DNA from: a virus
Reading direction: 5' to 3' (one strand)
IMG/VR virus record: IMGVR_UViG_3300050821_013777
Span: 1 to 64,000 of that record
DNA: 64,000 nt
The translations under genes were made by a program, and so were the position numbers. Positions 1 to 64,000 of the stretch are shown piece after piece (position 1 is the first letter of the stretch; the number at the start of each line of letters is the position of its first letter). The notes below the pieces were generated by a model. That model was given only the letters and a program-made list of their open reading frames with translations, did no database searches and had not been told where the DNA came from.

Positions 1-10
1 GGAGACGCTG

Positions 11-223
11 ATGCCCGGCAAACAATTCGTGGCCGCCGGCCGGAAGAGCACCGCGAAAGCGATTCGCGATTTCCGTGCAGCGATGCGCAGCAAAGACTGC
101 CGGCGCGCCAGTGTGATCCTTGAACAGATCGAGACGGGCTACGCGCGACGTGCGACTGTCTACCAGCTCACGGACACGTTCTACGCAGCTGGGTGCTCTC
201 GCCCTTGGGAACGGAAACGCTGA
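11..223 (+). CDS. Small basic protein, CxxA...FxxxxC family
   Basis: GGAG before ATG, TGATG coupling; Cys pattern shared with 41588-41794 and 41795-42067. Confidence 0.6.
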   Translation: MPGKQFVAAGRKSTAKAIRDFRAAMRSKDCRRASVILEQIETGYARRATVYQLTDTFYAAGCSRPWERKR

Positions 224-456
224 TGGCCCTCAAGCCCAAGACGCGCATAAAGCTCACGTGCTCCGCCTGGTCGGGCGACACCGGCCGGGTCGAGAAGTAC
301 GTGCCGTTCGATTACTACTACGTGCGGCTCCGCAGCAGCGGCCGCCAGTTCGTGCACGCGCGCTGCGTGGTGCCGACGACGGCCCGCGGGCGCGCCTCGC
401 CGGAAGGGCGTGCGAAGTCGAGCGCACAGTACGCGGGCGCGCGTCGGAGACGCTGA
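223..456 (+). CDS. Small basic beta-rich (SH3-like) protein
   Basis: TGATG overlaps at both ends; GDTGRVEKY..YYYVRL pattern. Confidence 0.6.
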   Translation: MALKPKTRIKLTCSAWSGDTGRVEKYVPFDYYYVRLRSSGRQFVHARCVVPTTARGRASPEGRAKSSAQYAGARRRR

Positions 457-773
457 TGGCCGCGAAGCGCAAGGTCCGGCGCGGACTCGCCACGAACATC
501 CTGTGCGTGCTCAAGCACGAGGGGAAGGCGAACGACAGCTACTTCGCGCGCCGCTTCGGGTACTCGGTAGGGACCGTCGAGCGCGTGCTCCGGTCGCTGG
601 AGAACCAAGGGCTCGCGCAGATGGCGATGGCCGACCGCGGAAACTACTTCCTCACCCAGAAGGGTTGGGGGAAGGTCCTCCGCAGCAAGGCGTGCCCAGC
701 AGGGAAAAACTTCGCAGTGACGAGAGCGCACTCCGATTCGCGCTACGTGCCGATCGGCGGCGCGCGGCACTAG
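456..773 (+). CDS. Winged helix-turn-helix protein
   Basis: ILCVLK..FARRFGYSVGTVERVLRSLENQGL..YFLTQKG is a typical wHTH pattern; start at TGATG 456. Confidence 0.75.
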   Translation: MAAKRKVRRGLATNILCVLKHEGKANDSYFARRFGYSVGTVERVLRSLENQGLAQMAMADRGNYFLTQKGWGKVLRSKACPAGKNFAVTRAHSDSRYVPIGGARH

Positions 774-1072
774 TCGCTCTTCGACTCGACGAGCTTCTGC
801 GCGGCCCACCACGCGCGCATGTCTTCACGGTGATGGACGATCGCGTTCTGAATCAGATCGGCGTCTTCTTCGGCGGCACACTGACCGCACGGTTTGCCGT
901 GGTTGTCGCCGTCTTCGCGGCACGGAATCGGATTGGGCCGATGGGCTGGGCAGCGGAGATTTGGTCCTGGCAAGAACCACCAACCGATCGCTTGAAGGCC
1001 AGCGGCGCCGCCGACGCCGACCGCGGTGCTGGTGCAGCCGGGATGTTCGCACTCCCACTTGTTGAGCGCCAC
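770..1072 (-). CDS. Cys-rich Zn-binding protein with AxxxLxxS C-terminus
   Basis: CEHPGC, CPAH, CGQC; ends AAQKLVESKSD. Confidence 0.65.
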   Translation of the reverse strand: MALNKWECEHPGCTSTAVGVGGAAGLQAIGWWFLPGPNLRCPAHRPNPIPCREDGDNHGKPCGQCAAEEDADLIQNAIVHHREDMRAWWAAQKLVESKSD

Positions 1073-1076
1073 GAGG

Positions 1077-1424
1077 TCAGCCCTTCGACTCGGTGAGCTT
1101 CTTCTCAGCGAGCAGCGCGCGAGCGGTTTGGATCAGCGCGGGCAGGATCGACCTCGCGAGCTGGCCAAACTCAGGCCGCGCTCTGGCTCCAGTGTAGTCA
1201 CTCAATACCTCTCGACACCGCCCGCACACCTCTGTGTTGGTGAAGCCGAGGATTTGCTGTTGTGAGCTGGTGCTGGCTGCGATAGTCGCGCTCAGAAAGG
1301 CGCCGCTCATGTGGAAGTTGCACACGTCGCGGTCGCATAGCGAGCAGACAGCCTTGAACGAGCCCTCGCACAGCTTCCCGGCTGAGTCGGGGATGTCGCA
1401 CAGCCTGACCGTTCGCTCCCCCAT
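1077..1424 (-). CDS. Cys-rich Zn-finger protein with AxxxLxxS C-terminus
   Basis: CSLCDRDVCNFH and CGRC; ends AEKKLTESKG; resembles 55952-56341. Confidence 0.65.
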   Translation of the reverse strand: MGERTVRLCDIPDSAGKLCEGSFKAVCSLCDRDVCNFHMSGAFLSATIAASTSSQQQILGFTNTEVCGRCREVLSDYTGARARPEFGQLARSILPALIQTARALLAEKKLTESKG

Positions 1425-1993
1425 TAGTTGACCGTGAGCTGCTTGATCGCCGAGCGCAGTAGCACCTCGTCGGACGCAGTAGGATCCATCGCTGACACGA
1501 TCGGATCATACTCGTACGCTTTAAAACCGAGGTTCTTCAGCGCTCCTCGAACCGAGTCGAGCTTGCGACGCTGGGTGGGTGATAGCACAGGCTCCTGAGC
1601 CGCCGCGTTCTGAAGAGCTGTGAAGGCCGGCACCGCGACGCCCTGCGCAGCCTGCGCGTCGGCGTGCCGCTTGATCGCCGCATCCACGATCCGCTGCAGG
1701 TCCGCTGTGCGGTCCCCCTCGTGAACGATCCGGGCGACTCGTGCCTCGCGGCCGTTGAAGATCCAGCGAAAGAATCCTGCCACCGCTCCGTGCGGAACGA
1801 CGAGCAGGATCCCGGTGACCAGCATCGTGAGCGCGAGCAGCGTGGAGCCGGTCTGCCCGAGCAGCTTGCCCGAGATGCGCGCGACCAGCTCTCCGATGAG
1901 GCCGCACGTGCCGGCGAAGGCGTAGAAGAACGTGCCGAGCAGCAACAGGACGCCGATGAGGAGACGCTTGCGGGCGGGGTGCATGGTGGTCAT
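1424..1993 (-). CDS. Membrane protein with C-terminal RuvA domain III-like helical bundle
   Basis: 2-3 N-terminal TM segments; C-terminus SVRGALKNLGFKAYEYDPIV..DPTASDEVLLRSAIKQL matches the RuvA_C pattern. Confidence 0.65.
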   Translation of the reverse strand: MTTMHPARKRLLIGVLLLLGTFFYAFAGTCGLIGELVARISGKLLGQTGSTLLALTMLVTGILLVVPHGAVAGFFRWIFNGREARVARIVHEGDRTADLQRIVDAAIKRHADAQAAQGVAVPAFTALQNAAAQEPVLSPTQRRKLDSVRGALKNLGFKAYEYDPIVSAMDPTASDEVLLRSAIKQLTVN

Positions 1994-2040
1994 GGGGTTT
2001 GTCCTTTCTTAGAATCGGTAGGTAGCAGACGGCGTGCCAA

Positions 2041-3045
2041 CTAGCGCTTCTTCATGATCTTCGCTGTCGCTTGGGTGAGCAGCTCCTTGTCGCGCTCCTC
2101 TTGCGCCTTCACCGCGTCCATCGCGGCCCTGTCGATGTGCCTCGTAAAGGCGGCGCGAATCAGCCGCGTGAGCACATTCGGTGGAAGCGCGTCTACTTCC
2201 CACGAGCTGTTGCCGAACTTGGCGATGTAGTTAGCGGCGCGCGGATCGGCGATCTTGGCAGGGTTGGGCGGTGGGTTGTACTGCTTGACTTGGGCGATCG
2301 TGAGGCCAACTTTCTCGACCTGTAGCCACAGGACGCCGAACTCTTTGAGCCGAACGGAGATGTCGCGCACCATGTCCTCGCCGCTGGGGTCGTGGTCCCC
2401 GAGATACAGGACGACCGGTGTGCGGAGCGCCTGGCTGATGTTCTCGTGCATGTACTGTTTAGCTTCGCGCCGTTCCTCGTCGTCCTCATCGAGGCCGTTC
2501 GTGCGTTCGAGGCGCTCGTAGATGTCGTCATAGAGCGTTCGATCGGTCACGCACGCCGTCTTGATTCGCTCCGCCGACTCCTTCATGGCGCTCGCGCTGC
2601 TGTAGCCCTTGTTCACCATCAGCGTGGCGTGGAACTCGTACGCGATCGGTTCGAGCACGCCCGCGAGGGCTTGCTTCTCGACCCACAGCTCGACGTACTT
2701 GGGCTGGCCCTTCCATCGTGGCAGCCGGTACGAACGGAGCGCGGATGACACACGGTCCTGGAGGTCATCCCACTCGTTCGGTGTGTTGGGTTCGCGCCCG
2801 CGGTCCTCGATCGCGTCCCAATCGATCATGCCGGCGTAGCGTGCATCGGTAAGAAGCGCTGTCAACTTTTTGTACTCCGTGTCCTTGTTGGGGATGAGGT
2901 CGCGGCTCACGAATTGATAGTAGAGCTGGCGTGCGGTGAGCCGGAGCCCCTGCCCTTGGTACTCCTGAATGATCGAGTCCATCTGCTCGATCTTTTCGCG
3001 CGCGTCTGCGCGGAAGTTTATCGAACGGAATTTCTCCTTGGCCAT
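2041..3045 (-). CDS. wHTH + TOPRIM protein (topoisomerase VI-A/JetD-like nuclease fold)
   Basis: LTARQLYYQFV N-terminal helix, VELWVEKQAL, YLGDHDPSGEDM (DxD), WEVDAL; start MAKEKF at 3045. Confidence 0.8.
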   Translation of the reverse strand: MAKEKFRSINFRADAREKIEQMDSIIQEYQGQGLRLTARQLYYQFVSRDLIPNKDTEYKKLTALLTDARYAGMIDWDAIEDRGREPNTPNEWDDLQDRVSSALRSYRLPRWKGQPKYVELWVEKQALAGVLEPIAYEFHATLMVNKGYSSASAMKESAERIKTACVTDRTLYDDIYERLERTNGLDEDDEERREAKQYMHENISQALRTPVVLYLGDHDPSGEDMVRDISVRLKEFGVLWLQVEKVGLTIAQVKQYNPPPNPAKIADPRAANYIAKFGNSSWEVDALPPNVLTRLIRAAFTRHIDRAAMDAVKAQEERDKELLTQATAKIMKKR

Positions 3046-3286
3046 TAGGACTGCCCGCCCCGCATCATGGCTACCAGGAACGGGTCCGGCTCGCTGACGT
3101 GCGTGGGCTCCTCGGGCGACAAGGTGACCAGGGTGGGCTCCTCCGCGGCGGCGAAGGCGGCCTCCTCGACCAGGATGGCGTCGGGCCCCCGCCGGCTGCA
3201 GCTGATGCAGAAGCGGCAACCGTTCGCGTTGTCGAAGTTGACCAGCATGACGTCGGAGCCGCAGTTCGCGCACTCGCCGAGGCGGG

Positions 3287-3538
3287 TCATGACGAAGCGC
3301 TCCCGGCGTGCTTGGCGCGGAAGGCGTCGGCTTCGGAGCCGAGAGTCGACCGGCACCAAGTGCTGCCCTCGTCGGCGTACTCGCGATCAGCTTCGAGACG
3401 CGGACGGACCTCCACAGTGAACCCGGCCGGGTGCAATCGCACTACGCGCGCCAGATACACCCCACCAGCCACCAGCTCGCCAATGTCGTGTGTGTTGTGA
3501 ACTAGGATCGCAGTGTCGACTGAGATGTGACTCGCCAT
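3287..3538 (-). CDS. DEGxTW-family small protein
   Basis: GGAGG SD; contains YADEGSTWCR. Confidence 0.65.
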   Translation of the reverse strand: MASHISVDTAILVHNTHDIGELVAGGVYLARVVRLHPAGFTVEVRPRLEADREYADEGSTWCRSTLGSEADAFRAKHAGSASS

Positions 3539-3553
3539 GGTCCCTACCTCCAC

Positions 3554-3568
3554 GCCAGGAACATAGCA
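3554..3568 (-). promoter_or_regulatory. TGCTATGTTCCTGGC extended -10/operator motif
   Basis: Identical 15-mer also within 11006-11022 and 11205-11221; lies just upstream of the SD of 3287-3538. Confidence 0.6.
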
Positions 3569-3821
3569 GTTTCTGTGCCTGCGTCAACACCCCAGTTACC
3601 GCGGTGTCCCAGGCCCACCGTGCTCCACCGGCACAGTGTGTTCGAGAGCGAGTGTGCTGCCGCATTCACAGCAGTTGCGGAGTTCGAGTTCAGGATTGCC
3701 GTTCTCGGCCAGCTGCATCCCCATGAGGACCGTCCGCTGACGGAACTCGATCGGGTCCGCCCGAAGCCTGTCGTGGTCCTCAGCTGTGCACATTGAGATG
3801 TCTCTTCGGTAGGCCAGTATC

Positions 3822-4163
3822 TTAGCTTGAGGCCAACTTCTTGGCTGCCCAGCGCCAAGAGAAAAGCTCTCGGGCCGCAGGAGTGAGCTGCACGAGCCAG
3901 GGGCCCGCGAGGCGCTGCCCCAACCGCGGAGGGTCGATCCTGGTGCCCGCTTCTTGCTCGTCCTCCGTCACGAGCCCAGCGTAGAACGCCACGATGTGCG
4001 AGCAGCCCCCGCCGTCGTACTCGCCGGTCCCTGGATCGTCTTCGACGCAGCCCCCGCAGCTGCAGCGAACAATGCGACTCGACTCGTACGTAAGCTCGTG
4101 CCACATCTCGTTGTTTTTGAGCTGCGCGGCCTGGATGCGGATGCGTGCGAGCAGCTTCTTCAT
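3822..4163 (-). CDS. SWIM-type zinc-finger protein (paralog 1)
   Basis: RCSC...CSHI; ends LTPAARELFSWRWAAKKLASS. Confidence 0.7.
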   Translation of the reverse strand: MKKLLARIRIQAAQLKNNEMWHELTYESSRIVRCSCGGCVEDDPGTGEYDGGGCSHIVAFYAGLVTEDEQEAGTRIDPPRLGQRLAGPWLVQLTPAARELFSWRWAAKKLASS

Positions 4164-4468
4164 GGTGCGCTCAGCGCGAGCTTCCTGACCGCGTAGCGCC
4201 ACTCGAATTCTTCGCGACCTGCCTGAGTGAAGTTGACCGTTGCGACGCCGACGAAGCCCGGCTCAAACAACCCACGTACGTGATTGCACGCCTCATCGCG
4301 TGATGGCATCTCGATGTTGCTGGACACGTAGGCTATCGGCCCTCCGGCCATCGGCCCCCACCGACATGTACAGCGCAGCCGATCCCGCTCAACGCTCATA
4401 TGCACGTGTGATACCCGGTTGGTGTAGCCGGGATCTTCGATGACAGTCGCCAGGAGCAACCACTTCAT
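4160..4468 (-). CDS. SWIM-type zinc-finger protein (paralog 2)
   Basis: RCTC...CNHV; ends FTQAGREEFEWRYAVRKLALSAP. Confidence 0.7.
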   Translation of the reverse strand: MKWLLLATVIEDPGYTNRVSHVHMSVERDRLRCTCRWGPMAGGPIAYVSSNIEMPSRDEACNHVRGLFEPGFVGVATVNFTQAGREEFEWRYAVRKLALSAP

Positions 4469-4927
4469 TGGAGCCTCGCCGCGCGCCTCTTTGCGAAGAC
4501 CGCTTCGATCCTGCGCTCCTCTTCGGCCTCGAACGGGTCGAACAGCATCCGGTCGCGCGCCTCGATGCGAGCTACGGCTGCTGCGAAGCCCCGGTCCATC
4601 GTGAGCTTCGCGGCGCGTGCGCCGCAGGCCCGCCACGGCGTGCTGAGGTTGCCGAGCCGAACGCGCCGTGACGTGATGACATCGAGCGCCGCCGTGCGCG
4701 CGTCGGCGAGTAGGTGCGACTGGGCGAGCTTCGCGGCACGGTGGTAGGCGTTCCAGATGGTCATGGTCGTGGCCCCTTTCGTTTCTGGATGGACTCCGCT
4801 ATGCCCCACGCGAGCCAGGCGATGATCGAAACAGCAAGAGCGGCGCGACGAGCAGGCTCGTTGCCAGCGATCCTGAAGACGCTCCAGGCAAGGAAAAATA
4901 CGAGCCATGCGACTTTGAGTCTGGAAA

Positions 4928-5167
4928 TCATCGTACCTCCGACAGAATCAGCCTGCGCGCGGCTACCAGCGCGTCTCGCGACTCTTCATCGCCTCGGCAC
5001 CAGACGTAACCTTCATCACTGAGCAGGGCGAGACCCGAGATCGCGCGCGTGTCACCGCGCCACAGAAATGCGGTTGGTCCAGTACGCTCTACAGTTCCTG
5101 GGACGACTGCAGGCTCATGAAAGGCAGGCGCGGCGAAGATCTTGTCGCCTTCGACGACGGCGCTCAT
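4928..5167 (-). CDS. DEGxTW-family small protein
   Basis: SDEGYVWCRG..DALVAARRLILS. Confidence 0.7.
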   Translation of the reverse strand: MSAVVEGDKIFAAPAFHEPAVVPGTVERTGPTAFLWRGDTRAISGLALLSDEGYVWCRGDEESRDALVAARRLILSEVR

Positions 5168-5589
5168 CCTCCAGACTCCGCGAGCCGCCGAGCGGCTTCA
5201 GTCGCAAACACGTCTGGCGGGACCGGTCCAGTAGGTGGAATGGGATTGGTGGGAACGGACAAATCTACAAGCCCACGCAGTCGATGCACGATCGCGTGTC
5301 GGCTGTCGGTTGGCACTCCTGTGTACAGTGTGGGGTTGTAGTCCCACAGCAACGAGTCAGGTCGAAAAGCACGATAATAGCCGTGTACGTTGATGCCCAT
5401 GTACTCGGGCGGCAGTGTGCTTGCATCAACATAGTTTTCTGCCTGTGCCATCGTGTCGAACACGGCAATGACGGTGTATTCCTCAGCGCGCTGATAGACG
5501 CCGTTGGCTACGATGAGCCAGCACTCAGGGAGGACATCGATCATGGACCTGATCGTCTGTGCTTGCGTGAGGTACTCATGAACGCTCAT
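5164..5589 (-). CDS. Hypothetical protein with AxxxLxxS C-terminus
   Basis: ATGA-coupled to both neighbours; ends AARRLAESGG. Confidence 0.65.
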   Translation of the reverse strand: MSVHEYLTQAQTIRSMIDVLPECWLIVANGVYQRAEEYTVIAVFDTMAQAENYVDASTLPPEYMGINVHGYYRAFRPDSLLWDYNPTLYTGVPTDSRHAIVHRLRGLVDLSVPTNPIPPTGPVPPDVFATEAARRLAESGG

Positions 5590-5999
5590 TGGGAAGACTC
5601 CTGCAGTAGCCGCTGCGAAACGAGATGGCCGAAGAGCTGCTGGCCGATGGGAGTGAGATCTGCGAGGTAGATGGAATCGGGTCCGTCCGGTGCGCGCACG
5701 AGCTGAGAGTTCTGCCTGGTCGTGAGGCGCCCGGTGATGAGCGCGGCGAGATGCCAACATGGTGAGGGGAGTGTCTCGCCGATCGGCCAGCAGATGTACT
5801 CGCCGGAGCCGCAGCTGCAACGAAGCGTCTGTCGCTTGTACTTCCGCGACGGCGGGTAGAGCGCGATGTCGAGCGGACGCAGATCGACGATATTTTCGTA
5901 GCGTATGTCCTTGTCGGATGGAACCCAGTACGTGGCCACGAGCGCGTAGCGAGAAACCCGCCCCGACTTCGTTACGTACGCTCCCCGGCGACGACTCAT
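5586..5999 (-). CDS. SWIM-type zinc-finger protein (paralog 3)
   Basis: RCSC...PCWHL; LTPIGQQLF; ends SQRLLQESSQ. Confidence 0.7.
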   Translation of the reverse strand: MSRRRGAYVTKSGRVSRYALVATYWVPSDKDIRYENIVDLRPLDIALYPPSRKYKRQTLRCSCGSGEYICWPIGETLPSPCWHLAALITGRLTTRQNSQLVRAPDGPDSIYLADLTPIGQQLFGHLVSQRLLQESSQ

Positions 6000-6289
6000 T
6001 GAGATGACGCATGCAGGAGATAGGCGGCGATCAGGGTGCTGCGCGTGAGGAGATCTTCATTCATCTCCCACTTGATGCCACGCTCCTGCGCGAAACAGAC
6101 TGTCCTGTAGCCTCCGTCACCGATGTCGTCGAGCTGCACAGCGAAGGCGATCCAGCCGTAGCTGTTGCCGTTGCCGTTGCTCACCTCGCTGCCGAGGACA
6201 GTTACGGACCCTGTGCGCGTCTCGACCGGCGAGTCGGTGGGCAGATAGATGGTCGACACGCGCGACCCGACGACGACAGGGAGAGCCAT
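5996..6289 (-). CDS. Divergent DEGxTW-family protein
   Basis: VGSRVST N-terminus, QERGIKW, TLIAAYLLHAS. Confidence 0.6.
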   Translation of the reverse strand: MALPVVVGSRVSTIYLPTDSPVETRTGSVTVLGSEVSNGNGNSYGWIAFAVQLDDIGDGGYRTVCFAQERGIKWEMNEDLLTRSTLIAAYLLHASSQ

Positions 6290-6303
6290 GGGAGGTCCAG
6301 TCC

Positions 6304-6726
6304 TCAGCGATACATCATGAAGGGCATCATCGAGCCAGGGAACTGCGCCGCGAATGCGGCTACCCGCAGCTCACGGGGCAGCTTCGCGCGCTTCACGGCA
6401 ACCGCCGCCTGCCGAAGGCATTTGACCACGCGGTCCTCGTGCTCCTTGTCGCGTGCGCGATCGGCCTTCGCTTTGTCGAGCCTGCGCTTACGATCCTCGG
6501 CGGCGACGGCCCGTTTGAGCGCCGTGACGGCCTTGCCTGTCCAGCCGCGGACCCAAGTCTTGCCTTCGAAGTCCAGCCTGAGGCTAAAGTCCGGAGTAAA
6601 CGCGTTGCGACCGTCATCGTCTTGGGTTGTCGTCGTCCGCCCGAACGTCCGACCGCCACCGTTTTCGTTGGGGACTGTGTGCGTTATCTTCGTCCCCTTC
6701 GCGACCTTGATCTCTCTCGTGTCCAT
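6304..6726 (-). CDS. DEGxTW-family protein with helical extension
   Basis: KGTKIT N-terminus; FEGKTWVRGW; GGAG SD. Confidence 0.7.
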   Translation of the reverse strand: MDTREIKVAKGTKITHTVPNENGGGRTFGRTTTTQDDDGRNAFTPDFSLRLDFEGKTWVRGWTGKAVTALKRAVAAEDRKRRLDKAKADRARDKEHEDRVVKCLRQAAVAVKRAKLPRELRVAAFAAQFPGSMMPFMMYR

Positions 6727-6750
6727 GTTCGTCTCCTCTGTTTGGGCGCT

Positions 6751-7278
6751 CTACACTGACTCCTGCAGCATCTTCGCGGCGACCACGCTCCTGCGCAGCA
6801 GTGGGTCCTTTTTCGCGGCGCGGAGCTTGGTCTGGTCGAGACCGATTGCGCCTGCCCACTCCGGAACGAACAGCCGTTCTTCGTCATGCTTGCTGATGAT
6901 GGATGGCTGCTGCACCCAGCCCTTGCCATTGACGTACTTCGCTGGTTGCACAGTCTCTGTCTGGACCGTCCAGGTAATGCGCTTGATCCTGACGCCCGCG
7001 GCTGCGAATCGCGCTGCCTGTACGACGTCCACTTCTGACCAGCCGGTTCGTTCGAGCAGCTTGACGCGCTCCTCGGGCGTGCGGCGCTTGATCTTACCGC
7101 GCCGTATGATCGCCGGGGCCTTCTCATCGAGCAAGGCGCGCACGCGACGCAGCTCTTTGAGCACGCGCTGACGGGCGTGGCGCCGAGCGATAGGGCGGGC
7201 GGCTGTGCCACCGACTGTGCGAAGGCTGCGCGCGAGTTGCTTGAGGGCGTCGTCGAACTGGGTGTCGTTGGTTTTCAT
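6751..7278 (-). CDS. Hypothetical protein, FVPxWA family
   Basis: LFVPEWA..LRAAKKDPLLRRSVVAAKMLQES. Confidence 0.65.
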   Translation of the reverse strand: MKTNDTQFDDALKQLARSLRTVGGTAARPIARRHARQRVLKELRRVRALLDEKAPAIIRRGKIKRRTPEERVKLLERTGWSEVDVVQAARFAAAGVRIKRITWTVQTETVQPAKYVNGKGWVQQPSIISKHDEERLFVPEWAGAIGLDQTKLRAAKKDPLLRRSVVAAKMLQESV

Positions 7279-7932
7279 GGCAGCTTAGCTCCGACTGGAA
7301 GACCCTTCAGGCGTACTGCCAACTCGCGCAACACCACTCGTGGGGGCGCCGTGGTGCTAACCAGGTCACCTCGACGCAGCAGCGTCACCTTCTTCGTATC
7401 TAGGTGATTTGCGTGAACGAGCAGTGAATTGTATGCACCGTTCGCCACAGGCAGGTGTGCACGCACGCGCACGATGTACCTGAGTGCGCGCAGCACCAGG
7501 AACGGATGCCGTGGGAATGCTGCCCGTAACTGCTCGGCATGCTCGCTGTGGGTTTTCATGGCAGCACAGTCTCGATTGCAGTTTCGGGGCCAGCCAGGTA
7601 CATGACGGCGAGCAGCTCGTCGAGCTTGGCGAGACGTTCGGGCAGGGGCATCGCGCCGAGTTTGATGCACGCGGCGACCCGTTGTGTGGGCGGAAGGTCA
7701 CTCGGAATCAGCCACGCGAGTGCCGGATGGACCCACAGCCACTTGTCGCCTTTGTGGTCGTCGTGCCCGGTCCTCGGCTCGAACCCAGCGGCTCGAACCA
7801 TCTGACGGTACATCTCGATGATCTGCAACGGTACGAGACCCTGCGCGCGAAAGACGCTCGCGTCGAACCCGCGTGGGTTGCCGCAGTTGCAGTACCACGC
7901 AGGGCCGGTCTTCTCGCGATACGCGCCGGGCT

Positions 7933-8418
7933 TCACACCTCACCTCGCAGCAGCAGCTCGGCGGTGAGGCTGTCCTGCAGCTCAGAGTCGAGCGCGACCT
8001 CCTGTAGCCGTCCCAGCCTTCGCGCCTCGACTGCCCACGCCGGCACGAACGCGCCGAGCGCGGACTTGTCGACAGAAACACCCGCTGCGAGCATCTCGTC
8101 GAGCGCTATTGACCTGTCGATATCTTCAGGATGGGCGAAGTGCGTGTAGTGCATGCGGTGAAGCTCCATCAGCCTCCTCATGAACGGCTCGGCAGCGAGC
8201 ATGACAGGCACACCCGTGGCCTTGAGACCCCCTTTCTCGATCAGTGTTTCCGCTGCCCTGATGGCAGGGAGGGCGAACGAGAGCTGGTGCTTGATGGACT
8301 GTATCCCAGACCCACCGTGCTCGCGGCTGATGTACGCCATCGCGAACAGCGCGAGGCGCACGTGCCCCCGGTCGAGGGCCTTGTTGATCAGTTCGGGAGC
8401 GCGCGCCGACCGGTTCAC
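7933..8418 (-). CDS. Hypothetical protein, FVPxWA family
   Basis: GTGA overlap with the vWA gene; AFVPAWA..LQEVALDSELQDSLTAELLL. Confidence 0.6.
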   Translation of the reverse strand: MNRSARAPELINKALDRGHVRLALFAMAYISREHGGSGIQSIKHQLSFALPAIRAAETLIEKGGLKATGVPVMLAAEPFMRRLMELHRMHYTHFAHPEDIDRSIALDEMLAAGVSVDKSALGAFVPAWAVEARRLGRLQEVALDSELQDSLTAELLLRGEV

Positions 8419-9773
8419 GCGTCGTCCTCGACCCAGACCACGTCGCCGTAAGGCATCGTGAAGTTCTTGTTGCCTCCAACAATCGCCCAGATGGTATGAA
8501 ACCCCGGCTCGTCCGGCTGGTCGATGTAGCCGTCCGTCACGACCACGCACACCGTGATCTTGTTCTTCAGCTGCGAGACCGCTTCGAGTGCGGGCGCCAT
8601 GGCCGTGCCGCCGCCACCCTTCATCATCGAGCGCGCCTGCCTGATGTTGGCGATCGGCTTGATGCCATGTACCTCGGCGTCGCAGATGCACAGCGTGATG
8701 TTCGAGCCCACGGCCTTGAGCACACCTTGTACCTCTGACAACGCCTCCGCGAGCTGCTCGTCGCCCATGCTGCCGCTCGTATCGATGACACACGCGACCT
8801 CGGGCTGTGGCGCGTGCAGCGCGGGGACGACCGGGCGGCCCACGCCGAAGCCGACACCGGCCTGGCGCCGCGACACCTTCCCCCACGTGAGATCGGCCGA
8901 TCCACTCCGGTAGGCGACAGCGCCGCGGATGACCCGTGCGAGCTTCGTGCGCCACGGGATCTTCGCCGGCTTGAGCATCTCGTCGGCCCAGCGCTCCAGG
9001 CTCGACGGGACGGTTCCGCGCCTCTTCGAGGCATAGTCCTTCACTGCCTCGGCGGTCGCGCGCCGCATGCGCTCCAGCTCGGCCTCAGAGCGCCCCTCGC
9101 CAGGCTTCCCGGTCGGGTCGGGCTCGCCAGGGATCGGGTGCTGCGCACAGCCGCCGCAGTGGCCCCCGGTGACGCCCGCCTGGGGCTGGCCCTTGCCCGG
9201 CGCGCCCTGCCCCTGCCCCGAGCCTTGCCCGCCCTGCGGCTGCTTCGGCTGCTTCTTCTCCCACTCTTCGAGGAGCTTGTAGTACACCTCAGCAGTCAGC
9301 CCCTCGGGGAACTTGAACTGCTCGGGGAAGAGTCCGTCCTTCGGCAGCGCGGCGAACTTGCGCACGTCGGTGTTGATCGCGAGATCCCCTGCCCAGTTCC
9401 ACCGCCGCGCCTTCGAGAACATCTCGTTCGACGGCTCGGGCTTGATGCCGAGAGCTGTGGCGCGGTCGGCGTGCTTGAGCGCGAGGTGCATTGCCTCATG
9501 CACAAGCACGCCGGCCAGCTCGTCGCTCGTGATGCTCGCGACGAACTTCGGGCTCCACCACAAGACCCCGTCCCGGCTGACAGCGAGTGTGGCGGGCATG
9601 CCGAGCGCCTCCATGATCACGTGCTGCTCGGGCGAGATCTCGCGGCGGATGAGCCCGCGCAGGAGCACCCCGAAGTACGGAGCGATCCCGATCGAGTTGC
9701 CGTCCTTCCGCTTGCCGGGATCGACAACGCGAATCATGCCTGCTGCCAACTTGTCTCGGGGACTGAGTGCCAT
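8415..9773 (-). CDS. HExxH metallopeptidase-like + vWA domain protein (DUF2201-type)
   Basis: VLVHEAMHL, GDLAIN, AEVYYKLL, MIDAS motif IDTSGSM, GGGGTAM, VTDGY. Confidence 0.9.
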   Translation of the reverse strand: MALSPRDKLAAGMIRVVDPGKRKDGNSIGIAPYFGVLLRGLIRREISPEQHVIMEALGMPATLAVSRDGVLWWSPKFVASITSDELAGVLVHEAMHLALKHADRATALGIKPEPSNEMFSKARRWNWAGDLAINTDVRKFAALPKDGLFPEQFKFPEGLTAEVYYKLLEEWEKKQPKQPQGGQGSGQGQGAPGKGQPQAGVTGGHCGGCAQHPIPGEPDPTGKPGEGRSEAELERMRRATAEAVKDYASKRRGTVPSSLERWADEMLKPAKIPWRTKLARVIRGAVAYRSGSADLTWGKVSRRQAGVGFGVGRPVVPALHAPQPEVACVIDTSGSMGDEQLAEALSEVQGVLKAVGSNITLCICDAEVHGIKPIANIRQARSMMKGGGGTAMAPALEAVSQLKNKITVCVVVTDGYIDQPDEPGFHTIWAIVGGNKNFTMPYGDVVWVEDDA

Positions 9774-9808
9774 GGTGGTTGCTCCTTAGTGCAATCGTCG
9801 CGCCGGAT

Positions 9809-10972
9809 CTAGAACGTCTCGTTGAGGAGCGGCAGCATCCGGGAGAGCGCCGGCTTGCCGCTCGTGGCGAACTCCTTGGCCCCGATGACGGGCTCCAGCA
9901 CCCGCGCGATGCAGAGGGCGCGCGCCGCAGGGACAGCGATGTCCGCGGTGGTCTTGCTGACCTGGTCGATGAGGCGCCAGCAGTTGGCAGCGCGGGGCCC
10001 GCGGTTGGCGGCCTTCTCGGGGATGACGAGCGACGCGCACGCACTCAAAACCGCGAGCGAGCGATCCGGGCGGCGTTCGTCGTGCGTGAACTTCACCTTG
10101 CCGTCGAGCAGCTCCGCGGGATCGGGCAGGTCGACGTTGTTCTGCCAGACGCGGAACTCGGCCACCCAGCTCTGCCCCACGAAGCCGCCGATCAGCTCAT
10201 CGGTGTCGATCTCGTTGAGGCCGTGCACACGAGCCGACGTGAGCGCAGTGGCGGCATACTCGACCGAGCGCCGCGAGGGCCATGCCATCGACGCCTGCGC
10301 GCTGGCCTTCTCGGGACGCTTGTGGAGCAGCTCGGGGCGGCGGAAGATGAAGCCGCCGATGAGGCCGCGGGAGTGCGCCTCCGCGGCGGGCCACGCTGCC
10401 ATCACGCGAGCCTCCTCGGCTTCGGGATTGGGCGCGCTGGTGGACGTCGTGTCGGAGCCGAAGCCGCCAAGCAGGCCCTCGACCCAGGACGACGGGTCGA
10501 GCCCTTCGAAGTTGTAGTGCCCGAAGCGGTTGGCGAGCGCCGGAGGGAGGTCCCAGCCACCGGCCGCGTCTCCCGTGCTGTTGGCGGCGCCAATGACCCG
10601 AACGCGCTTGTTGAAGACGAACGAGCCGAGCGTGCGGAGCTGGACGAGGCCGAGCAGCGCGGCCTGCAGGGCGGGCGGGGCCGTGTTGATCTCGTCCACG
10701 AAGAGGATCCCGCCGTTCTCCAGCTGGACTGCCCAATCGGGCGGAGGGTACCGCAGGAAACCGTCAGCGTGCGGTACGGGCACAACTCCGAACTGACCCT
10801 CGCCGCGCTCGCCTGGTGAGATGCGATAGGCGAAGAGGCCAGACGACTTCGACACCGCGCGGACGTTGGACGTCTTGCCGGTGCCGGGCTCTCCATGAAG
10901 GAGACCGGGCAGGCCCCAGTGCCCTTCAGGACTCGGGCAGAAGAAGAGAGCGTGCAAGATTTTCTGGTTCAT
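9809..10972 (-). CDS. MoxR-like AAA+ ATPase
   Basis: Walker A GEPGTGKT, Walker B ILFVDEIN, AAN, PALANRF, PSRRS; adjacent to its vWA partner. Confidence 0.9.
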   Translation of the reverse strand: MNQKILHALFFCPSPEGHWGLPGLLHGEPGTGKTSNVRAVSKSSGLFAYRISPGERGEGQFGVVPVPHADGFLRYPPPDWAVQLENGGILFVDEINTAPPALQAALLGLVQLRTLGSFVFNKRVRVIGAANSTGDAAGGWDLPPALANRFGHYNFEGLDPSSWVEGLLGGFGSDTTSTSAPNPEAEEARVMAAWPAAEAHSRGLIGGFIFRRPELLHKRPEKASAQASMAWPSRRSVEYAATALTSARVHGLNEIDTDELIGGFVGQSWVAEFRVWQNNVDLPDPAELLDGKVKFTHDERRPDRSLAVLSACASLVIPEKAANRGPRAANCWRLIDQVSKTTADIAVPAARALCIARVLEPVIGAKEFATSGKPALSRMLPLLNETF

Positions 10973-11005
10973 TGGTCGGGTCTCCTTGGGCAGGTTTCGG
11001 TGACG

Positions 11006-11221
11006 AGCCAGGAACATAGCACACGGCGTTCCAACTCCTGTAGCAGCTTTTGGCCTGTGTGAAGCCTCAACCGTATCAAATCCGCCCAGCCTGTGCGGGT
11101 TTACTGGCGCGTTTACGCCACACCAGTCACCAGGGTGACTTTGCGCCTCTTTCTATGGAGCCCATTCGCGCGACGGTTACTAGGGTGACCCGATGGTATC
11201 AATCGTGCTATGTTCCTGGCT
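11006..11221. promoter_or_regulatory. Divergent promoter region bounded by a perfect 17-bp inverted repeat
   Basis: AGCCAGGAACATAGCAC (11006-11022) is the reverse complement of GTGCTATGTTCCTGGCT (11205-11221); each contains TGnTATGTT facing a divergent operon. Confidence 0.7.
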
Positions 11222-11238
11222 TCGGAGGAACCCAGCCG

Positions 11239-12147
11239 ATGAAGACCAAGCGAACCGACCCGCACCGCCCTGGAGCCATCATCCCGGCCGACTACGACTG
11301 TTTTGGGTTCTTCGCGTACGGCGGCGCCTACGAGCCACCGTACAACATGGAGCTGCTGACCTCACCTGCTGTGCAGGCTGGCGGCATGGTCAGCATCGAC
11401 CGTGAGAGCGGCGGCTGCCAGGTGTGCGGCGCGAACTACCGCTTCGGCGTGCTGTTCAAGCACACACCCACCGGGCAGTTCATCAAGATGGGCCACGAGT
11501 GCGCGCGGAAGTACGAGATCCTCGCCGACTTCGCCTCGTTCGACGCCGCCTTCGAGGCGCACAAGCGCGCGAACGCCGCTGTCATCCAGGCTGCGAAGAA
11601 CAAGCACGACTTCGAGCGCTACCTCGACAAGCATGAGGGCCTCCGCGAGGCGCTCGCCTGCGGCCACCGCATCACGAACGATCTCGCCGACAAGCTCCGG
11701 CAGTACCGCTCGCTCTCGCCCGCCCAGATCGCGCTCGCGTTCCGGCTCCAGAGCCAGCAGCTCTGCCCGGCGCGCCCCACCGAAGCCAACGTCCCGGCGC
11801 CGCCGGAGGGCCGCCAGAAGATCCGCGGCGTCGTCATCAGCACGAAGACCTTCGAGGGCGACTTCGGCGTCTCCATCAAGATGACCGTCAAGGTCACGAC
11901 CCCTGCCGGTACCTGGCTCTGCTGGGGCACGAAGCCCGCTACGGTCGAGGGGCACAGCTTCAACGAGGGCCCGCTCAAGGGCCGCGAGATCGAGTTCACC
12001 GCGACGCTCAAGAAGGGCCGTGAGGCGCACTTCGCGCTCTTCTCGCGGCCGACCAACGCGAAGTGCGTAGACGCCCAGCTCGAACTGGAGCCCCGCCCCG
12101 GCGTCGCGGGCGTCGTGTGCGAACAGCTGAACGCAGGGCTGCGCTAG
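11239..12147 (+). CDS. Phage protein with Zn ribbon and probable C-terminal OB fold
   Basis: GGAGG SD; CQVCG...MGHECA; beta-rich C-terminus ending FSRPT. Confidence 0.7.
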   Translation: MKTKRTDPHRPGAIIPADYDCFGFFAYGGAYEPPYNMELLTSPAVQAGGMVSIDRESGGCQVCGANYRFGVLFKHTPTGQFIKMGHECARKYEILADFASFDAAFEAHKRANAAVIQAAKNKHDFERYLDKHEGLREALACGHRITNDLADKLRQYRSLSPAQIALAFRLQSQQLCPARPTEANVPAPPEGRQKIRGVVISTKTFEGDFGVSIKMTVKVTTPAGTWLCWGTKPATVEGHSFNEGPLKGREIEFTATLKKGREAHFALFSRPTNAKCVDAQLELEPRPGVAGVVCEQLNAGLR

Positions 12148-12467
12148 TCCTATGGCAGCACAAACTGAAGGCTGCATGTCGTGCAGGGACGGCCTGCCGT
12201 CCGGTGCATGCTGGAAAAGCCCGCGAACGTGTGGCCACCACTGTGGCGACTTCTGGACGACGGTTTGTTGCTGGTGCCGCTCGACTGCGACCAAGCCAGG
12301 CAACTATACGGTCGACAAGAAGGACAAGAAGCTCGGTGCCGTCGCCCGGCGGTGACACTCGGACAGTGGGCGGTGCCTCACTTGCTCGACGCGATCGACA
12401 GAGCGCTGGCACGTGAGCTGCAGCAGTAAAGACCGATACCCCCTCAACCTGTGTGAAGGAGATAGCG

Positions 12468-13376
12468 ATGAAGACCAATCCCGACAACGACCTGATGATT
12501 ACCCCCGAAGCAGCTGGCGTCTGCGGCGCCGTGTCCTACTGGCGCGCGAGCGGCTCCGTGTCGATCGCCACCATGAAGGCAGCGTGGGACGCGGCAGGGC
12601 TCGATGAGAAGCTGTTCCGCAAGGTGCCCGAGCCCGAGACGGCGCTGCGCCGCGCGGTGCTCGACCTCGCCAAGCGGGTGACCGTCAACGACAAGACGGA
12701 GCGGCGCACGCTCATTCGACCCCAGGTGGAGGCATCGACCTGGGCCGTGGTCGAGGAGATCGTGCAGGAAGGCGAGACTCCGACGTACAAGACGTTGGAG
12801 ATCGTTTCCTTCGTCAAGGATCTCGGCCCGCACTTCTTTCCTGCTGATGGGACATCTGCGCAGACGCAGCAGATCGCTGAGACTGTAATGGCGAGGTTCT
12901 CCGCTCAGCAGGGCCTCTTCGCCCCCGAGGACATCACCGGCTGGCTGGTCAGCCTCGCCTACAAGCAGGGTGCTGTCACGCTGCGCGACTCAGGCGGCGT
13001 CTACTTCATTCCGCGCCCGGCGATGGACTTCTGGAACAAGGCCGCCAACGCGATCCAGTCTGTCAGCGACCACAAGGTCTTCCGCATCCCGGCGATGCGC
13101 AACGACGAGGCGGTCGCCGCCATCATCGACGCCGTGACCGCGGAGGCCGAGCAGGAGGCGCAGAAGATCAACGACGAGATCATGGCGGGCCTGGGCGACC
13201 GCGCCATCGAGACCCGCAAGACGCGCATCGCCGAGCTGCTCGCGAAGGTCGGCTCGTACGAGGAGCTGGTCGGGCAGAAGATGAAGATCACTGAGCGGCT
13301 GGAGTCGCTGCAGGCAGCGGTCGCGACGGCGAAGCTGATCGGCTCGGCCCCGGCCGAAGAAGCGGCAACGGCCTAG
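12468..13376 (+). CDS. DUF3150/DUF6744-like protein
   Basis: AAGGAG SD; AVTLRDSGGVYFIP motif and C-terminal coiled coil; family usually found near AAA/vWA pairs. Confidence 0.65.
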   Translation: MKTNPDNDLMITPEAAGVCGAVSYWRASGSVSIATMKAAWDAAGLDEKLFRKVPEPETALRRAVLDLAKRVTVNDKTERRTLIRPQVEASTWAVVEEIVQEGETPTYKTLEIVSFVKDLGPHFFPADGTSAQTQQIAETVMARFSAQQGLFAPEDITGWLVSLAYKQGAVTLRDSGGVYFIPRPAMDFWNKAANAIQSVSDHKVFRIPAMRNDEAVAAIIDAVTAEAEQEAQKINDEIMAGLGDRAIETRKTRIAELLAKVGSYEELVGQKMKITERLESLQAAVATAKLIGSAPAEEAATA

Positions 13377-13582
13377 CTGTGAAGATCCTCCGCATCGTGC
13401 TGCACGTGAACAATGGCAAGAGCCCCGACGTGCACGTGCAGCTCGATGCGGTCCTCCCACCCGAGACGCAGTTCCACGACGTCATCTACCTGCCCGAGCC
13501 TCATCTGATCACCGGGCTCCGCTCCCCGCCGAGCGACTACGTCACCGTTCGACCGATCTCTATCCTGAAGGGAACCTGACCC

Positions 13583-14242
13583 ATGAAGATCCAGCACACG
13601 CCCCCGGACGCGACGACGGAGACACTGCGGGCGTACTTCGCTCCTACTAGCGTGTGCCCCACTATCACGTACACGAAGTATGACGATGGCGGGGAGGCGG
13701 GCGGGCTCCTCGTTTACGAGCGCACCTGGCGCAGCAGATCGCTGGTCGCACGACGGAAGGCTGACGGCTCGTGGACGGGTACAAAGGTTGTGCCCAGGAC
13801 CGAGCAGGAGTTCGTGAACACTATCGTAGCGCACAAGGATCGTGAGCTGTCGAGCCTGCCTTTGGAGGTCGTGTCTGCGCTTGACGCTCTATCAAAAGAA
13901 GCTGCGCCAGAAACCACTAACGCAGAGCGAATGCGCGTGAAACGAGCGATTGCCGACGCCAAGCGAAACCCTCGTGCGCGGCCACCCCATGAGGACAAGG
14001 CAGCTGCGTTCCTCAAGGCGTCGTACGGCGATCAGATCGGGAAATTCTGGCAGGTGGAGCCCTTGCCGTTCGACGCGAGCGCGCAGCTCACTGAATGGAC
14101 GGATGCTGAGCTTGTTCGAGCGCTCAAGATGTTCAGAGACATAGCCATACAGAGAAACGCAGCTGGCGTCATTCGTGCATTCGAAAGAGAAATCCTGCGC
14201 CGAGAAGATCTCCGCGAAGCTCGTATCGACCGCAACCTCTGA
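13583..14242 (+). CDS. Hypothetical protein
   Basis: 219-aa ORF with SD in an operon; leader GGAACCTGACCCATG is repeated before 14257. Confidence 0.6.
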   Translation: MKIQHTPPDATTETLRAYFAPTSVCPTITYTKYDDGGEAGGLLVYERTWRSRSLVARRKADGSWTGTKVVPRTEQEFVNTIVAHKDRELSSLPLEVVSALDALSKEAAPETTNAERMRVKRAIADAKRNPRARPPHEDKAAAFLKASYGDQIGKFWQVEPLPFDASAQLTEWTDAELVRALKMFRDIAIQRNAAGVIRAFEREILRREDLREARIDRNL

Positions 14243-14256
14243 AAGGAACCTGACCC

Positions 14257-14496
14257 ATGGACCCCATCATCTCGTTTCTGTGCTCCCCACTCGGCATCGT
14301 GCTGGCCATCATCGCGGCGGCGCTCGCGGGCCGGTTCCTCTGGCACGTCGTGATTTTTGCCCTCGAATTCGCGCTGGTCGCGGCCATCGTCGGCGTGGTC
14401 ATCTACGCGGCCGGCGGCTTCGGCGACATCGTGGAGCGACCAGGCCCTGCACAGCACCAGGCCCCGGTGACGTACCACGCGGCGCGGAGGATCTGA
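14257..14496 (+). CDS. Small 2-TM membrane protein
   Basis: Two hydrophobic segments; SD. Confidence 0.65.
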   Translation: MDPIISFLCSPLGIVLAIIAAALAGRFLWHVVIFALEFALVAAIVGVVIYAAGGFGDIVERPGPAQHQAPVTYHAARRI

Positions 14497-14822
14497 TGGC
14501 ATCCTGCGTTTGTGTTGATCCGAGGTGTCCGTACGCTCGCGGGATCGGCGGGCAGGGCTCGCACCCCGCGCACGATGTCCTGGCGGCGATGGGGCAGGGC
14601 TCGCCTGCGGCGCCACTACACACAGGGCTTGCTGGCTACACGACCGTGAAGACATTCGTGGCGACCCGTCACGAGGCCCGCGAGCAGCTCGGCGAGACGC
14701 TCACAGAGTGGCTCGTGCAGCATCCACAGCTCGAAGTGGTCGCGCAGCAGGTGCTGCAATCGTCAGACTCGACCCACCATTGCACGACAATCGTCCTGTT
14801 CTTGAAGGAGACATCGACATGA
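14496..14822 (+). CDS. Small protein resembling a conserved myxobacterial family
   Basis: VKTFVAT..REQLGETLTEWL..QSSDSTHHCTTIVLF (family recalled, not searched). Confidence 0.55.
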   Translation: MASCVCVDPRCPYARGIGGQGSHPAHDVLAAMGQGSPAAPLHTGLAGYTTVKTFVATRHEAREQLGETLTEWLVQHPQLEVVAQQVLQSSDSTHHCTTIVLFLKETST

Positions 14823-15294
14823 TCACCGATCACGCATCAATCGAAGAGCTGGGCGTCCAGCTGGCCTTGGTCCAGGGAACGATCCGAATCGCATCCCGCC
14901 ATCAGGGAACCGTCTTCGTCTGCTCGGTTGCCGTTCCGGGCGGCTCTGCGACGATGGCCAACGCATCTCTCGGGAATGCCCTTGCCGCTTCGATCGCGTT
15001 CCTGCGAATGCACGCCCCGAGGCAGATCGAGGCGGTCGCACCTGCCGAGCCCGCCGATGAACCTGTCCGAGCCGACCCGGAGGGTGCGAGGATCGGCCCC
15101 GCGCCACAAAGAAACGGAACTGAAACACACGCCGGCTATCTCATGGCCGTGCACTGTGCCAGCTGCGGGTACGGTGAGGATGAGGGTGAATGCTTCGTTC
15201 AGGGCCAGCCGTGCCCGAACTGCGCTACCGTCGGTCGCAGCTGTGCACGGCCGCCGCACCACGATGAAGACCACGACTTCGAAGGGAGCTAGTC

Positions 15295-15783
15295 ATGAAA
15301 CGCGTACTGTTGTTGCTGGTGCTGTTGTCGACGATGGGATGCGGGTCTGTCGACGCCCGACGTGATGATGCAGGTACCGGCGGGAGCGCCGGCCAGCTCG
15401 ACACAGGTCAGGGCAGCGCGGGCGGGGCGGCGATTGATGCCGGCGCGGATCACGAAGCTATGGGCGGCGCGGGCGGGCAGCAGGTCGACGCCTCGGTCGA
15501 TGCTGGCTGTGTGCCGACATCGTGCACGACGTGCGTGAACGGGGCGCCCGTACCTACCGCAGACGGCACACAGTGTGGCGGCGGACTGTGTGACGGGGTG
15601 CCGAACTTTGTCGGCCAGCGTTCCTGTGTCTCCACGAACTACGCGTGCAAAGCCGGCGCGTGTGTCGCGACGACCGTCAACTGTTGTGCCGAGCTAGGGT
15701 GTGCGAGTGGGCAGGCGGCGTGCACAGGGACATCAGGGCTCGCGCTGACAGCGCCAACGTACTGCAACTCGGTGTGCAGCTAA
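15295..15783 (+). CDS. Cys-rich lipoprotein of myxobacterial style
   Basis: Signal peptide with TMGC lipobox, DAG/GGxGG low-complexity linker, Cys-rich C-domain. Confidence 0.75.
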   Translation: MKRVLLLLVLLSTMGCGSVDARRDDAGTGGSAGQLDTGQGSAGGAAIDAGADHEAMGGAGGQQVDASVDAGCVPTSCTTCVNGAPVPTADGTQCGGGLCDGVPNFVGQRSCVSTNYACKAGACVATTVNCCAELGCASGQAACTGTSGLALTAPTYCNSVCS

Positions 15784-15971
15784 GGAATGAGCCTCGCTGC
15801 CGATCCTGCTGTTCGAGCTGCGCTTCGCGAGATCATCGATGGCGATACGAGTACCATCGCCATCGCGCGGAAGATTCTCGAATACCTCGATGGCGAGTCA
15901 CGGCGCTGCGGCTGCCGACATCTATTTGTCGAGCACGGGCCGAAGACCCGGCGCTGCGACAAGTGCAAATG

Positions 15972-16844
15972 TCAGCGCAGCCGTGCGGCCAGCTCCACTG
16001 CCGGGCGCGCGTCCTCAAGCCCGTGTCCACGCCCGGCGAGCGTCTCGCGGTAGACCGCGCTGTGCAGGCTCTCGAAGCCGGCGAACTCGACCCGTTGGCC
16101 GTACATCTCGATCCAGCGCTCCGATCGCCCGGACGCGGTCTCGCCCGTCGAGAGCGTCCAGTCTACGGTCGCTGCGCGCTCGAACGATGATGTGCCGGCT
16201 ACCAAGTCAGGAAGACGCGTGTCGACATGCGTCTTTCGCTCCGCGCCGAACTTCCACAACAGGAAGTCGAGCATGTGAATGCCGATGTTGGTCAGCAGGC
16301 CGCCGCTCTTCTCAGAATCGCCCTTCCAGCTCCGGGCGAACCAGCGACCGCGGGGTGTGATGTAGTGCAGACGTACGTGCGTGGCCTCGTCACGGAGACC
16401 TTGCAGCAGCTTCGCGTGACGGAGCTGCAGGACGGTGAAGACCTGGCGGTTGTCCACACCGATGTTCGCGGCTTGGTTTGCCGCCTGCTCGTCGTAGGCT
16501 AGAGCGTCCAAATTCTTCGGATCGAGCACCAGGGGCTTCTCGCAGATCACGCGCGCGCCCACCCGCAACCCCATCCGAATGTGTGTGTCGTGCAGGTAGT
16601 TCGGCGAGCATACAGACAGCCAGTCGACGCCATTGCCTTCACGACGCAGCTTCTCTAGGTGCCGCTCGAAGCGCTCGGGCTCAGTGAAGAACTCGGTTTC
16701 GCGGTCGAACCGATCCAGCACGCCCACAGCATCGTGCGGGTCGAGCGCGGCGACGAGCTTGCCACCTACGTCCTTGATGGCCTGCATGTGGCGGGGGGCG
16801 ACGAAGCCAGCGGCGCCGATGAGTGCAAAACGAGGTTGTGACAT
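15972..16844 (-). CDS. wbpB: UDP-GlcNAcA 3-dehydrogenase-like oxidoreductase (Gfo/Idh/MocA)
   Basis: FALIGAAGFVAPRH, SVCSPNYLH, ICEKPLV, SWKGD..KSGGLLTNIGIH match WbpB/WlbA. Confidence 0.85.
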   Translation of the reverse strand: MSQPRFALIGAAGFVAPRHMQAIKDVGGKLVAALDPHDAVGVLDRFDRETEFFTEPERFERHLEKLRREGNGVDWLSVCSPNYLHDTHIRMGLRVGARVICEKPLVLDPKNLDALAYDEQAANQAANIGVDNRQVFTVLQLRHAKLLQGLRDEATHVRLHYITPRGRWFARSWKGDSEKSGGLLTNIGIHMLDFLLWKFGAERKTHVDTRLPDLVAGTSSFERAATVDWTLSTGETASGRSERWIEMYGQRVEFAGFESLHSAVYRETLAGRGHGLEDARPAVELAARLR

Positions 16845-16863
16845 GCGCGGCAGGATAACGCCC

Positions 16864-16892
16864 TTGACGCCGAAGTGCCAGCACTCTAGCAT
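16864..16892 (+). promoter_or_regulatory. Sigma70-type promoter of the glycosyltransferase operon with overlapping palindrome
   Basis: TTGACG-17nt-TAGCAT, 8 nt before GTG 16901; overlaps TGCCAG-N4-CTAGCA (16876-16891). Confidence 0.65.
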
Positions 16893-17085
16893 TCGCCATC
16901 GTGAACAAGAAGTCGCGCCGGCTGCTGTTTTCCGCGCTTCGTGTGTGGCGGCGCTGGCAAGCGACAGGGGGCTACTGGTGGAACGCCGGTACGCCCGAGA
17001 GTGAGCTGCTGCAGGCGCTATTCTTGAACGTGAAGATCGGCATGGAAAACATGGAAACAGTCCTGGAATCTGCTGCGAGGTCTGC

Positions 17086-19197
17086 GTGAAGCTCGTCGTC
17101 CTCGACTCGACCGCAATCGTCGCGACCGGGCCCGGCTCGCCCGCGTACTTCTCCCGCTACCTGGTCGAGTACCTGCGCGGCGCCGGACATGAAGTCACGA
17201 TCGCCCGCGGCTTCGACGATCGCCTGTGCGCGCCCGCCGATGCTGTATGGACTGAGTGGGCAAACGAGGATGCGTTCGAGGCGGCGGCGTCCGGCGTCTG
17301 CAAGCGCTTGGTCGTACGTCTGCGCGGATTCGAGGCGTTCGGGCCGCTCGATCGGCTCGAATGGTCGAACGTCGACGCGCTCGTGTACGAGAGCCCGTTC
17401 CTCAAGCAGCTTGTGGAGAGCCAGCTACCGGGGCTGCGCGGGTTCCGCTCGCATGTCATCCCGAGCGGTGTCGACGTCAACAGCATCCCCTTCAAAGAAC
17501 GCAAGCCGGGACCCGTTGTCGCGCTGGTCGCGCGCGGCGTGGCCGACAAGGGCTATCAGCTCGCGTTCGAATGGGCGCGACGGCGGCCCGACATCCAGCT
17601 CCACGTCGCGCTCGCGCTCCCCGAGCCGCGCCTTAAACGCTACCTCGAATACACGAAGCCTGACAACGTGACGATCCATCCGCAGGTCGACACGGTGAGG
17701 TGGTTGGATGAGATCGATGCCAACTATCTCCTGAGCGCCTCGAACTGGGAGTCACTCGGGTACACGATCGCTGAGGCGATGGCGATGGGGATCAAGCCGC
17801 TGATCCACGACACACCGGGAGCGAAGCTGAACTGGGAATCGGACGTGACCGGTAAGTGCGTGCTGTGGTTGGGGCTGGACGAGCTGGACAAGCTGACTCG
17901 GTGGCAGCGTCTCGAACCCCCAGGAGCGTATCACTCCGGCGTCTACCGCCACTTTGTCGAAGAGCGCCTCGACGCCTACAACCAGTCGCGGAAGTTCACT
18001 GAGTTGATGCTGGGGTTGCCTGCGCGCGTTCCGGTTCGGCTCCCGAGCGCGGCCGGACTTATTCTCCAGATCGAATCTGCCATCCAAGCAAACCAGCTTG
18101 AGATCGCCGACGCACTACTGCTCGAATTTCGTGACCGTACACCCCGTCTCAGGGGGTTTGATGATCACCGTGCAGGGCTCGCGCTCAAACTCGCAGCCAC
18201 CTATTACAGTGCCAACGACTACGGACGCGCGCGAGTCTGGGCACTGCGCTCACTGGGCGATGTTGTACGAACGGACACGCTGTGCTTGCTTGGGGAGATC
18301 GCAGCAGCAGAGAGCGATCTAGAGAATGCCGAACGCTGGTACGACGCCTCGCTAAAGGTTGTCAGCCCGGCGTCGTGCTACGTGACTACCGGACTCGCGG
18401 AAGGTAGAGGAAAGCGCTGCGTGGAGATCGCCAGCGAGCTGTACCCAAACCTCACGCGTGCAGCCGAGCCACCACGACGATATCTCATCGTGGTGGCTGT
18501 GCGGAACGCAGAGAAGTTCGTCGATGCGTGCCTCGAATCGATCATGCAACAGACGCGGCCGCTCTTTTGCGCCCTCATGGACGACGGCAGCGACGATGAG
18601 ACGTTCTCGATTGCTTGCCGGGCTGTGGCGCGGGGTGGTGGACGAATCCATGCGCGCACGCACGGGGGACGGAACTACTCGCTCCGCAACATCGCTGAGG
18701 CAATCCGTACGCACGGCCAGCCTGACGACGTGGTCGTGATTGTGGACGGGGATGACAAGCTAAAGCCCGGCGCTCTCGATTTGCTGGACACCGTGTACGC
18801 AGCTGGTGCCTGGATGACATACGGAAACTTCGTGACGTCGGATGGACGCCCGAACTGGATGCCTCCATACCCGCATCGGATCGTCGAGGCGAGCGCCTTC
18901 CGCTCCTACCCGTGGGCGGCATCGCATCCGAAGACGTTCAAGAAAGAGCTGTTCGACAAGATCAACCAGGACGACTTTCAGCACGATGGCGAGTGGTTCA
19001 AGACGGCTGGAGATGTTGCGCTCATGATCCCGATGCTGGAAATGGCCGCTGAGCGCGCTGTGTACGTGCCGCAAGTGCTCTACGAGTATACAGAAGACAA
19101 CCCGCTCGGAGACCATCACGTCAACTCCGACGAACAGGTTAGGGTGCGCGACCTGATCTTGGTCAAGAAGCCATACCAGCGGCTGGAGAAGCTGTAG
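17086..19197 (+). CDS. Multidomain glycosyltransferase: GT-B (GT4-like) + TPR + GT2
   Basis: IPSGVD, SNWESLGYTIAEAMAMG; helical TPR-like middle; VRNAEKFVDACLESI, DDGSDD, VDGDD. Confidence 0.85.
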   Translation: MKLVVLDSTAIVATGPGSPAYFSRYLVEYLRGAGHEVTIARGFDDRLCAPADAVWTEWANEDAFEAAASGVCKRLVVRLRGFEAFGPLDRLEWSNVDALVYESPFLKQLVESQLPGLRGFRSHVIPSGVDVNSIPFKERKPGPVVALVARGVADKGYQLAFEWARRRPDIQLHVALALPEPRLKRYLEYTKPDNVTIHPQVDTVRWLDEIDANYLLSASNWESLGYTIAEAMAMGIKPLIHDTPGAKLNWESDVTGKCVLWLGLDELDKLTRWQRLEPPGAYHSGVYRHFVEERLDAYNQSRKFTELMLGLPARVPVRLPSAAGLILQIESAIQANQLEIADALLLEFRDRTPRLRGFDDHRAGLALKLAATYYSANDYGRARVWALRSLGDVVRTDTLCLLGEIAAAESDLENAERWYDASLKVVSPASCYVTTGLAEGRGKRCVEIASELYPNLTRAAEPPRRYLIVVAVRNAEKFVDACLESIMQQTRPLFCALMDDGSDDETFSIACRAVARGGGRIHARTHGGRNYSLRNIAEAIRTHGQPDDVVVIVDGDDKLKPGALDLLDTVYAAGAWMTYGNFVTSDGRPNWMPPYPHRIVEASAFRSYPWAASHPKTFKKELFDKINQDDFQHDGEWFKTAGDVALMIPMLEMAAERAVYVPQVLYEYTEDNPLGDHHVNSDEQVRVRDLILVKKPYQRLEKL

Positions 19198-19288
19198 TGG
19201 ACGACGTCCTACTCGGCGTAGTGATCGGAGTCGTCGGTACGCTCGTCGTCGAGTTCGTGCTCTTCGCCTACATGATCAGGCCGCCGCG

Positions 19289-19492
19289 ATGAAGGTTCGT
19301 ATCGAGTACGAGATCACGGTGGACGACCCAGACGAAACCGAGAAAGCCTGGCGAGCGTTGGCGCAGCAGCTCACGCCCAGAAAATGGACCATCAAGGAGG
19401 TGCAGTTCTGTACTCGGCTGGAGCAGCCTGGGCCAACCACGTTCCAGAACGTACGCGTCATTCGTGTCGTTGCCGGCGAGGCGAAGCCGTGA
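19289..19492 (+). CDS. Small protein, paralog of 21523-21699
   Basis: MKVRIEYEI..KW..LEQPGPTTF. Confidence 0.6.
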   Translation: MKVRIEYEITVDDPDETEKAWRALAQQLTPRKWTIKEVQFCTRLEQPGPTTFQNVRVIRVVAGEAKP

Positions 19493-19824
19493 CGCCCAAC
19501 ATGCCCCTCGTCTGGCTGCTCCTACTCGTTGACGTCGTCGTCTCGTCCCTCGGCAGCGTTGCCGCGAAGCGGGCGCTGGTGACAGGTGGGCCTCGATGGG
19601 TCGTTGCTGCGATGCTGATCTACTCGCTCGCGAACATCACCTGGATCGCGACACTGAGGAGCGGTGCCGGGCAGCTCGCGCGAATGGGTGTGCTCTGCGA
19701 CCTATCGAACTGCATCGCCGTCATTGTGCTTGGGCTGGTGGTCTATCGAGAGGCGATGACGCTACGGCACGGTGTCGGGCTCGCTGTCGCGATGGCTGGA
19801 ATCGTGCTGCTGGGAGGGGAGTAG
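19489..19824 (+). CDS. SMR/DMT (EamA-like) 4-TM transporter or flippase subunit
   Basis: Four TM helices; VLGLVVYREAMT..GVGLAVAMAGIVLL. Confidence 0.75.
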   Translation: MTPNMPLVWLLLLVDVVVSSLGSVAAKRALVTGGPRWVVAAMLIYSLANITWIATLRSGAGQLARMGVLCDLSNCIAVIVLGLVVYREAMTLRHGVGLAVAMAGIVLLGGE

Positions 19825-20032
19825 TGGCCAAGCTGAAATTCTCTGGTGCGAGCGGGCGGAGGCCGCAAGCTGAGGCGCGCAGCTATGTCTACAGCGTGAT
19901 TGTGGCTATGCTCGACAATGAGCTAGGCGAGTCACAGGGCTGGATGTTCGGCGGCATCGAAGAGGAGCCCGACGAGAGACGCGTGCGAAAAGCCGTCAAA
20001 GCTGTGCGCGCCGAGATGTTGCGGAAACCCTG

Positions 20033-20899
20033 ATGATCACCCTCGTCGTCTTCTCGAAGGACCGCGCGCTCCAGTGCGACAGCCTGCTGCGGAGCGTGAA
20101 GGACCACTGCACGGGGATCGATCAGATCGTGGTGCTGGCGAAGGCATCCTCTGAGCTGCACATCGCTGCATACAAGAAGCTGCGGGAGGAAGGCGAGTAC
20201 GACGAGCTGACAGTGAACGGTGTCGATGGGGGGTTGCCGCTCGGTGAGGACATCTATCAGGCCATCAACGACTCGATGTACACCGCCCTCGCCGTCGATG
20301 ATCAACTCTTCTACGCGCCATCGAACTTCGTGGCTGCGGCTGAAGCACTCGATCTCGAAGGCGGGTTCATTTGGTCGTGGCGACTCGGAGATGGGAAGCA
20401 GGCTGTACGTGTCGGCGACAGGTTGAACTATTGGACCTGCTCCGCGCTCTCGACTGATCCCGACTACGGCTACCTCTGGCACTCGGACGGCGCACTCTAC
20501 AAGACCGTCGACTATGTCAAGATGCTCGACAAGTACCTGCCCGACTGGCGAACCGGCACGTACACCCCCAACGATCTCGAAGGGCTGGTTGCGACGAAGC
20601 GCAAGCTCTGGGCTCCGCATGCCGGACCGCATCTCGGCCCCCTCACACCCGCGTGCGTTACCTGGCAGCTGAACCTCGCGCGACGCGACTATGCAAGGGG
20701 GTCGCCCGTGTTCGAGATTCCTGAGACGCGCCTCGACGCTCTGGCACAAGCGTACCTCGACGGCAAACGGGTGAACAACGACGCTCTGTACGGAGCGCTG
20801 AGCGCGAATCCGCTGCGCTGGAACCAGCCCGGCGATCGGCCGACGCACATACGCGCGTGCGCGGAGGCGTCGCGGTACTGGGCGAGCTGCGTACGATGA
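20033..20899 (+). CDS. Putative GT-A fold glycosyltransferase
   Basis: VVFSKDRALQCDSLLRS N-terminus, AVDDQLF acidic motif, PNDLEG. Confidence 0.7.
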   Translation: MITLVVFSKDRALQCDSLLRSVKDHCTGIDQIVVLAKASSELHIAAYKKLREEGEYDELTVNGVDGGLPLGEDIYQAINDSMYTALAVDDQLFYAPSNFVAAAEALDLEGGFIWSWRLGDGKQAVRVGDRLNYWTCSALSTDPDYGYLWHSDGALYKTVDYVKMLDKYLPDWRTGTYTPNDLEGLVATKRKLWAPHAGPHLGPLTPACVTWQLNLARRDYARGSPVFEIPETRLDALAQAYLDGKRVNNDALYGALSANPLRWNQPGDRPTHIRACAEASRYWASCVR

Positions 20900-21139
20900 A
20901 CATACTTGGACGTCGCGACGTCGTTGTTTGTACCGCGTGCGGCAGGTACATAGCCGGCTACGTGCCGCGCGGCGGGGACGGTACGATTTTTCCTCGTCGG
21001 CACAAGAATGACCGGCGCAAATGGTGTGGTGGCAGCACCTTGCCAGGAAGAATCCCAAAATGATCGAGCGCATGAAGCTGTGGTGTGTGGAGAACCCCAC
21101 CCTGTGCAAGACGCCTGATGTACAGGTCGGCGAGCTGAA

Positions 21140-21526
21140 GTGATCCTTCATCCACACGTCGAGGTTCGGCTCTCGCCAATTCACGGCTTCGGGATTTTCG
21201 CGACGAGGCCGATCGTGCAAGGCGAGGCTGTTACGGGTTGGCGAGCAGATAAGGACTTCTGGCTGTCGCCGCACGAATGGATCTCGCTGCCCCCTAACCT
21301 GCGAGCCTTCCTCTACACGCACTGCTGGCGTGGCCCGGACGGGTGGTACGGCAGTCACGACGGTGCGCGCTTCACAAATCATTCGAAGACGCCGAACCTC
21401 ATCTACAGCGAAGTGAAGCATACCTCGTATGCGCTGCGGGACATCGACGCAGATGAGGAGCTGACGGAGAACTACGAGGAGTTCGACGCCGTCTTCAACG
21501 AGTACGCTGAAGAGCTGAAGCCGTGA
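21140..21526 (+). CDS. SET domain protein-lysine methyltransferase
   Basis: SPIHGFGIFA, ARFTNHS..PN, ALRDIDADEELTENY. Confidence 0.9.
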   Translation: MILHPHVEVRLSPIHGFGIFATRPIVQGEAVTGWRADKDFWLSPHEWISLPPNLRAFLYTHCWRGPDGWYGSHDGARFTNHSKTPNLIYSEVKHTSYALRDIDADEELTENYEEFDAVFNEYAEELKP

Positions 21527-21699
21527 AGCTGACTATCGAGTACGAGGTTCCGGAAGGCACCTCAAAAGAGCAGGCGGTAAAGCTCGTCGCCAAAAAGCAT
21601 CGGCCGTTGAAGTGGATCGAGGGGTGGAAACTAGAACAGGTCGGTCCTACCAAGTTCAAGAAAGTTGGCGTCCTGACCATCACCACGGAGCCGAAGTGA
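21523..21699 (+). CDS. Small protein, paralog of 19289-19492 (below the ORF-track cutoff)
   Basis: MKLTIEYEV..KW..LEQVGPTKF; GTGA overlaps on both sides. Confidence 0.6.
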   Translation: MKLTIEYEVPEGTSKEQAVKLVAKKHRPLKWIEGWKLEQVGPTKFKKVGVLTITTEPK

Positions 21700-22565
21700 C
21701 TCCCGACGTCGCCGAACTCTGCGCCGTGGGTGAAGCCGCATTCGCGAACGACGAATTCGAGGAGGCAGAAGCCTGGTACGAACTGGCGTGCTCAGGCGGG
21801 TACCGAGTCGTTCGACCGGGGCGGCCTACGCGGCACGACTGTCTCATCCCGAATCGCTTCGCGCGCTGGGAGCAGCTGCGGGCGATGATGTACGAGCGAT
21901 CGGTGCGACGGCTGGCAAAGCCTGATCCAGGGCACGTGCTCGCGGTGATGACCGTGAGGGGGCGAAACATCCCGCGAGCTACGACTTCGATCATGCGCGC
22001 GCTGTTGACGTGGGATGCGTGGAAGGGCCGACACAGGCTGCTCACAGATGGAGACAACTGCCCGCTGGAGGGGCAGGCTAAAACGTTTTTCAGGGCACTT
22101 CATTGGGCCGCGCAGATCTCGAACCTGACCGCCCTCACCCTTCTCGAAGACGACGTTGTGCTCGCGAAGAATGCGCTCGACTACATCGCGACGACGCGTA
22201 TCGACCCGGACCTGGCGTTCGTGTCGTGGTTCTCGATCGACAGCTACCTCGGCCCGCGGCTGCTACCGCTGCTCCACTGCGTCGATGCGCGTGACTACCA
22301 GTACAACCAGGCGATCACGTTTCCAGCGCGCACAGTGCACGAGCTGCTCGCCTCGGACGCGCTCAAGAACTGGTCTGAGCCCCATGGCGCGGACCGCATC
22401 TACAAGGACGTGTTCCCAGACCGCAAAGTCGGCATCCACTACCCGAACCTTGTGCAGCATGTCGGCGGCACAGCGTCGCTCGTGGGAAACAACCACCAGG
22501 GCGCTCGCACTTCACCTACTTTTATTGGCGAAGGCGCTGACGCGCTCGCGCTGGTGGGAGCATGA
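21696..22565 (+). CDS. TPR + GT-A fold glycosyltransferase
   Basis: GEAAFANDEFEEAEAWYELA TPR; LLEDDV; YPNLVQHVG..SLVG. Confidence 0.75.
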   Translation: MTPDVAELCAVGEAAFANDEFEEAEAWYELACSGGYRVVRPGRPTRHDCLIPNRFARWEQLRAMMYERSVRRLAKPDPGHVLAVMTVRGRNIPRATTSIMRALLTWDAWKGRHRLLTDGDNCPLEGQAKTFFRALHWAAQISNLTALTLLEDDVVLAKNALDYIATTRIDPDLAFVSWFSIDSYLGPRLLPLLHCVDARDYQYNQAITFPARTVHELLASDALKNWSEPHGADRIYKDVFPDRKVGIHYPNLVQHVGGTASLVGNNHQGARTSPTFIGEGADALALVGA

Positions 22566-22785
22566 AGCGCTGGCTCCTCCTGCAGCCAGGGATGATGGAT
22601 GATGGACGAGGCGCTCGTGCTGACGGACGACGAGCTTATCGCGACGCAGGCGATCTGGAATGACGAAGAGGATGTAAAGAAGATTCGCGCCGCGACGAAA
22701 GGCGACTGGGTCGTGACCAACGAGGGCTTCGCGATTCGCATCGCCGACGAGCCGCTCTCAGGCGAGTACAGGATCCCGCGCTGAT

Positions 22786-22912
22786 TTGACACCAGCCCCC
22801 TGCCCAAGCGATCCTCGTCTGACATAGGGAGGCGAAAGCCTCTCGTTCCGGCGACTCGAAAATCGGGCGCTCACTACAGAGAATGGTCTCTGTGGCGGGC
22901 GCCTTTTTGCGT
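22786..22912 (+). promoter_or_regulatory. Structured late-gene leader, copy 1 (promoter, hairpin, conserved box, terminator)
   Basis: TTGACA-18-GATCCT, ACATAG, GAGGC-GAAA-GCCTC, GCGACTCGAAAATC, GC-rich stem + TTTTGCGT; same architecture at 31826-31948. Confidence 0.7.
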
Positions 22913-22982
22913 GTCGGCACCTCTCCTGCAGTCCTGGCTGTGGGGAGATCGGGGAGTCCGGCCCCCGAAGAGGAGACGAAAG

Positions 22983-23477
22983 ATGGCCTTCACACAGTTC
23001 GCGAAGAAGCTCTACTTCAACATCACGTGGGCAGCGGGCTCAACACTCTCGACCAAGGTCGTTCCGTGCACGCCGTTTCGCGCGTCGGTAACGATCGGTG
23101 ATCGCTACGGCGCGCTGCTCGAAGCGCTTCCCGCGCTGACAGGCAACTCGCCCAACACGATGAAGGAGCGGAATGGTGTCTCGGCGTGGTTCGTGCCACG
23201 CAGTGGTGGCGCGGCAGCAGTGACCTCGGCCGGCGGACCGGTATATGTGGACTTCGTCGGAGCCACGCTGGGACAGACGATCAACAACAACACGGCGCTC
23301 CTGCCGTACCTGAGCCTCGACGGTACCAGCGTCAACCGAAACCGTGGGACGGACACCATCTATGGGACGCTCGGTCAGAAGCGCGACTTCGCCGTTCGTC
23401 TGCGCCGTCCGACCACGACGACCGCGTCGTTCTCCGGCGTCCTGTACGTCTGCCGCAACCACTCGATCGAGGTCTAG
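22983..23477 (+). CDS. Beta-rich putative virion protein (jelly-roll-like)
   Basis: AGGAG SD; Thr/Gly/Asn-rich; ends RNHSIEV, similar to RHSITC of 29252-29710. Confidence 0.6.
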   Translation: MAFTQFAKKLYFNITWAAGSTLSTKVVPCTPFRASVTIGDRYGALLEALPALTGNSPNTMKERNGVSAWFVPRSGGAAAVTSAGGPVYVDFVGATLGQTINNNTALLPYLSLDGTSVNRNRGTDTIYGTLGQKRDFAVRLRRPTTTTASFSGVLYVCRNHSIEV

Positions 23478-23506
23478 TCGCTCGACGATCATGCTAGGCT
23501 CCTGGC

Positions 23507-24814
23507 ATGAGCCGACAGATCGTCGAGGTCGAACGCATTGAGGGATTCGCTGAGATTCAACTGCCCGAGTCGGCCCGCTTCGTCTTTGCAGCACCAGGAC
23601 GAGGCGGGCCGAAGTTGTGTCAGATCCGCGCCGCGCTGGCGCCGCGCGGGCGCCTGCGGCTATCAGGGACAGCCGGGCGCATCTTTGCTGACTTCGATCC
23701 GGGGCCGCCTACAGAGCCGCTGATCGCGCTCGACACAATCGCACGTAGCGACGCTGCAGGCTTGGAGCGCATGCTGCTGTCGGCGCTCCCGCACGTGGAT
23801 GAAATCGTGCTCGGAGTCGATGAGCGGAGCGACACGGCCACGGTGGAGGTGGCGCAGATGTACGCGGATAGCTTCTACATCTTCGCGGCGAGCGACGTCG
23901 GGCTCACTGAGGAGGAGTGGGCTGCGGACAAGATCCACTTCGCGAATGCACGGAATCTCGGCCGGGAGCGCGTTCAGTCGCCGTGGACCCTGGTCGTGGA
24001 TGCCGACGAATACGTGGGCCAAGCAGCTGATCTGCGTGAGGCCGTGGCCAAGTATCCAGACGCCGAGCACCTCGAATCAACGATCTTCTGTGGGGGTGTC
24101 AGAGTCGACTCCGATCGACAGCGTCTTGCCCGCACGTTGCTGCGCTGGACCGCGCCATCCCACAACCAACTCATGGTCAAGACCGGCGTCGGCTACAAGA
24201 CCGAGCTGCATATCATCGAGGACAAGAAGCTCCGGACTGCGACGGAGAACGCACGCCGGGATGCTCAGCGCAGCGAAGGAATCGAGCTGCTCGTCGACGA
24301 AGCTGGCAAGGGCAACATCTCAGCGCTGCTCCATCTCGCGAAGCACCGCGCTGGCCTTGGTGACACCGTGGAGGCTGTGCGCCTCGTGGAGGACTATCGC
24401 CTGCGCATCGAGCCCCATAGCGTGCTTGCCGACGAGCGTGCGATCACTGCGCTCACGCTGGGCTTTCGCTTCTACTACGAGGACGATCTTGCCCAGGCAG
24501 AGGTGTGGGCGCTGCGCGCGCTGCTCGACGGCCCTCGTGTCGCGGCGTTCTGCCTGCTTGGCGACATTGCAGAGGAGCAGTGCGATCTGCCGCGGGCTCG
24601 GGGATGGTACGAGGCGGCCTGTTCGATCACGACACCGGAGAGGGTCGATTGGCCGGGCGTTACGGAGATGCGCTGGGGACGACTCGACGGGATCAAGCTG
24701 GCGATTCTGGATCCAACAACTGCGCCGGTGGCGTACATCACCACCGTGCCGGAGACTACTTCGTCCCCTCCCAGTCCCGAAACTCATAATGGAGACCCAT
24801 CGCCAACGCCTTGA
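23507..24814 (+). CDS. GT2-like glycosyltransferase + TPR repeats
   Basis: VDEIVLGVD..SD, FANARN, WTLVVDADE, HNQL; C-terminal TPRs. Confidence 0.85.
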   Translation: MSRQIVEVERIEGFAEIQLPESARFVFAAPGRGGPKLCQIRAALAPRGRLRLSGTAGRIFADFDPGPPTEPLIALDTIARSDAAGLERMLLSALPHVDEIVLGVDERSDTATVEVAQMYADSFYIFAASDVGLTEEEWAADKIHFANARNLGRERVQSPWTLVVDADEYVGQAADLREAVAKYPDAEHLESTIFCGGVRVDSDRQRLARTLLRWTAPSHNQLMVKTGVGYKTELHIIEDKKLRTATENARRDAQRSEGIELLVDEAGKGNISALLHLAKHRAGLGDTVEAVRLVEDYRLRIEPHSVLADERAITALTLGFRFYYEDDLAQAEVWALRALLDGPRVAAFCLLGDIAEEQCDLPRARGWYEAACSITTPERVDWPGVTEMRWGRLDGIKLAILDPTTAPVAYITTVPETTSSPPSPETHNGDPSPTP

Positions 24815-24961
24815 CCGCGACTAAGAAGGCCGTCAGCCAGGCGGCCTCGACGCCGATCACAGCTGCAGCGTCGGTGACAGGCGACTCGTAGTAGTCCCAG
24901 GCCGTTCCTGCGCCGCTCTCGATGCGCTGCCAGACGGATGGTGGCGAGTCTGCCACCGAGA

Positions 24962-25450
24962 TCATCTCCTGGACGGTGAGAGCAGAAGAATGAGCACGAG
25001 ACCGCCGAACACGGCGCCACCGATCATCAGCGTCTTCTTTTTGACCTTCATCCCGCCAGGCAGCTTCACCATTGCACCGCCGCCTCTTCCTCCGCCTCCG
25101 CCGCCAGCCGCGTCGCCGCCATCGTCACCACTGGCATCTCCGCTGCTGTCGTCCTGCGCTGCACCTCCTCCACTGGGGGCAGGTGCGGGTCGCGGCGCTG
25201 GCCCAGGTCCACCCGGACTGCTGGTAACTGTGCTGAGCCCAGCTTGGACGAGAGAGCCGCTCCCTGGCGCGTAGGCGTTCGCCGCACTAGCGGCTGCCTG
25301 CTGCGCGAGCTTGCTCCGCAGGACAGCCTTGTCGATGCGATAGATGCCTTTCGCCCCTGCCTTGACGCCGTGGCTTGTCGCAACGACAGCCTTCTTGACG
25401 TAGTGAAGCGGGTTCAGCGAGAACCCGAGCGGCGCAGCCTGGATGATCAT
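24962..25450 (-). CDS. Putative virion membrane protein (Gly/Asp linker, C-terminal TM)
   Basis: PLGFS N-terminus, low-complexity linker, KKK + TM at the end; related to 26272-26697. Confidence 0.7.
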   Translation of the reverse strand: MIIQAAPLGFSLNPLHYVKKAVVATSHGVKAGAKGIYRIDKAVLRSKLAQQAAASAANAYAPGSGSLVQAGLSTVTSSPGGPGPAPRPAPAPSGGGAAQDDSSGDASGDDGGDAAGGGGGGRGGGAMVKLPGGMKVKKKTLMIGGAVFGGLVLILLLSPSRR

Positions 25451-25567
25451 CTCGCGAGCGCCCCCTACTTGGCGACTTTGATTCCGAGAACGAGCGCAGA
25501 CCCTGCGAGCAGCGCGCCGAACAGAATCGGCAGATATCCCTTACCCATGTGACTTTCTCCCTTCGCC

Positions 25568-26275
25568 CTAGTCGGGCTTCTTGGCGGCCGGTTTCTTCTT
25601 GTGCATGAGCATATACCCGCCCACGCCCGCGATGCCGATCAACCCGACGAACAGCAGCAGATGATGAGGCTTGTGCCCCGCGTGCTCTTCACCGCCGTGA
25701 CCACCACCGCCGCCTCCACCGTCGTCCCCACCGCCGCCTCCACCGTCATCTCCGCCTCCGCCGCCGTCAGCAGCGTCCTGATGCGGCGTCAGGTCGACAG
25801 CGGGCGAAGCTGGCGAGACGCTCGGGGCCGGCTGCGGCATGTTCTGGACCATGGCGGGTGGCTGCTGAGCAGCCTGTTGCTGTTGCGCAGCGATCTGCTG
25901 TGCCTGCTGCGCCTGGTAGAGCTGCTGCTGCAGGAACTGAAGTCGCGCCGCTGCCGCCTGGTCGTGTGCGGCGATCCGCTCCAAGCGGAAGTGCTCGCGA
26001 TCCCAGTTCGATTGCGCCACCCGCGCGCGCTCGATCGCACCACGATCGGGACGCACGATCGTGTTGTAGTAGTTGCGCGTGACCGTCGGGCCCGGAATGA
26101 ACCGCGTGGGACCGGGCCTGTAGACTGTGCGAACCGGCCCAGGCGTGTAGCGGTTGACGACCCGTGGCGGCTGCACAACGACTGCGCGAGGTGCAGGCAT
26201 CGCCGGACGTACTGGAGCAACAACAGGATGGAAAGCAGCGGCTCGGGAAGGCTGACCGAAGTACATGGCATTCAC
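25568..26275 (-). CDS. Putative virion membrane protein (Pro/Gln/Gly-rich, C-terminal TM)
   Basis: Gln-rich coil, GGGGGDD repeats, TM followed by KKK. Confidence 0.7.
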   Translation of the reverse strand: MNAMYFGQPSRAAAFHPVVAPVRPAMPAPRAVVVQPPRVVNRYTPGPVRTVYRPGPTRFIPGPTVTRNYYNTIVRPDRGAIERARVAQSNWDREHFRLERIAAHDQAAAARLQFLQQQLYQAQQAQQIAAQQQQAAQQPPAMVQNMPQPAPSVSPASPAVDLTPHQDAADGGGGGDDGGGGGGDDGGGGGGGHGGEEHAGHKPHHLLLFVGLIGIAGVGGYMLMHKKKPAAKKPD

Positions 26276-26697
26276 CTTTTCAAGAGGAGGAGCAGGAACA
26301 GAAACCCAACGCCGACTCCGGCGTAGACAAGCATGTGACTGTTCTCGACAGGCAGCTGCGCGCCAGGAGCTTCACTGTCGTCACCAGGCGGCGGTGTGTT
26401 GTCCGGCACCAGGATGGCACCCGGCGGCGGGGCTTGCCCCGGCTGCACCATGATTACCCGGCCCTGGTCCATGAAGCGACGGGCCTTACGAATCTGGCGC
26501 TGCACTTGATGCGTGTACTGCATCACCTGCGAGGTAGCATCGGGGGCGTACGCCTGCGCTCCGGCAGCGACGAGTGCCTGCGCGCGCGGGTCGCTGGCGA
26601 CAGCGACCGCGTCGTGTGCGACGGTCCTGAACGCGTTCGTGATCGAGAAGCCCAGAGGCGATGCAGTAGTGATCACGAGAGATACTGTACGGGGCAC
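26272..26697 (-). CDS. Putative virion membrane protein (C-terminal TM)
   Basis: PLGFS and AQAYAP shared with 24962-25450 (ANAYAP); terminal TM + KR. Confidence 0.65.
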   Translation of the reverse strand: MPRTVSLVITTASPLGFSITNAFRTVAHDAVAVASDPRAQALVAAGAQAYAPDATSQVMQYTHQVQRQIRKARRFMDQGRVIMVQPGQAPPPGAILVPDNTPPPGDDSEAPGAQLPVENSHMLVYAGVGVGFLFLLLLLKR

Positions 26698-26773
26698 GGG
26701 CCGGGGGCGTCAAATTGGCTGGCGGACCGGCGATTTGCAGGCGAGGGGCACAGACAGGTATCCTGGTGAGAAG

Positions 26774-27778
26774 ATGCGATTCGGCGCTGTCGCTCCGCTG
26801 CTACGAGCACACCAAGTGACCACGCTCGCGGATCGTGTGGTGCTGCTGCGAAAGCTGGTCTGGTTCGGCGCGACGGCGTTCGATCCGCACGAGCCCCCTG
26901 TTGGGAGCTTGCAGGACCCGAACATGCGCCAGATCGGCTTGGAGATCACGCAGCCGTGCCGCGGACGCGACGACATGTGCGAGCTGCATTCGATCTACTG
27001 GTTCACCAAGAACAACACGCGCTACACCGGCGACATCACCTTCAAGGACACGTTCCAGAGCGCGTGGCGGACGCTGCAGTACGGCGGCGGGGACTGTCTG
27101 CCGCTATCGACGCTAGTCCTGTGCTTGAACAGGAAGCGCGCAGAAGGCACGTTCGTGCCGCTGAGTGAGATCGAAGAAGGTGATCTCATCATGGCCGATG
27201 GCGACTGGACGCGTGTGGAGAAGAGCTGGTTCACGGGACGGAAGCCGATACTCGCGTTCGAGCTGAGCAACGCAACAGTGCTGCGATGCTCGCCCGAGCA
27301 CAGGCTGCTCACGCTTGATGGTCACGAACGGCGCGCGGCGCATGTCGAGGTCGGCGAGCATCTGCTCACGCCGCGACGCGAGATTTCGCTCGGGTATGGC
27401 AGCATCATCCCGGTGTCGCCTGGTGGTGCACGCGTCGTCGCGATCCGCCGTGAGCCAGGCGCGCAGCTGTGCATGGACATCACCACCGAAGCCGGGCATT
27501 TCTGGCTACCGGAGTCAGACACGCTCGTCCACAACTGTGATGACCATGCTGTCCAAAACGCCGTGCTCGCAATGGTGAACGGGTTCGAGACGCGCTTTCG
27601 CATTACGAGCAACACCGGGTCGAGCTGGGACCACATCTACCTGCAGGCTGGCGTCCCGAAGACACAGCCGCGCCGTTGGGTCACGCTCGACACGACGCTG
27701 CCCGGCCGCGACCGATTTGACGTGCAGCCCCCATTCGCGAAGAAAGAAGACTTCCCCGTGACGGAGCCCCGGCGATGA
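26774..27778 (+). CDS. Transglutaminase-like cysteine protease containing a mini-intein
   Basis: Removing the intein gives GGGD-CDDH (Cys), WDHIY (His), VTLDTT (Asp); also RYTGD..DTFQSAWRTL. Confidence 0.85.
   Translation: MRFGAVAPLLRAHQVTTLADRVVLLRKLVWFGATAFDPHEPPVGSLQDPNMRQIGLEITQPCRGRDDMCELHSIYWFTKNNTRYTGDITFKDTFQSAWRTLQYGGGDCLPLSTLVLCLNRKRAEGTFVPLSEIEEGDLIMADGDWTRVEKSWFTGRKPILAFELSNATVLRCSPEHRLLTLDGHERRAAHVEVGEHLLTPRREISLGYGSIIPVSPGGARVVAIRREPGAQLCMDITTEAGHFWLPESDTLVHNCDDHAVQNAVLAMVNGFETRFRITSNTGSSWDHIYLQAGVPKTQPRRWVTLDTTLPGRDRFDVQPPFAKKEDFPVTEPRR
27095..27535 (+). mobile_element. Mini-intein (147 aa, Hint domain only)
   Basis: Block A CLPLSTLV, block B LRCSPEHRLL, block F/G CMDITT..HFWL..LVHN followed by Cys; no endonuclease domain. 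Confidence 0.9.
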
Positions 27779-28390
27779 AAAGAGAAGGCAGGTGCGTGCT
27801 GCTGAGCCCTGCGCTGATCGCGAAGCTCCAGGTTCCATACGGCGCGGGAAAAGGCGCGTGGAGCGTCACATACCTGGATCGTTCGGGGCGTCGACAAGGC
27901 AGTGGCGTCGAGAAGCTAGGACGGAAGCCAGCATACGTGCGGTGCCCGCGATGAGCGACGGCAACACGCGTACGCTCTCGTTCCCGAACGGCGGGACGAT
28001 GGAGATCCCACTGCCGGGGTCGAAGGCCCGCTTCGCGATGAAGCCAGGATCGATTCTCTCCGACTCGCCGGCCTGCCCGACGCGCGCCACGCTCATCGCA
28101 GGCGTGGTGCTCGGCGTCGCGCTCGGTGTCGGCGTCACCGCCTGGTACGTGAGCCGTCACCGATGACGGGTGGACAGTTTCCACCGATGTCGATTCCGGT
28201 CGCGCCACCGGCGCAGGCACCGTCGAGCATCGCAGTGACGTGGGCAATGTTGGGGAAGTACGTTTCGCAGCTCGCGGCAGCGCATGCGCACGCGGACGTC
28301 ACGATCATCATGAAGGGCGGCAAGGTGGAGTTGATTCGCGTTACCCAGACGTGTTTGCCGAGCCAACTGCCACGGTAGTAGGATGGCAAC

Positions 28391-29248
28391 GTGATCACGC
28401 AAGCCATCGGTGCTGGCAGCATCTTTCCGAGCCGCAGAACGTGCTTCTGGCAGGAGCAGATCGACGGCCTCGAAGCTCAGCTCTGTGACGACGGCGAGGT
28501 CACCTTGTGGCGCGACGACCAGCATAACGTCTGGTTGCCGAGTGAGCCGCCACCGGCGCGCTGGAAGAAGGCTTTTCGTCACCACAACCCATCGACCGCG
28601 CTTCTTGGTGCTGGTCCGCTGCCGGGCATCTGCACGCCGCACAAGGCAGTACCACTCACGAAGATTCGTCGGCTGCAGAACGCGCTGCGCGGGCTCGCGA
28701 CACGATCGAGGGATGGATCGCTTCGCGTTGTCGCCGACGGGCTCATCGGTTCGCGAACGGTCGCGGCTGTCAACCGCGCGATGGTCACCTACGTGGGAAC
28801 GCCCCACACGCTGGCTACGGGGAATCTCACGCACGCCCAGGTCTCTGCGTTCGCACCGCAACTCACTGCTTCCATCGATCAGGCTCCGCGCCAGGCAGCC
28901 TCGCCGGCAGCTTCACAGGCGCCCGCCTCGTCGATGCCGCCACCCGTGACAACCCCGTGGCCTTCGCCATCACCGCAAGGAGCGCCGTCCATGCCCGCGT
29001 ACTACCCAGACGATCCCCAATACTACCCGCCACCGCGTCCTGCGTACTATCAGTCGGCGCCGACCTACTACGGGCCGACGCGCGCACCGGGTGGACTGCC
29101 AGCGGATCACGCGTCACTCGACGTGAAGGCGTTCGTGCCTGCGCAGTACGAGCACATTCGCGTGAACCCGACCACGGCGATGCTGCTGGTCGGGTTCAGC
29201 GTCCTGGCTGTGCTGTTCGTCCTCGACAAGAAAAAGAAAGCGAGCTGA
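28391..29248 (+). CDS. Membrane-anchored protein with a peptidoglycan-binding-like domain
   Basis: IRRLQNAL..VADGLIGSRTVAAV; Pro/Tyr-rich linker; C-terminal TM + KKKK. Confidence 0.65.
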   Translation: MITQAIGAGSIFPSRRTCFWQEQIDGLEAQLCDDGEVTLWRDDQHNVWLPSEPPPARWKKAFRHHNPSTALLGAGPLPGICTPHKAVPLTKIRRLQNALRGLATRSRDGSLRVVADGLIGSRTVAAVNRAMVTYVGTPHTLATGNLTHAQVSAFAPQLTASIDQAPRQAASPAASQAPASSMPPPVTTPWPSPSPQGAPSMPAYYPDDPQYYPPPRPAYYQSAPTYYGPTRAPGGLPADHASLDVKAFVPAQYEHIRVNPTTAMLLVGFSVLAVLFVLDKKKKAS

Positions 29249-29251
29249 GCC

Positions 29252-29710
29252 ATGTCACTTCTACTCATTCCCGCAGGCACAGGCCCGAGCACCGATCCTG
29301 TACTCACGCCGGAGTACATTTCAATCTGTGCGGTCGACAGCGGTTCAGGGGGGAATCTTCTCCTGAACATGCAGGGCGTAAACAATCCGACCGTGGCAGG
29401 TGCAGCAGACCTGTCGACGTTCTTCGGCAAGAACATCAACGAGCTGCCCATCTCCCGCGCGTTTCGGCCGATCTATACGCCGAACCCGTGGGGTGGCGGC
29501 GCGAACCGTGAGGCGCTTTCGGCGGTGCAGATTCGAGGAAATCTCGCCGTCACGATCTATCCAGTCGGCGCAGCCGGTGTTCTCCTCGGCGTCACCTATG
29601 ACGGGGAGACAGTCGCGGGGGTCCAGGTCCCGTTCCTGGAGCTGGTCGGGTCTGGTGTCGCGCAGTCCTGGCGCATCGATCTGCAGCTCCGTCACTCGAT
29701 CACGTGCTGA
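29252..29710 (+). CDS. Beta-rich putative virion protein
   Basis: Alternating beta pattern; ends LQLRHSITC. Confidence 0.55.
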   Translation: MSLLLIPAGTGPSTDPVLTPEYISICAVDSGSGGNLLLNMQGVNNPTVAGAADLSTFFGKNINELPISRAFRPIYTPNPWGGGANREALSAVQIRGNLAVTIYPVGAAGVLLGVTYDGETVAGVQVPFLELVGSGVAQSWRIDLQLRHSITC

Positions 29711-30203
29711 GTGGCCCGCAAGATCAAAGGTGCCTTCTGTGAGCGGGAGATGCTCCCGAAGAGTGCCTTTGACCGGCGGAGCTTTCGCTGGAAGAAGAAC
29801 GGTCGCAGCTGGGTGATGGTCGGGTGCCGGCGCGGGAAGTTCAAGCGCGGTCGCTGCTCGAACGGACTTCGGGCACACGTGATCTTGGTGAAGTCGACCG
29901 GCTCGTGCCCGATGGGCGGCCGGCTGATTCAGAAGGGGTGAAGAGATGGCGAAGCCTTCTTGTCAACGTCTCGGCGCGAAGATTCTCGAATGGCACGACG
30001 GGGGCGGCTCCGTCATGTACGCTGTGGGCAGCTCGCTCTACGCCGGACATCGTGTCCCGCGAGATCTCGCTGAGCGCGCGGCCGGGCAGCTTGACTCACT
30101 CGTGTCGTCGGCTCGGGCGCGCATGCACGGCTGGAACGCGAAGGACGCACGCTCGCTAGAGAGCATGGCGAAGCGGCTGCGCAAGCGAACCTGTCAGCTC
30201 TAA
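29711..30203 (+). CDS. Two small highly basic Cys-containing proteins (29711-29941, 29946-30203)
   Basis: Arg/Lys-rich consecutive ORFs in the structural region. Confidence 0.6.
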
Positions 30204-30554
30204 CGCGGCAAGAGCACGTTCACGAGCACCTGCGTGAGCAGGTACAGCAGCGCGCCACCTGCAGCTGCGCCGACTATGATGGCGACGCCGAGCCACCGTT
30301 CGTGATGCTTCATCGCGGGCAGCTCGGGATGAGCCGCGTGATGATGTCGCGGCACCGCGGGCAGGTGACTTCGGCGAGGGGCTGGAAGTACCCGGCCATG
30401 TCCAGCGATGGCACGCACAGCGCCTGACCAAAGTCCCGCTTCAGCCGACCGATCGTGAACGGCACATCGCTGACTGCGTGAAGCAGCGTCTTCGACAAGC
30501 CGGCGCGGCTGCCGCGGTACGCGCCGGCAAGAACGCCATCCGCGTGGAACGCCA

Positions 30555-30836
30555 TCAGCGAGCCCGCCCGAGCAGCGCCCTGATCTCACGTACGCCAGTC
30601 GTGCCCTCGAAGCGATGCATCTTGCCTGTCGAGTCCATCACAATCGTCGTCGGCGTGGCGCGCACCTTCATCTTGTCGCCGAACGCTGTCTCGTGCCCAC
30701 CCTTGCTGACGTCATAGATGCCGAGCGGATGGGGGAAGCCGTGCGCAGCCTGCTGCAGCTTCGGCATGAAGTCGTGGCAGGCACCGCAGCCGTCTTGAAT
30801 GAACACGAACGCGGCGGGGCGCGGTCGAGGCGGCAT
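30555..30836 (-). CDS. Thioredoxin-like protein
   Basis: FVFIQDGCGACH (CxxC) and VRATPTTIV cis-Pro motif. Confidence 0.8.
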   Translation of the reverse strand: MPPRPRPAAFVFIQDGCGACHDFMPKLQQAAHGFPHPLGIYDVSKGGHETAFGDKMKVRATPTTIVMDSTGKMHRFEGTTGVREIRALLGRAR

Positions 30837-31099
30837 CAGGCGGCGCTCCGTGCGAGCTGAGACGCAGCGAAGAGCACATCTCGCGATTCCTTGCTGACGT
30901 CGCGCGACCACGTGAGCCCCTCGTCTTCGTAGTCCCAGACCGGAGGTATGTTGAAACCCTTCGTGGCGATCGAGAAGCAGCGGCGCCCGCCCAGACACGA
31001 CGGGTTCAGCACCTCGACACCGACGACCCCGAACTGCATCGCCACGGCGACAAGCTGTCCCTGTTCGAGCAGGACTGCAGCCGGAGCCTTGTTGGCCAT
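30836..31099 (-). CDS. DEGxTW-family small protein
   Basis: EDEGLTWSRD..VLFAASQLARS. Confidence 0.7.
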   Translation of the reverse strand: MANKAPAAVLLEQGQLVAVAMQFGVVGVEVLNPSCLGGRRCFSIATKGFNIPPVWDYEDEGLTWSRDVSKESRDVLFAASQLARSAA

Positions 31100-31350
31100 C
31101 AGCGGTCCCTGCTCTGTTGCACGATATATGTGAGCCCGCCGACGAGCAGGAAGATGCCGCTGTTCACGATGTACGCGGCGGCATCCTTCACCGTGTCGTG
31201 CTCGCCGTCCATGAGCGCTCGCACAGCGAGCCCGGCGACGAAGCCCGCAGCGCTGCCGATGGTCGCTGGCACCATGAAGTCGGACAGGCGGACCGGGCGC
31301 GCGCCGGCCAGGAGATGCTGCCGGCGCGGTGGATAGTAGTGGGCGTGCAT
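31099..31350 (-). CDS. Small 2-TM membrane protein
   Basis: Two hydrophobic segments; TGATG coupling. Confidence 0.6.
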   Translation of the reverse strand: MHAHYYPPRRQHLLAGARPVRLSDFMVPATIGSAAGFVAGLAVRALMDGEHDTVKDAAAYIVNSGIFLLVGGLTYIVQQSRDR

Positions 31351-31825
31351 CAGCGATCGACCTTTACGCTGCAGCCGAGTTTCTTGGCGAGCTTCTCCGC
31401 TTTGCGAATGGCGGTTTTCTGCGTGCCGTGACGAGAGACGACATCTTGCGGACGGTCGCCGGTCGCTACGGCGAACATGCGCTGGTTGCCAGTGCGCGGG
31501 CGGTAGCTGTAGACGATGAGGTTGCAGGCCATCGTGTTTTTTACCTGCGGGTCTTGCAGGCCACTTCGCCGCGCTCGCACAGCTGCTGCCGAGCGTCTTC
31601 GAGCATTCGCTTTGCTGCCTGCTTGTACCCACGCGGGATGCCTGAAGCGGCAGGCGTCCACACGTTGATTCTCCCGTTCTTTTGGATCGTACCGATCCAG
31701 GTCGGGAAGGGCAGCGTCTTGCCGGAGTCGACACGCAGCTCGTTCTTGTCGACCATGACGGTGAAGTATCCGGGATGGGCTGTGCCCTTTTCGATCTTCG
31801 CCATGCCCACCACTTTACCCTCGAT

Positions 31826-31948
31826 TTGACAGCCGCCAAAATCTCCACGACACTGGCGTTCACATAGAGGGTTTCGTCCCTCACCTTTAGCGACTCGAAG
31901 ATCGGGCGCTCCTCCGCAGACAACTGCGGGCGAGCGCCCTTTTTGCGT
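31826..31948 (+). promoter_or_regulatory. Structured late-gene leader, copy 2
   Basis: TTGACA-17-GACACT, ACATAG, GAGGG..TTCG..CCCTC, GCGACTCGAAGATC, GGGCGCTC..GAGCGCCC + TTTTTGCGT; heads the capsid operon. Confidence 0.7.
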
Positions 31949-31996
31949 TTCTAGCCTCCGAGTCGCTCCAACACCCCCCACCCAGGAGCACTCGAA

Positions 31997-32668
31997 ATGC
32001 TGACGCAGAACGGACCCGGCGGACGCGGCTCCATCCCTGCGCTCGTGATGCGCACGGGTCTCATTCAACCGGTCGACCCGGCGAACGCGCGCCGCGACGT
32101 CCAAGCGAACCACGTGCGCGATGTGACCCACTGGCCGACCGATCAGATTCCCTCGCCCGACGGCATGGATTCGCTGCCACCGGCGATGCCGATGTCGACC
32201 GCGCCACAGATGACGCCGATCCCGGCGCCGTACAGCCCGCTGACGACTGCAGTCGCGCAGACCGTCGCGGCCGTGCCGCCGCAGCCGATCACCAACCTCT
32301 CGCCCGGCCCGATGCCACGACGGGAGAGCGACCGGCACCACTGGCATCACCAGCATCGGCACGTGCACCCGATGGTCGCCGACATCCAGCGGCTGCATCC
32401 CGGCGCGCGCTTGCACGGCGCCGACGACATCCTGCTCGGTGAGTGGAACGGCAAGCCGGTGGCGAAGTTCGAGATCGCTGCCTCGCCGCCCGCGAACGGT
32501 GCACAGGGCGCCATCTACGCGCTCCGCGACGCCGCCCGCCATCTCGTGCAGAGCGGGCTCGCAGCGCTGCCGCCGGAGCTTGTCGGTGGTCCGCTCGCGG
32601 CGCTCATGCGCGGCGGCGCCGTCGAGCTGCATTTTCAGAATGGGGTTGTCGCTCGAACGGCGCTCTGA
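31997..32668 (+). CDS. Hypothetical protein, first gene of the putative capsid operon
   Basis: AGGAG SD; Pro/His-rich middle; GC3-rich. Confidence 0.65.
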   Translation: MLTQNGPGGRGSIPALVMRTGLIQPVDPANARRDVQANHVRDVTHWPTDQIPSPDGMDSLPPAMPMSTAPQMTPIPAPYSPLTTAVAQTVAAVPPQPITNLSPGPMPRRESDRHHWHHQHRHVHPMVADIQRLHPGARLHGADDILLGEWNGKPVAKFEIAASPPANGAQGAIYALRDAARHLVQSGLAALPPELVGGPLAALMRGGAVELHFQNGVVARTAL

Positions 32669-32706
32669 CCCCCAACCCACACCAACACGACAGCAAGGAG
32701 ATCGAG

Positions 32707-32817
32707 ATGGCCAAGAAGAGGAAGTGCCGGTACGGCGTCAACAAGATCAAGGGGACCTGCCTCAAGCACAAGCGCACGGGCTTGAGCGGCTCGCGTCACC
32801 GTCGCAAGCGGCGCTAG
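32707..32817 (+). CDS. 36-aa very basic peptide (possible DNA-condensing/core protein)
   Basis: AAGGAG SD; MAKKRKC..GLSGSRHRRKRR. Confidence 0.55.
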   Translation: MAKKRKCRYGVNKIKGTCLKHKRTGLSGSRHRRKRR

Positions 32818-32865
32818 TTCCACCCCACCACACCCAAAACCACAACCCCAACAAAGGAACACATC

Positions 32866-33402
32866 ATGGCTCGACACAGGTTCCGCGGGTTCGGTGACGG
32901 CGGGGGAAATCCCGCCATCGCTGGTCCGCTCATCGGCGGCGGTGCCACGCAGATCGGCATCATGCTCGCTCACCTGCACGCGAAGAAGAATCCGGCGGCT
33001 CTCCGGCACTCGGGGATTCACGGGCTCGTCCTCGGCGGTCTCGTGGGCGGCGCGCTGGCGTTCACCCACAAGCATCGGCAGACGGGCATCAGCGCGCTCG
33101 TCACCGTCGGCATCATCACGCTGCCCCGCATCCTGGAGGGCTTCATGGGCCTCGGTCATCGCGACGAGACCATGAAAGGCTACGAGCTGGGGATCATCAC
33201 GCCCCAGGCGTACGAGGCTCTCTCGGGCGCAGGCGACGAGGCCGCTGTCCAGATCATGGACTCGGGCTCGGGCTCGACCGGAATGCTCGGAACGCACGTC
33301 GCGGAGGAAATCCATCCGATGGCGGGCGCGGGCGGCGCGGGCGAGTACGTCGAGATGCTCGGCAGCTCGGGCTTCGGCTCGAACTTCCTCAGCGCGCAGT
33401 AG
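32866..33402 (+). CDS. Putative major virion membrane protein
   Basis: SD; three Gly-rich hydrophobic segments; immediately upstream of the putative MCP. Confidence 0.65.
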   Translation: MARHRFRGFGDGGGNPAIAGPLIGGGATQIGIMLAHLHAKKNPAALRHSGIHGLVLGGLVGGALAFTHKHRQTGISALVTVGIITLPRILEGFMGLGHRDETMKGYELGIITPQAYEALSGAGDEAAVQIMDSGSGSTGMLGTHVAEEIHPMAGAGGAGEYVEMLGSSGFGSNFLSAQ

Positions 33403-33528
33403 GCGCGATCGATTTTTCTGTGCGTCCGGCGAGCCGCTGCTCCGGCGCAGGTGACCAACTTCGGCGGCAAACCCACAAAGAGGGGGACCACACCGGCTAA
33501 GCCGACCCCCCTCGAAGGAACAACTCAG

Positions 33529-34622
33529 ATGGCAAATACCGGCACACTGACTGTGCGAGTTCGGGGGGTTCCGTTCCCCATCGAGTTCGCGGACTGGACC
33601 CACGACCGCCTCTACGCCACCGTCGAGTTCGAAGGAACCGACAGCCAGGTGATCCAGGCGTTCATCGGCGCGCAGGGCGCCACGATCCCGGGCGGCGCGC
33701 GCACGCTGACCTCGGTGGACACCAACATCCCGCGCTCGGGTGACACCGGGTTGCAGGAGGGTTGGGAGATGCTGATCTACAGCATCCAGATCCAGATCGA
33801 CCGCGAGATGGCGCGCAATGCGTCCCAGCAGTTCTTCCAGCTGCAGGACCAGACCAACGTGGGCGGCGCGACGCAGTTCAGCCGCAACGTCCACCTCGGG
33901 GGCTACGACCCCAGCAACACCGCGGGCGGCGTGCTCTTCGACTTCCTCCGGAAGACCTACCACAAGTTCCAGGTCAACCAGAAGGTCCAGTCGGAGGGCC
34001 CGGTGTCCAAGTACCCGCAGGGGTCGGGCATCTCGGTCTTCGGCACCACGACGAACCTGGAGAACGCGAACAACGGCTTGCCGTCGCCGCGTGACCAGTC
34101 GGCGTTCGTGCTGCCGATCTGGCTCCGCCCGAACATCGCGTACGTGGCGCTCCTCGCGCCACAGGCGACGCTCGGCATCGGCGGCGCCTCGGTCGCGTCG
34201 GGCCCGCCGTTCCCGACGGTCGAGGGCTACTTCGACTGGTCGTCGATCCCGGCGACCAACATCGGGTTCGACGTGAAGGAGACCTTGGAGGGTCAGGAAG
34301 GCCCCCTCAACTAGCGATAGTTGAGTGAAGAACTCGGTGAATTGCTGGAAACTCCTTAAGCCATGAACACCACAACGCAGCCGAAAACGGCAATCGTGAC
34401 GGTTCGAAAAGTTCACGGATTGGACAATCAGCAGCCAAGCCTCACTCGCGTGGGGAAGGTTCAGAGACTAGGGGGCAACCCCGTAGGGTCCAAGCGGATC
34501 CGAAGTGCCGAGCACCTGTTCGCAGGTGGTGATGTAGTCCGACCTGAATCGAAAGATTCAGAGGTGTGCTGGAAGCGAGCACACCGCAACGTGGCCAGCT
34601 TCTGCGCCGCCCCGTCGTCTGA
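33529..34622 (+). CDS. Putative major capsid protein (single jelly-roll type), spliced: join(33529..34293,34599..34622), 262 aa
   Basis: Strong codon bias, beta-rich, long leader, strong terminator; splicing gives C-terminus ETLEG-LLRRPVV*. Gene structure is well supported; the capsid call is inference. Confidence 0.65.
34294..34598 (+). ncRNA. Group I self-splicing intron, subgroup IA, 305 nt, no internal endonuclease
   Basis: P AATTGCTGGAAA (34340), Q AATCAGCAG (34426), R GTTCAGAGACTA (34459), S GATGTAGTCC (34531); P1 GGGU/GCCC, P2 GNRA hairpin, P3 CTCGGTG/TGCCGAG, P7.1, P7.2, P8, P9; terminal G 34598; P10 CAGGAAG/CTTCTG. Confidence 0.93.
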
Positions 34623-34655
34623 TCGAGAGCTGAACTAGGCTCGATCCGAACGACA

Positions 34656-34700
34656 AGAAAACCCCCGACGCTCGAAAGAGTGTCGGGGGTTTTCTCTTTT
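34656..34700. terminator. Bidirectional intrinsic terminator
   Basis: AGAAAACCCCCGACGCTC-GAAA-GAGTGTCGGGGGTTTTCT with A/T tracts, between convergent genes. Confidence 0.85.
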
Positions 34701-36009
34701 ACAGCCCATTCATCCCAGGTGGATACGGGACGCCTTTTTTACCGAACAGTTCGGGGTGCTCTTCTTGTAGATGTCGTGCGAGTTGTACGGCGTGCTTGTA
34801 GCGTCTCCACCCAGCGACGATCGCGACGCCTTGCTCAGTCAGCTGGCCGTTCTTCAGCAGACCCCAGCGGCCGAACGCACCTACTGGCGCGCGTACTCCT
34901 CGATCTACTTCGTCAAGACGTTCAGCACGCTCGCCGAACGCGAGAAGTAGTCGAACGCGGTTCATGGAGTGGACGAAGGCCCTTGCGTCGAGGAGCTGCA
35001 GCATCTCTCCGGCGCGCAGTGTGATGTGCGTGCCTTCATCAGTGTTTCGATGGTAGCTGCCTGCCTCGAAGGTCCAGCCGAACGCCTCAGCGAGCGCACG
35101 CTTGACAACTCGGTGCTCAGCGGCGTGCCCTGCGAGACGCAAGTCCTTGCTATTCTTTCCGTCTACGAACGCCCCGTCCCCGTCTAGCCATCCGAGCGCG
35201 AATTCTCGTGCAGCGTCGGGTGAAGGGAACGGCGCAGCGAAGATCTGCGCAAGCGCGACGCGCGCTATCCGCAGCAGCGGGCTCGACTTCCGCACGTGAA
35301 TGATGCCAGCATTTTCGCCTCGTCCAGGTGCGCGAGCGCGCTCGGCTACAATCTCGACGCCAAGAGCCTCATACTTCTGGCGCGCGTGCACAGCAGGTTC
35401 GTCCCAGGCGTGCAGCACCTCCAGCGAAAGTCGTGATCGGGGCAGCCCCCACTGGGCGAGCAAATCAATCGCGTGAGCCAGCAGTAGTGGGTTCGTGTTC
35501 GCAAAGGTGAAGTCGACGGCCTCTTGCCCCTTCGTTCCCTCAGCCTGCCAGAGACCTAGCACACGATAGACGGCCAGTGGTGGCGGAACACGGGTCAGCT
35601 CGAACGGCGGCTCGTGCTGGTTCCAGATCGACAGGGCCCCCCCTGCACCATCGACGGGAAAGTAGCTCTCGTGCGTGACATGTGGCAGCCAGTCGAAAGC
35701 ACTGTCTGCTCGGGGCCGCGCAGCGTACGGCTCGGCGCTCTCCGCCTCGACGTGCAGTACGGTGCCGCGCTCGATCCCCGGCGCGCAGTATCGCGGCAGC
35801 GTGACATCGACGGACGCCCGCGACGGCGGCCGGCGGGCGTACGCGAAGAATGGCGTGCTGCTGTTCACACGCAGACGCAGCCACCCTGGCGCCTGAAACG
35901 TCCCATCGAGCGTCCTGTATTCAGCGGGTATTGTCATGCAAGGCGACGTCCCCGTACCAACATTCGCTTTCTTTCCCTGGAAATACGCGACGACGCTGAA
36001 CTTGACCAT
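34699..36009 (-). CDS. Free-standing LAGLIDADG homing endonuclease (two motifs)
   Basis: VYRVLGLWQAEG..FTFANTN and REFALGWLDGDG; antisense insertion in the structural operon. Confidence 0.75.
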   Translation of the reverse strand: MVKFSVVAYFQGKKANVGTGTSPCMTIPAEYRTLDGTFQAPGWLRLRVNSSTPFFAYARRPPSRASVDVTLPRYCAPGIERGTVLHVEAESAEPYAARPRADSAFDWLPHVTHESYFPVDGAGGALSIWNQHEPPFELTRVPPPLAVYRVLGLWQAEGTKGQEAVDFTFANTNPLLLAHAIDLLAQWGLPRSRLSLEVLHAWDEPAVHARQKYEALGVEIVAERARAPGRGENAGIIHVRKSSPLLRIARVALAQIFAAPFPSPDAAREFALGWLDGDGAFVDGKNSKDLRLAGHAAEHRVVKRALAEAFGWTFEAGSYHRNTDEGTHITLRAGEMLQLLDARAFVHSMNRVRLLLAFGERAERLDEVDRGVRAPVGAFGRWGLLKNGQLTEQGVAIVAGWRRYKHAVQLARHLQEEHPELFGKKGVPYPPGMNGL

Positions 36010-36130
36010 TTGAAGGTAAGTTTAGCACCGCCGTCAATCGCCCGTCTGTGGTCGATTACACGAAGCTGGCTTTCCGGAGCAGTCGGGCCAGTTTGCCTTC
36101 CACCCCGCACCCGTCCTATCATCGCTTTCT

Positions 36131-36625
36131 ATGAGCGTCGGCGACATCTCTCCTGGTCTCGAAGCGATGATGGTCCAGCTCGGGCCGTGGATTCACCACA
36201 TCAAGGCGGCCCTCGATCCGCTGCTCGGGCAGCCGATCATCCGCATGCCCTATTCGCTGCCGCTCGCGCAGGCGCAGGTCATCCCGCCGGGTGGACAGAA
36301 CGTCGTGCTCAACTCGACGTCGTTCACCTTCAACCTCGAATGGCCGATGGAAGTGCACGAGGTGAAGTTCTCGCAGGACATCGCGCACACCTACCGCGAC
36401 TGGCAGGTGTACATCCAGGATCAGACGTTCAACCAGCCGCTGCAGAAGAACGCGTCGTCGGTGGCCGATCTCGTCGACGACAACACCGGCAAGTGGGTCT
36501 GGCGGTTTCCCTGGACGATTCGTCCGAAGGGTGGCGCGATGAACGTGGCCGTGAACAACCTCGACACGGTGAACCCGATCACCGTCGACATGTCGTTCCT
36601 CGGCTTCCTGATGATCCCACGGTAG
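36131..36625 (+). CDS. Putative second (small) jelly-roll capsid protein
   Basis: 164 aa all-beta pattern ending VDMSFLGFLMIPR; TTGCCT-17-TATCAT promoter upstream. Confidence 0.55.
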   Translation: MSVGDISPGLEAMMVQLGPWIHHIKAALDPLLGQPIIRMPYSLPLAQAQVIPPGGQNVVLNSTSFTFNLEWPMEVHEVKFSQDIAHTYRDWQVYIQDQTFNQPLQKNASSVADLVDDNTGKWVWRFPWTIRPKGGAMNVAVNNLDTVNPITVDMSFLGFLMIPR

Positions 36626-36630
36626 TCGCG

Positions 36631-37092
36631 ATGGCCGAAGGCCGTTCATTCTCTGAGCTGGCAGGCAGTGGGGTCCTTGGCGGCCCGCGCGCGGGCTCGC
36701 GCTCGACACCGAACCAGGTCCCCACACCGAACTCCGAGCCGCTCGGCGCGAAGACGGGTGCACCGCCACGCGTGCGCTTCTACTCGACGAAGATCATCCC
36801 ATTTACTGCGATCGGCGTGCGGGGCGCTGAGCCGACGCAGATCATTCCGCCGACGCCGCCAAATCGTCTCATCACGCTGACCGCACCGTTCGTCGGGTTC
36901 ACGATCTACATCGGCGACTCGGGCGTCTCTCCTACCACTGGACTGGCACTGCCGCCGGGCCGTGACTATCAGGCGCAGCTGGTCGGTCTGCAGGAACTGT
37001 ACGCTGTGACGGACGCACCCATCTATATGACGCTGCAGATTCAAGTGTCGCCGATCCTGTTCGCGGAGCGTGAGCGAAAGACCGAGCTGTAG
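36631..37092 (+). CDS. Beta-sandwich putative minor capsid/vertex protein
   Basis: TIYIGDSGVSPTTGLALPPG..ELYAV pattern. Confidence 0.55.
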   Translation: MAEGRSFSELAGSGVLGGPRAGSRSTPNQVPTPNSEPLGAKTGAPPRVRFYSTKIIPFTAIGVRGAEPTQIIPPTPPNRLITLTAPFVGFTIYIGDSGVSPTTGLALPPGRDYQAQLVGLQELYAVTDAPIYMTLQIQVSPILFAERERKTEL

Positions 37093-37104
37093 GAGCGCAC
37101 GCAG

Positions 37105-37692
37105 GTGATCCCCCTGGCGTTGCTCGCGATGACGGGACTGATCGTCGCGGCCTACAAACTGACGAACGACCACAATCTCGCGCGCATCGCTGCTGGCACA
37201 GGGCTGCCGCTGCAGTACGTACAGTTCGCGGCGAAGGCAGCCCACGCGAATGGGGTGCCGCTCGAATGGGTCCTGGCGACGATCATCGTCGAGTCGAAGG
37301 GAAACCCTCGTGCTCGCGGCGACGCTGGCGGAAAATCTGTAGGATTGATGCAGGTCAACGTCGTGGCGAACGCAAAGGTTCTGGCGAACGCGGGTGTGAC
37401 TTCCACACAGATGTTCGATCCGGCTACGAATATCCGCATCGGCACACAACTACTCGCCGGGTTCAAACAGCGCGTACTTGATGCGCTCGTCGGCCACGCA
37501 CCGTCGCTACCACTCGACGAGTTGACTCGCCTCGAATACAAGGGGCCAAAGTCCATCGAAGGTGCCATCCGAAGTGGCAGGAACCCGCTCACGGCGTATC
37601 CTGACGCGCCACAGGCCGTTACGCGTTGGCGAGAGGCGCTTGCGACGGTCCGAGCAGCAGCTGGACCGCAGACGATTCGCGTCTTCTCGTAG
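37105..37692 (+). CDS. Membrane-anchored lytic transglycosylase (SLT domain)
   Basis: N-terminal TM; IIVESKGNPRA, VGLMQV, FDPATNIRIG. Confidence 0.9.
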   Translation: MIPLALLAMTGLIVAAYKLTNDHNLARIAAGTGLPLQYVQFAAKAAHANGVPLEWVLATIIVESKGNPRARGDAGGKSVGLMQVNVVANAKVLANAGVTSTQMFDPATNIRIGTQLLAGFKQRVLDALVGHAPSLPLDELTRLEYKGPKSIEGAIRSGRNPLTAYPDAPQAVTRWREALATVRAAAGPQTIRVFS

Positions 37693-37881
37693 AGGGGTCG
37701 CGGCTCCGGCGGCGCATCGCGTGTACCGCCGGAGCTACTGTTTCCCCGCGGTACTGTCTTCTGCCACTTCTTCGAGTGGTGGCAGTCTCCGGGGCGACGA
37801 TTTGAGCGCGGCCGAGACGTAGACTACCACGGCCGGGCGCTTTTGACCCCGGCTGCCCCCCTGGTGTAGCCTGATCGCACG

Positions 37882-38349
37882 ATGATCGTCCGCACGTACG
37901 TGGTCAAGATGCCGACTGCCGTGTCCACGGTGCCGCTGGACATCCTGGTGCAGAACAACCCTGGCTCGCAGTCCGCACCTGTCGTGGCTGGCAGCGACGG
38001 CGCCTACTACGAGGTGCTCGGCCGCCCGTTTCGCATCCCCGTGCTCGCATCTGCAGGGCAGGCCGGTGGCTTCGTCTCGCCACTGCGTCTCGGCTTCTCG
38101 ATCGCGATCACTCCATACGCGGCGGCCATCTCGGCAGCTGTGCCGGGCGCGCAGCTCTCAGCGTCGCTCGCGAGCTTGTCGAGCACGGATGCAGGTCCGT
38201 CGATCGCGCTACCCGCGTTTCCTGATCCGGCTGGCGGCCCGTCGCTGCGCCTCGTGGGTGGCATCGCGACGGCAGGATTGTTCTTCATCGTGTCGCTGTT
38301 CGTGGCCGAAGCCAAAGACGCTGATCGATCGGGGACGTCGGGGAGCTGA
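37882..38349 (+). CDS. Putative virion protein
   Basis: TTGACC-18-TAGCCT promoter upstream; beta-rich. Confidence 0.55.
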   Translation: MIVRTYVVKMPTAVSTVPLDILVQNNPGSQSAPVVAGSDGAYYEVLGRPFRIPVLASAGQAGGFVSPLRLGFSIAITPYAAAISAAVPGAQLSASLASLSSTDAGPSIALPAFPDPAGGPSLRLVGGIATAGLFFIVSLFVAEAKDADRSGTSGS

Positions 38350-39860
38350 TGATCTCCTCGAACCTCGGCGCCGGCTACGCGCTCGTCACGTACCCTCCGG
38401 ACTGGAACCCGAACGAGGGGGGCGGCCCAGTTCGCCGCGCGCCTGGCTCGAACGTCGAGGTCGCGCACGCCGGCAACACCGTGTACCGCACGCCGAACAC
38501 GAACGTCATCGAGGCAGAGCCCGGCGCGCGCTGGCCGGGTGACCTCTCGAAGATGATGTTCCTGCCCGACGGCCGTCTCGTACCGGCGACGGCCGCTGCC
38601 TACGATATGTTCCGCGGCGCAGATGATCCGTTCGTACGTGGCAAGTTCAGTGTGAAGGTCAAGCGCTCGATCGGCGCGAGCGTGGTGGCGATCGTCGGCG
38701 CCGGCTTCGGTGCGGCGCTGGCGCCCAGCGACCGACGCGTGGCGGGCACGGTGGTGGGTGCAGTCGCCGGAGGAATCCTCGGGCTGATCTTCGGGTAGAG
38801 CGATGGTCACGCTCGCGCGCCCCCTCGGTTCATTCTCCGCCGACGCCAGGACCGCAGTCCAACAGGCGCCAGGGTACTTCATGGCCTGGTACACGGTGAA
38901 GTCGGTTGGCCTCTGTGTCGCCGTCGCAGCGCTGGCGTTCGTGATCGGGAGAGCAGGACGCAAATGTTCCTAGACGACGCCGGCCGCCAGCTCATGGCCG
39001 AGCGTAACGGCGAGCACGCGAACGCCAGCGTGCAGCTTCTCGGGCCTCCGAAGCCCACCGGTGCCGATGCACAGCAGGCGGCCGCACTGCTCGCGCCGAT
39101 GCAGACGAACCGCCAGGCGCGGATGGTGCTCGGCGTCGTCGCGCAGTACCTGCAGCAGGGCTACCAGACCGCAGCGACCGTGCCATCGTTTATCTCGCCG
39201 ATCGACGGCACGTCCATCGCGTCGAAGGCGATGATCTCGCTGCTCGACACGGACAACCGCTACGCGATGCGCGTCTACGCTGGGCTGCCGGACAACGACG
39301 CGCCGGTGAGCCCGCTCGATCGCAAGAAGGTTGCGCTGGCCGTGACACAGGCGCTGTCGAGCACAAAGCTCGTGAGCACTGAGGCGGCCGATCTGAACCG
39401 CGGGCTCGTCGGTTCGCTGATCGATCTGTTCAAAGAGGGGCTGCAGAAGCTCGCGACTGACGCGGCCCACAACCCGCTCGCGGCGCTCAAGTGGGCCGGC
39501 GTTGGGCTGGCGGTGCTCATCGGGCTCTTCATCGCTGGCAAGCTCGTGCACACGATCGCGTTCGGCGGCGCTGGGCACGGTGGAGAGGCCGATGCGCTGC
39601 TCGAAGCTGAGGAGGCGGCCGTGGCCATCATGGGTGCCAGGTTGCGCAAGCCCCGCCGCAAGCGTTAGAATTCTGGCATGATCGGTCAAGCACCACCCCC
39701 CAAGAGCAACGCGGGCCTCGCAGCGGCCATCTTCGGCGGCTTGGCAGCGGTCGGCGGCATCGCGGCGGCGGCCTACGTGTCGCGGCCGAAGCCCGCGACG
39801 GGCCCGAAGCTGAGCGGGCCGCGGTTCAAGCAGAAGAAGCCCTGCGGCTGCGGGCGCTGA
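38349..39860 (+). CDS. Four coupled membrane-protein genes (38349-38798, 38803-38973, 38964-39668, 39678-39860)
   Basis: Each has 1-2 TM segments; three end in basic tails. Confidence 0.65.
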
Positions 39861-40283
39861 TGAATCCTGAGCTATCAGCGTTTTTTGCGTCTACGCGGCG
39901 CTGCGCCACCAAGACAGAACTTGTTGATCTGCTTGTTGATGACCCATCCCTTGTGGCGATGGAACGTTCGGATCGTGCCGTCCCTTCCTTGTCGCGCCGG
40001 AATCGATCCACACCGCCACTTCTTTGGTACTCCGGGTCTCATGTGACGAATTTACAGGTTCGAGCGGAAAAATGAAAACCTGCTGGTGGGTAGTGCACAA
40101 CCTGCTCGCCCACCCACTGCTGGTTATTTGGCCGCGTGCAGGTCGTAGACTGCACGACTGGAGTGCATTCAAGATGTGAGCTGGGTCTTTAAAAACGCTG
40201 GAGGTCGAGGCCCTGCGCAATCGTACTGCGCAGGTAAACAGGAGGATTATCTCCCTAGCTCCTAAAGGCGGTCTGAATGGAGT

Positions 40284-41393
40284 ATGTCCATGGCCGTACT
40301 ATCAGAGTTGATAAGATTCGATGCTACCGAGCGGTCTGCCTCGCGAGTCAACAAGCCAGAAGTTTCGGAAGCGCTGAAGGATCTTGCCGCCCTACTGAGA
40401 TTGGGTAAATTCAAGACCCAGCGCTGGCGCGACGAGCTGCCGTGGGACGAATCCTACGTCAAGGAGGCTGTCGCCATCGAGCGCGTCCTCCAGCCCCACC
40501 GCCGCGCCGGCTTGGTTGGGGCATCGGCCGCAGCTCCCGCGGGGCTTGAAGAAGCGGGGTTCATCTGGCGGCAGATCCTGCGGGGAAGCGATGTACAGCC
40601 CTTCGATCCGTGCGCCGATAGAGGTCCCTGTACTAAGAAGGACAGATATTACGTCGAGCATGTCACCATCTCGGTCGATCACCCCGACTCTATCCTCCGA
40701 GCGACCCGATCTCCTGTTACGCCGCTGGCCAACATTAGGAAACTCGCCGACGCATTCTGCTTCGTAGCCATGCCCCTGTGGGCGCTCGATCCGCAGATCT
40801 TTACCAACGAGATAAGGCGCTCAGTGGACGCCTTCTGGGACCTCGAAGATCTCAACTTGGACGTCTACGCCCTGGCGCCCCTATCCCTATACTCCTTGGC
40901 TGGGCATGTCGCCAGTGAAGCCGGTACCGAGATGTACGCCCCGCCACCGTTACAGCAAGTAGTGGTGGGCCTGCGGATGAATGTCCCCATGTTCCGCTCT
41001 ATGCAGATTGATGTGGCCGACCTGCGGAAGGACATGGAGCAACTCCGCGCTCGGGTCGACAAGTTGGAGGAGACCACCCGTAGTATGCAGCGGCAAATTG
41101 CATCAATACAGGAGAGCTTGGCTTCAGTACAAAATGAGGTGGCCGCCCAGCGCTTGGAGATCCTTAATCTGTCCTCCCTGCTCTCCCAGGCCCAAGCGGC
41201 GCCGACCTACTTCGGCCAAGACCCGCTGCTGTTCGCAGTACCCCGGGGTACCATGCTCGCGACGGCCAACGTCCAGGCCATCCTAGGCCCCTGCTGGGGT
41301 GCCGACATTGATGATGCAGTGGTCACGGCCGCGGGGTTCCGTCCCAATAAAGCTCTCCGCGCCAAGTACACCAAATCGCTGAGGTGGGCATGA
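40284..41393 (+). CDS. Unknown 369-aa protein with a long coiled coil; atypical codon usage
   Basis: Heptad segment VADLRKDMEQL..LSQA; more A/T-ending codons than neighbours. Confidence 0.7.
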   Translation: MSMAVLSELIRFDATERSASRVNKPEVSEALKDLAALLRLGKFKTQRWRDELPWDESYVKEAVAIERVLQPHRRAGLVGASAAAPAGLEEAGFIWRQILRGSDVQPFDPCADRGPCTKKDRYYVEHVTISVDHPDSILRATRSPVTPLANIRKLADAFCFVAMPLWALDPQIFTNEIRRSVDAFWDLEDLNLDVYALAPLSLYSLAGHVASEAGTEMYAPPPLQQVVVGLRMNVPMFRSMQIDVADLRKDMEQLRARVDKLEETTRSMQRQIASIQESLASVQNEVAAQRLEILNLSSLLSQAQAAPTYFGQDPLLFAVPRGTMLATANVQAILGPCWGADIDDAVVTAAGFRPNKALRAKYTKSLRWA

Positions 41394-41587
41394 GTCCATA
41401 CGAAGCGCGGCTGCTTGTACGAGCGCTCGACGCTTTCATGGACGCTCGAACGGAAGCCACCCGAACAGCACTCACGAAAGTGTTGGAGGCTGTTCCTCTC
41501 GACCGAAACTATCGTGGAGGGATGCTGCACCTGGAAGCTCTCCATGAGCAGCATGAGAAGGAGCCGTACTGAACTCCCTTCTAGCGA

Positions 41588-42330
41588 TCAGCGCGGCACG
41601 ACGCAGCGGCGGAAGAACTTCTCGCGAGCCTCGCCGAGCGCCCGGCGACCGCCGCCGGTCTTGCCGTGGGCCTCGTGGGCGCGCCCCAGAGCGTTCAGGG
41701 CCGCGGTGCAGTGGCCGAAGCCAGCATTCGAGATGACCTCGTTGGCGTGCGTCTCGACGAGCTGAGAGCGCTTGGAGCGACGGCGGCGGGTCACTTACTT
41801 CACACAGGAGCTTTTGAACACCGAAAACGCCTTGCTGGTCAGCTCTGTACGAAGCGAGATCTGCCTGCCGCCGGCTCGGCGTTCGCTCTGGGCGCGACCC
41901 ATGTACATCGCCATGTTGTGCAAGTAGGAGAGTGCCGCTGCGCACGAACGATCTTTGACAGCCGCGATGGCGTTGCCTGCAGCCGCCTCAGCTTCATGGG
42001 CTGCCGCATCGAAACGTTTTGTGTGCTCCTCCGCGCTCGACCCCAACCCCCGCCGCCGACGCTTCACTTGCCGCACGCCTCTTCAGCAAGCCCTGCCGCT
42101 TTGTGCAGCCGGCTGCCGCTGAACCACAGGGCGGCCGCGCCGAGCAGCGACAGCGCCGCAGGGCCCCACCCCTTGTGGAAGCCCCGGTAGATCCCGTAGC
42201 CGCCGAGCCCGAGGCTGCCAAGGCGGGTGACGCCGCCGGCAACCTTGAGTGCCGTCGCGTTCGGGCAGGAGGGCATCGGGCCGCCCAAGAGCTGGACGTC
42301 GGGAGAGCCGCTGATCGTGTAAATCTCCAC
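41588..42330 (-). CDS. Three small genes: two basic CxxA..FxxxC proteins (41588-41794, 41795-42067) and a 2-TM protein (42064-42330)
   Basis: Coupled ORFs; poly-Arg N-termini. Confidence 0.6.
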
Positions 42331-42510
42331 GAATCAGATGGTACTAGGATAGTGGGTTGGCGTGCAACTCTTCGGCTTCGACGGCAGGCTGTCCCACCTC
42401 CACCACGCTCATGCCGGGCACCAAAATATTAAGAGTGATCGACGCGCCCGACCCCACGGTACACCTTGCCGTCGATCGCGGTGATTTTGTCGCCCGGCGC
42501 CCGGAGCATT

Positions 42511-45500
42511 TCAGTGGTTCAGGACTACGCGGGCTGCGAAAGTGTTCTGGCCAATCACGCCAGCAGGTCCCGTCGGCCCGGTTGGACCGATCGGGCACGG
42601 CTGCCCTGACTCCCAGAGCTTCTTGGCTGCGAGCAGCACCTGCACGTCCTCAGAATCTTCTGCGTGTGCGCCACGGACCCACGAAATGCCCTCATCGTGA
42701 TCGTAGGCAGGTACGATCGGCGTCGCGGCGCGGACCTGCGGCTCGTCTGGCATCCAGTAGAACCCGATCGCTTCTTTGTAGTCGGGAGGCGCTGCTAGTA
42801 GTCCCTCGGTGACAACGCTGCCGATCACTATCTGCCCGCTGACGAGCCCAGTGATCTTGCTGTCGCGCGCCGGTCTCACTCGGCGACCTGAGCCACTTGC
42901 ACCACAGCGTTGCCGCCTTCGAGCCTGTAGTCGAACGAGACGACCACCTTGTCGTCCTCGCTGGCCACGTCGCAGTTGCTGTCCTTCATGGCCTTGAGCG
43001 CGCGGTCGCGGAGCCTGCCGATAACCGCGAATGCCTTTTCTGTGTCGGCGCGATCGGCCTCGGCGATCGGGATGGCCACGTCGTCGGCGATCAGGTGCAC
43101 GTCGTCGTGCACGCGGGTGATGGTTGCGTCGGAGGCTCGCTTCGTGGCAGGCCGGAACACCATGTTCGGGGATTATGCCAGGCTCCTGGCTGAGGCGTCA
43201 AGACGGTAGGCGGCGAGGAGAGCATCGGGGTTGTCCCAGCCCTTGGCCCAGACCGTGCCCTGCGCGGCGTAAGACAAGACCCACCAGTCGGTGCCGCCGA
43301 CCACGACAATAGGCGATCCATCTGACGTGTGCCCCTCGACGATCCCTTTGAGGACGCGCCAAGAATTCCAGTCGTGCCCACCGAATACCAACAGCACGCG
43401 CTCCCCTGCCTCCACCGATGCCGGATGCAGCGCCACCTACGCCGACCACTCCAGCATGAACGCCGCGAGTAACGACTCCCGTCCCGCGGCGCTCGTGTCT
43501 CGGCTCCAAGTCACGCCCTCATCGCGCACGCGCAGCGCCGCAGCTGCAGGATCGTGCTGGCCTGCTCGACAGTTGAACCAGTCGCCGTCGACGTCGTCTG
43601 GGCGACTGAAGCAGGCCACTATGTCTGCTTCTAGGATTCGGGGATCGCGATCAAAAAATCGGCTTCCTTCATTCACGATCACGATTCTGGTGCCTGGATG
43701 CAGGTCCATCAACGACGCCGAAAGCTCGAAGCGTTCTTCGCAGGGACGGGCCGAAATCGCGGTGGCGCTGATGGACGTCGCAGCTGGTTGCGCACGGTCA
43801 TGTCGTGCCAGTCCGCGACGGCGTCGCTCAATCCCTTCATCGCGTCGGTAAGCGGATCTCGATCCTCTCGCGCGAGCATGTTCGCCGCCTTCAACGACTC
43901 GACTTCGCTACTCTCCTCGCGGTGATCGCCCCGAATCCAGGTGATACCCTCATCAGCCACAAGTAGCGTCCCTGATTTGTGCACGTCGTAGAAATGGTGC
44001 CAGTCGAAGCGTCCAGACCGCTGCAGCTGAGTCGTCGGGGCAGCTGCGCGCACAACCTTACCGTTGTTGCACACTATGATGATCGTGAAGCCGATCATCG
44101 ATCGCGCTCTCCTGCAGAGAACTCGGCGTCCCACTGGTCGAGGTTCGCGACCCATGCTTCGCGTGACATCTGCCCACGCATGTACAGACCATGTGCTTCT
44201 TCCAGACCTATCGCCTTTGGCCCGCGCAGCTTCCACGCAGCGAGCATCGCTTGCGCGTCCTGCGAATCGTCACCGTGCCAGCCATTGATCCAGTCGATGC
44301 CCTCTGCTCCCTCATCACGCGCGGCGCCATGCCTAATGCCACGGAGAATCACCCCGTTCTTGATGCGCGTGACGAGACGCTGTGCGGAGTCACTCATTGT
44401 GCTGCCTGGGGCGGCTCCTCTTCGTCGGTGTCGATCTCGCCGGCCTGCATCTTTGCCTCGGCTCGATCAAATCCGGTCATGAGCTGTTCGACGCACGATC
44501 GGCATAGTCCAGCGAACGCAGGTATACCGTTGACGATGACCTCCCTGAGTTCGAGGCGCGCGAGCAGCTCCGCCGGCTGATCGCACATGGAGCAGATGCA
44601 ATCGAACTCGTCACTCGGGAGGAGAAAACGCAACTTCATGTCGCTCGACCTCACGGTTCGCTGTTGGTGAGCTTCTGTACAGCGTCGACTACGACGAAGT
44701 CGGACTCGGTACGCTCGCCGCGCACCCACGTCGCACCCTCGTCGGCGAGCTGGAAGTAGTGGTTGAAGAGTGCACCGCCCGGAAGGCGCAACTGCACGAA
44801 CATCCGTGTGCCGTCGACGGTGTGCACCTTGCCGATGCCGAGCACGCCGCCGCGTGACCGCGCTGTGATTATGTCACCCTGTTTGATCATGCTGCGCTCC
44901 TTGCCAGTTTTGCCGCTGCGAGCAACGCTCGCGCTTTGTCATCCCACGCCTGCAGCCACCCGCGTACTCACGTCGCACCCTCGTTGGCATCATCCTCGAA
45001 GCCGCTGCGCAAATCAGCGTCGGTCCACATGAACGAACCAACAAACTGATGCCCACATACCTCGCCGTGGTACAGCCGGCCTGTGTGCTCGCCAACGACG
45101 GTCACCTTCGTGCCGTTCGCAGGGCTGTTCACGCGCTTGCCCATCAGCGCACCAGCCCCTGTGGGATGAGCTTGTCGTCCCAATAGATGTCGTCGTCTAA
45201 CCAGTGGTAGGAATCGTCGTACCAATCTTCATCGTGCAGGAATAACATCGACGACTCCCTGTTTCCTGCGAGCGCAAAGGCGGCCAACATCGTCGTCACG
45301 TCTTCGCTGTCGATGTCTGGCCAACCGCGAATCCAATAGATGCCCTCGTCACGTCCGTCACAGTCGAGCACGAACGAGCTGATCCCCGCGGTTATCTCAG
45401 CGCCTACGTAGAGTACGGCCTGTTGTTGGCAGAAGCGCGCTCGCATCACGAAGGTCGAGCCGTCTGACAGATACACAGCAGCGGTAATCTTGTCGCCAGC

Positions 45501-46813
45501 GTGGAGGCTCATTCTGCACTCCGTCGAAGCCGCCAGCTCGCGAGCAACGCGTCGACTTCAGGTGTGCCGCGCTCGTGCCAACCACGAATCCACGTCGCGC
45601 CCTCGTCGGCGAGCAGCGCTGTTTCAGCGTAGCCCCACGAGGTGCCCCAGCGGAACCTTCCACGGTTGTCGATGTCGACGGCGCCGCTGACGTCGACACG
45701 ATGTACGAAGCCGCCATTACTGACCGCTGTGATGTACGGCCAGCCTGTATACTTGTCGAACAGCAGATGAGGCAGCGATGGCTGCACTTCCTGATCGCGC
45801 GTGCTCATCGTCGGCGTTCCGCTGCGCGCTTCAGGACCTCGGCCCATGGACGCAGCTCAAAGTCGTGTTCTCCTTCGTGCCCTTCAGGCAGTGGGCACGA
45901 AACGTAGTCGTAAGCTGGCCCGCGCGCGTTGCAGTCGCCGTCGATCTGCCGATACTCGTTCACGGCTACAAGCACGTGACCTGTGTGGGATTTGTAGAAG
46001 TTTGGATCGACGTGGCCGATCTCGCCCGGTACCGAGATGGAGATCTCAGTCCAGCTCTTTGTCATCGACGCGGCGACATCAGCGATCGTAGCGAGCCCGT
46101 CGCGGAACTTGATTAGGTCGCGGCATGTGCCGTCGCCGCGATTGAGGTGCAGCCCAGACTCGGCATCGCAGTCGAGGCAACGCACGTCCCAGTAGGTGCT
46201 CACGCTGCGCTCCTGGCGAGCAGTCCAGCAGCACGGAGCGCAAGAGCTTCAGGTTCGGTTGGTCTGTACCATCCTCGAATCCAGGTCACGCCTTCGTCGG
46301 CAAAGTAGCGCGAGCAAGCCCAGCCGCCTTCGCCCACTCCGCCGTTTTGGGCGCTTTCAATCGCCGCGTCGAATCCCTCGCGGAGAAGATCCCGACCACT
46401 GACGCGCGCCAGATATATACAGCTGTCTTCCGCGTCGAAGAGCGTAATCCCTATGCCTAGTACCAGCGCGCTCACGGCTCGAAGCTCCCAACGAGGGCCC
46501 GTGTCGCAACGAGCGCCTCGGTGTCATCGACCCAGCCTGGCACCCACGACACGTCTTTGTCGGCGTAGCGGTGCTCAGTCACAAGCCGGGTGATCGTGTG
46601 CTCGGCCTTGAACGACACAGAGCCGAGCGCCACGATGTGCGCGTGCCCGGCGCGGTAGGTCCCGCGAAGAGCGTCATCCGCGAGGAGTGCTGTGACCCGC
46701 GAGACGACGATAGTGACCTGCTGGCCGAGGAAGAAGCCCGGCGGCGGGTTGACGATCTGGGTGCGGGCTTGGGTGGTGGGGCGCCCGAGCCGGCCTGCTG
46801 GTCTGGTTATCAC
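42511..46813 (-). other. Tandem array of 11 DEGxTW-family paralogs: 42511-42879, 43173-43436, 43437-43712, 43709-44098, 44095-44397, 44651-44890, 44887-45144, 45144-45512, 45509-45808, 46200-46475, 46472-46813
   Basis: Each has a GxxI/V beta-rich N-region, a DEGxTWxRGW-like motif and an ALLAAxxL-like helix; three unrelated small genes are interspersed. Confidence 0.85.
44887..45144 (-). pseudogene. DEGxTW-family gene with in-frame TGA at the conserved Trp
   Basis: Reads NEGAT*VRGWLQAWDDKARALLAAAKLARSAA*; TGA at 44968-44970; the distal stop forms an ATGA overlap with the next gene. Confidence 0.8.
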
Positions 46814-47060
46814 CCTGCTGCCCTTTCGTTGACCGCTGGGCACGTGATGCATCGAACACGGGTAGGTGCGAAGGTGGGCTTGCGCGAGATGATCGCGCGC
46901 ATCGGGTTTTTGGCGAGCGGGATGGAGACGGCTTTGTAGCACCCGCATTCCAGCGTCAATATCCAGCACTGACCGCCGCCGCGAGTGTCGCGCGTCTCGA
47001 TGTGCACGACGTCGCGCCAAGGACGCCAGTTGCCGTTTTCGTCCTTGCCCAGGCCCATCC

Positions 47061-47513
47061 TCACGTCTCGTTGAACGAGCCGGACAGCTCCTGTCGCGCG
47101 CCAGCGAACGCGGCGAAGCGCTGCTCGATCTCCATCGACTCGGCGAAGTCGTAGCCGAGCCCGAGGCGTAGCAGGTGGCGCACGGTGCCCAGGAAGCCGC
47201 TGATGCCCTGCTTGGCCTGGTACTTCTCGATGGCCGTCTTGAGGCGCGCTTCCATTCTGCAGCCACGGGTCGGCTCGTCGAGCGCCTCTGTGTCGAGCGC
47301 GTTGCCTGGCGACCAGCCGAGCTGCGTGCGCAAGAGAAAGCGCGCAGCGGCTGCCAGATCACATGATGGAGGTGTGCTTTCGTCGGTGCAGAAGTGCTGG
47401 CGGGCGTACTTGGTCAGCGCCTGGCCGGCTTTAGGCTCCAGACGGAAGCCGGGGATGACGTTGCCACCTTTGATGTGCTCGTCACGGCGACTGTGGGCTC
47501 CGCGGAGGGTCAT
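47061..47513 (-). CDS. Tandem ribbon-helix-helix-like regulator
   Basis: Internal repeat GFRLE..ALTKY..ARFLLRTQLG / GCRME..AIEKY..VRHLLRLGLG. Confidence 0.6.
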   Translation of the reverse strand: MTLRGAHSRRDEHIKGGNVIPGFRLEPKAGQALTKYARQHFCTDESTPPSCDLAAAARFLLRTQLGWSPGNALDTEALDEPTRGCRMEARLKTAIEKYQAKQGISGFLGTVRHLLRLGLGYDFAESMEIEQRFAAFAGARQELSGSFNET

Positions 47514-48124
47514 GGGGCTGCGACCAGCGGGTTCACAGTGAAGTAGTCTTCGCGCCCATGGACGCCGGCCCCGATGATGCGCAGGAACGACCGGCGCGTG
47601 TCGCGCTTCAGCGGGAGGCTTTCGTGAGGGGTGAGGATTCCGATCTCGCACAGCTCGCCGGCCTTGAGCACTTCGGCATCGCGGTACGGGTAGTCGTCCG
47701 CCACGTGGCCGATGTCGCCGTCCTCCGACGTGTCTTCGTGCTCTGCGTTCCAGACCGCGCAGCTGTCGTCGATGTTGCTGGCGATCAGAATGCGCACGTC
47801 GCGGTCCAGTGTGACAGCTCGTCGGCCACCCCATGTCGGCGGACCACCACCCCACCCATAGACGCCGCGAATGATGCCGGCCTCGGTGTGCAGCGCCCGC
47901 CTGTGCTTCGCTCGCGCGCCTCGGTGAGGCGTCCCCGCCTGTGCCAGCGACTCGTCGATGGTCAGGAAGCCAACGTCGCCCTTCTGGATGAACACCGACG
48001 CGACGATGTCTCGATACGCCGCGTAGGCGTTGGGTACAGAGTCTGGCTCGCCCTGGACGTACGGCATCATGAGGCACCGAGTGCCGGTGTACTTCGGAAA
48101 CTCGACTGCGCTCGCGGTCTTCAT
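47510..48124 (-). CDS. Putative 2OG-Fe(II) oxygenase-fold protein
   Basis: LHTE (HxD/E), distal PHESLP and RSFLRI. Confidence 0.6.
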   Translation of the reverse strand: MKTASAVEFPKYTGTRCLMMPYVQGEPDSVPNAYAAYRDIVASVFIQKGDVGFLTIDESLAQAGTPHRGARAKHRRALHTEAGIIRGVYGWGGGPPTWGGRRAVTLDRDVRILIASNIDDSCAVWNAEHEDTSEDGDIGHVADDYPYRDAEVLKAGELCEIGILTPHESLPLKRDTRRSFLRIIGAGVHGREDYFTVNPLVAAP

Positions 48125-48570
48125 CGCTTGCACACCAGCTTCGTGAGGTCGACGATCTCGCGGGTGCTACTGTCGCCGTCGACTGTGACGATGCCGTCGT
48201 GCCCACGCGCTGCGACTTTGCAAGAGAGTGCTTTGCCCCGGCCGCCGAGCGCGCGGTGCAGCTGCGCCTTCCAGCTGTTGTCGTCGTAGCGGATCTCGCC
48301 CGACGTGTTGAAGGAGAGCACCAGCGGGTTCTTGAAGTGGACCTCGCCCGCCTCCCAGCCCCGCGGCAGCTCGCCTGACCGCTCGGGGCTGTGCAGCATG
48401 TAGCGGCCTGCCGGCTCGATGTCCTGCTGGTACGTCGGGCCGAGCTTCGGCGACGGCGTCGTGCTGCGAACGAAGCGAACGGTGGCTGGGCGGCCGGTCT
48501 CGAACCGCACCCCGTATTCGGTCGCGGCGGCGGTGGGCAGCGAGGCTCTCGGGACGCGGGCTTTGGCCAT
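48121..48570 (-). CDS. Possible ADP-ribosyltransferase-fold protein
   Basis: KNPLV..GHDGIV..EIV pattern seen in phage ART-like domains. Confidence 0.4.
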   Translation of the reverse strand: MAKARVPRASLPTAAATEYGVRFETGRPATVRFVRSTTPSPKLGPTYQQDIEPAGRYMLHSPERSGELPRGWEAGEVHFKNPLVLSFNTSGEIRYDDNSWKAQLHRALGGRGKALSCKVAARGHDGIVTVDGDSSTREIVDLTKLVCKR

Positions 48571-48623
48571 GCCCCGAATTCTAGCCCCGATCCGCCCGCG
48601 GCCGCCATCCTGAACAGGCGTTT

Positions 48624-48677
48624 AGTAACCCATAGGTTACTTTTTATCTTGTCAACCCTATAAGGTTGCAGTACGGT
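48624..48677. promoter_or_regulatory. AT-rich divergent control region with two palindromes
   Basis: AGTAACC-CATA-GGTTACT (48624-48641) and CAACC-CTATAA-GGTTG (48653-48668) at the main strand switch. Confidence 0.6.
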
Positions 48678-48686
48678 GACCCCAAG

Positions 48687-51600
48687 ATGCCGCGGAAAAC
48701 GAAGTCGGTCAAGAGGGGGAGAACGAACCCCATTCGCGAGAGCATCCAAAGGGCTCTCGCCGATGCCGGGCTCCGCAACGACGCCCTCCAGCTCGTCGAG
48801 CAGCTCGCGCTGTACTGGATCACTGAAGGCACGTCCGGCGACGAGCCCGGTGCCGCGAAGGGAGCCTACGAGCGACTGGCGCGCCACGGGTACACGTTGA
48901 ACAGCACCAGGACGCTGCTGTACCGCCCAGATGGAAGCGAGGTGGTGCGATGAAGCGGAAGGCGCATTCAGGCGTGAAGGGCAAGCCGCGGGTCGATTGG
49001 CGCTGTTCGCACGGCAATCGGATCACACCTGGCAGCGACGGCCCCTGCGGCTGTCACGTGATTGCCGACTCGGTAGTCCTGCAGGTGAAGTTCGAGAAGC
49101 TCGTCGCGGAGGCTGCGCGCCGCGGGATCGCTGTTGTCGCTGACTCCGACGCCATGGCGCTCAGCCTCCGCGACGTCGTAGATCGCGGCGACGATCTTCG
49201 CCGGCTCGGCGACATCGTGCAGGTGCACGGCGCTTGCGGAGGCATGACCGGTAGCGGTGGCGGCCACCCACACGGAGTGTATTGATGGGCTGGATTTCTG
49301 ACCGCCACATGAAACGCGGCGGATCAATCGGGCCCGGCGGTCTCGGCGCCGACAAGAGGGGCGCGCCGCTGCGCAAGGTCGTCGCCAATCTCACCGGCTA
49401 CCTCAATATGTTCCAGGCAGATACGGTGCTGCTGGAATGCGGGCACGAGGGGAAGTCCTGGGGCGGTAGCCGCGCTCGTTGCGTGAAGTGCAAACAGCTC
49501 GCTGCTGCGGCGAAGGGGAACATCTGATGGCAAAGAAGAGACCGACCAAAGGAGTGCGCGACCAGCAGGAATTCTGTCCGGTCCGCGACAATCTCGGCGT
49601 CCAGTGTGAGCGCGAGTCCGACCACGAAGGCAAGCACGCCTATGACTTGGCGACTGGCGGCTCACACCAGTGGTCGGGCGGCCTCATTCCTCTCAGCGTG
49701 TATGCTGCGCTTGAGGCACGCACCGGGCTAGTCGTCTCCGATTTGTTGTACCTTGCCCGCACCGCAATGCCCGATACCTGCTTCGCTACTAACGACCGGG
49801 TGCGCCGCGGGCAGAAGCTCCTGGAGATGGTCGGGTGGAAGGCGGTTCGATGATCGCCAAGCACGATCCGAGTGACGGGAGGGTGCACGTACGGACGCGT
49901 GGCGCACCGATCAACGCTGCGCTGTGCGGGAAAACGGGACAGACCACCGTCAGCTCGGCATCCGGCTGGTGGGGACCTGACGGCAAGGGATGGTCCGATG
50001 TCTGTCGCGAATGTCACCGCGTCGAGCACAAGCTGAAGGACGTGGTCTCGTGATCCCCGGCCAGCGCTGCACGCGCGTAGCGGAACACAAGGGCCAGCAC
50101 AGTCACGCTCTGGCTGAGGATGTCGATTGGGTGTTCTTCTTTGGGAAGCATGAACGCTGCACGTACGTCGAGCCGCCAGAGCAAGGCGCACCGGAGGGGT
50201 TGATGAGCGTGCCGATGCCAGCGCTCCAACCGGCTCCAGCCCCATCGTTGGAGGAGGCGCTCGCGCGCCTTCGCAGCGCCGGCTGGATGGTCGCCGTGCA
50301 CAACGACTACCGCCAGGACGGCAAGCTGATGACGTTCTGGCTCTTCACGCGCGCCGACGAGACCGGGAAGATGGTTGCCGTCAAAGGCGAAGGTCCCACC
50401 GATGACGAAGCGCTGGCACAGGTGTACCGGCAGGTGACGGGACGATGAGGAATCGCAGTCTCGGCTACCTGCCGCTCGGCACCAGCAAGCTGCCCATTCA
50501 GATCGAATGGACACCCCGCGGGCACGCGAACGTCAAGCCGGCGAAGTGCCCTGACCATCCACGCGCTGGTCAAGTCGCCGACCTAACGATGAGGCGGCTA
50601 ACGATCTCGTGCTTCGCTTGCACGCAAGTGCTGCTTATCGTCCCTGGACCTTTTCGCGTAATAGGGAGCGAGTGATGAAGAAGACCAAAGAGAAGCCCAC
50701 CTGGACGAAGCGTGACTGGACGCCCGTCCGCAACGGCGACGCCTACTGCTCTCCGGCGTGCGGCGGCGGTCCGGTCGTCTGCTCGATCAAACGCTACGAG
50801 CACGCTGTCGATGTCGCCAACGAAGTCGCACGCGATCTCGGGCCAGGTTGGAAGCCTGTTGTGACTGAGAATCTCGGGTGGCACGCCCGCGTGTTCTCTC
50901 CTTGCGGGCGCATCAGTATCTCGTTGCCGACGCTGCCCAATGATAGCGGGTACACAGCCTTCCTCGGACCGAAAGAGATCCAGCCCGCCGGCAAGTGGGC
51001 CGAGCATGGACGCACGCCGCGAAAGGCGATCGAGAACGTGCTGAACGCCGCACGCCACGACCTCGGGCTGATCGAGAAGACGATCACAGGTCTGGAGATT
51101 CCGGTCGCACGCCAAAGGAGAGTGACTGCGTGAGCCGCTTACCCGGCAAGAAGATCCGTACCGAGCGATTCAAGCTCAAAAGCGGCAAGGTCGTGGACCT
51201 GGAGCTGCGCCTGCTGGACGATGGTCAGTTCTACATGCAGGTCGAGCGGACCGGCTACCGCAGCGCGAAGCTGGAAGACCTGCGTGCGGAGGTGAGGCCC
51301 CTGCTGGAAGCGACCAACACCATCGCCTGGCGTCCTGTCATCGTCGTCCACTACAGCAAGCCGGGCGAGGACGGGCAGCACTGGATCAATGGTAATCACG
51401 TCGACAAGACCTACGTCACCATCGGCTTCAACGCCGGCTGGATGTCGACTGAGCCAATGGACGACGTGCAGCACCGCTGGCAGTCAGCTGATCCGGATGA
51501 GAAGACCCACGAACTGCCGCCGCTCGATAGCGACTGGAAGAAGAGCTACATCTACCCGGACAACACGCTGCCGTTCACGCCGGATCGTTGGCGGACGCTG

Positions 51601-53603
51601 CTCAAGATCCAAGCCGGGCTCATCGACATTCAAGCGAAGATCGCCGAACTGATGGAAGACGCGACCGGCGCCAAGCTCGATGCGGTGGCGCTGCCCCAGC
51701 TGCTTGAGGCCGTGCCGACCAAGAAAGCGAGAGGACAGTGAGAGAGAACCCGGACGACGAACGACTGTGCATCCGCCTACAGCCCATCGAGGACGGCAAG
51801 TGGATGTGGAATGTTGGCTACCCGCACGGCATCACCTACGAGCACGGCGAGTCGGACAGCCCCGAGAACGCTCTCGCCACGGCGAAGGTCGCGTTGCGCC
51901 TGCTGAGCACGAAGCGATGACCTCCAAATACTTCCCGCCGCAGAACGCGATCAAGACGGGGCGCAACCGAAAGGTCGAGATCACCGTGACCAAGGAGAAG
52001 CGCGGGCGGGTGCCCGATGATGTCACAGCCGAACGGCTCGCCGCGGCCGGCATCATCAGCTCCGACCCGAACGCCAAGCGCGCAAAGTCCGCTGGCAGCT
52101 CCCCTGCGCTGCGCATCGCCTGCCCGGTGTGCGACGCGCCGGCCGGTTCCTACTGCACGAAGCTGGTGGACTACAAACCCGTGCAGCAGACCATCGCCCA
52201 CAAGCGGCGGCGCGAGGAAGAGGAGCGAACGCGATGACCGATAAAGCCCCGAACAAGCCCGTCAAGATCTTCGCCGTCCACACCCGCCTGTACGCGCTCG
52301 ACAGCGACCATCGGTTGTGGCTGTTCGTGTACGGCCGGTGGGAGCGACTCAAGGCGCCGGAGAACGACGTGGGCGAGGAGCTGGCGATCGCAGCGTTCAC
52401 GGCGTCGTACGTTCGTGACGACGTGTGGAGCGGATTCACCGAGTACGCACTCCTGTTCGACGGTCGACTGTTCGAGTCGCACGAGACCTCCGGTACCTGG
52501 TGCGAGATCACGTGATGGCGATAAACGAAGACAAGACCCCTCGCATCTGCGACACCTGCCCTTGGCGCGTAGTGAACCACGGCAAGCCGCACCCCGCCGG
52601 CTGGTATCGCCTATCGAACCTGAAGCGCCTGTGGGCGGGCCTGCGATCCGGGCGGGCGCCTGGCATGATCTGCCACAGCACCGATTCGAAGAATACCGAG
52701 TACGGTGGCGACGCTCCGATCAAGCCGGGGCACGAGATGGAATGCGGTGGAGCGCTCTATCTGCTCATTCGCAACGTCAATGCTGTCGGCGCCGGGCAGC
52801 CGCAGCCAATCCAGCCGCCGCTCACGAAGCGCTGCATTGGCAGGCTCGTGGAGCGGCACATGTTCGGTGGAGGGGTAGCGGTCATCCCCCGGCGAACGTA
52901 GACGACGTCGGCGTGCCATGGAAGGCGGGGGGCTGATGTCTGGCTCGAACGCAGGAACCGGCTGGCCACTGACGTTGCGCTGCGCGAAGTGCAAGCGCGG
53001 TCGGGACTGGCGCCGCTCCGATACGAACGACACTCATCTCATTCGCACGGGGCGAACGAGGCCGTACACAGGAGGCAACTGCGGCGCGCGAGGGCTCAAC
53101 ACCTTTCACGAGTACGCGTGCGCAGTATGTGGCCATGTCGGCTGGAGTCGCCACAACGACGTCGCACAAAAGCCCCTCGCCCACTACGTCGAGATTGTCG
53201 AGATTGCAACAGGCAAGGTCGAGCGGCGTATGGGACCAATGGCAGAGGCCAAGGCTGAGAAGGTCGAGCGTGGGGCGATTCTGCGTATTAGCGACGACTT
53301 CACGACGCGCACCGGGACAGCTGCAGCGCTGGCGAAGGAAGCAGCGCGATGACCAAGCACCTCGACGTGGCCGGCGACACCTATGCAGACATCGTCGTCT
53401 GGCGCTGGGAACGCGCGCGGATGCGCTGGGTATCGAGCCTACGCGATGGCACCGAACTTGTAGTTGCCCTCCAGCGGTTTGGGCGTCGGTCGTTCTGGAA
53501 TCCTTCGATCGACGGGACAGCACTGCCTGACAACGGATTTCACGATCCGGAGGCAGCACAGAAAGCTGCGTTCGCTGCGTGGGAACAGAAGGTCAGTCGC
53601 TGA
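48687..53603 (+). other. Operon of about 18 small coupled hypothetical genes, many Zn-binding
   Basis: Continuous ATGA/TGATG/GTGA overlaps; CxxC, LECGH and Cx5HxGxH motifs; 52515-52901 has a DUF6283-like CxxCPWR..CH..CxG pattern. Confidence 0.7.
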
Positions 53604-54310
53604 TGCCCAAAACAGACCACCTCGCGATCCTGCAGACGCACGAGATGAAGCCGATTATGGATGTCGCGCGCGCCGCAGGCCCCCTCGCCTTCGCGCTCAC
53701 CGCCTGGTGCTACGAATTCGGCGCGCGCACTGCGGAGCCCGGCCTGCAGCTGCTCAAGGACGTCGACATGCGCATCGGCCGCGCCCGCCCGGCGCACCTC
53801 AAAGCCGGCAAGCCCCCCGCGTGGCACATGCTGATGCCATTCTGCCGCGAGGCGCTGCCGGCGTGGCTCGGGGAGCGCAGCTCCAGTTCCTTTCGCCCCG
53901 AGCAGGCGCCCTACCTCTTCCCGAGCCGCATCACAACAGGACGCTGCTATACCTGCGCTGGGTCCGGCCAGCGTCCCGTGCTCAAGCGCCAGGGCAAGCG
54001 CCGCTTCACCGACTCGACGGTCGAGTGCCATCACTGCAACGGTACCGGCGTGCGTTGGGGCGTCGCGCGACAGGAGGTCTACACGATCGTCTCAGGCGTG
54101 CTGAAGGCCGCCAAGGTCGACAAGTCTTGTCGGCACCCGCACGTGCTCCGACATTCGATCATCACGCACCTGCTCGACGCAGGCGTGGCTGACAAGGTGG
54201 TGCAGGACCGCGTCGGACACAAGCAGCTCAACACGACGTTGGAGTACAAGCGAATGACCGAGTCAGCGCTCGCCGAGGTCGAGGCAAAGATGTCGAAGGT
54301 GTACGGATGA
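53603..54310 (+). CDS. Tyrosine recombinase catalytic domain with inserted DnaJ-type zinc finger
   Basis: FGARTAE, HPHVLRHS, VGH, TTLEY; CYTCAGSG and CHHCNGTG. Confidence 0.85.
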   Translation: MPKTDHLAILQTHEMKPIMDVARAAGPLAFALTAWCYEFGARTAEPGLQLLKDVDMRIGRARPAHLKAGKPPAWHMLMPFCREALPAWLGERSSSSFRPEQAPYLFPSRITTGRCYTCAGSGQRPVLKRQGKRRFTDSTVECHHCNGTGVRWGVARQEVYTIVSGVLKAAKVDKSCRHPHVLRHSIITHLLDAGVADKVVQDRVGHKQLNTTLEYKRMTESALAEVEAKMSKVYG

Positions 54311-54326
54311 CAAAGGAGACCCGCCC

Positions 54327-55112
54327 ATGACCACTGAACGCAAATCGCACCACCCGCTCGAAGGCGGCAGCCGCATCAGCGCCTACGCCTTTACCACGCC
54401 CGAGCTGACGCTCGTTCACGATCCGCACGATCCGCTCTACGACCATCGGATTGAGACGAGGAAGCTCACGCGCGAATTCCTCCTGTCGATCGCGATGCGC
54501 GGCGTGGAGACCCCCATCTCTGTCCGCCGCCGCGGAAGCGAGAACGTCGTCATCCGCGGCAAGCAGCGCACAAAGGGCGTTATCGTGGTCAACGCGCTCG
54601 GCCCCGGCATTCCCTATACCGGTCCGGTGAAGTCGATCCACGAGGCGATTCGCACGTACGGTGCGGATCAGGACTTCGTCAAGAAGGTCACGATGTGGGT
54701 GACCAAGCCGCTGCGCATTCGGGCTGTGCCAGCGAACGCGGGCGACGAGAAGGATGCTCGCATGTCGATGCGCGTGGAGAATTCCATGCGGTACGGCGAC
54801 GTCCGCGAGGAGACCATCCGCGCCGCGAAGGCAGAGCACGAGAAGTACGGCACGTCGGCGGAGGACATCGCTACGAGCGAAGGCGTTTCGATCGCCACAG
54901 TGAAGCGTTGGCTCGCAACGGATCTCGCGGCGCCGCGGGGCTCCAAGAAGCGCAGCAAAGGCGGCCGCCCGTCTGTCAAGCAGATCGGCAACCTCGTCGA
55001 GCGAGTACGCGCACACATGACGCCGCGCGAGGTCGCTCTCCTCGACTGGGTCACCACAGGCAAATCAGCAGAGAAGCACGTGGCCGAGCTATTCCTGGGG
55101 ACAGCTGCGTGA
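54327..55112 (+). CDS. ParB/Srx-like protein with HTH
   Basis: SIAMRGVETPISV..IRGKQR, ENSMR, AEDIA..GVSIATVKRWL. Confidence 0.75.
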   Translation: MTTERKSHHPLEGGSRISAYAFTTPELTLVHDPHDPLYDHRIETRKLTREFLLSIAMRGVETPISVRRRGSENVVIRGKQRTKGVIVVNALGPGIPYTGPVKSIHEAIRTYGADQDFVKKVTMWVTKPLRIRAVPANAGDEKDARMSMRVENSMRYGDVREETIRAAKAEHEKYGTSAEDIATSEGVSIATVKRWLATDLAAPRGSKKRSKGGRPSVKQIGNLVERVRAHMTPREVALLDWVTTGKSAEKHVAELFLGTAA

Positions 55113-55951
55113 GCGACTGGCCGTACTATACCGTGCCAGCGTTGACAGGGCTGCTGCTCGCTGCTGACGATATTCGGCTGCGGCTGCTCCGACGCGGCGA
55201 CAGGCGAGCAGCGCGCGCCGCGGAGCTGCTGGTTCGGAGCGGGGGAGCAGCAACTGCTGAGTGTTTGAACGGTAGCTGCCACGCGCTGCGATCTCCCGCT
55301 TGCTCGGACGGCCGCTGTAGACACCACTGCCGCACGAACTGCGAATGTCCGGGAAACCAATGAGACGTCGCCGACTAAAACAAGACCACTACGTGAACAT
55401 CCTCGACATCGAGAGTCGTCGTGTTCTGAAGCAGATCGGGCCGCTCGGCTCTCGTAAATTCGCCGGACGTACCGAAACTGGCATACTGCGAACGCTCGAC
55501 ACCAAGACGCAGTTCACAATAATCACTACGAAGAGGGAGCCGACTCTGTGACCGCGGCGGTATGCGCGGTGGTGTGCTTTCTCGCGCTGTGTTCAGTTGC
55601 GGTTGAGTGCGCCCGTCTGCGCAAGGCTCTTCGGCAAACAGAGCGCAAGCTCGCCGATCTCGAAACCGAGCGCGCCGAGCAGGCAGCGCGACTGCTTGCA
55701 CGTAGTGCCTCATGCGTCGCTGGTGTTGAGCTGCCAGACATAGCGGACCTGCGCTGGGTTCCGGAAAGTCAGACATTCGAAACTGGTGGCATACAAGCCA
55801 ATGAGATCGTGCTCAAGCTAGGAGACATCTTTGTAAAGATGGTCAACGGGCTTGTATATGTCGGCCCTGGACCGGCGCTGCCAGACAGCACTACCTATGG
55901 AAAAGCCGTAGTTACTTCCTACCGGAACCGTGTTGCTGCAAAGGCCAAGAC

Positions 55952-56341
55952 ATGAAAAAAGAGGTCACTGTCTGCGACGCCGAACACTGCCGCACGCTCT
56001 CGGATCGGGTCTGTCCCCTGTGCGAGAAGGACTTCTGCCGAGAGCACTTCAAGCCCATGCTGTTCGCTCGGCTCTGCGTACAGAAACCCGGCTTGCCGCA
56101 GCCAGGGCAGGCACCGTTCGCGCCAGGGCAGGAGAAGTTCGACACGCACAACGCGTTCGAGGAGCAGATCGGTATCTGCGAATGGTGCTACGGAGACTTG
56201 AATCTTGCCCAGTATGGTCCTGAGCCGAGGTCAGCGCGGAGAGATATTTTGCGGCCACTCATCAGGGGACTGAGGTCGCAGATGATCGATGCCTGCCGCG
56301 TCGCGCTCGCTACGTACAAGCTGGAAAGCAGCGGGAAGTGA
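55952..56341 (+). CDS. Cys-rich Zn-finger protein with AxxxLxxS C-terminus
   Basis: CPLCEKDFCREH, CEWC; ends ATYKLESSGK; resembles 1077-1424. Confidence 0.65.
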   Translation: MKKEVTVCDAEHCRTLSDRVCPLCEKDFCREHFKPMLFARLCVQKPGLPQPGQAPFAPGQEKFDTHNAFEEQIGICEWCYGDLNLAQYGPEPRSARRDILRPLIRGLRSQMIDACRVALATYKLESSGK

Positions 56342-56661
56342 GCACGCGCGATCGGCGGCGCGCCCGCGCCATCACGAAGTCGCAGCGGCAGCGCCGACAG
56401 AATAAGCCTGTCAAACGTGCAATAGAGCTGCTCGTCGCGTCGTCGCACGAACTTCCCTTCGCTGGGATCCAGACACTGCTCGTCGCGCCTGGCGAAACTG
56501 TGCGTGTGGGCGACGCGATCTACACATCGAGTGAGTATCCGAGCCGCGCGACTGCAAGGCAGCGAGGCTCAGAGTTCGAGCTAGGCGTGGCCATCGCAGC
56601 TATAGGTGACGCTGTGACCGTCCGTTTGCACCACAGGGCGTGACCGCGATACGATACGGGT

Positions 56662-57321
56662 GTGCTGGACACTACGCGCGCCACGGGGATCGACGTCTCG
56701 CACTGGCATCCGATCCAGGACGCAGGTGCGATTCGTGGCGCTGGCATCTCGTTCATCGGTGCGAAGATCACTAACGGGATGGGCACCGACGCCATGGCCC
56801 GGACGCACATCGCTGCGATTCGCACCCAGCCGTTCGTGCTGGCCATCTACTACCACTTCGCGATGCCGGGCGACCCGGTCAAGCAGGCGGACCACCTTCT
56901 CGACACTATCGGGCCGCTGCGGGGCAATGAGCGCCTAGCGCTCGACGTCGAGGGCGGACAGGCACCGCACCTGCCCTGGATCGTCGACTTCATGGGCGAG
57001 CTGGCTCGTACGTACACGGACCGCCGGCACATCGTCTACAGCTCGGCGCGGGTCTTGAACAGGGTGCTTGCCGGCGCGGCGTGGCCTGGTGCAGCCGCCT
57101 ACGATCTGTGGCTGCCGCGGTACTCAACAGATGAACCCGAGATTCCGTCGCCGTGGACGAGCTGGCAGTTCTGGCAATTTTCGCAGACCTACCAGTGCGA
57201 TGGTGTTGGCACCTGCGATGCGAACTACTTCTGTGGCGATATTCCTGCCCTGAAGGCATATGCAGCCCTACAACCAAGTGCCGTCGCCAGCACGACGCCT
57301 GGACCGCGCCCGGCGGGATAG
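56662..57321 (+). CDS. GH25 muramidase (endolysin)
   Basis: GIDVSHW, YYHF, ALDVE, LWLPRY, WQFWQFS, CDAN. Confidence 0.9.
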   Translation: MLDTTRATGIDVSHWHPIQDAGAIRGAGISFIGAKITNGMGTDAMARTHIAAIRTQPFVLAIYYHFAMPGDPVKQADHLLDTIGPLRGNERLALDVEGGQAPHLPWIVDFMGELARTYTDRRHIVYSSARVLNRVLAGAAWPGAAAYDLWLPRYSTDEPEIPSPWTSWQFWQFSQTYQCDGVGTCDANYFCGDIPALKAYAALQPSAVASTTPGPRPAG

Positions 57322-57801
57322 CTCAGCACTGTTTTCGGTGTTGTGGTGACGCGTGTGATCGGCCAGCGTTGTCACCTTGAGATTCCTGTATCGATTGTCC
57401 GTACGGATCTTGTTTCGATGATGCACATGTTCGTCGGGGCGTAGATACCTCCCGATGTGCTTCTCAACCACGAGACGGTGCTCCGCTACATAGCCCAGAG
57501 CATTCGCGAACGGGTGCGCAGGCTTCAAGACGTAGACATATCCGCCGTTCATCAGGACATACCCGACAGTGGGCTTTCCTGGGATGATGTACTTCCTGGT
57601 CGATCTCACTCGCGCCTCGATCGCGGCACGCGATAGCGGTCTGCCTTTCTTGACTTCGCTGATCGACCGCCGGGGAATGCTTGCTGCTCTCAGCCGATTA
57701 CTTACGGTCGTCGGTGAGACTCCAAGTTGATTAGCGACCTGGCGGAGTGTTAATTTCAGATCTAGGTATAGGCGTCTCAGCTCAACGTCGTCCACTGCCA
57801 C
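57268..57801 (-). CDS. HTH + HNH endonuclease
   Basis: TLRQVANQLGVSPTTV; YVAEHRLV..VHHRNKIRTDNRYRNL. Confidence 0.85.
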   Translation of the reverse strand: MAVDDVELRRLYLDLKLTLRQVANQLGVSPTTVSNRLRAASIPRRSISEVKKGRPLSRAAIEARVRSTRKYIIPGKPTVGYVLMNGGYVYVLKPAHPFANALGYVAEHRLVVEKHIGRYLRPDEHVHHRNKIRTDNRYRNLKVTTLADHTRHHNTENSAELSRRARSRRRAGDGTWL

Positions 57802-58054
57802 AATGTAAAGTGTAGCATGCCAGCGCCCACCTACTTCCTGTCGTTCCTGTGGCGACGCGGTGGGGACGCCGTCTGGCACCCCGTCGATGCAGTGTCGGCC
57901 GAGCACCCGCTCGACTACATCAAGCGAGCGCGGCTGCACGCGAACCCCGACTACGAGTATCGGCTGCTGTTCTTCTGCGAGATCCCCCTGGACGTCTATG
58001 AGCGCCACCGGCCGCCTTCGGTCGAATAGGGTCACTCGTGCGATACTTGCCAGG

Positions 58055-58396
58055 ATGGACCCTGCAGGCACGCCCGACTTCGGCCACCTCGCTCAGTACG
58101 GCGCCATCGGCATCGTCGCTGGCGGCCTACTGCTGCTTGTCGTCGGGATCTTCCGTCAGCTGGTAACGCACGTCCTGAAGCAGAACGAACAACGTGATGA
58201 GTACCAGCGCGAGCATGGCGCGAAGACCCTCGAATCGCTCCACGCCATCGGGCAGGGCCTGCGGGACATGCAGAACGAGCTGCGCAACTTTCGCGTCGAA
58301 GTGAGCCGCGACGTCGCCGACATGGTTCGTGACGAGGTCACGTCAGCCGGCTCGCGTGGGTACCGCACCGACAAGAAGCCACCCCGCGGCGGATAA
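58055..58396 (+). CDS. Holin-like protein (single N-terminal TM + coiled coil)
   Basis: LAQYGAIGIVAGGLLLLVVGIF followed by a charged helix; near the lysin. Confidence 0.55.
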   Translation: MDPAGTPDFGHLAQYGAIGIVAGGLLLLVVGIFRQLVTHVLKQNEQRDEYQREHGAKTLESLHAIGQGLRDMQNELRNFRVEVSRDVADMVRDEVTSAGSRGYRTDKKPPRGG

Positions 58397-58436
58397 AAAA
58401 GTGCCCCCCTCGACCATGGACGTAATCGAGGGGGGC
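58395..58436 (-). terminator. Intrinsic terminator
   Basis: GCCCCCCTCGA/TCGAGGGGGGC stem with a T6 tract on the minus strand, between convergent genes. Confidence 0.7.
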
Positions 58437-58498
58437 TGGAGGACCCGCCAGCCTGCCGTGTCGAAGGATCAAATACTAGCGCAGCGCCGCTGATGTCG

Positions 58499-58981
58499 TC
58501 AAGCCGCAGCGGCCCGGCCGACTGTCAGCTGGTCGAGCGCGGCACTGACCTCTTCGTCCTTGTCCAGAATCGCGCGGTCGATCCAGCCGCGGACGCATTC
58601 GAGGCGGTTGCCGGCGAGTCGCTCCCAGACGTAGCAGTTCGAGAGCGCAGTGCGCGTGTGCTCGTCGTTGAATTTGGCCACATCCTGGATGGCGCGCGTG
58701 ATCATGTCCTTGATCCGCGGCAAGTCCTTCGGGTCGCAGAGCACGCCGAACGGCGTTCGCAGGATACACAGGCGCGTGAGCCGCCGCGCGTAGCCAGTTG
58801 CGACGACGTCGGCGCCGCGCCGGTCATCGGAAATCTGGACCTCGCGAACGACCACGAGCTTGTCCCCGTTCTTGGCCGGCACACGCTTGGTCGACCCCGG
58901 CTGGCGGCGCACGTGCCCGGTCTCACCACCCTTGATTCGGATAGTGCCGGTGACGACGATCAGGGGCCGCAGTTCGACCAT
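58499..58981 (-). CDS. Hypothetical protein
   Basis: TATCTT 6 nt before ATG; terminator downstream. Confidence 0.65.
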   Translation of the reverse strand: MVELRPLIVVTGTIRIKGGETGHVRRQPGSTKRVPAKNGDKLVVVREVQISDDRRGADVVATGYARRLTRLCILRTPFGVLCDPKDLPRIKDMITRAIQDVAKFNDEHTRTALSNCYVWERLAGNRLECVRGWIDRAILDKDEEVSAALDQLTVGRAAAA

Positions 58982-58999
58982 GAGCGGAAGATAGCGTCT

Positions 59000-59033
59000 T
59001 GCTAGGCTCCTGGCAAGCTGCTAGGTTCCTGGC
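59000..59033 (+). promoter_or_regulatory. Tandem pair of TGCTAGGyTCCTGGC motifs abutting the wbpE-like start
   Basis: 59000-59014 and 59019-59033; same motif at 23492-23506. Confidence 0.7.
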
Positions 59034-60146
59034 ATGGGCGAAAAGCCGCTGATTCCGTTCGTCGATCTGAAGCCGTACGTCGAGCTGGTGCGCAAGTCGC
59101 AGCCGTTCGAGGAGTTCGAGGAAGAGGTCATCTTCAATCTACTCGACGCTCGCGACTTCATCGGCGGCGGGCCCACCACGACGCGCTTCGAGGAAGCTCT
59201 GGCGAAGAAGCTCGACGTCAAGCATGTCATCAGCTGCGCGAACGGTACCGATGCGCTCCAGCTCGCGCTCCGCGCCTGCGGCATCGAGCGGGGCCATCGC
59301 GTGGCGATCCCGAATCTGACCTTCTGGGCCACGCTTGAAGCCGTTGTGAACGTCGGGGCCACGCCGGTGCTGCTCGACATCGATCCGGAAGACCTGCAGA
59401 TGGACCTCAACGAGTTCCTGCGTGCGCACCGTGCTCGCCACTTCGACGCGATCGTGCTCGCACATCTCTTCGGCTGGTGCTCGTCGAAGCTCTCAGAGTT
59501 TCGAGGCATCTGCCGCGACAAGCGCATCACGCTCATCGAGGATGGCGCGCAGGCGTTTGGTGTGCGGCACGAGGGTCAGAGCGTGTTCGCGGATGCTGAC
59601 GTCGCCACGTTGAGCTTCTATCCAGGCAAGGTGCTCGGCGGGATCGGTGACGGAGGCGCGGTGGTGACTCGCAGCGAGCGAATCGCCAAGCGGGTAAGGG
59701 CGCTCGCAAACCACGGTCGCGTCGACCACTTCGATCACGCCGTCGTCGGGTGGAATTCACGAATGGACGCGATCCAGGCGGCATGGCTGCTGCGTGCGCT
59801 GGAGATGAGCGACAAGGTGATCGACGGGCGAAGAGCTGCGCTGACTGAGCTGACCAAAACTGGCGGCGTTGGCTGCGATCTCGGGAACGCCTATCTCGAC
59901 GTGCGGCAGATCGACAACCCGAAGGTCGTCGCAGCGAAGCTCCGTGAACTGGGCGTCGAGGCGCGGCACGTCTACCCGCGCACGATCGCAGATCAACAGG
60001 GCGCCGCCGGCATCGCGATCCCTGTCGGAACCCTCGCGGCGAGCCGGCGCTTCTGCGAGCGGGTTATCAACCTGCCATTGTGGTACGGGATGCCCGACGA
60101 GGACGTGGAGCGCTGCTCGAACGCGTTCGAGGAGGCGATCCGGTGA
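59034..60146 (+). CDS. wbpE: DegT/DnrJ sugar aminotransferase (WbpE/WlbC-like)
   Basis: IPFVDLK, CANGTDALQLAL, IEDGAQAFG, SFYPGKVLGGIGDGG (PLP Lys), NSRMDAIQAA. Confidence 0.8.
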   Translation: MGEKPLIPFVDLKPYVELVRKSQPFEEFEEEVIFNLLDARDFIGGGPTTTRFEEALAKKLDVKHVISCANGTDALQLALRACGIERGHRVAIPNLTFWATLEAVVNVGATPVLLDIDPEDLQMDLNEFLRAHRARHFDAIVLAHLFGWCSSKLSEFRGICRDKRITLIEDGAQAFGVRHEGQSVFADADVATLSFYPGKVLGGIGDGGAVVTRSERIAKRVRALANHGRVDHFDHAVVGWNSRMDAIQAAWLLRALEMSDKVIDGRRAALTELTKTGGVGCDLGNAYLDVRQIDNPKVVAAKLRELGVEARHVYPRTIADQQGAAGIAIPVGTLAASRRFCERVINLPLWYGMPDEDVERCSNAFEEAIR

Positions 60147-60751
60147 CTGATGAAGGACTGCTAAACGCCGTAGGCACGGATCTGACTGGTAAGTCGACTG
60201 TGTTTAAGGTCGCCTCGACTGCCATCCTGTACAGCCTTGCCATTGGCGACGACACCAAGATCTGGCGCAACGCACATATCTCTCACGGTGCCGTCATTGG
60301 TGCCAACTGCATGATCGGCGAGGGCGTCCACGTCGGGCCTGGCGTCAAGATCGGCAACGGCTGCCGCATTCAGAACGGTGCGCAGCTCTTCGAGGGCGTC
60401 ACGCTCGAAGAGAACGTCTTCGTCGGCCCACACGTCGTCTTCACGAATGTGCTCGTGCCGCGGGCCTTCTCGAAGCGGGCCGGCGCCTTCGGGCAGACGC
60501 TCGTCAAGCGAGGCGCTTCGATCGGCGCGAACGCCACGATCCTGTGCGGCATCGAGATCGGTGAGTTCGCGATGGTCGGCGCCGGGTCGACGGTGACGAG
60601 ACCCGTGCGACAGCGATCGATTGTCGTCGGAAACCCTGCGCAGTTTCGCGCCGACGTCTGCGATTGTGGCGGGAAGTTGTTCCATCTTCAGTGCCCCCAG
60701 TGCCGCGCCAAGTACAGCTACGATGAGACTGGTCCGGTACGCGTGAAATGA
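60143..60751 (+). CDS. wbpD: Hexapeptide-repeat sugar N-acetyltransferase (WbpD/WlbB-like)
   Basis: IGDDTKIW, VFTNVLVPRA, GASIGANATILCG, VGNPA, C-terminal CDCG..CPQC. Confidence 0.85.
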   Translation: MTDEGLLNAVGTDLTGKSTVFKVASTAILYSLAIGDDTKIWRNAHISHGAVIGANCMIGEGVHVGPGVKIGNGCRIQNGAQLFEGVTLEENVFVGPHVVFTNVLVPRAFSKRAGAFGQTLVKRGASIGANATILCGIEIGEFAMVGAGSTVTRPVRQRSIVVGNPAQFRADVCDCGGKLFHLQCPQCRAKYSYDETGPVRVK

Positions 60752-61281
60752 AGAGGCGTCGGCCGAAGTTTGTGCGGATTCCGCTGCACGGTACCCGTGG
60801 GAAGAATTCATACGCGATAATCGACGCAGCTAACTTGCTGCTAGTTGCGCCGCACCGCTGGTTCCTCTCTAAGAGCCCGACGAGCGACATGTGCTACGCG
60901 ATCCGTACTGGAATCAAGAAGGGGGGCAAATACACTACCGTGTACATGCATGCAGTAGTTCGCCCTGACCTCAAGAAGATCGACCATAGAAACAGAAATG
61001 GTCTCGACAACCGGAGGAAGAACCTTCGTCGCGCATCTGAGGGGCAGAATCAGATGAACCGAGGGTTGCCAAAGAACAACACCAGCGGATTCAAGGGCGT
61101 GTCACACGTTAAGCGAAACGGGAAGTGGCGGGCACACATTAGGCGCAGTGCTCTTTTCTATCTTGGCGACTTCCCCACAGCGCGTGAAGCTGCACTAGCT
61201 TATGACGCTGCCGCGCGCAAGCACTGTGGTCGATTCGCTCGATTCAATTTTCCTCGTCGTGGCGAACGCTCTGTGCGATGA
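60748..61281 (+). CDS. HNH-AP2 homing endonuclease
   Basis: IDHRNRNGLDNRRKNLR; NTSGFKGV..WRAHI..YLG..AALAYD..FARFNF. Confidence 0.9.
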   Translation: MKRRRPKFVRIPLHGTRGKNSYAIIDAANLLLVAPHRWFLSKSPTSDMCYAIRTGIKKGGKYTTVYMHAVVRPDLKKIDHRNRNGLDNRRKNLRRASEGQNQMNRGLPKNNTSGFKGVSHVKRNGKWRAHIRRSALFYLGDFPTAREAALAYDAAARKHCGRFARFNFPRRGERSVR

Positions 61282-62081
61282 ATCCATTTCTTAGATGGGC
61301 AGGCGGTAAACGAAAACTCGTAACCGAGATCGCTCCGTGGCTCCCTTATGGTGGTCAATATCATGAATGCTTTCTAGGTAGCGGCGCACTCTTCTTTGCT
61401 CGTCGACCACTATTTGCTTTCCTGTCCGACTCAAACACACTGCTCACGAGAACGTTCGTTGCTGTCCGCCACGATGTCGATGCAGTGATCGCCGCACTCA
61501 AGATTTACGCAGCGGCTTACGCTGAGCACGGTGCTCCATTCTATACCCATGTACGTTCACACCTGAACGAGAACATGGAGGACCCTGAACTGGCTGCCAT
61601 GTTCATTTTCCTCAACAAAACAAATTTTCAAGGCATCTGGCGCGTAAACAGCAGTGGCAAGTACAACGTTCCGTCGGGCACGTTCTCGTCACCACCAACG
61701 ATCTGCGACGAGCCTACGCTGCGTGAGTGCTCGAAGGCGCTCGCCCCCGCGAGGATCATCAACTGTGATTTTCGTGAAGTCGAACGGCGCGCACAGTCGG
61801 GAGACACTGTGTACTGTGACTCGCCGTACGTTCCCGCCTCGGCGACATCCAATTTCACAGCGTACACGAAAGAGCCATTCGGGCCGGACGCGCAGAAGGC
61901 CCTGCGCGACATGGCGCTGCGGCTCAAGACTCGGGGCGTGCACGTTGTTTTGTCGAACTCCGACACGCCGATGGTGCGCGAGCTGTACGCTGGCTGGGAG
62001 CTGAAAGAGATCAGCCGCAGCGGCACGATCAGCTCGAACGCCGCGGGCCGGCAGGCGGTACAGGAGCTGCTGATTCGGTGA
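61278..62081 (+). CDS. dam: Dam-family DNA adenine methyltransferase
   Basis: PFLRWAGGK, ECFLGSGALFF, YNVP, VYCDSPY, VLSNS, ELLI. Confidence 0.85.
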   Translation: MNPFLRWAGGKRKLVTEIAPWLPYGGQYHECFLGSGALFFARRPLFAFLSDSNTLLTRTFVAVRHDVDAVIAALKIYAAAYAEHGAPFYTHVRSHLNENMEDPELAAMFIFLNKTNFQGIWRVNSSGKYNVPSGTFSSPPTICDEPTLRECSKALAPARIINCDFREVERRAQSGDTVYCDSPYVPASATSNFTAYTKEPFGPDAQKALRDMALRLKTRGVHVVLSNSDTPMVRELYAGWELKEISRSGTISSNAAGRQAVQELLIR

Positions 62082-62566
62082 GGAAGAAGCCCAAGCCGCC
62101 CCACCCAAAGCGACCGTGCGAGGTCTGCGGTCGACACATTGCCAACGTGATGAAGGAGAAGCATCGTGCGAGCCAGCTGTGCGGCGCGTACGCGCGAACA
62201 CAGAAGCTACGCCAAGCCGGCTACATCCGGTGCAAAAGCTCAGCACGGCCCATCGAGTGTGCCGGCGTTGACGTGGTCCGAGACCTGACGGTGTACACGT
62301 CTCCAGGCACAGTTGTTCGCGGGGATCCTCAGTTTCATGTCATCAAGGTCCCGTGGGCTCCGTGCTGGGCGGTACTCGTCGCCGAGGCGTGCGGGCGGCT
62401 GCCGCACCAGGAGTACAAGCGGAACCAGCTCCGTCGGAAGCTGCTAATGAGCGCCGCGTACGACGAGCCGTGGCGGCAGACGCTCGAAGCGATCTACAAG
62501 CTCGACGGTGATCAGAAGGCCATCGACGACATGGTGCACGCTGCTGTCAAGGCGTTGCCAAAGTGA
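62078..62566 (+). CDS. Hypothetical protein, FVPxWA-like family
   Basis: CEVCG; WAPCWA..LMSAAYDEPWRQTLEAIYKL. Confidence 0.6.
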   Translation: MRKKPKPPHPKRPCEVCGRHIANVMKEKHRASQLCGAYARTQKLRQAGYIRCKSSARPIECAGVDVVRDLTVYTSPGTVVRGDPQFHVIKVPWAPCWAVLVAEACGRLPHQEYKRNQLRRKLLMSAAYDEPWRQTLEAIYKLDGDQKAIDDMVHAAVKALPK

Positions 62567-62927
62567 CTCTGCGTCCTGGCGCCTCGGAAGTCTTTCGAAT
62601 CATCACGCCGTGCGAGCTGGCCGATGGCAAGAGGCACGTGGTGTCGCTGCGGCTTAGAGCAGACAACCGAGTCACGTTCGAGGGCACCTGCGACTGGCGA
62701 ACAGCCCAGGCTGTCGAGAAGCTCGGCGACCTCCTCACGTGCCGCCGGATGATCGAGGCGCTGAAGGTCAGCATCCGCGGCACAGCACGGGGTCTCGCAA
62801 TAGAGAGGTGCGGCTCGTGCAACATGCTGGTCATTGCGTTCGGCGATGGCCGCTGCCCTGACTGTGCTAGGCGCGGCCTGCACGACGTGCCGTTATGGTC
62901 GCGCATCCTACGCGACGGGCGCGTTCC

Positions 62928-63782
62928 CTAACCGAAGGCTGGGTGGTTGGTGGGCAGCGTCGACGGGGTCTCGGGCTCCTCCGACTTCGGGGGCGCTGGT
63001 TGCGGCAGGTCATCGACGTAACCTTCCGGCCGCGGACCCGCACCCCACGGCATCGGCGGCGAGGAGGCTTCGGAGCGGTACTTCGGCGCCGCCAGCCGAC
63101 GTGAGAGTCGCGAGTCGGGGCGGGCGCGCTTCTTCTCGGCAGCCACCCTCCCGCGCTCCCCGCCGTGCTCGACGTGAAGGTTGCGGTCGGCGAACACGTC
63201 TGTCTCGTTGCCAGCGGCGTCGCGCACGGCCATGTAGCCGCCGTCGGTCATGGTGAACGGCGCCGTGAGCTTCCCCATCCGATCGAAGGGGGCCTGGCCG
63301 TTCGGGTCAAAGTAGCTCGGGAGCACGTAGTTCGAGACCGGAATCTGTCGCGTCTCGGTGCCGACCGTCGCATCCTGCAGATAGTGATCGCCCTCCACCG
63401 GGTCACAGCTCTCGAAGGCGACTTCGCGACCGTCGGGCATTGGCTTCCACACGGAGCAGTCCGGGTCGAGGCTCTCCTCACAGCACTCGTGCGGTCCCGA
63501 CTCGGCATTGTTCTCCGCCAGGACGCGCGCGAAGATGAGCCCCAGCTCGTCGGTGTGGTAGCCGAGCGCATCTGCCACGTCGATCACGTCCTGAACGGTC
63601 ATGACCCGGATCTCGCCGTTCGCGACTTCGTCATCCGGGATCGTGTCGTAGAGGACCACTGGCACGTAGGGGATGTCGTATGCCTTGCAGAACTCCTCGG
63701 ACTGGCGATCCCACGCCTCGACGAGAAACGCCTGCGTGACGGGGTCGATGGTGGTGGTCTGGAAGACGACGCCGATCTGCAT
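62928..63782 (-). CDS. Putative zincin-like metallopeptidase
   Basis: ALGYH, HECCE..DP, ESCDPVE, VSNYVLPSYF. Confidence 0.55.
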   Translation of the reverse strand: MQIGVVFQTTTIDPVTQAFLVEAWDRQSEEFCKAYDIPYVPVVLYDTIPDDEVANGEIRVMTVQDVIDVADALGYHTDELGLIFARVLAENNAESGPHECCEESLDPDCSVWKPMPDGREVAFESCDPVEGDHYLQDATVGTETRQIPVSNYVLPSYFDPNGQAPFDRMGKLTAPFTMTDGGYMAVRDAAGNETDVFADRNLHVEHGGERGRVAAEKKRARPDSRLSRRLAAPKYRSEASSPPMPWGAGPRPEGYVDDLPQPAPPKSEEPETPSTLPTNHPAFG

Positions 63783-63955
63783 CACTGCGCGCCCCCATCG
63801 TGTGGTTTCTTGCTGTCGGTCGGCGGCGGGTAGCACCCCTGCCCGTTTGGGTCCTGCGAGCAGCTCGGGCCAGGCGGTGTGCTGGTCGTGGCGTAGCAGC
63901 CGCACAGCGCGCTCAGGAGTAGCACCGCGCCGATGATGTTCGAGAGCGTGCGCAT
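63782..63955 (-). CDS. 57-aa lipoprotein
   Basis: MRTLSNIIGAVLLLSALCGC lipobox; TGATG overlap with the next gene. Confidence 0.55.
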   Translation of the reverse strand: MRTLSNIIGAVLLLSALCGCYATTSTPPGPSCSQDPNGQGCYPPPTDSKKPHDGGAQ

Positions 63956-64000
63956 CACGCTCTAGTTCGCCGCGTGGGCCGTCAAGTATGCGTTGCCGTG

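What the first reader, a model, noticed from the sequence alone, without database searches (positions are those of the whole stretch)
770..56341. A shared C-terminal tag (A-x-x-x-L-x-x-S) on about 19 small proteins from unrelated families
Seen: AAQKLVES (770), AEKKLTES (1077), AAKKLASS (3822), AVRKLALS (4160), AARRLILS (4928), AARRLAES (5164), SQRLLQES (5586), AAYLLHAS (5996), AAKMLQES (6751), AASQLARS (30836), AAKKLWES (42511), AAYRLDAS (43173), AAFMLEWS (43437), AVQKLTNS (44651), AAAKLARS (44887), ASWRLRRS (45509), AAGLLARS (46200), ATRALVGS (46472), ATYKLESS (55952). All but 42511 end 0-5 residues after the Ser. The proteins belong to different families (Cys-rich Zn fingers, SWIM fingers, DEGxTW, FVPxWA, singletons) at four loci. 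Enzymes and structural genes do not show the tag. Inference: a modular system in which diverse cargo domains share one amphipathic docking helix for a common receptor. Candidates are the MoxR-AAA+/vWA pair upstream of the first cluster, a virion-loading or export route, or a host hub such as a protease or RNA polymerase. I do not recognise a described equivalent.
Basis: partly seen in the sequence, partly recalled or inferred. Interest (0 to 1): 0.9.

Follow-up and report, generated by a model that had tools for sequence, protein, structure and literature searches.

The report
Shared C-terminal helix on small viral proteins
About one in ten genes of a large uncultured bacterial virus ends in the same short helix motif even though the proteins fall into several unrelated families, which points to a common but still unknown binding or sorting function.

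Summary
All 19 listed peptides are at the stated places. The strict motif A-x3-L-x2-S lies within 6 residues of the C-terminus in 19 of 216 called genes of the 121.5-kb virus record. About 1.25 are expected from the interior rate (P 1.6e-16).

- **Protein-level signal.** Ser uses TCN in 9 and AGY in 9 of 18 sites. Anchors change synonymously in a relative. The enrichment survives masking Ser.
- **"Unrelated families" is overstated.** 14 of 22 carriers belong to one paralog family, DEGxTWxRG, which has 19 copies. The other 8 fall into at least 4 further groups. Profile-profile comparison aligns only the tail, in one register.
- **Conservation.** Orthologs in related metagenomic viruses keep the tail, as conserved as the rest or more so.
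- **Docking.** The docking-helix reading is plausible but unproven. AlphaFold2 puts the SWIM-family helix inside a compact fold.
- **MoxR/VWA.** The pair is common in phages, and the one checked lacked the tag.

No described equivalent was found in five literature searches. The scan has not noted this motif on other DNA.

The parts
770..1072 (-). Cys-rich small protein (100 aa) ending in the AAQKLVES tail plus 3 residues. It is the last gene of its operon.
   Evidence: six close orthologs keep the tail; four distant homologs P0062-P0065 lack it or deviate
1077..1424 (-). Cys-rich protein (115 aa), paralog of 55952-56341. Tail AEKKLTES plus 2 residues.
   Evidence: blastp E 0.001 to 55952-56341; tail conservation 0.93 against 0.74 for the rest in 5 orthologs
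3822..4163 (-). SWIM-type CxC...CxH protein (113 aa). Tail AAKKLASS at the very end.
   Evidence: AlphaFold2 helix 95-112, pLDDT 80-94
4160..4468 (-). SWIM-type paralog (102 aa). Tail AVRKLALS plus 2 residues.
4928..5167 (-). DEGxTWxRG family member (79 aa). Tail AARRLILS plus 3 residues.
5164..5589 (-). Singleton (141 aa) with weak coding score. A Pro-rich stretch precedes the tail AARRLAES plus 2 residues.
   Evidence: (GC3 0.62, score 8.7); no ortholog seen in L001
5586..5999 (-). SWIM-type paralog (137 aa). Tail SQRLLQES plus 2 residues (Ser in place of the first Ala).
   Evidence: (SWIM 14.7 bits, below the 19.6 cut-off)
5996..6289 (-). DEGxTWxRG family member (97 aa). Tail AAYLLHAS plus 2 residues.
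6751..7278 (-). FVPxWA family protein (175 aa). Tail AAKMLQES plus 1 residue. The terminal helix is conserved in the 40 aligned family members, and Ser occurs mainly in the closest relatives.
30836..31099 (-). DEGxTWxRG family member (87 aa). Tail AASQLARS plus 2 residues.
42511..42879 (-). DEGxTWxRG family member. Internal tail AAKKLWES followed by 31 residues with Gly-x-y repeats. The start codon is uncertain (42828 or 42879).
   Evidence: orthologs P0015, P0019; PSSM 30.4 bits
43173..43436 (-). DEGxTWxRG family member (87 aa). Tail AAYRLDAS plus 5 residues.
43437..43712 (-). DEGxTWxRG family member. Tail AAFMLEWS plus 1 residue. The start is uncertain.
44651..44890 (-). DEGxTWxRG family member (79 aa). 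Tail AVQKLTNS plus 2 residues.
44887..45144 (-). DEGxTWxRG family member interrupted by an in-frame TGA (44968-44970) at the position of the family's conserved Trp. Tail AAAKLARS plus 2 residues lies after the stop.
   Evidence: match 44893-45114 with 1 TGA inside
45509..45808 (-). DEGxTWxRG family member (99 aa). Tail ASWRLRRS plus 2 residues.
46200..46475 (-). DEGxTWxRG family member (91 aa). Tail AAGLLARS plus 2 residues.
46472..46813 (-). DEGxTWxRG family member (113 aa). Tail ATRALVGS plus 3 residues.
   Evidence: (nine orthologs keep it)
55952..56341 (+). Cys-rich protein (129 aa), paralog of 1077-1424. Tail ATYKLESS plus 2 residues. It is followed by a GC-rich stretch, not checked for pairing, and no coupled gene.
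43709..44098 (-). DEGxTWxRG paralog with the helix internal and Glu in place of the Ser. 51 residues follow.
44095..44397 (-). DEGxTWxRG paralog with the helix internal and Pro in place of the Ser. 40 residues follow.
45144..45512 (-). DEGxTWxRG paralog with the helix internal and Asn in place of the Ser.

Best explanation
The motif is the end of a C-terminal amphipathic alpha-helix with the pattern two hydrophobic residues, Ala, Ala/Val/Thr, x, Lys/Arg, Leu, x, x, Ser, then usually 0-5 residues. Ala, Leu and Ser fall on one stripe of the helix. The helix is kept by purifying selection on the protein in at least five sequence-unrelated groups of small, non-structural proteins of this virus and its uncultured relatives.

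The most economical reading is a shared interaction module. Different N-terminal bodies (SWIM and other Cys-rich fingers, a beta-rich domain, an FVPxWA domain) present the same helical surface to one common partner, viral or host. The proteins would then be addressed or recruited in the same way.

**Shown here**
- The motif is real and strongly enriched.
- It is selected at the protein level.
- It is the only similarity between the families.
- It is conserved in relatives.
- It is absent from distant homologs of one family.

**Inferred**
- That the Ala/Leu/Ser stripe is exposed.
- That it binds a partner.
- The identity of that partner.
For: **Enrichment.** 19 of 216 genes against 1.25 expected. 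Without the big paralog family, 9 of 198 against 1.1 expected (P 2.6e-6). Counting one hit per group (5 groups) gives P about 0.006.

**Protein-level selection.**
- Ser is coded 9 times by TCN and 9 times by AGY in 18 sites, and Leu by four different codons.
- Window against relative L001: Ala and Leu anchor codons change synonymously in three of the four tails compared, and the Ser codon in at least one.

**Tail-only similarity.** hhalign of the SWIM, Cys-rich and DEGxTWxRG profiles aligns 15-25 columns, all of them the tail, in the same register (P 0.042, 0.009, 0.007).

**Conservation.**
- In 21 SWIM-family sequences the invariant columns are the four zinc ligands plus F, L and S of the tail.
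- In 21 DEGxTWxRG sequences the invariant columns are W, A, L and S.
- The tail is as conserved as the rest or more so in six of six ortholog groups (0.74-1.00 against 0.72-0.84; one group nearly tied at 0.74 against 0.72).

**Separability.**
- Four distant homologs of the 770 family lack the tail or deviate from it.
- Three of five paralogs whose helix is followed by a further C-terminal part have lost the Ser.
- The segment between the DEGxTWxRG core and the helix is polar and varies in length.
- A Pro-rich stretch precedes the helix in 5164-5589.

**Independence from coupling.** The tail is also on genes with no coupled downstream gene (770, 3822, 56341).
Against: - The only confident model (SWIM family, mean pLDDT 82, pTM 0.75) has the helix 95-112 at pLDDT 80-94, directly after a strand. 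This looks like part of a compact fold rather than a floppy tag.
- 14 of 22 carriers are one family, where the helix is a core element even when internal.
- The FVPxWA family has the terminal helix in all 40 aligned members, and only 10 of 102 representatives pass a looser tail pattern that includes the Ser.
- No receptor is identified.
- The MoxR/VWA pair is not specific to tag-bearing viruses.
- The DEGxTWxRG model is poor (pLDDT 57), so nothing can be said about packing there.
- Gene calls are my own crude ones.
Confidence: 0.42

Rival explanations
1. The helix is an integral capping helix of each small domain. The carriers are very diverged descendants of one or two ancestral strand-plus-C-terminal-helix modules, some with zinc-binding inserts. 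The shared residues reflect common ancestry and intramolecular packing, not a common receptor.
For: - AlphaFold2 of the SWIM family places the helix confidently in a compact model.
- Both modelled families have five or six strands followed by one C-terminal helix.
- 14 of 22 carriers are one family.
- The FVPxWA family keeps the helix in all 40 aligned members.
- Many other small genes here also end in Ala/Leu-rich helices without the Ser.
Against: - No similarity beyond the tail by blastp or hhalign.
- The Cys-rich and FVPxWA groups have, by eye, helix-rich rather than strand-rich C-terminal halves.
- It is hard to see why the same Ala, Leu and above all Ser stay fixed, with no Thr, Ala or Gly at that position in the two 21-sequence family alignments, if each helix packs on a different body.
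- Distant homologs of the 770 family do without it.
Confidence: 0.3
2. The tail is a C-terminal processing, turnover or modification signal centred on the invariant Ser. It could be a degron that times the removal of early proteins, a trimming site, or a site of phosphorylation or glycosylation.
For: - The Ser is invariant in the two 21-sequence family alignments and usually sits 0-5 residues from the free end.
- The Ser tends to be lost when the helix is internal, in 3 of 5 cases.
- The next residue is usually small.
- The record encodes several glycosyltransferases and a metallopeptidase/VWA protein with an AAA+ partner.
Against: - The last residues vary widely (D, G, S, P, R, Q, V, A, E, K).
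- The residue before the Ser is not conserved, which does not fit a protease site.
- Some orthologs carry 9-10 extra residues after the Ser.
- The segment is predicted helical, unlike typical degrons.
- No kinase or dedicated enzyme was linked to it.
Confidence: 0.12
3. The motif is a nucleotide-level by-product of Shine-Dalgarno sequences and overlapping stop/start signals of translationally coupled genes.
For: In about 12 of 18 sites, by my own tally of the codons, the codon before Ser plus the Ser codon contain GGAG or GAG 6-9 nt before the next start. In the frame xGG-AGy, Ser or Arg is forced.
Against: - Half of the Ser codons are TCN.
- The Ser frequency in the last 7 residues of genes without A-x3-L is 5.8%, close to the background of 5.4%.
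- The helix part is enriched with Ser masked.
- The tail is present on genes with no coupled downstream gene.
- The anchors are kept through synonymous changes in a relative.
Confidence: 0.02

Closest known systems
Encapsulation peptides of bacterial microcompartment cargo
   Same: A short terminal amphipathic helix shared by otherwise unrelated proteins. [quoted passage not shown]
   Different: No microcompartment shell gene was seen among the 40 proteins scanned with Pfam. The carriers are tiny zinc-finger and beta-rich proteins, not enzymes. The motif has an invariant Ser and a fixed sequence. In the SWIM family the helix appears packed. No binding partner is known.
Cargo-loading peptides of encapsulins and the capsid-targeting sequence of T4 internal proteins (both recalled, not from any call)
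   Same: One short terminal tag directs diverse proteins to one proteinaceous container. In T4 the tagged proteins are small, fast-evolving and virus-encoded.
   Different: The T4 tag is N-terminal and is cleaved. The encapsulin tags are not this motif. Here nothing shows loading into a particle, and the tagged genes lie mostly outside the putative structural block.
Tethering tails of AAA+ adaptor proteins and ssrA-type C-terminal degrons (recalled)
   Same: A short C-terminal element that couples varied proteins to one machine. An AAA+ ATPase and a metallopeptidase/VWA gene stand at the head of the first tagged cluster.
   Different: The C-terminal residues here are not conserved. The segment is helical. 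The AAA+/VWA pair is widespread in phages, and the one checked shows no tag.
Virus-encoded adaptor families with a common C-terminal docking box for a host hub, such as the poxvirus ankyrin/F-box-like proteins (recalled)
   Same: Expanded families of viral proteins with variable target-binding bodies and one conserved C-terminal helical box.
   Different: Those are eukaryotic viruses using the ubiquitin system. Here the hub is unknown and the host is a prokaryote that I did not identify.

Membership tests
Terminal targeting / encapsulation peptide | Short (about 10-20 residue) amphipathic helix at a protein terminus | tested here: met
   Helices 83-98 and 95-112 in the two models. The motif lies within 0-5 residues of the end in 20 carriers.
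Terminal targeting / encapsulation peptide | Shared by proteins with no other sequence similarity | tested here: met
   blastp and hhalign find only the tail in common between SWIM, Cys-rich and DEGxTWxRG profiles. However, 14 of 22 carriers are one family.
Terminal targeting / encapsulation peptide | Joined to the body by a poorly conserved flexible linker | tested here: inconclusive
   There is a variable-length polar segment in the DEGxTWxRG family and a Pro-rich stretch in 5164-5589. In the SWIM model the helix follows a strand directly at pLDDT 80-94.
Terminal targeting / encapsulation peptide | A cognate shell or receptor that binds the peptide | not testable with these tools
   No receptor is identified. 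Only one complex job was allowed, and it tested self-association.
ssrA-type / AAA+ protease C-terminal degron | Conserved last residues at the free carboxyl end | tested here: not met
   The last residues are D, G, S, P, R, Q, V, A, E, K. Only 3 of the 18 terminal tails in the window share one ending. Some orthologs have 9-10 extra residues.
One paralogous family / one common fold | Homology detectable outside the tail among all carriers | tested here: not met
   Met only for 14 of 22 carriers. Between groups, only the tail aligns. Fold-level homology could not be tested because the DEGxTWxRG model is poor.
Shine-Dalgarno / coupling artefact | Motif explained by GGAG in a fixed frame before the next start | tested here: not met
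   (details are given under rival explanations).
SWIM zinc finger (PF04434), for 3822, 4160 and 5586 | CxC...CxH ligand pattern and a Pfam score above the gathering cut-off | tested here: inconclusive
   The ligands are invariant in 21 sequences. The Pfam score is 14.7 bits against a cut-off of 19.6 for 5586-5999, and there is no hit for the other two.

The most novel reading that the evidence does not exclude
This virus lineage uses a C-terminal address code. About 22 small proteins from at least five unrelated families carry one conserved helical tag (Ala-x3-Leu-x2-Ser) that plugs them into a single hub, either a viral machine or a host complex. A second set of tiny basic proteins carries a poly-Arg end. 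Dozens of fast-evolving effectors would then be sorted or recruited by two short terminal signals. For the helical tag this would be a prokaryotic-virus counterpart of the shared docking boxes of eukaryotic viral adaptor families, or of encapsulation peptides.
Probability: 0.17. Interest if true: 0.85.

Novelty: new variant of a known kind. Interest (0 to 1): 0.6.

Why it matters
If one short helix couples some twenty otherwise unrelated small proteins to a common partner, several things follow.

- It gives a handle on a large block of viral "dark matter" genes. The partner could be fished with a single peptide, and the tagged set would define a functional class.
- The tag could be used to recognise such effectors in related viruses.
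- It would show that prokaryotic viruses use modular docking signals in the way microcompartments, encapsulins and eukaryotic viruses do.

If instead the helix is only a structural cap, the finding still defines a new, strongly expanded small-protein superfamily in an unstudied lineage of large viruses.

Tried and rejected
**Readings rejected or left without support**
- Shine-Dalgarno or coupling artefact: rejected.
- MoxR/VWA as a dedicated receptor: no support. The pair matches common phage families. VWA homologs occur in 255 phage records. In Thermus phage phiFa 0 of 29 genes around the pair carry the motif. Only this one phage was checked.

**Structure**
- Self-association of the SWIM protein: complex prediction with two copies gave no verdict (score 0.02, mark 0.42). 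This is evidence neither for nor against binding.
- Fold assignment of the SWIM model: no match in PDB by Foldseek (best E 0.5), by VIA-align wide (best Z 4.0) or in BFVD (best E 0.28).
- Sequence search of PDB with three family profiles: nothing below E 0.1.

**Family libraries**
- Pfam on 20 tagged or neighbouring small proteins: nothing above cut-off.
- PHROGs on 10 tagged proteins: one weak hit.
- ESM Atlas for 6751-7278 and 5164-5589: scores under 0.9, not informative.

**Relatives**
- The phage collection gave no DNA match and one weak protein match.
- Two viral-contig scans found no relative.
- The metagenome scan gave one locus, L001.
- A degenerate-pattern scan of genome contigs gave 61 loci. 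None encodes the FVPxWA family by hmmsearch, so they are chance matches.
I therefore could not read the 62-150-kb contigs of the relatives, run phylogenetic profiling for a receptor gene, or see the genomic context of the tail-less homologs.

**Literature**
Five searches found no description of this motif or of the DUF2201/MoxR pair in this role. Supplements were not consulted.

**Host**
I did not determine the host.

Full report
**Setting.** The window is the first 64 kb of a single 121,543-bp virus record with 63.5% G+C. The collection classes it as linear and about 88% complete. It has no DNA match and only one weak protein match among 50,697 phage records. Two scans of viral contigs found no relative. 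Relatives exist only as metagenomic proteins from contigs of about 38-150 kb and as one fetched locus, L001, from a 150-kb contig.

**The observation.** Three details need noting.
- The 42511 copy is internal.
- The 5586 copy begins with Ser.
- '44887' is a 26-codon ORF in frame with 44968-45144, separated by a TGA at the position of the family's conserved Trp.

Three further carriers lie outside the window, at 112825-113025, 113022-113321 and 113318-113590. That makes 22 carriers, 20 terminal and 2 internal.

**Is it more than chance?**
- In all six frames of the window, 22 of 835 ORFs of at least 50 aa have A-x3-L-x2-S in the last 14 residues. The interior density is 53 in 78,568 positions.
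- On my own codon-usage-based gene calls for the whole record (216 genes, crude), 19 genes carry the motif within 6 residues of the end, against 1.25 expected (P 1.6e-16). Two of these look like chance hits, and two true carriers are missed by the strict pattern or by my caller.
- A position-specific matrix built from 19 tails (26 bits) finds only eight further segments of at least 8 bits in all 217 proteins scanned (the 216 called plus 46200-46475). Four are internal helices of the same paralog family. One is the end of the 302-aa DUF6744 protein 12468-13376.

**Protein or nucleotide signal?**
- The Ser is coded 9 times by TCN and 9 times by AGY among 18 sites. Leu uses four codons, and Ala several different ones.
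- Against L001, the Ala and Leu anchor codons change synonymously in three of the four tails compared, and the Ser codon in at least one.
- With Ser ignored, A-x3-L near the end is still enriched (34 against about 14, P 5.6e-6). So is the longer hydrophobic pattern (12 against 0.46, P 1.3e-13).
- 19 of 33 genes with A-x3-L near the end have Ser at L+3. Ser makes up 5.8% of the last seven residues of the other genes and 5.4% overall.
- The tail also ends genes with no coupled downstream start (770, 3822, 56341).

The Shine-Dalgarno explanation is therefore rejected. In about 12 of 18 sites (my tally) the codons around the Ser do double as GGAG or GAG.

**Who carries it?** blastp and profile searches sort the carriers as follows.
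- *DEGxTWxRG family.* This beta-rich family has 19 HMM matches in the record. It holds 14 of the 22 carriers.
- *SWIM-type proteins.* Three carriers: 3822, 4160 and 5586.
- *Cys-rich proteins.* A pair (1077 and 55952-56341), plus a further Cys-rich protein (770).
- *Singles.* 5164-5589 (weak coding score) and the FVPxWA protein 6751-7278.

None has a Pfam family above cut-off, and 10 tested against PHROGs gave one weak hit. Without that family, 9 of 198 genes still carry the motif against 1.1 expected (P 2.6e-6). Counting five independent groups gives P about 0.006. Profile-profile comparison of the three larger groups aligns only the tail, in one register (15-25 columns; P 0.042, 0.009, 0.007).

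**Conservation in relatives.**
- In 21 SWIM-family sequences, the invariant columns are the four zinc ligands plus Phe, Leu and Ser of the tail. Three orthologs have 9-10 residues after the Ser.
- In 21 DEGxTWxRG sequences, the invariant columns are Trp, Ala, Leu and Ser.
- In the Cys-rich groups the tail is the best-kept stretch. One ortholog (P0053) lacks the Ser at that position. Four distant homologs of the 770 protein (P0062-P0065) have no tail or a deviant one.
- The 12 tail residues are as conserved as the rest or more so in six of six ortholog groups (0.74-1.00 against 0.72-0.84; one group nearly tied at 0.74 against 0.72).
- L001, whose SWIM protein is 56% identical, has six tagged genes in the equivalent cluster.
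- The FVPxWA protein belongs to a broad family of 102 representatives at 50% identity. In the 40 members I aligned the last helix with A-x3-L is kept throughout, and the protein ends a few residues later. Only 10 of 102 pass a looser tail pattern that includes the Ser, and several of these are among the closest relatives.

**Integral or tethered?** The evidence points both ways.

*For a separable module:*
- tail-only similarity between groups;
- tail-less distant homologs;
- a polar linker of variable length in the DEGxTWxRG family;
- a Pro-rich stretch before the helix in 5164-5589;
- of five paralogs whose helix is followed by more protein, three have replaced the Ser with Glu, Pro or Asn.

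*For an integral helix:*
- AlphaFold2 on the 21-sequence SWIM alignment gives mean pLDDT 82 and pTM 0.75. A strand at 89-93 is followed at once by helix 95-112 at pLDDT 80-94.
- The DEGxTWxRG model is poor (pLDDT 57). It shows six strands, a low-confidence core motif and helix 83-98.
- The helix is part of that family's core even when internal.

Coordinates of the models were not available to me, so I could not see which face is buried. By helical geometry (my own arithmetic, not a tool result) Ala, Leu and Ser, at positions 0, +4 and +7, lie within about 60 degrees on one stripe. No known fold matched the SWIM model.

**Candidate receptor.** At the head of the first cluster stand a MoxR-like AAA+ protein (9809-10972) and a DUF2201 metallopeptidase/VWA protein (8415-9773). 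They match common phage families (phrog_1297, phrog_1314). The VWA protein has homologs in 255 phage records from many hosts. In Thermus phage phiFa the pair lies among early and replication genes, and 0 of 29 neighbouring genes carry the motif. Only one phage was checked. So neighbourhood is the only argument for this pair, and it applies to 9 of 22 carriers.

**What I conclude.** The motif marks a conserved C-terminal helix that is selected at the protein level and shared by at least five groups of small proteins.
- The best reading (about 0.4) is a common interaction module for one unknown partner. A single external constraint explains why the same Ala, Leu and especially Ser stay fixed on different bodies.
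- The main rival (about 0.3) is an integral capping helix inherited from an ancestral module.
- A Ser-centred turnover or modification signal is possible (about 0.1).
- A nucleotide artefact is excluded.

Known systems that work in a similar way are the encapsulation peptides of microcompartments (PMC4594438, PMC12339742; listing and abstract starts only) and, from recall, encapsulin loading peptides, the T4 capsid-targeting sequence, adaptor tails of AAA+ proteases and the docking boxes of eukaryotic viral adaptor families. Membership in any of these is not shown. Five literature searches found no description of this motif. The scan's earlier notes mention it only on this same genome.

**Limits.**
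- The gene calls are my own.
- Only one complex prediction was possible, and it gave no verdict.
- The host is unknown.

Noticed in passing
window 44887-45144 (-), TGA at 44968-44970: A DEGxTWxRG paralog is interrupted by one in-frame TGA exactly where the family has its conserved Trp (TGG). The tail-bearing 26 codons follow in frame. It could be a fresh nonsense mutation, a sequencing error or leaky read-through.
   Followed up: partly
whole record; e.g. record 83454-88014 (outside the window); L001 14272-16577: The last residue is Arg in 66 of 216 called genes. A run of tiny basic proteins ends in poly-Arg, also in the relative L001.
   Followed up: partly
window 12468-13376 (+): A 302-aa DUF6744 protein ends, beyond its Pfam match (17-288), in a tail-like segment (A-x3-L-x2-S, PSSM 10.8 bits) followed by 9 residues. 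It is a possible larger carrier of the motif.
   Followed up: no
window 7933-8418 (-): This 161-aa protein carries the same FVPxWA box as 6751-7278. It ends in a similar helix with Glu where the Ser would be. It sits directly after the VWA gene.
   Followed up: no
window 1424-1993 (-): A membrane-anchored 189-aa protein whose C-terminal 40 residues match RuvA domain III (PF07499, E 4.6e-6). It ends in A-x3-L-x2-N, a near-tail. An ortholog is present in L001 (12795-13391).
   Followed up: no
window 42511-42879 (-) and orthologs P0015, P0019: After the internal tail these proteins continue with Gly-x-y (collagen-like) repeats of different lengths.
   Followed up: no
window 2041-3045 (-): A 334-aa protein matches phrog_6247, annotated DNA topoisomerase, at E 5.8e-89. 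It has no Pfam hit. It lies inside the first tagged operon.
   Followed up: no
window 17086-19197, 20033-20899, 23507-24814, 59034-60146: Several glycosyltransferase domains and a DegT-type sugar aminotransferase are present. This suggests virus-encoded glycan synthesis.
   Followed up: no

Follow-up and report, generated by a model that had tools for sequence, protein, structure and literature searches.

The genes at 42511-46813 of an uncultivated soil phage contig belong to a multigene family of small proteins whose reality is virtually certain, and the family is old and confined to one phage lineage. The window analysed (64,000 nucleotides) was the first 64 kb of this 121.5-kb contig (G000), on which 18 significant family open reading frames (ORFs) were detected. 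With a probability of about 0.4, the copies are read as candidate protein-binding modules, each with a different partner, that would jointly serve host takeover or counter-defence.

Family members and operon layout

A set of 2019 stop-to-stop ORFs of at least 35 aa was extracted from the whole contig. A regular expression for the motif matched 11 of these, nine of which were family members. The iterated HMM seeded from those nine returned 16 ORFs (E <= 1.4e-7); with reversed ORFs as a control, the best E was only 2. A family HMM built from 140 sequences (A2) then gave the 18 significant ORFs (E <= 2.4e-5): 11 in a minus-strand array, four elsewhere in the window and three beyond it (112825-113587, + strand). 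The sequence-only reading had counted about 16 copies, with 11 paralogues in the array and outliers at 3287, 4928, 5996, 6304 and 30836. The 11 array members were recovered (stops at 42511, 43173, 43437, 43709, 44095, 44651, 44887, 45144, 45509, 46200 and 46472), the total within the window was 15, and all outliers except the doubtful one at 5996 (E 0.76) were confirmed. The array genes, four of them non-members (46810-47064, 45805-46203, 44394-44639 and 42876-43163), are as follows.

46810..47064, minus strand: non-member, 84 aa, Cys-rich small protein without a Pfam match; lies just upstream of the first member, to which a GTGA overlap couples it
46472..46813, minus strand: family member, 113 aa, short-linker type, first of the array; motif DKDVSWVPGW..DDTEALVATRAL; weakest array member (A2 HMM E 2.4e-5); overlaps the upstream gene by GTGA; mean column identity of 67% in its own orthologue group
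46200..46475, minus strand: family member, 91 aa, DEGVTWIRGWY..ALALRAAGLL; E 2.1e-18; 4-nt overlap
45805..46203, minus strand: non-member, 132 aa, Cys-containing small protein within the array, without HMM or Pfam match; orthologue in relative L063 (57% identity)
45509..45808, minus strand: family member, 99 aa, DEGATWIRGWH..DALLASWRL, the modelled copy; E 9.2e-27
45144..45512, minus strand: family member, 122 aa, acidic and aromatic C-terminal tail, pI 4.15; E 2.8e-19; orthologue P0009 (66% identity)
44887..45144, minus strand: interrupted family member; N-terminal piece E 3.4e-7
44651..44890, minus strand: family member, 79 aa, DEGATWVRGER; E 2.1e-10; orthologue P0135 (83% identity)
44394..44639, minus strand: non-member, 81 aa, small protein resembling a zinc ribbon (CxC..C...CxxC); Pfam gave a weak RING-like row that missed the cut-off; no tblastn match in L063, where the flanking orthologues lie just 30 nt apart
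44095..44397, minus strand: family member, 100 aa, short N-terminal part and helical-hairpin extension; E 5.2e-14; C-terminal extension conserved as L..A...Y..G..S..AW..NLD.WD..F (subfamily alignment A4)
43709..44098, minus strand: family member, 129 aa, basic C-terminal tail ..RFRPVP..RRR; E 8.4e-23; pI 9.73; tail motif recurs in P0091, P0123 and L063 11765-12163
43437..43709, minus strand: family member, 90 aa, short-linker type, DEGVTWSRDT; E 9.6e-13; orthologue P0029 (58%)
43173..43436, minus strand: family member, 87 aa, AQGTVWAKGW..DALLAAYRL, the motif diverged furthest among the copies; E 1.9e-8
42876..43163, minus strand: non-member, 95 aa, without HMM match; homologues kept inside the arrays of relatives G001 and L063 (64% identity in L063)
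42511..42879, minus strand: family member, 122 aa, collagen-like Gly-X-Y C-terminal tail, last array gene; E 1.6e-15; weak collagen rows (Pfam collagen 13.3 bits vs cut-off 27.2)

The copies outside the array, within the window, are listed below.

30836..31099, minus strand: isolated family member, 87 aa, short-linker type; E 5.6e-8; orthologue P0144 (77% identity)
6304..6726, minus strand: family member, 140 aa, basic helical C-terminal extension (KRAKLPRELRVAAF); E 5.5e-10; pI 10.48; orthologues P0161, P0128 and P0094 (45-54% identity)
5996..6289, minus strand: doubtful member, 97 aa, ERGIKW...LIAAYLLHASS; E 0.76; full-length collinear alignment; adjoins the copy at 6304, motif nearly lost
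4928..5167, minus strand: family member, 79 aa, short-linker type; E 3.5e-14
3287..3538, minus strand: family member, 83 aa, short-linker type; E 9.1e-11

The proteins are mostly stand-alone and small (about 66-140 aa), and the summed lengths of the 18 genes come to ~5.3 kb, roughly 4% of the contig. The genes lie in long coupled operons of small genes, away from recognisable replication genes. Translational coupling, as claimed for the array, was borne out: across the 15 genes from 47064 to 42511, 10 of the 14 junctions were 4-nt ATGA/GTGA overlaps and the others ranged from -1 to +11 nt. An open frame and a coupled start were present in 17 of the 18 copies. In the copy at 44887..45144, an in-frame TGA (44968-44970) occupies the position of the conserved Trp codon; beyond it the frame remains open for 26 codons and runs into the following gene through an ATGA overlap. 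The same letters were found in contigs from soil runs X1 and X2, and intact orthologues are P0075 and L063 10943-11209. Reading of TGA as Trp was rejected because 13 of the 16 genes checked in the array region end in TGA.

RNA-library contigs from runs X3 and X4 span 42466-43139, and may be DNA carry-over. A promoter and terminator scan of 41000-49500 gave counts no higher than the shuffle level, and no tRNA genes were found as a clue to the host.

The family had been described as unrecognised, and it matched nothing named: none of the 140 members matched Pfam, PHROG or NCBIfam beyond isolated chance-level rows (1-2 members each). Among these, two of the 140 members gave collagen Pfam rows (E 0.0023 at best); the Gly-X-Y tails are short and confined to a subset, and no fibre domain was found alongside them. 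PDB sequences gave no significant match, PADLOC defence systems matched 0 of 17 copies, and megablast and tblastn gave no match in cultivated phages. Searches of smaller metagenome protein sets matched only unnamed or 'hypothetical' proteins. The ESM Atlas gave no usable match for the window copy, the scores for P0028 (all <= 0.86) being leads only, and the BFVD fold search gave nothing at E <= 0.001. Full-text literature searches yielded nothing on the family.

Divergence of paralogues and conservation of orthologues

A variable body joined to a constant C-terminal module had been proposed, and this division was evident in three genomes. Mean pairwise identity of the N-terminal body and the C-terminal module was 0.158 vs 0.379 for the G000 copies, 0.165 vs 0.429 for G001 and 0.150 vs 0.437 for G003. 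The constant module follows the pattern DEGxTW(I/V)RG(W/H)H..S.E..ALLAAxxL, and the alignment shows conserved aromatics at F52, W54, W73 and W/H77. Identity between paralogues was 25-40%. Strands 1-4, the loops and the tails differ between paralogues and are kept inside each orthologue group; the tails are optional and may be collagen-like, helical hairpin, basic or acidic. In alignment A1, 14 of 17 copies had a pI below 7 and three were basic (pI 9.5, 9.7 and 10.5); this mostly acidic charge would fit protein binding better than DNA binding.

At the nucleotide level, the only repeats in the array were stretches of ~20-33 nt at the motif (64-89% identity), in keeping, as are the separate orthologues of the copies, with the earlier view of an old, diversified expansion with little nucleotide identity. 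Targeting by a diversity-generating retroelement was unsupported, since the array has no long nucleotide repeats.

A profile search of 1.84 billion metagenomic cluster representatives, of the kind proposed with the sequence-only reading, gave 570 matches at E <= 1e-3. Small proteins of 70-202 aa made up 149 of the 150 matches listed, of the 570. Among the matches listed, 12 of the 18 G000 copies had a full-length non-self match with 45-83% identity, and a collinear orthologous array is carried by L063. Because most paralogues have their own orthologues at this level of identity, the array is old and each copy is maintained; since each paralogue is conserved across related phages, the family is not a fast-churning library.

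The proposed comparison of copy number among relatives gave a range of 1 to 28, with 1, 8, 17-18, 21 and 27-28 copies in five related phage records. The proteins of L063, G001 and G003 were only 31-61% identical to those of G000, and synonymous sites are saturated in these comparisons as a result. Closer relatives are represented by the contigs of 127-150 kb that carry P0009, P0075, P0135, P0144 and P0163. By BLAST, a copy had its nearest neighbour within its own genome in 11 of 18, 15 of 18 and 25 of 28 cases in three genomes, and a FastTree tree that drew 62 copies from three genomes had no clear structure.

Variant architectures among the matches listed included two-domain fusions (P0010, P0040, P0067, P0129 and P0140) and further collagen-like Gly-X-Y tails (P0015, P0019, P0070, P0085, P0086, P0110 and P0123). 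Longer C-terminal parts beyond the domain occur in P0118 and L058 1-405. The clade marked by the family consists of high-GC soil phages of about 90-150 kb without a close cultivated relative; the DNA polymerase reached no more than 27.5% identity to its best match in the phage collection. One clade member was binned with a Vicinamibacterales (Acidobacteriota) genome.

Predicted fold

The AF2 model of the copy at 45509..45808, made with 140 sequences, had a pLDDT of 85.3 and a pTM of 0.70, with strands at residues 25-29, 35-39, 51-55, 61-65 and 73-75 and a helix at 83-98. The domain probably folds as a five-stranded beta-barrel of the Tudor/SH3-like type, with a C-terminal helix closing it. Judged by the modelled secondary structure, the constant module would comprise the last hairpin, the turn and the helix, and we infer that it forms the structural core.

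When the model was searched with Foldseek, the best row was a Tudor domain (E 0.083), and the best structural neighbours were PWWP, Tudor, MBT, chromo and the myosin SH3-like domain; Hfq and Sm also appeared, weakly (E 0.18-0.62). The scores for Tudor, PWWP, chromo and MBT are within the range of chance for common arrangements. The Sm/Hfq fold has an N-terminal helix, and the helix of the model is C-terminal. Of the SH3/KOW-like scaffold suggested earlier, the SH3-like barrel is made probable by the model and these neighbours, and KOW was not among the listed rows. Sequence profiles agreed with no named barrel: Tudor, PWWP and chromo Pfam models matched 0 of 140 members at E <= 0.01, the KOW profile gave no row for any of the 140, and the CarD and Hfq Pfam families matched none.

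The model of the copy at 44095..44397 was poor, with helices at 65-73 and 79-99 confident and residues 1-38 below pLDDT 50; the case for a single fold in all paralogues thus depends on sequence profiles together with the one good model. A homodimer prediction for 45509..45808 scored 0.00 against a mark of 0.42, which by the tool's own terms is no evidence either way.

Candidate functions and comparison with known systems

On the preferred reading, each paralogue would be a putative binder of a different partner, host or phage, and the set together may serve host takeover or counter-defence, its copy number growing and shrinking between related phages. Two known systems offer a likeness. Multigene families of large viruses, such as the ankyrin or MGF families in poxviruses and asfarviruses, are usually taken to be host-interaction genes and, like the phage family, are tandem diverged paralogues of one small scaffold with copy number varying between relatives; they differ in fold, host and virus realm, and the host interaction of the phage family is only putative. 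In phage anti-defence clusters, small, acidic, coupled genes that belong to no known family follow one another outside the structural regions, and the array is likewise built of small, mostly acidic, translationally coupled genes. However, such clusters usually hold unrelated proteins, whereas the array holds 11-17 paralogues of one family. Counting against a set of separate binders, orthologue conservation of 45-83% is unlike a fast arms-race library, and one orthologue group has collagen-like tails, which hint that this member, at least, is structural.

An unlikely, though the next best, explanation is that the copies are regulators binding nucleic acid or RNA polymerase, with a barrel as in bacterial Tudor-like domains or small SH3-like chromatin proteins, and tune transcription or DNA packaging. 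The Hfq and Sm rows and the three basic copies would suit such a role. However, those rows rank no higher than unrelated ones, most copies (14 of 17) have an acidic or near-neutral pI, the Pfam families of CarD, KOW, Tudor and Hfq hit none of the 140 members, and it is hard to see why one machine should need 18 different regulators. The Tudor royal family (Tudor, PWWP, chromo, MBT) consists of eukaryotic chromatin readers, with 4-18% identity to the phage proteins, which unlike them are stand-alone. The RNA-polymerase-interacting domain (RID) of CarD/TRCF and the C-terminal domain of UvrD/PcrA lack the DEGxTWxRG motif and the C-terminal helix module, show no sequence relation to the family and gave no outstanding Foldseek rows.

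Two further readings are each rather improbable. In one, the paralogues would be phage-encoded targeting adaptors: each would use its variable barrel face to bind a different host protein, such as components of different defence systems, and the constant hairpin-helix would dock every adaptor to one shared effector or host machine, e.g. a protease or polymerase. If so, duplication and diversification of a 90-residue module would let the phage redirect one activity, and copy number (1 to 28) would reflect how heavily its hosts are defended. In the other, the proteins would be virion-associated: small decoration proteins, or short fibres, would differ in their tails and be docked by the constant module at a common site on the particle. 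The Gly-X-Y tails on 42511-42879 and seven of the matches listed, the C-terminal parts of P0118 and L058 1-405 and the RNA-library contigs, which span just the collagen-tailed copy, are in its favour. However, most members among the matches listed have no tail, the neighbours of the arrays are small genes of unknown function and not recognisable structural genes, PHROG structural families gave no match beyond Gly-X-Y repeats, and no longer fused forms turned up when searched for, though this counts for little.

Still less probable is a single hetero-oligomer, e.g. an Sm/LSm-like ring of paralogous barrels joined by the constant module. That module is common to all copies, two-domain fusions exist and Sm and Hfq folds are among the weak Foldseek rows; against this, a copy number of 1 to 28 misfits a fixed stoichiometry, and no positive sign of self-association was seen. 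Largely dispensable duplicates drifting without function, as the premature TGA in one copy and the near loss of the motif at 5996 might suggest, are very improbable given 17 of 18 open copies with coupled starts, orthologue groups conserved at up to 83% identity and an array collinear in L063.

The family reaches 27-28 copies in one relative, yet is named by no library, and its members are now annotated as unrelated hypothetical proteins; it merits a profile in domain and phage-protein libraries. If the copies do bind separate targets, as in the preferred reading, the domain would be a compact natural scaffold and may offer a route into host takeover by phages of poorly studied soil bacteria.

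Family membership and array organisation

A contig-wide set of 2019 stop-to-stop ORFs of at least 35 aa was searched for the DEGxTWxRGW motif. A regular expression gave 11 matches, nine of which belonged to one family, and an HMM iterated from these nine recovered 16 ORFs at E <= 1.4e-7; with the reversed ORF set as a control, the best E value was 2. A profile from a 140-sequence family alignment (A2) matched 18 contig ORFs at E <= 2.4e-5. The sequence-only reading had counted 11 copies in the array, and the A2 profile gave the same count. Of its outlying copies, those at 3287, 4928, 6304 and 30836 were recovered within the A2 threshold, whereas 5996-6289 aligned full-length and collinearly but at E 0.76, and is doubtful as a member. 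The primase gene is coupled at its end to three further tandem copies; in the first of these (66 aa, 112825-113022; 1109-1306 of L006, a piece of the contig beyond the window), Tyr replaces the otherwise conserved Trp (REGIDYILG).

Family loci, interleaved genes and C-terminal tails
42511-46813, minus: array of 11 family copies
112825-113587, plus: three tandem copies directly after the primase gene, outside the window (A2 profile)
46810-47064, 45805-46203 and 44394-44639: small Cys-rich or zinc-ribbon-like proteins interleaved with family members
42511-42879: collagen-like Gly-X-Y tail, also in seven relatives among the matches listed
44095-44397: helical hairpin with AW..NLD.WD (subfamily alignment A4)
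43709-44098: basic RF(R/H)P(V/I)P...RRR tail
6304-6726: basic KRAKLPRELR helix
45144-45512: acidic, aromatic tail

The family genes are polycistronic and coupled, amid other small genes. The array operon comprises 15 minus-strand genes between 47064 and 42511, with 4-nt ATGA/GTGA overlaps at 10 of its 14 junctions and spacings of -1 to +11 nt at the remainder; a 180-nt gap follows the last array member. Four genes inside the array are non-members, three being Cys-rich or zinc-ribbon-like.

One copy, 44887-45144 (minus), is interrupted by an in-frame TGA (44968-44970) at the position of the conserved Trp (...NEGAT*VRGW...), which is present in every other copy except one. Past the TGA the frame stays open for 26 codons and closes with the customary ATGA overlap onto the following gene. 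Intact orthologues were found in the metagenomic cluster representative P0075 (73% identity, N-terminal part) and at 10943-11209 of L063, a 150-kb metagenome contig. Identical letters were present in contigs from two soil runs, one of which may be the window's own source sample, making an error of a single assembly unlikely. Recoding was ruled out, since 13 of the 16 genes listed for the array region terminate normally at TGA. The TGA is read as a probable recent TGG-to-TGA nonsense change. Low-level read-through of UGA by tRNA-Trp is known in bacteria.

A constant core with variable faces

The AlphaFold2 model of the 45509-45808 copy, built with 140 alignment rows, reached a pLDDT of 85.3 and a pTM of 0.70, with residues 21-99 mostly above 80, and consisted of five strands and a C-terminal helix. 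In this model DEG lies immediately before the last strand, TWI forms that strand, RG(W/H)H..S a turn and E..ALLAA..L the helix. We conclude that the protein is predicted to fold as a Tudor-type SH3-like barrel, in line with the SH3-like scaffold first proposed; the conclusion does not extend to membership of any family of that type. When the short 44095-44397 copy was modelled (13 sequences), the prediction was confident in the C-terminal helical hairpin only.

Nucleotide similarity among the array copies was limited to 18-33 nt at the motif (64-89% identity). The variable body and constant C-terminal module described earlier were borne out by pairwise protein identity in three genomes.

Within-genome mean pairwise identity over profile columns
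Genome; 48 columns before the motif; 30 columns of motif + helix
G000 (the window's whole record); 0.158; 0.379
G001 (related phage); 0.165; 0.429
G003 (related phage); 0.150; 0.437

The N-terminal GDxIT strand is likewise conserved (G in 104/132, T in 131/140). The linker from Trp to helix occurs in two lengths, a long RGWHxxDSxExxALLAA and a form 3-5 residues shorter, RGWDTxxAxAL or similar. Short C-terminal additions vary among orthologue groups. The copies share a conserved scaffold in which the core is constant and the faces and tails vary.

Distribution, relatives and age of the copies

Scans of all 140 A2 members against Pfam, PHROGs and NCBIfam gave isolated rows only, in one or two members each; PADLOC matched none of 17 copies, PDB sequences gave no match at E <= 10, and a fold search of BFVD, a viral structure library, returned nothing at E <= 0.001. 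No description of the family was found in these resources, in the phage collection or ESM Atlas, or in the portion of the literature reached by full-text search. Searched with the family profile, 1.84 billion cluster representatives yielded 570 proteins at E <= 1e-3 (19 at E <= 1e-10). Among the best 150 of these, P0078 (2088 aa) is clearly an artefact of a repeat protein; the remainder measure 70-202 aa and share the motif, and a few carry two domains per chain (P0010, P0040, P0067, P0129, P0140). The sources given are metagenomes, and the sole name is 'hypothetical protein'.

Related records were found through pattern scans and handle searches.

Family copies in related phage records
G001; 102.9 kb, terminal repeats, complete; 17-18 copies, plus one more by tblastn
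G004; 94.5 kb, complete; 8 copies
G005; 89 kb; 1 copy
G006; 104.6 kb; 21 copies
G003:C280 (C280); 107.8-kb contig in a Vicinamibacterales metagenome-assembled genome; 27-28 copies, every one on C280

Of the 178 ORFs of G000, 51 are common with G001 and 55 with C280, and its DNA polymerase is 61-63% identical to theirs. Matches run round the ends of C280 (DASZFS010000280.1), so this contig represents an entire phage genome, as opposed to a host-flanked prophage. It is not host DNA but a relative of the window's phage, complete and circularly permuted, and binning is therefore the sole source of the Acidobacteriota link. About 17 short-linker copies follow one another at C280 32982-37414.

For 12 of the 18 copies in G000, the stored matches include a full-length non-self one at 45-83% identity; G000 paralogues share 23-33% identity with the first copy of A1, the alignment of 17 contig copies. 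L063 carries a collinear array with ten member orthologues at 31-61% identity and interleaved or flanking non-member genes at 29-67% (n42879, n45808 and n42067 at 57-67%). The order of its first three genes differs, and the zinc-ribbon gene 44394-44639 has no match there. The 46472-46813 orthologue group averages 67% column identity, barrel included. Over the larger distances between G000, G001 and C280, the nearest copy usually lay in the same genome (11/18, 15/18 and 25/28 copies, respectively). Each paralogue is conserved, and relatives range from 1 to 28 copies. The orthologue conservation and lineage-wise copy numbers indicate that the family is old, as had been suspected, that each copy is probably kept by selection and that copy number shifts by lineage.

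The source phage and a proposed role of the family

The virus record is 121,543 bp long, with a CheckV completeness of 88%; the window covers its bases 1-64000 and has a G+C of ~64%. Genes beyond the window identify the contig as a phage: they specify a family-A DNA polymerase, a primase and two helicases, together with a thymidylate synthase-like protein and a transposase (602 aa, phrog_506, E 1.7e-65; contig 116643-118448, L011 12643-14448). Cultivated phages gave no match to the array by megablast or tblastn, and the closest DNA polymerase among 50,697 phage records was only 27.5% identical; the phage thus appears to be without a close cultivated relative. Of the array's sampled words, 79-86% were present in two soil metagenome runs.

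Other features of the contig
8418-9773, minus: DUF2201 metallopeptidase-like + VWA protein, adjoining the next; pair kept in G001 and C280 (42-60% identity)
9812-11017, minus: MoxR-like AAA+ ATPase
17086-24811, 59034-60143 and contig 74301-76310: several glycosyltransferases, a DegT/DnrJ/EryC1-type aminotransferase and a glycosyltransferase-methyltransferase fusion, suggesting phage-encoded sugar modification of some target
26513-27775: 421-aa protein with weak below-cut-off rows for transglutaminase core and intein splicing domain; 47-48% identity over ~205 residues in G001 and G003
33451-34311: 287 aa, best-conserved protein among three phages (82% and 71% identity), no PHROG match; may be a major structural protein
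53579-55109: 243-aa protein with integrase-like C-terminal part, then a ParB-like protein; a possible sign of a temperate or plasmid-like lifestyle

The family itself is new, whereas its fold is a common one, and it is organised as a multigene array; this instance was unrecognised, and multigene arrays as such are already familiar from large viruses. Its proteins are stand-alone, small and mostly acidic (pI <7 in 14 of 17); that they are binders of nucleic acid or RNA polymerase is possible but unlikely. Virion-associated docking modules are improbable, subunits of a single hetero-oligomer still more so, and drifting duplicates can be given very little credence. The reading we tentatively prefer, at a probability of roughly 40%, is that every paralogue would bind a separate protein partner and that the set as a whole would serve host takeover or counter-defence.
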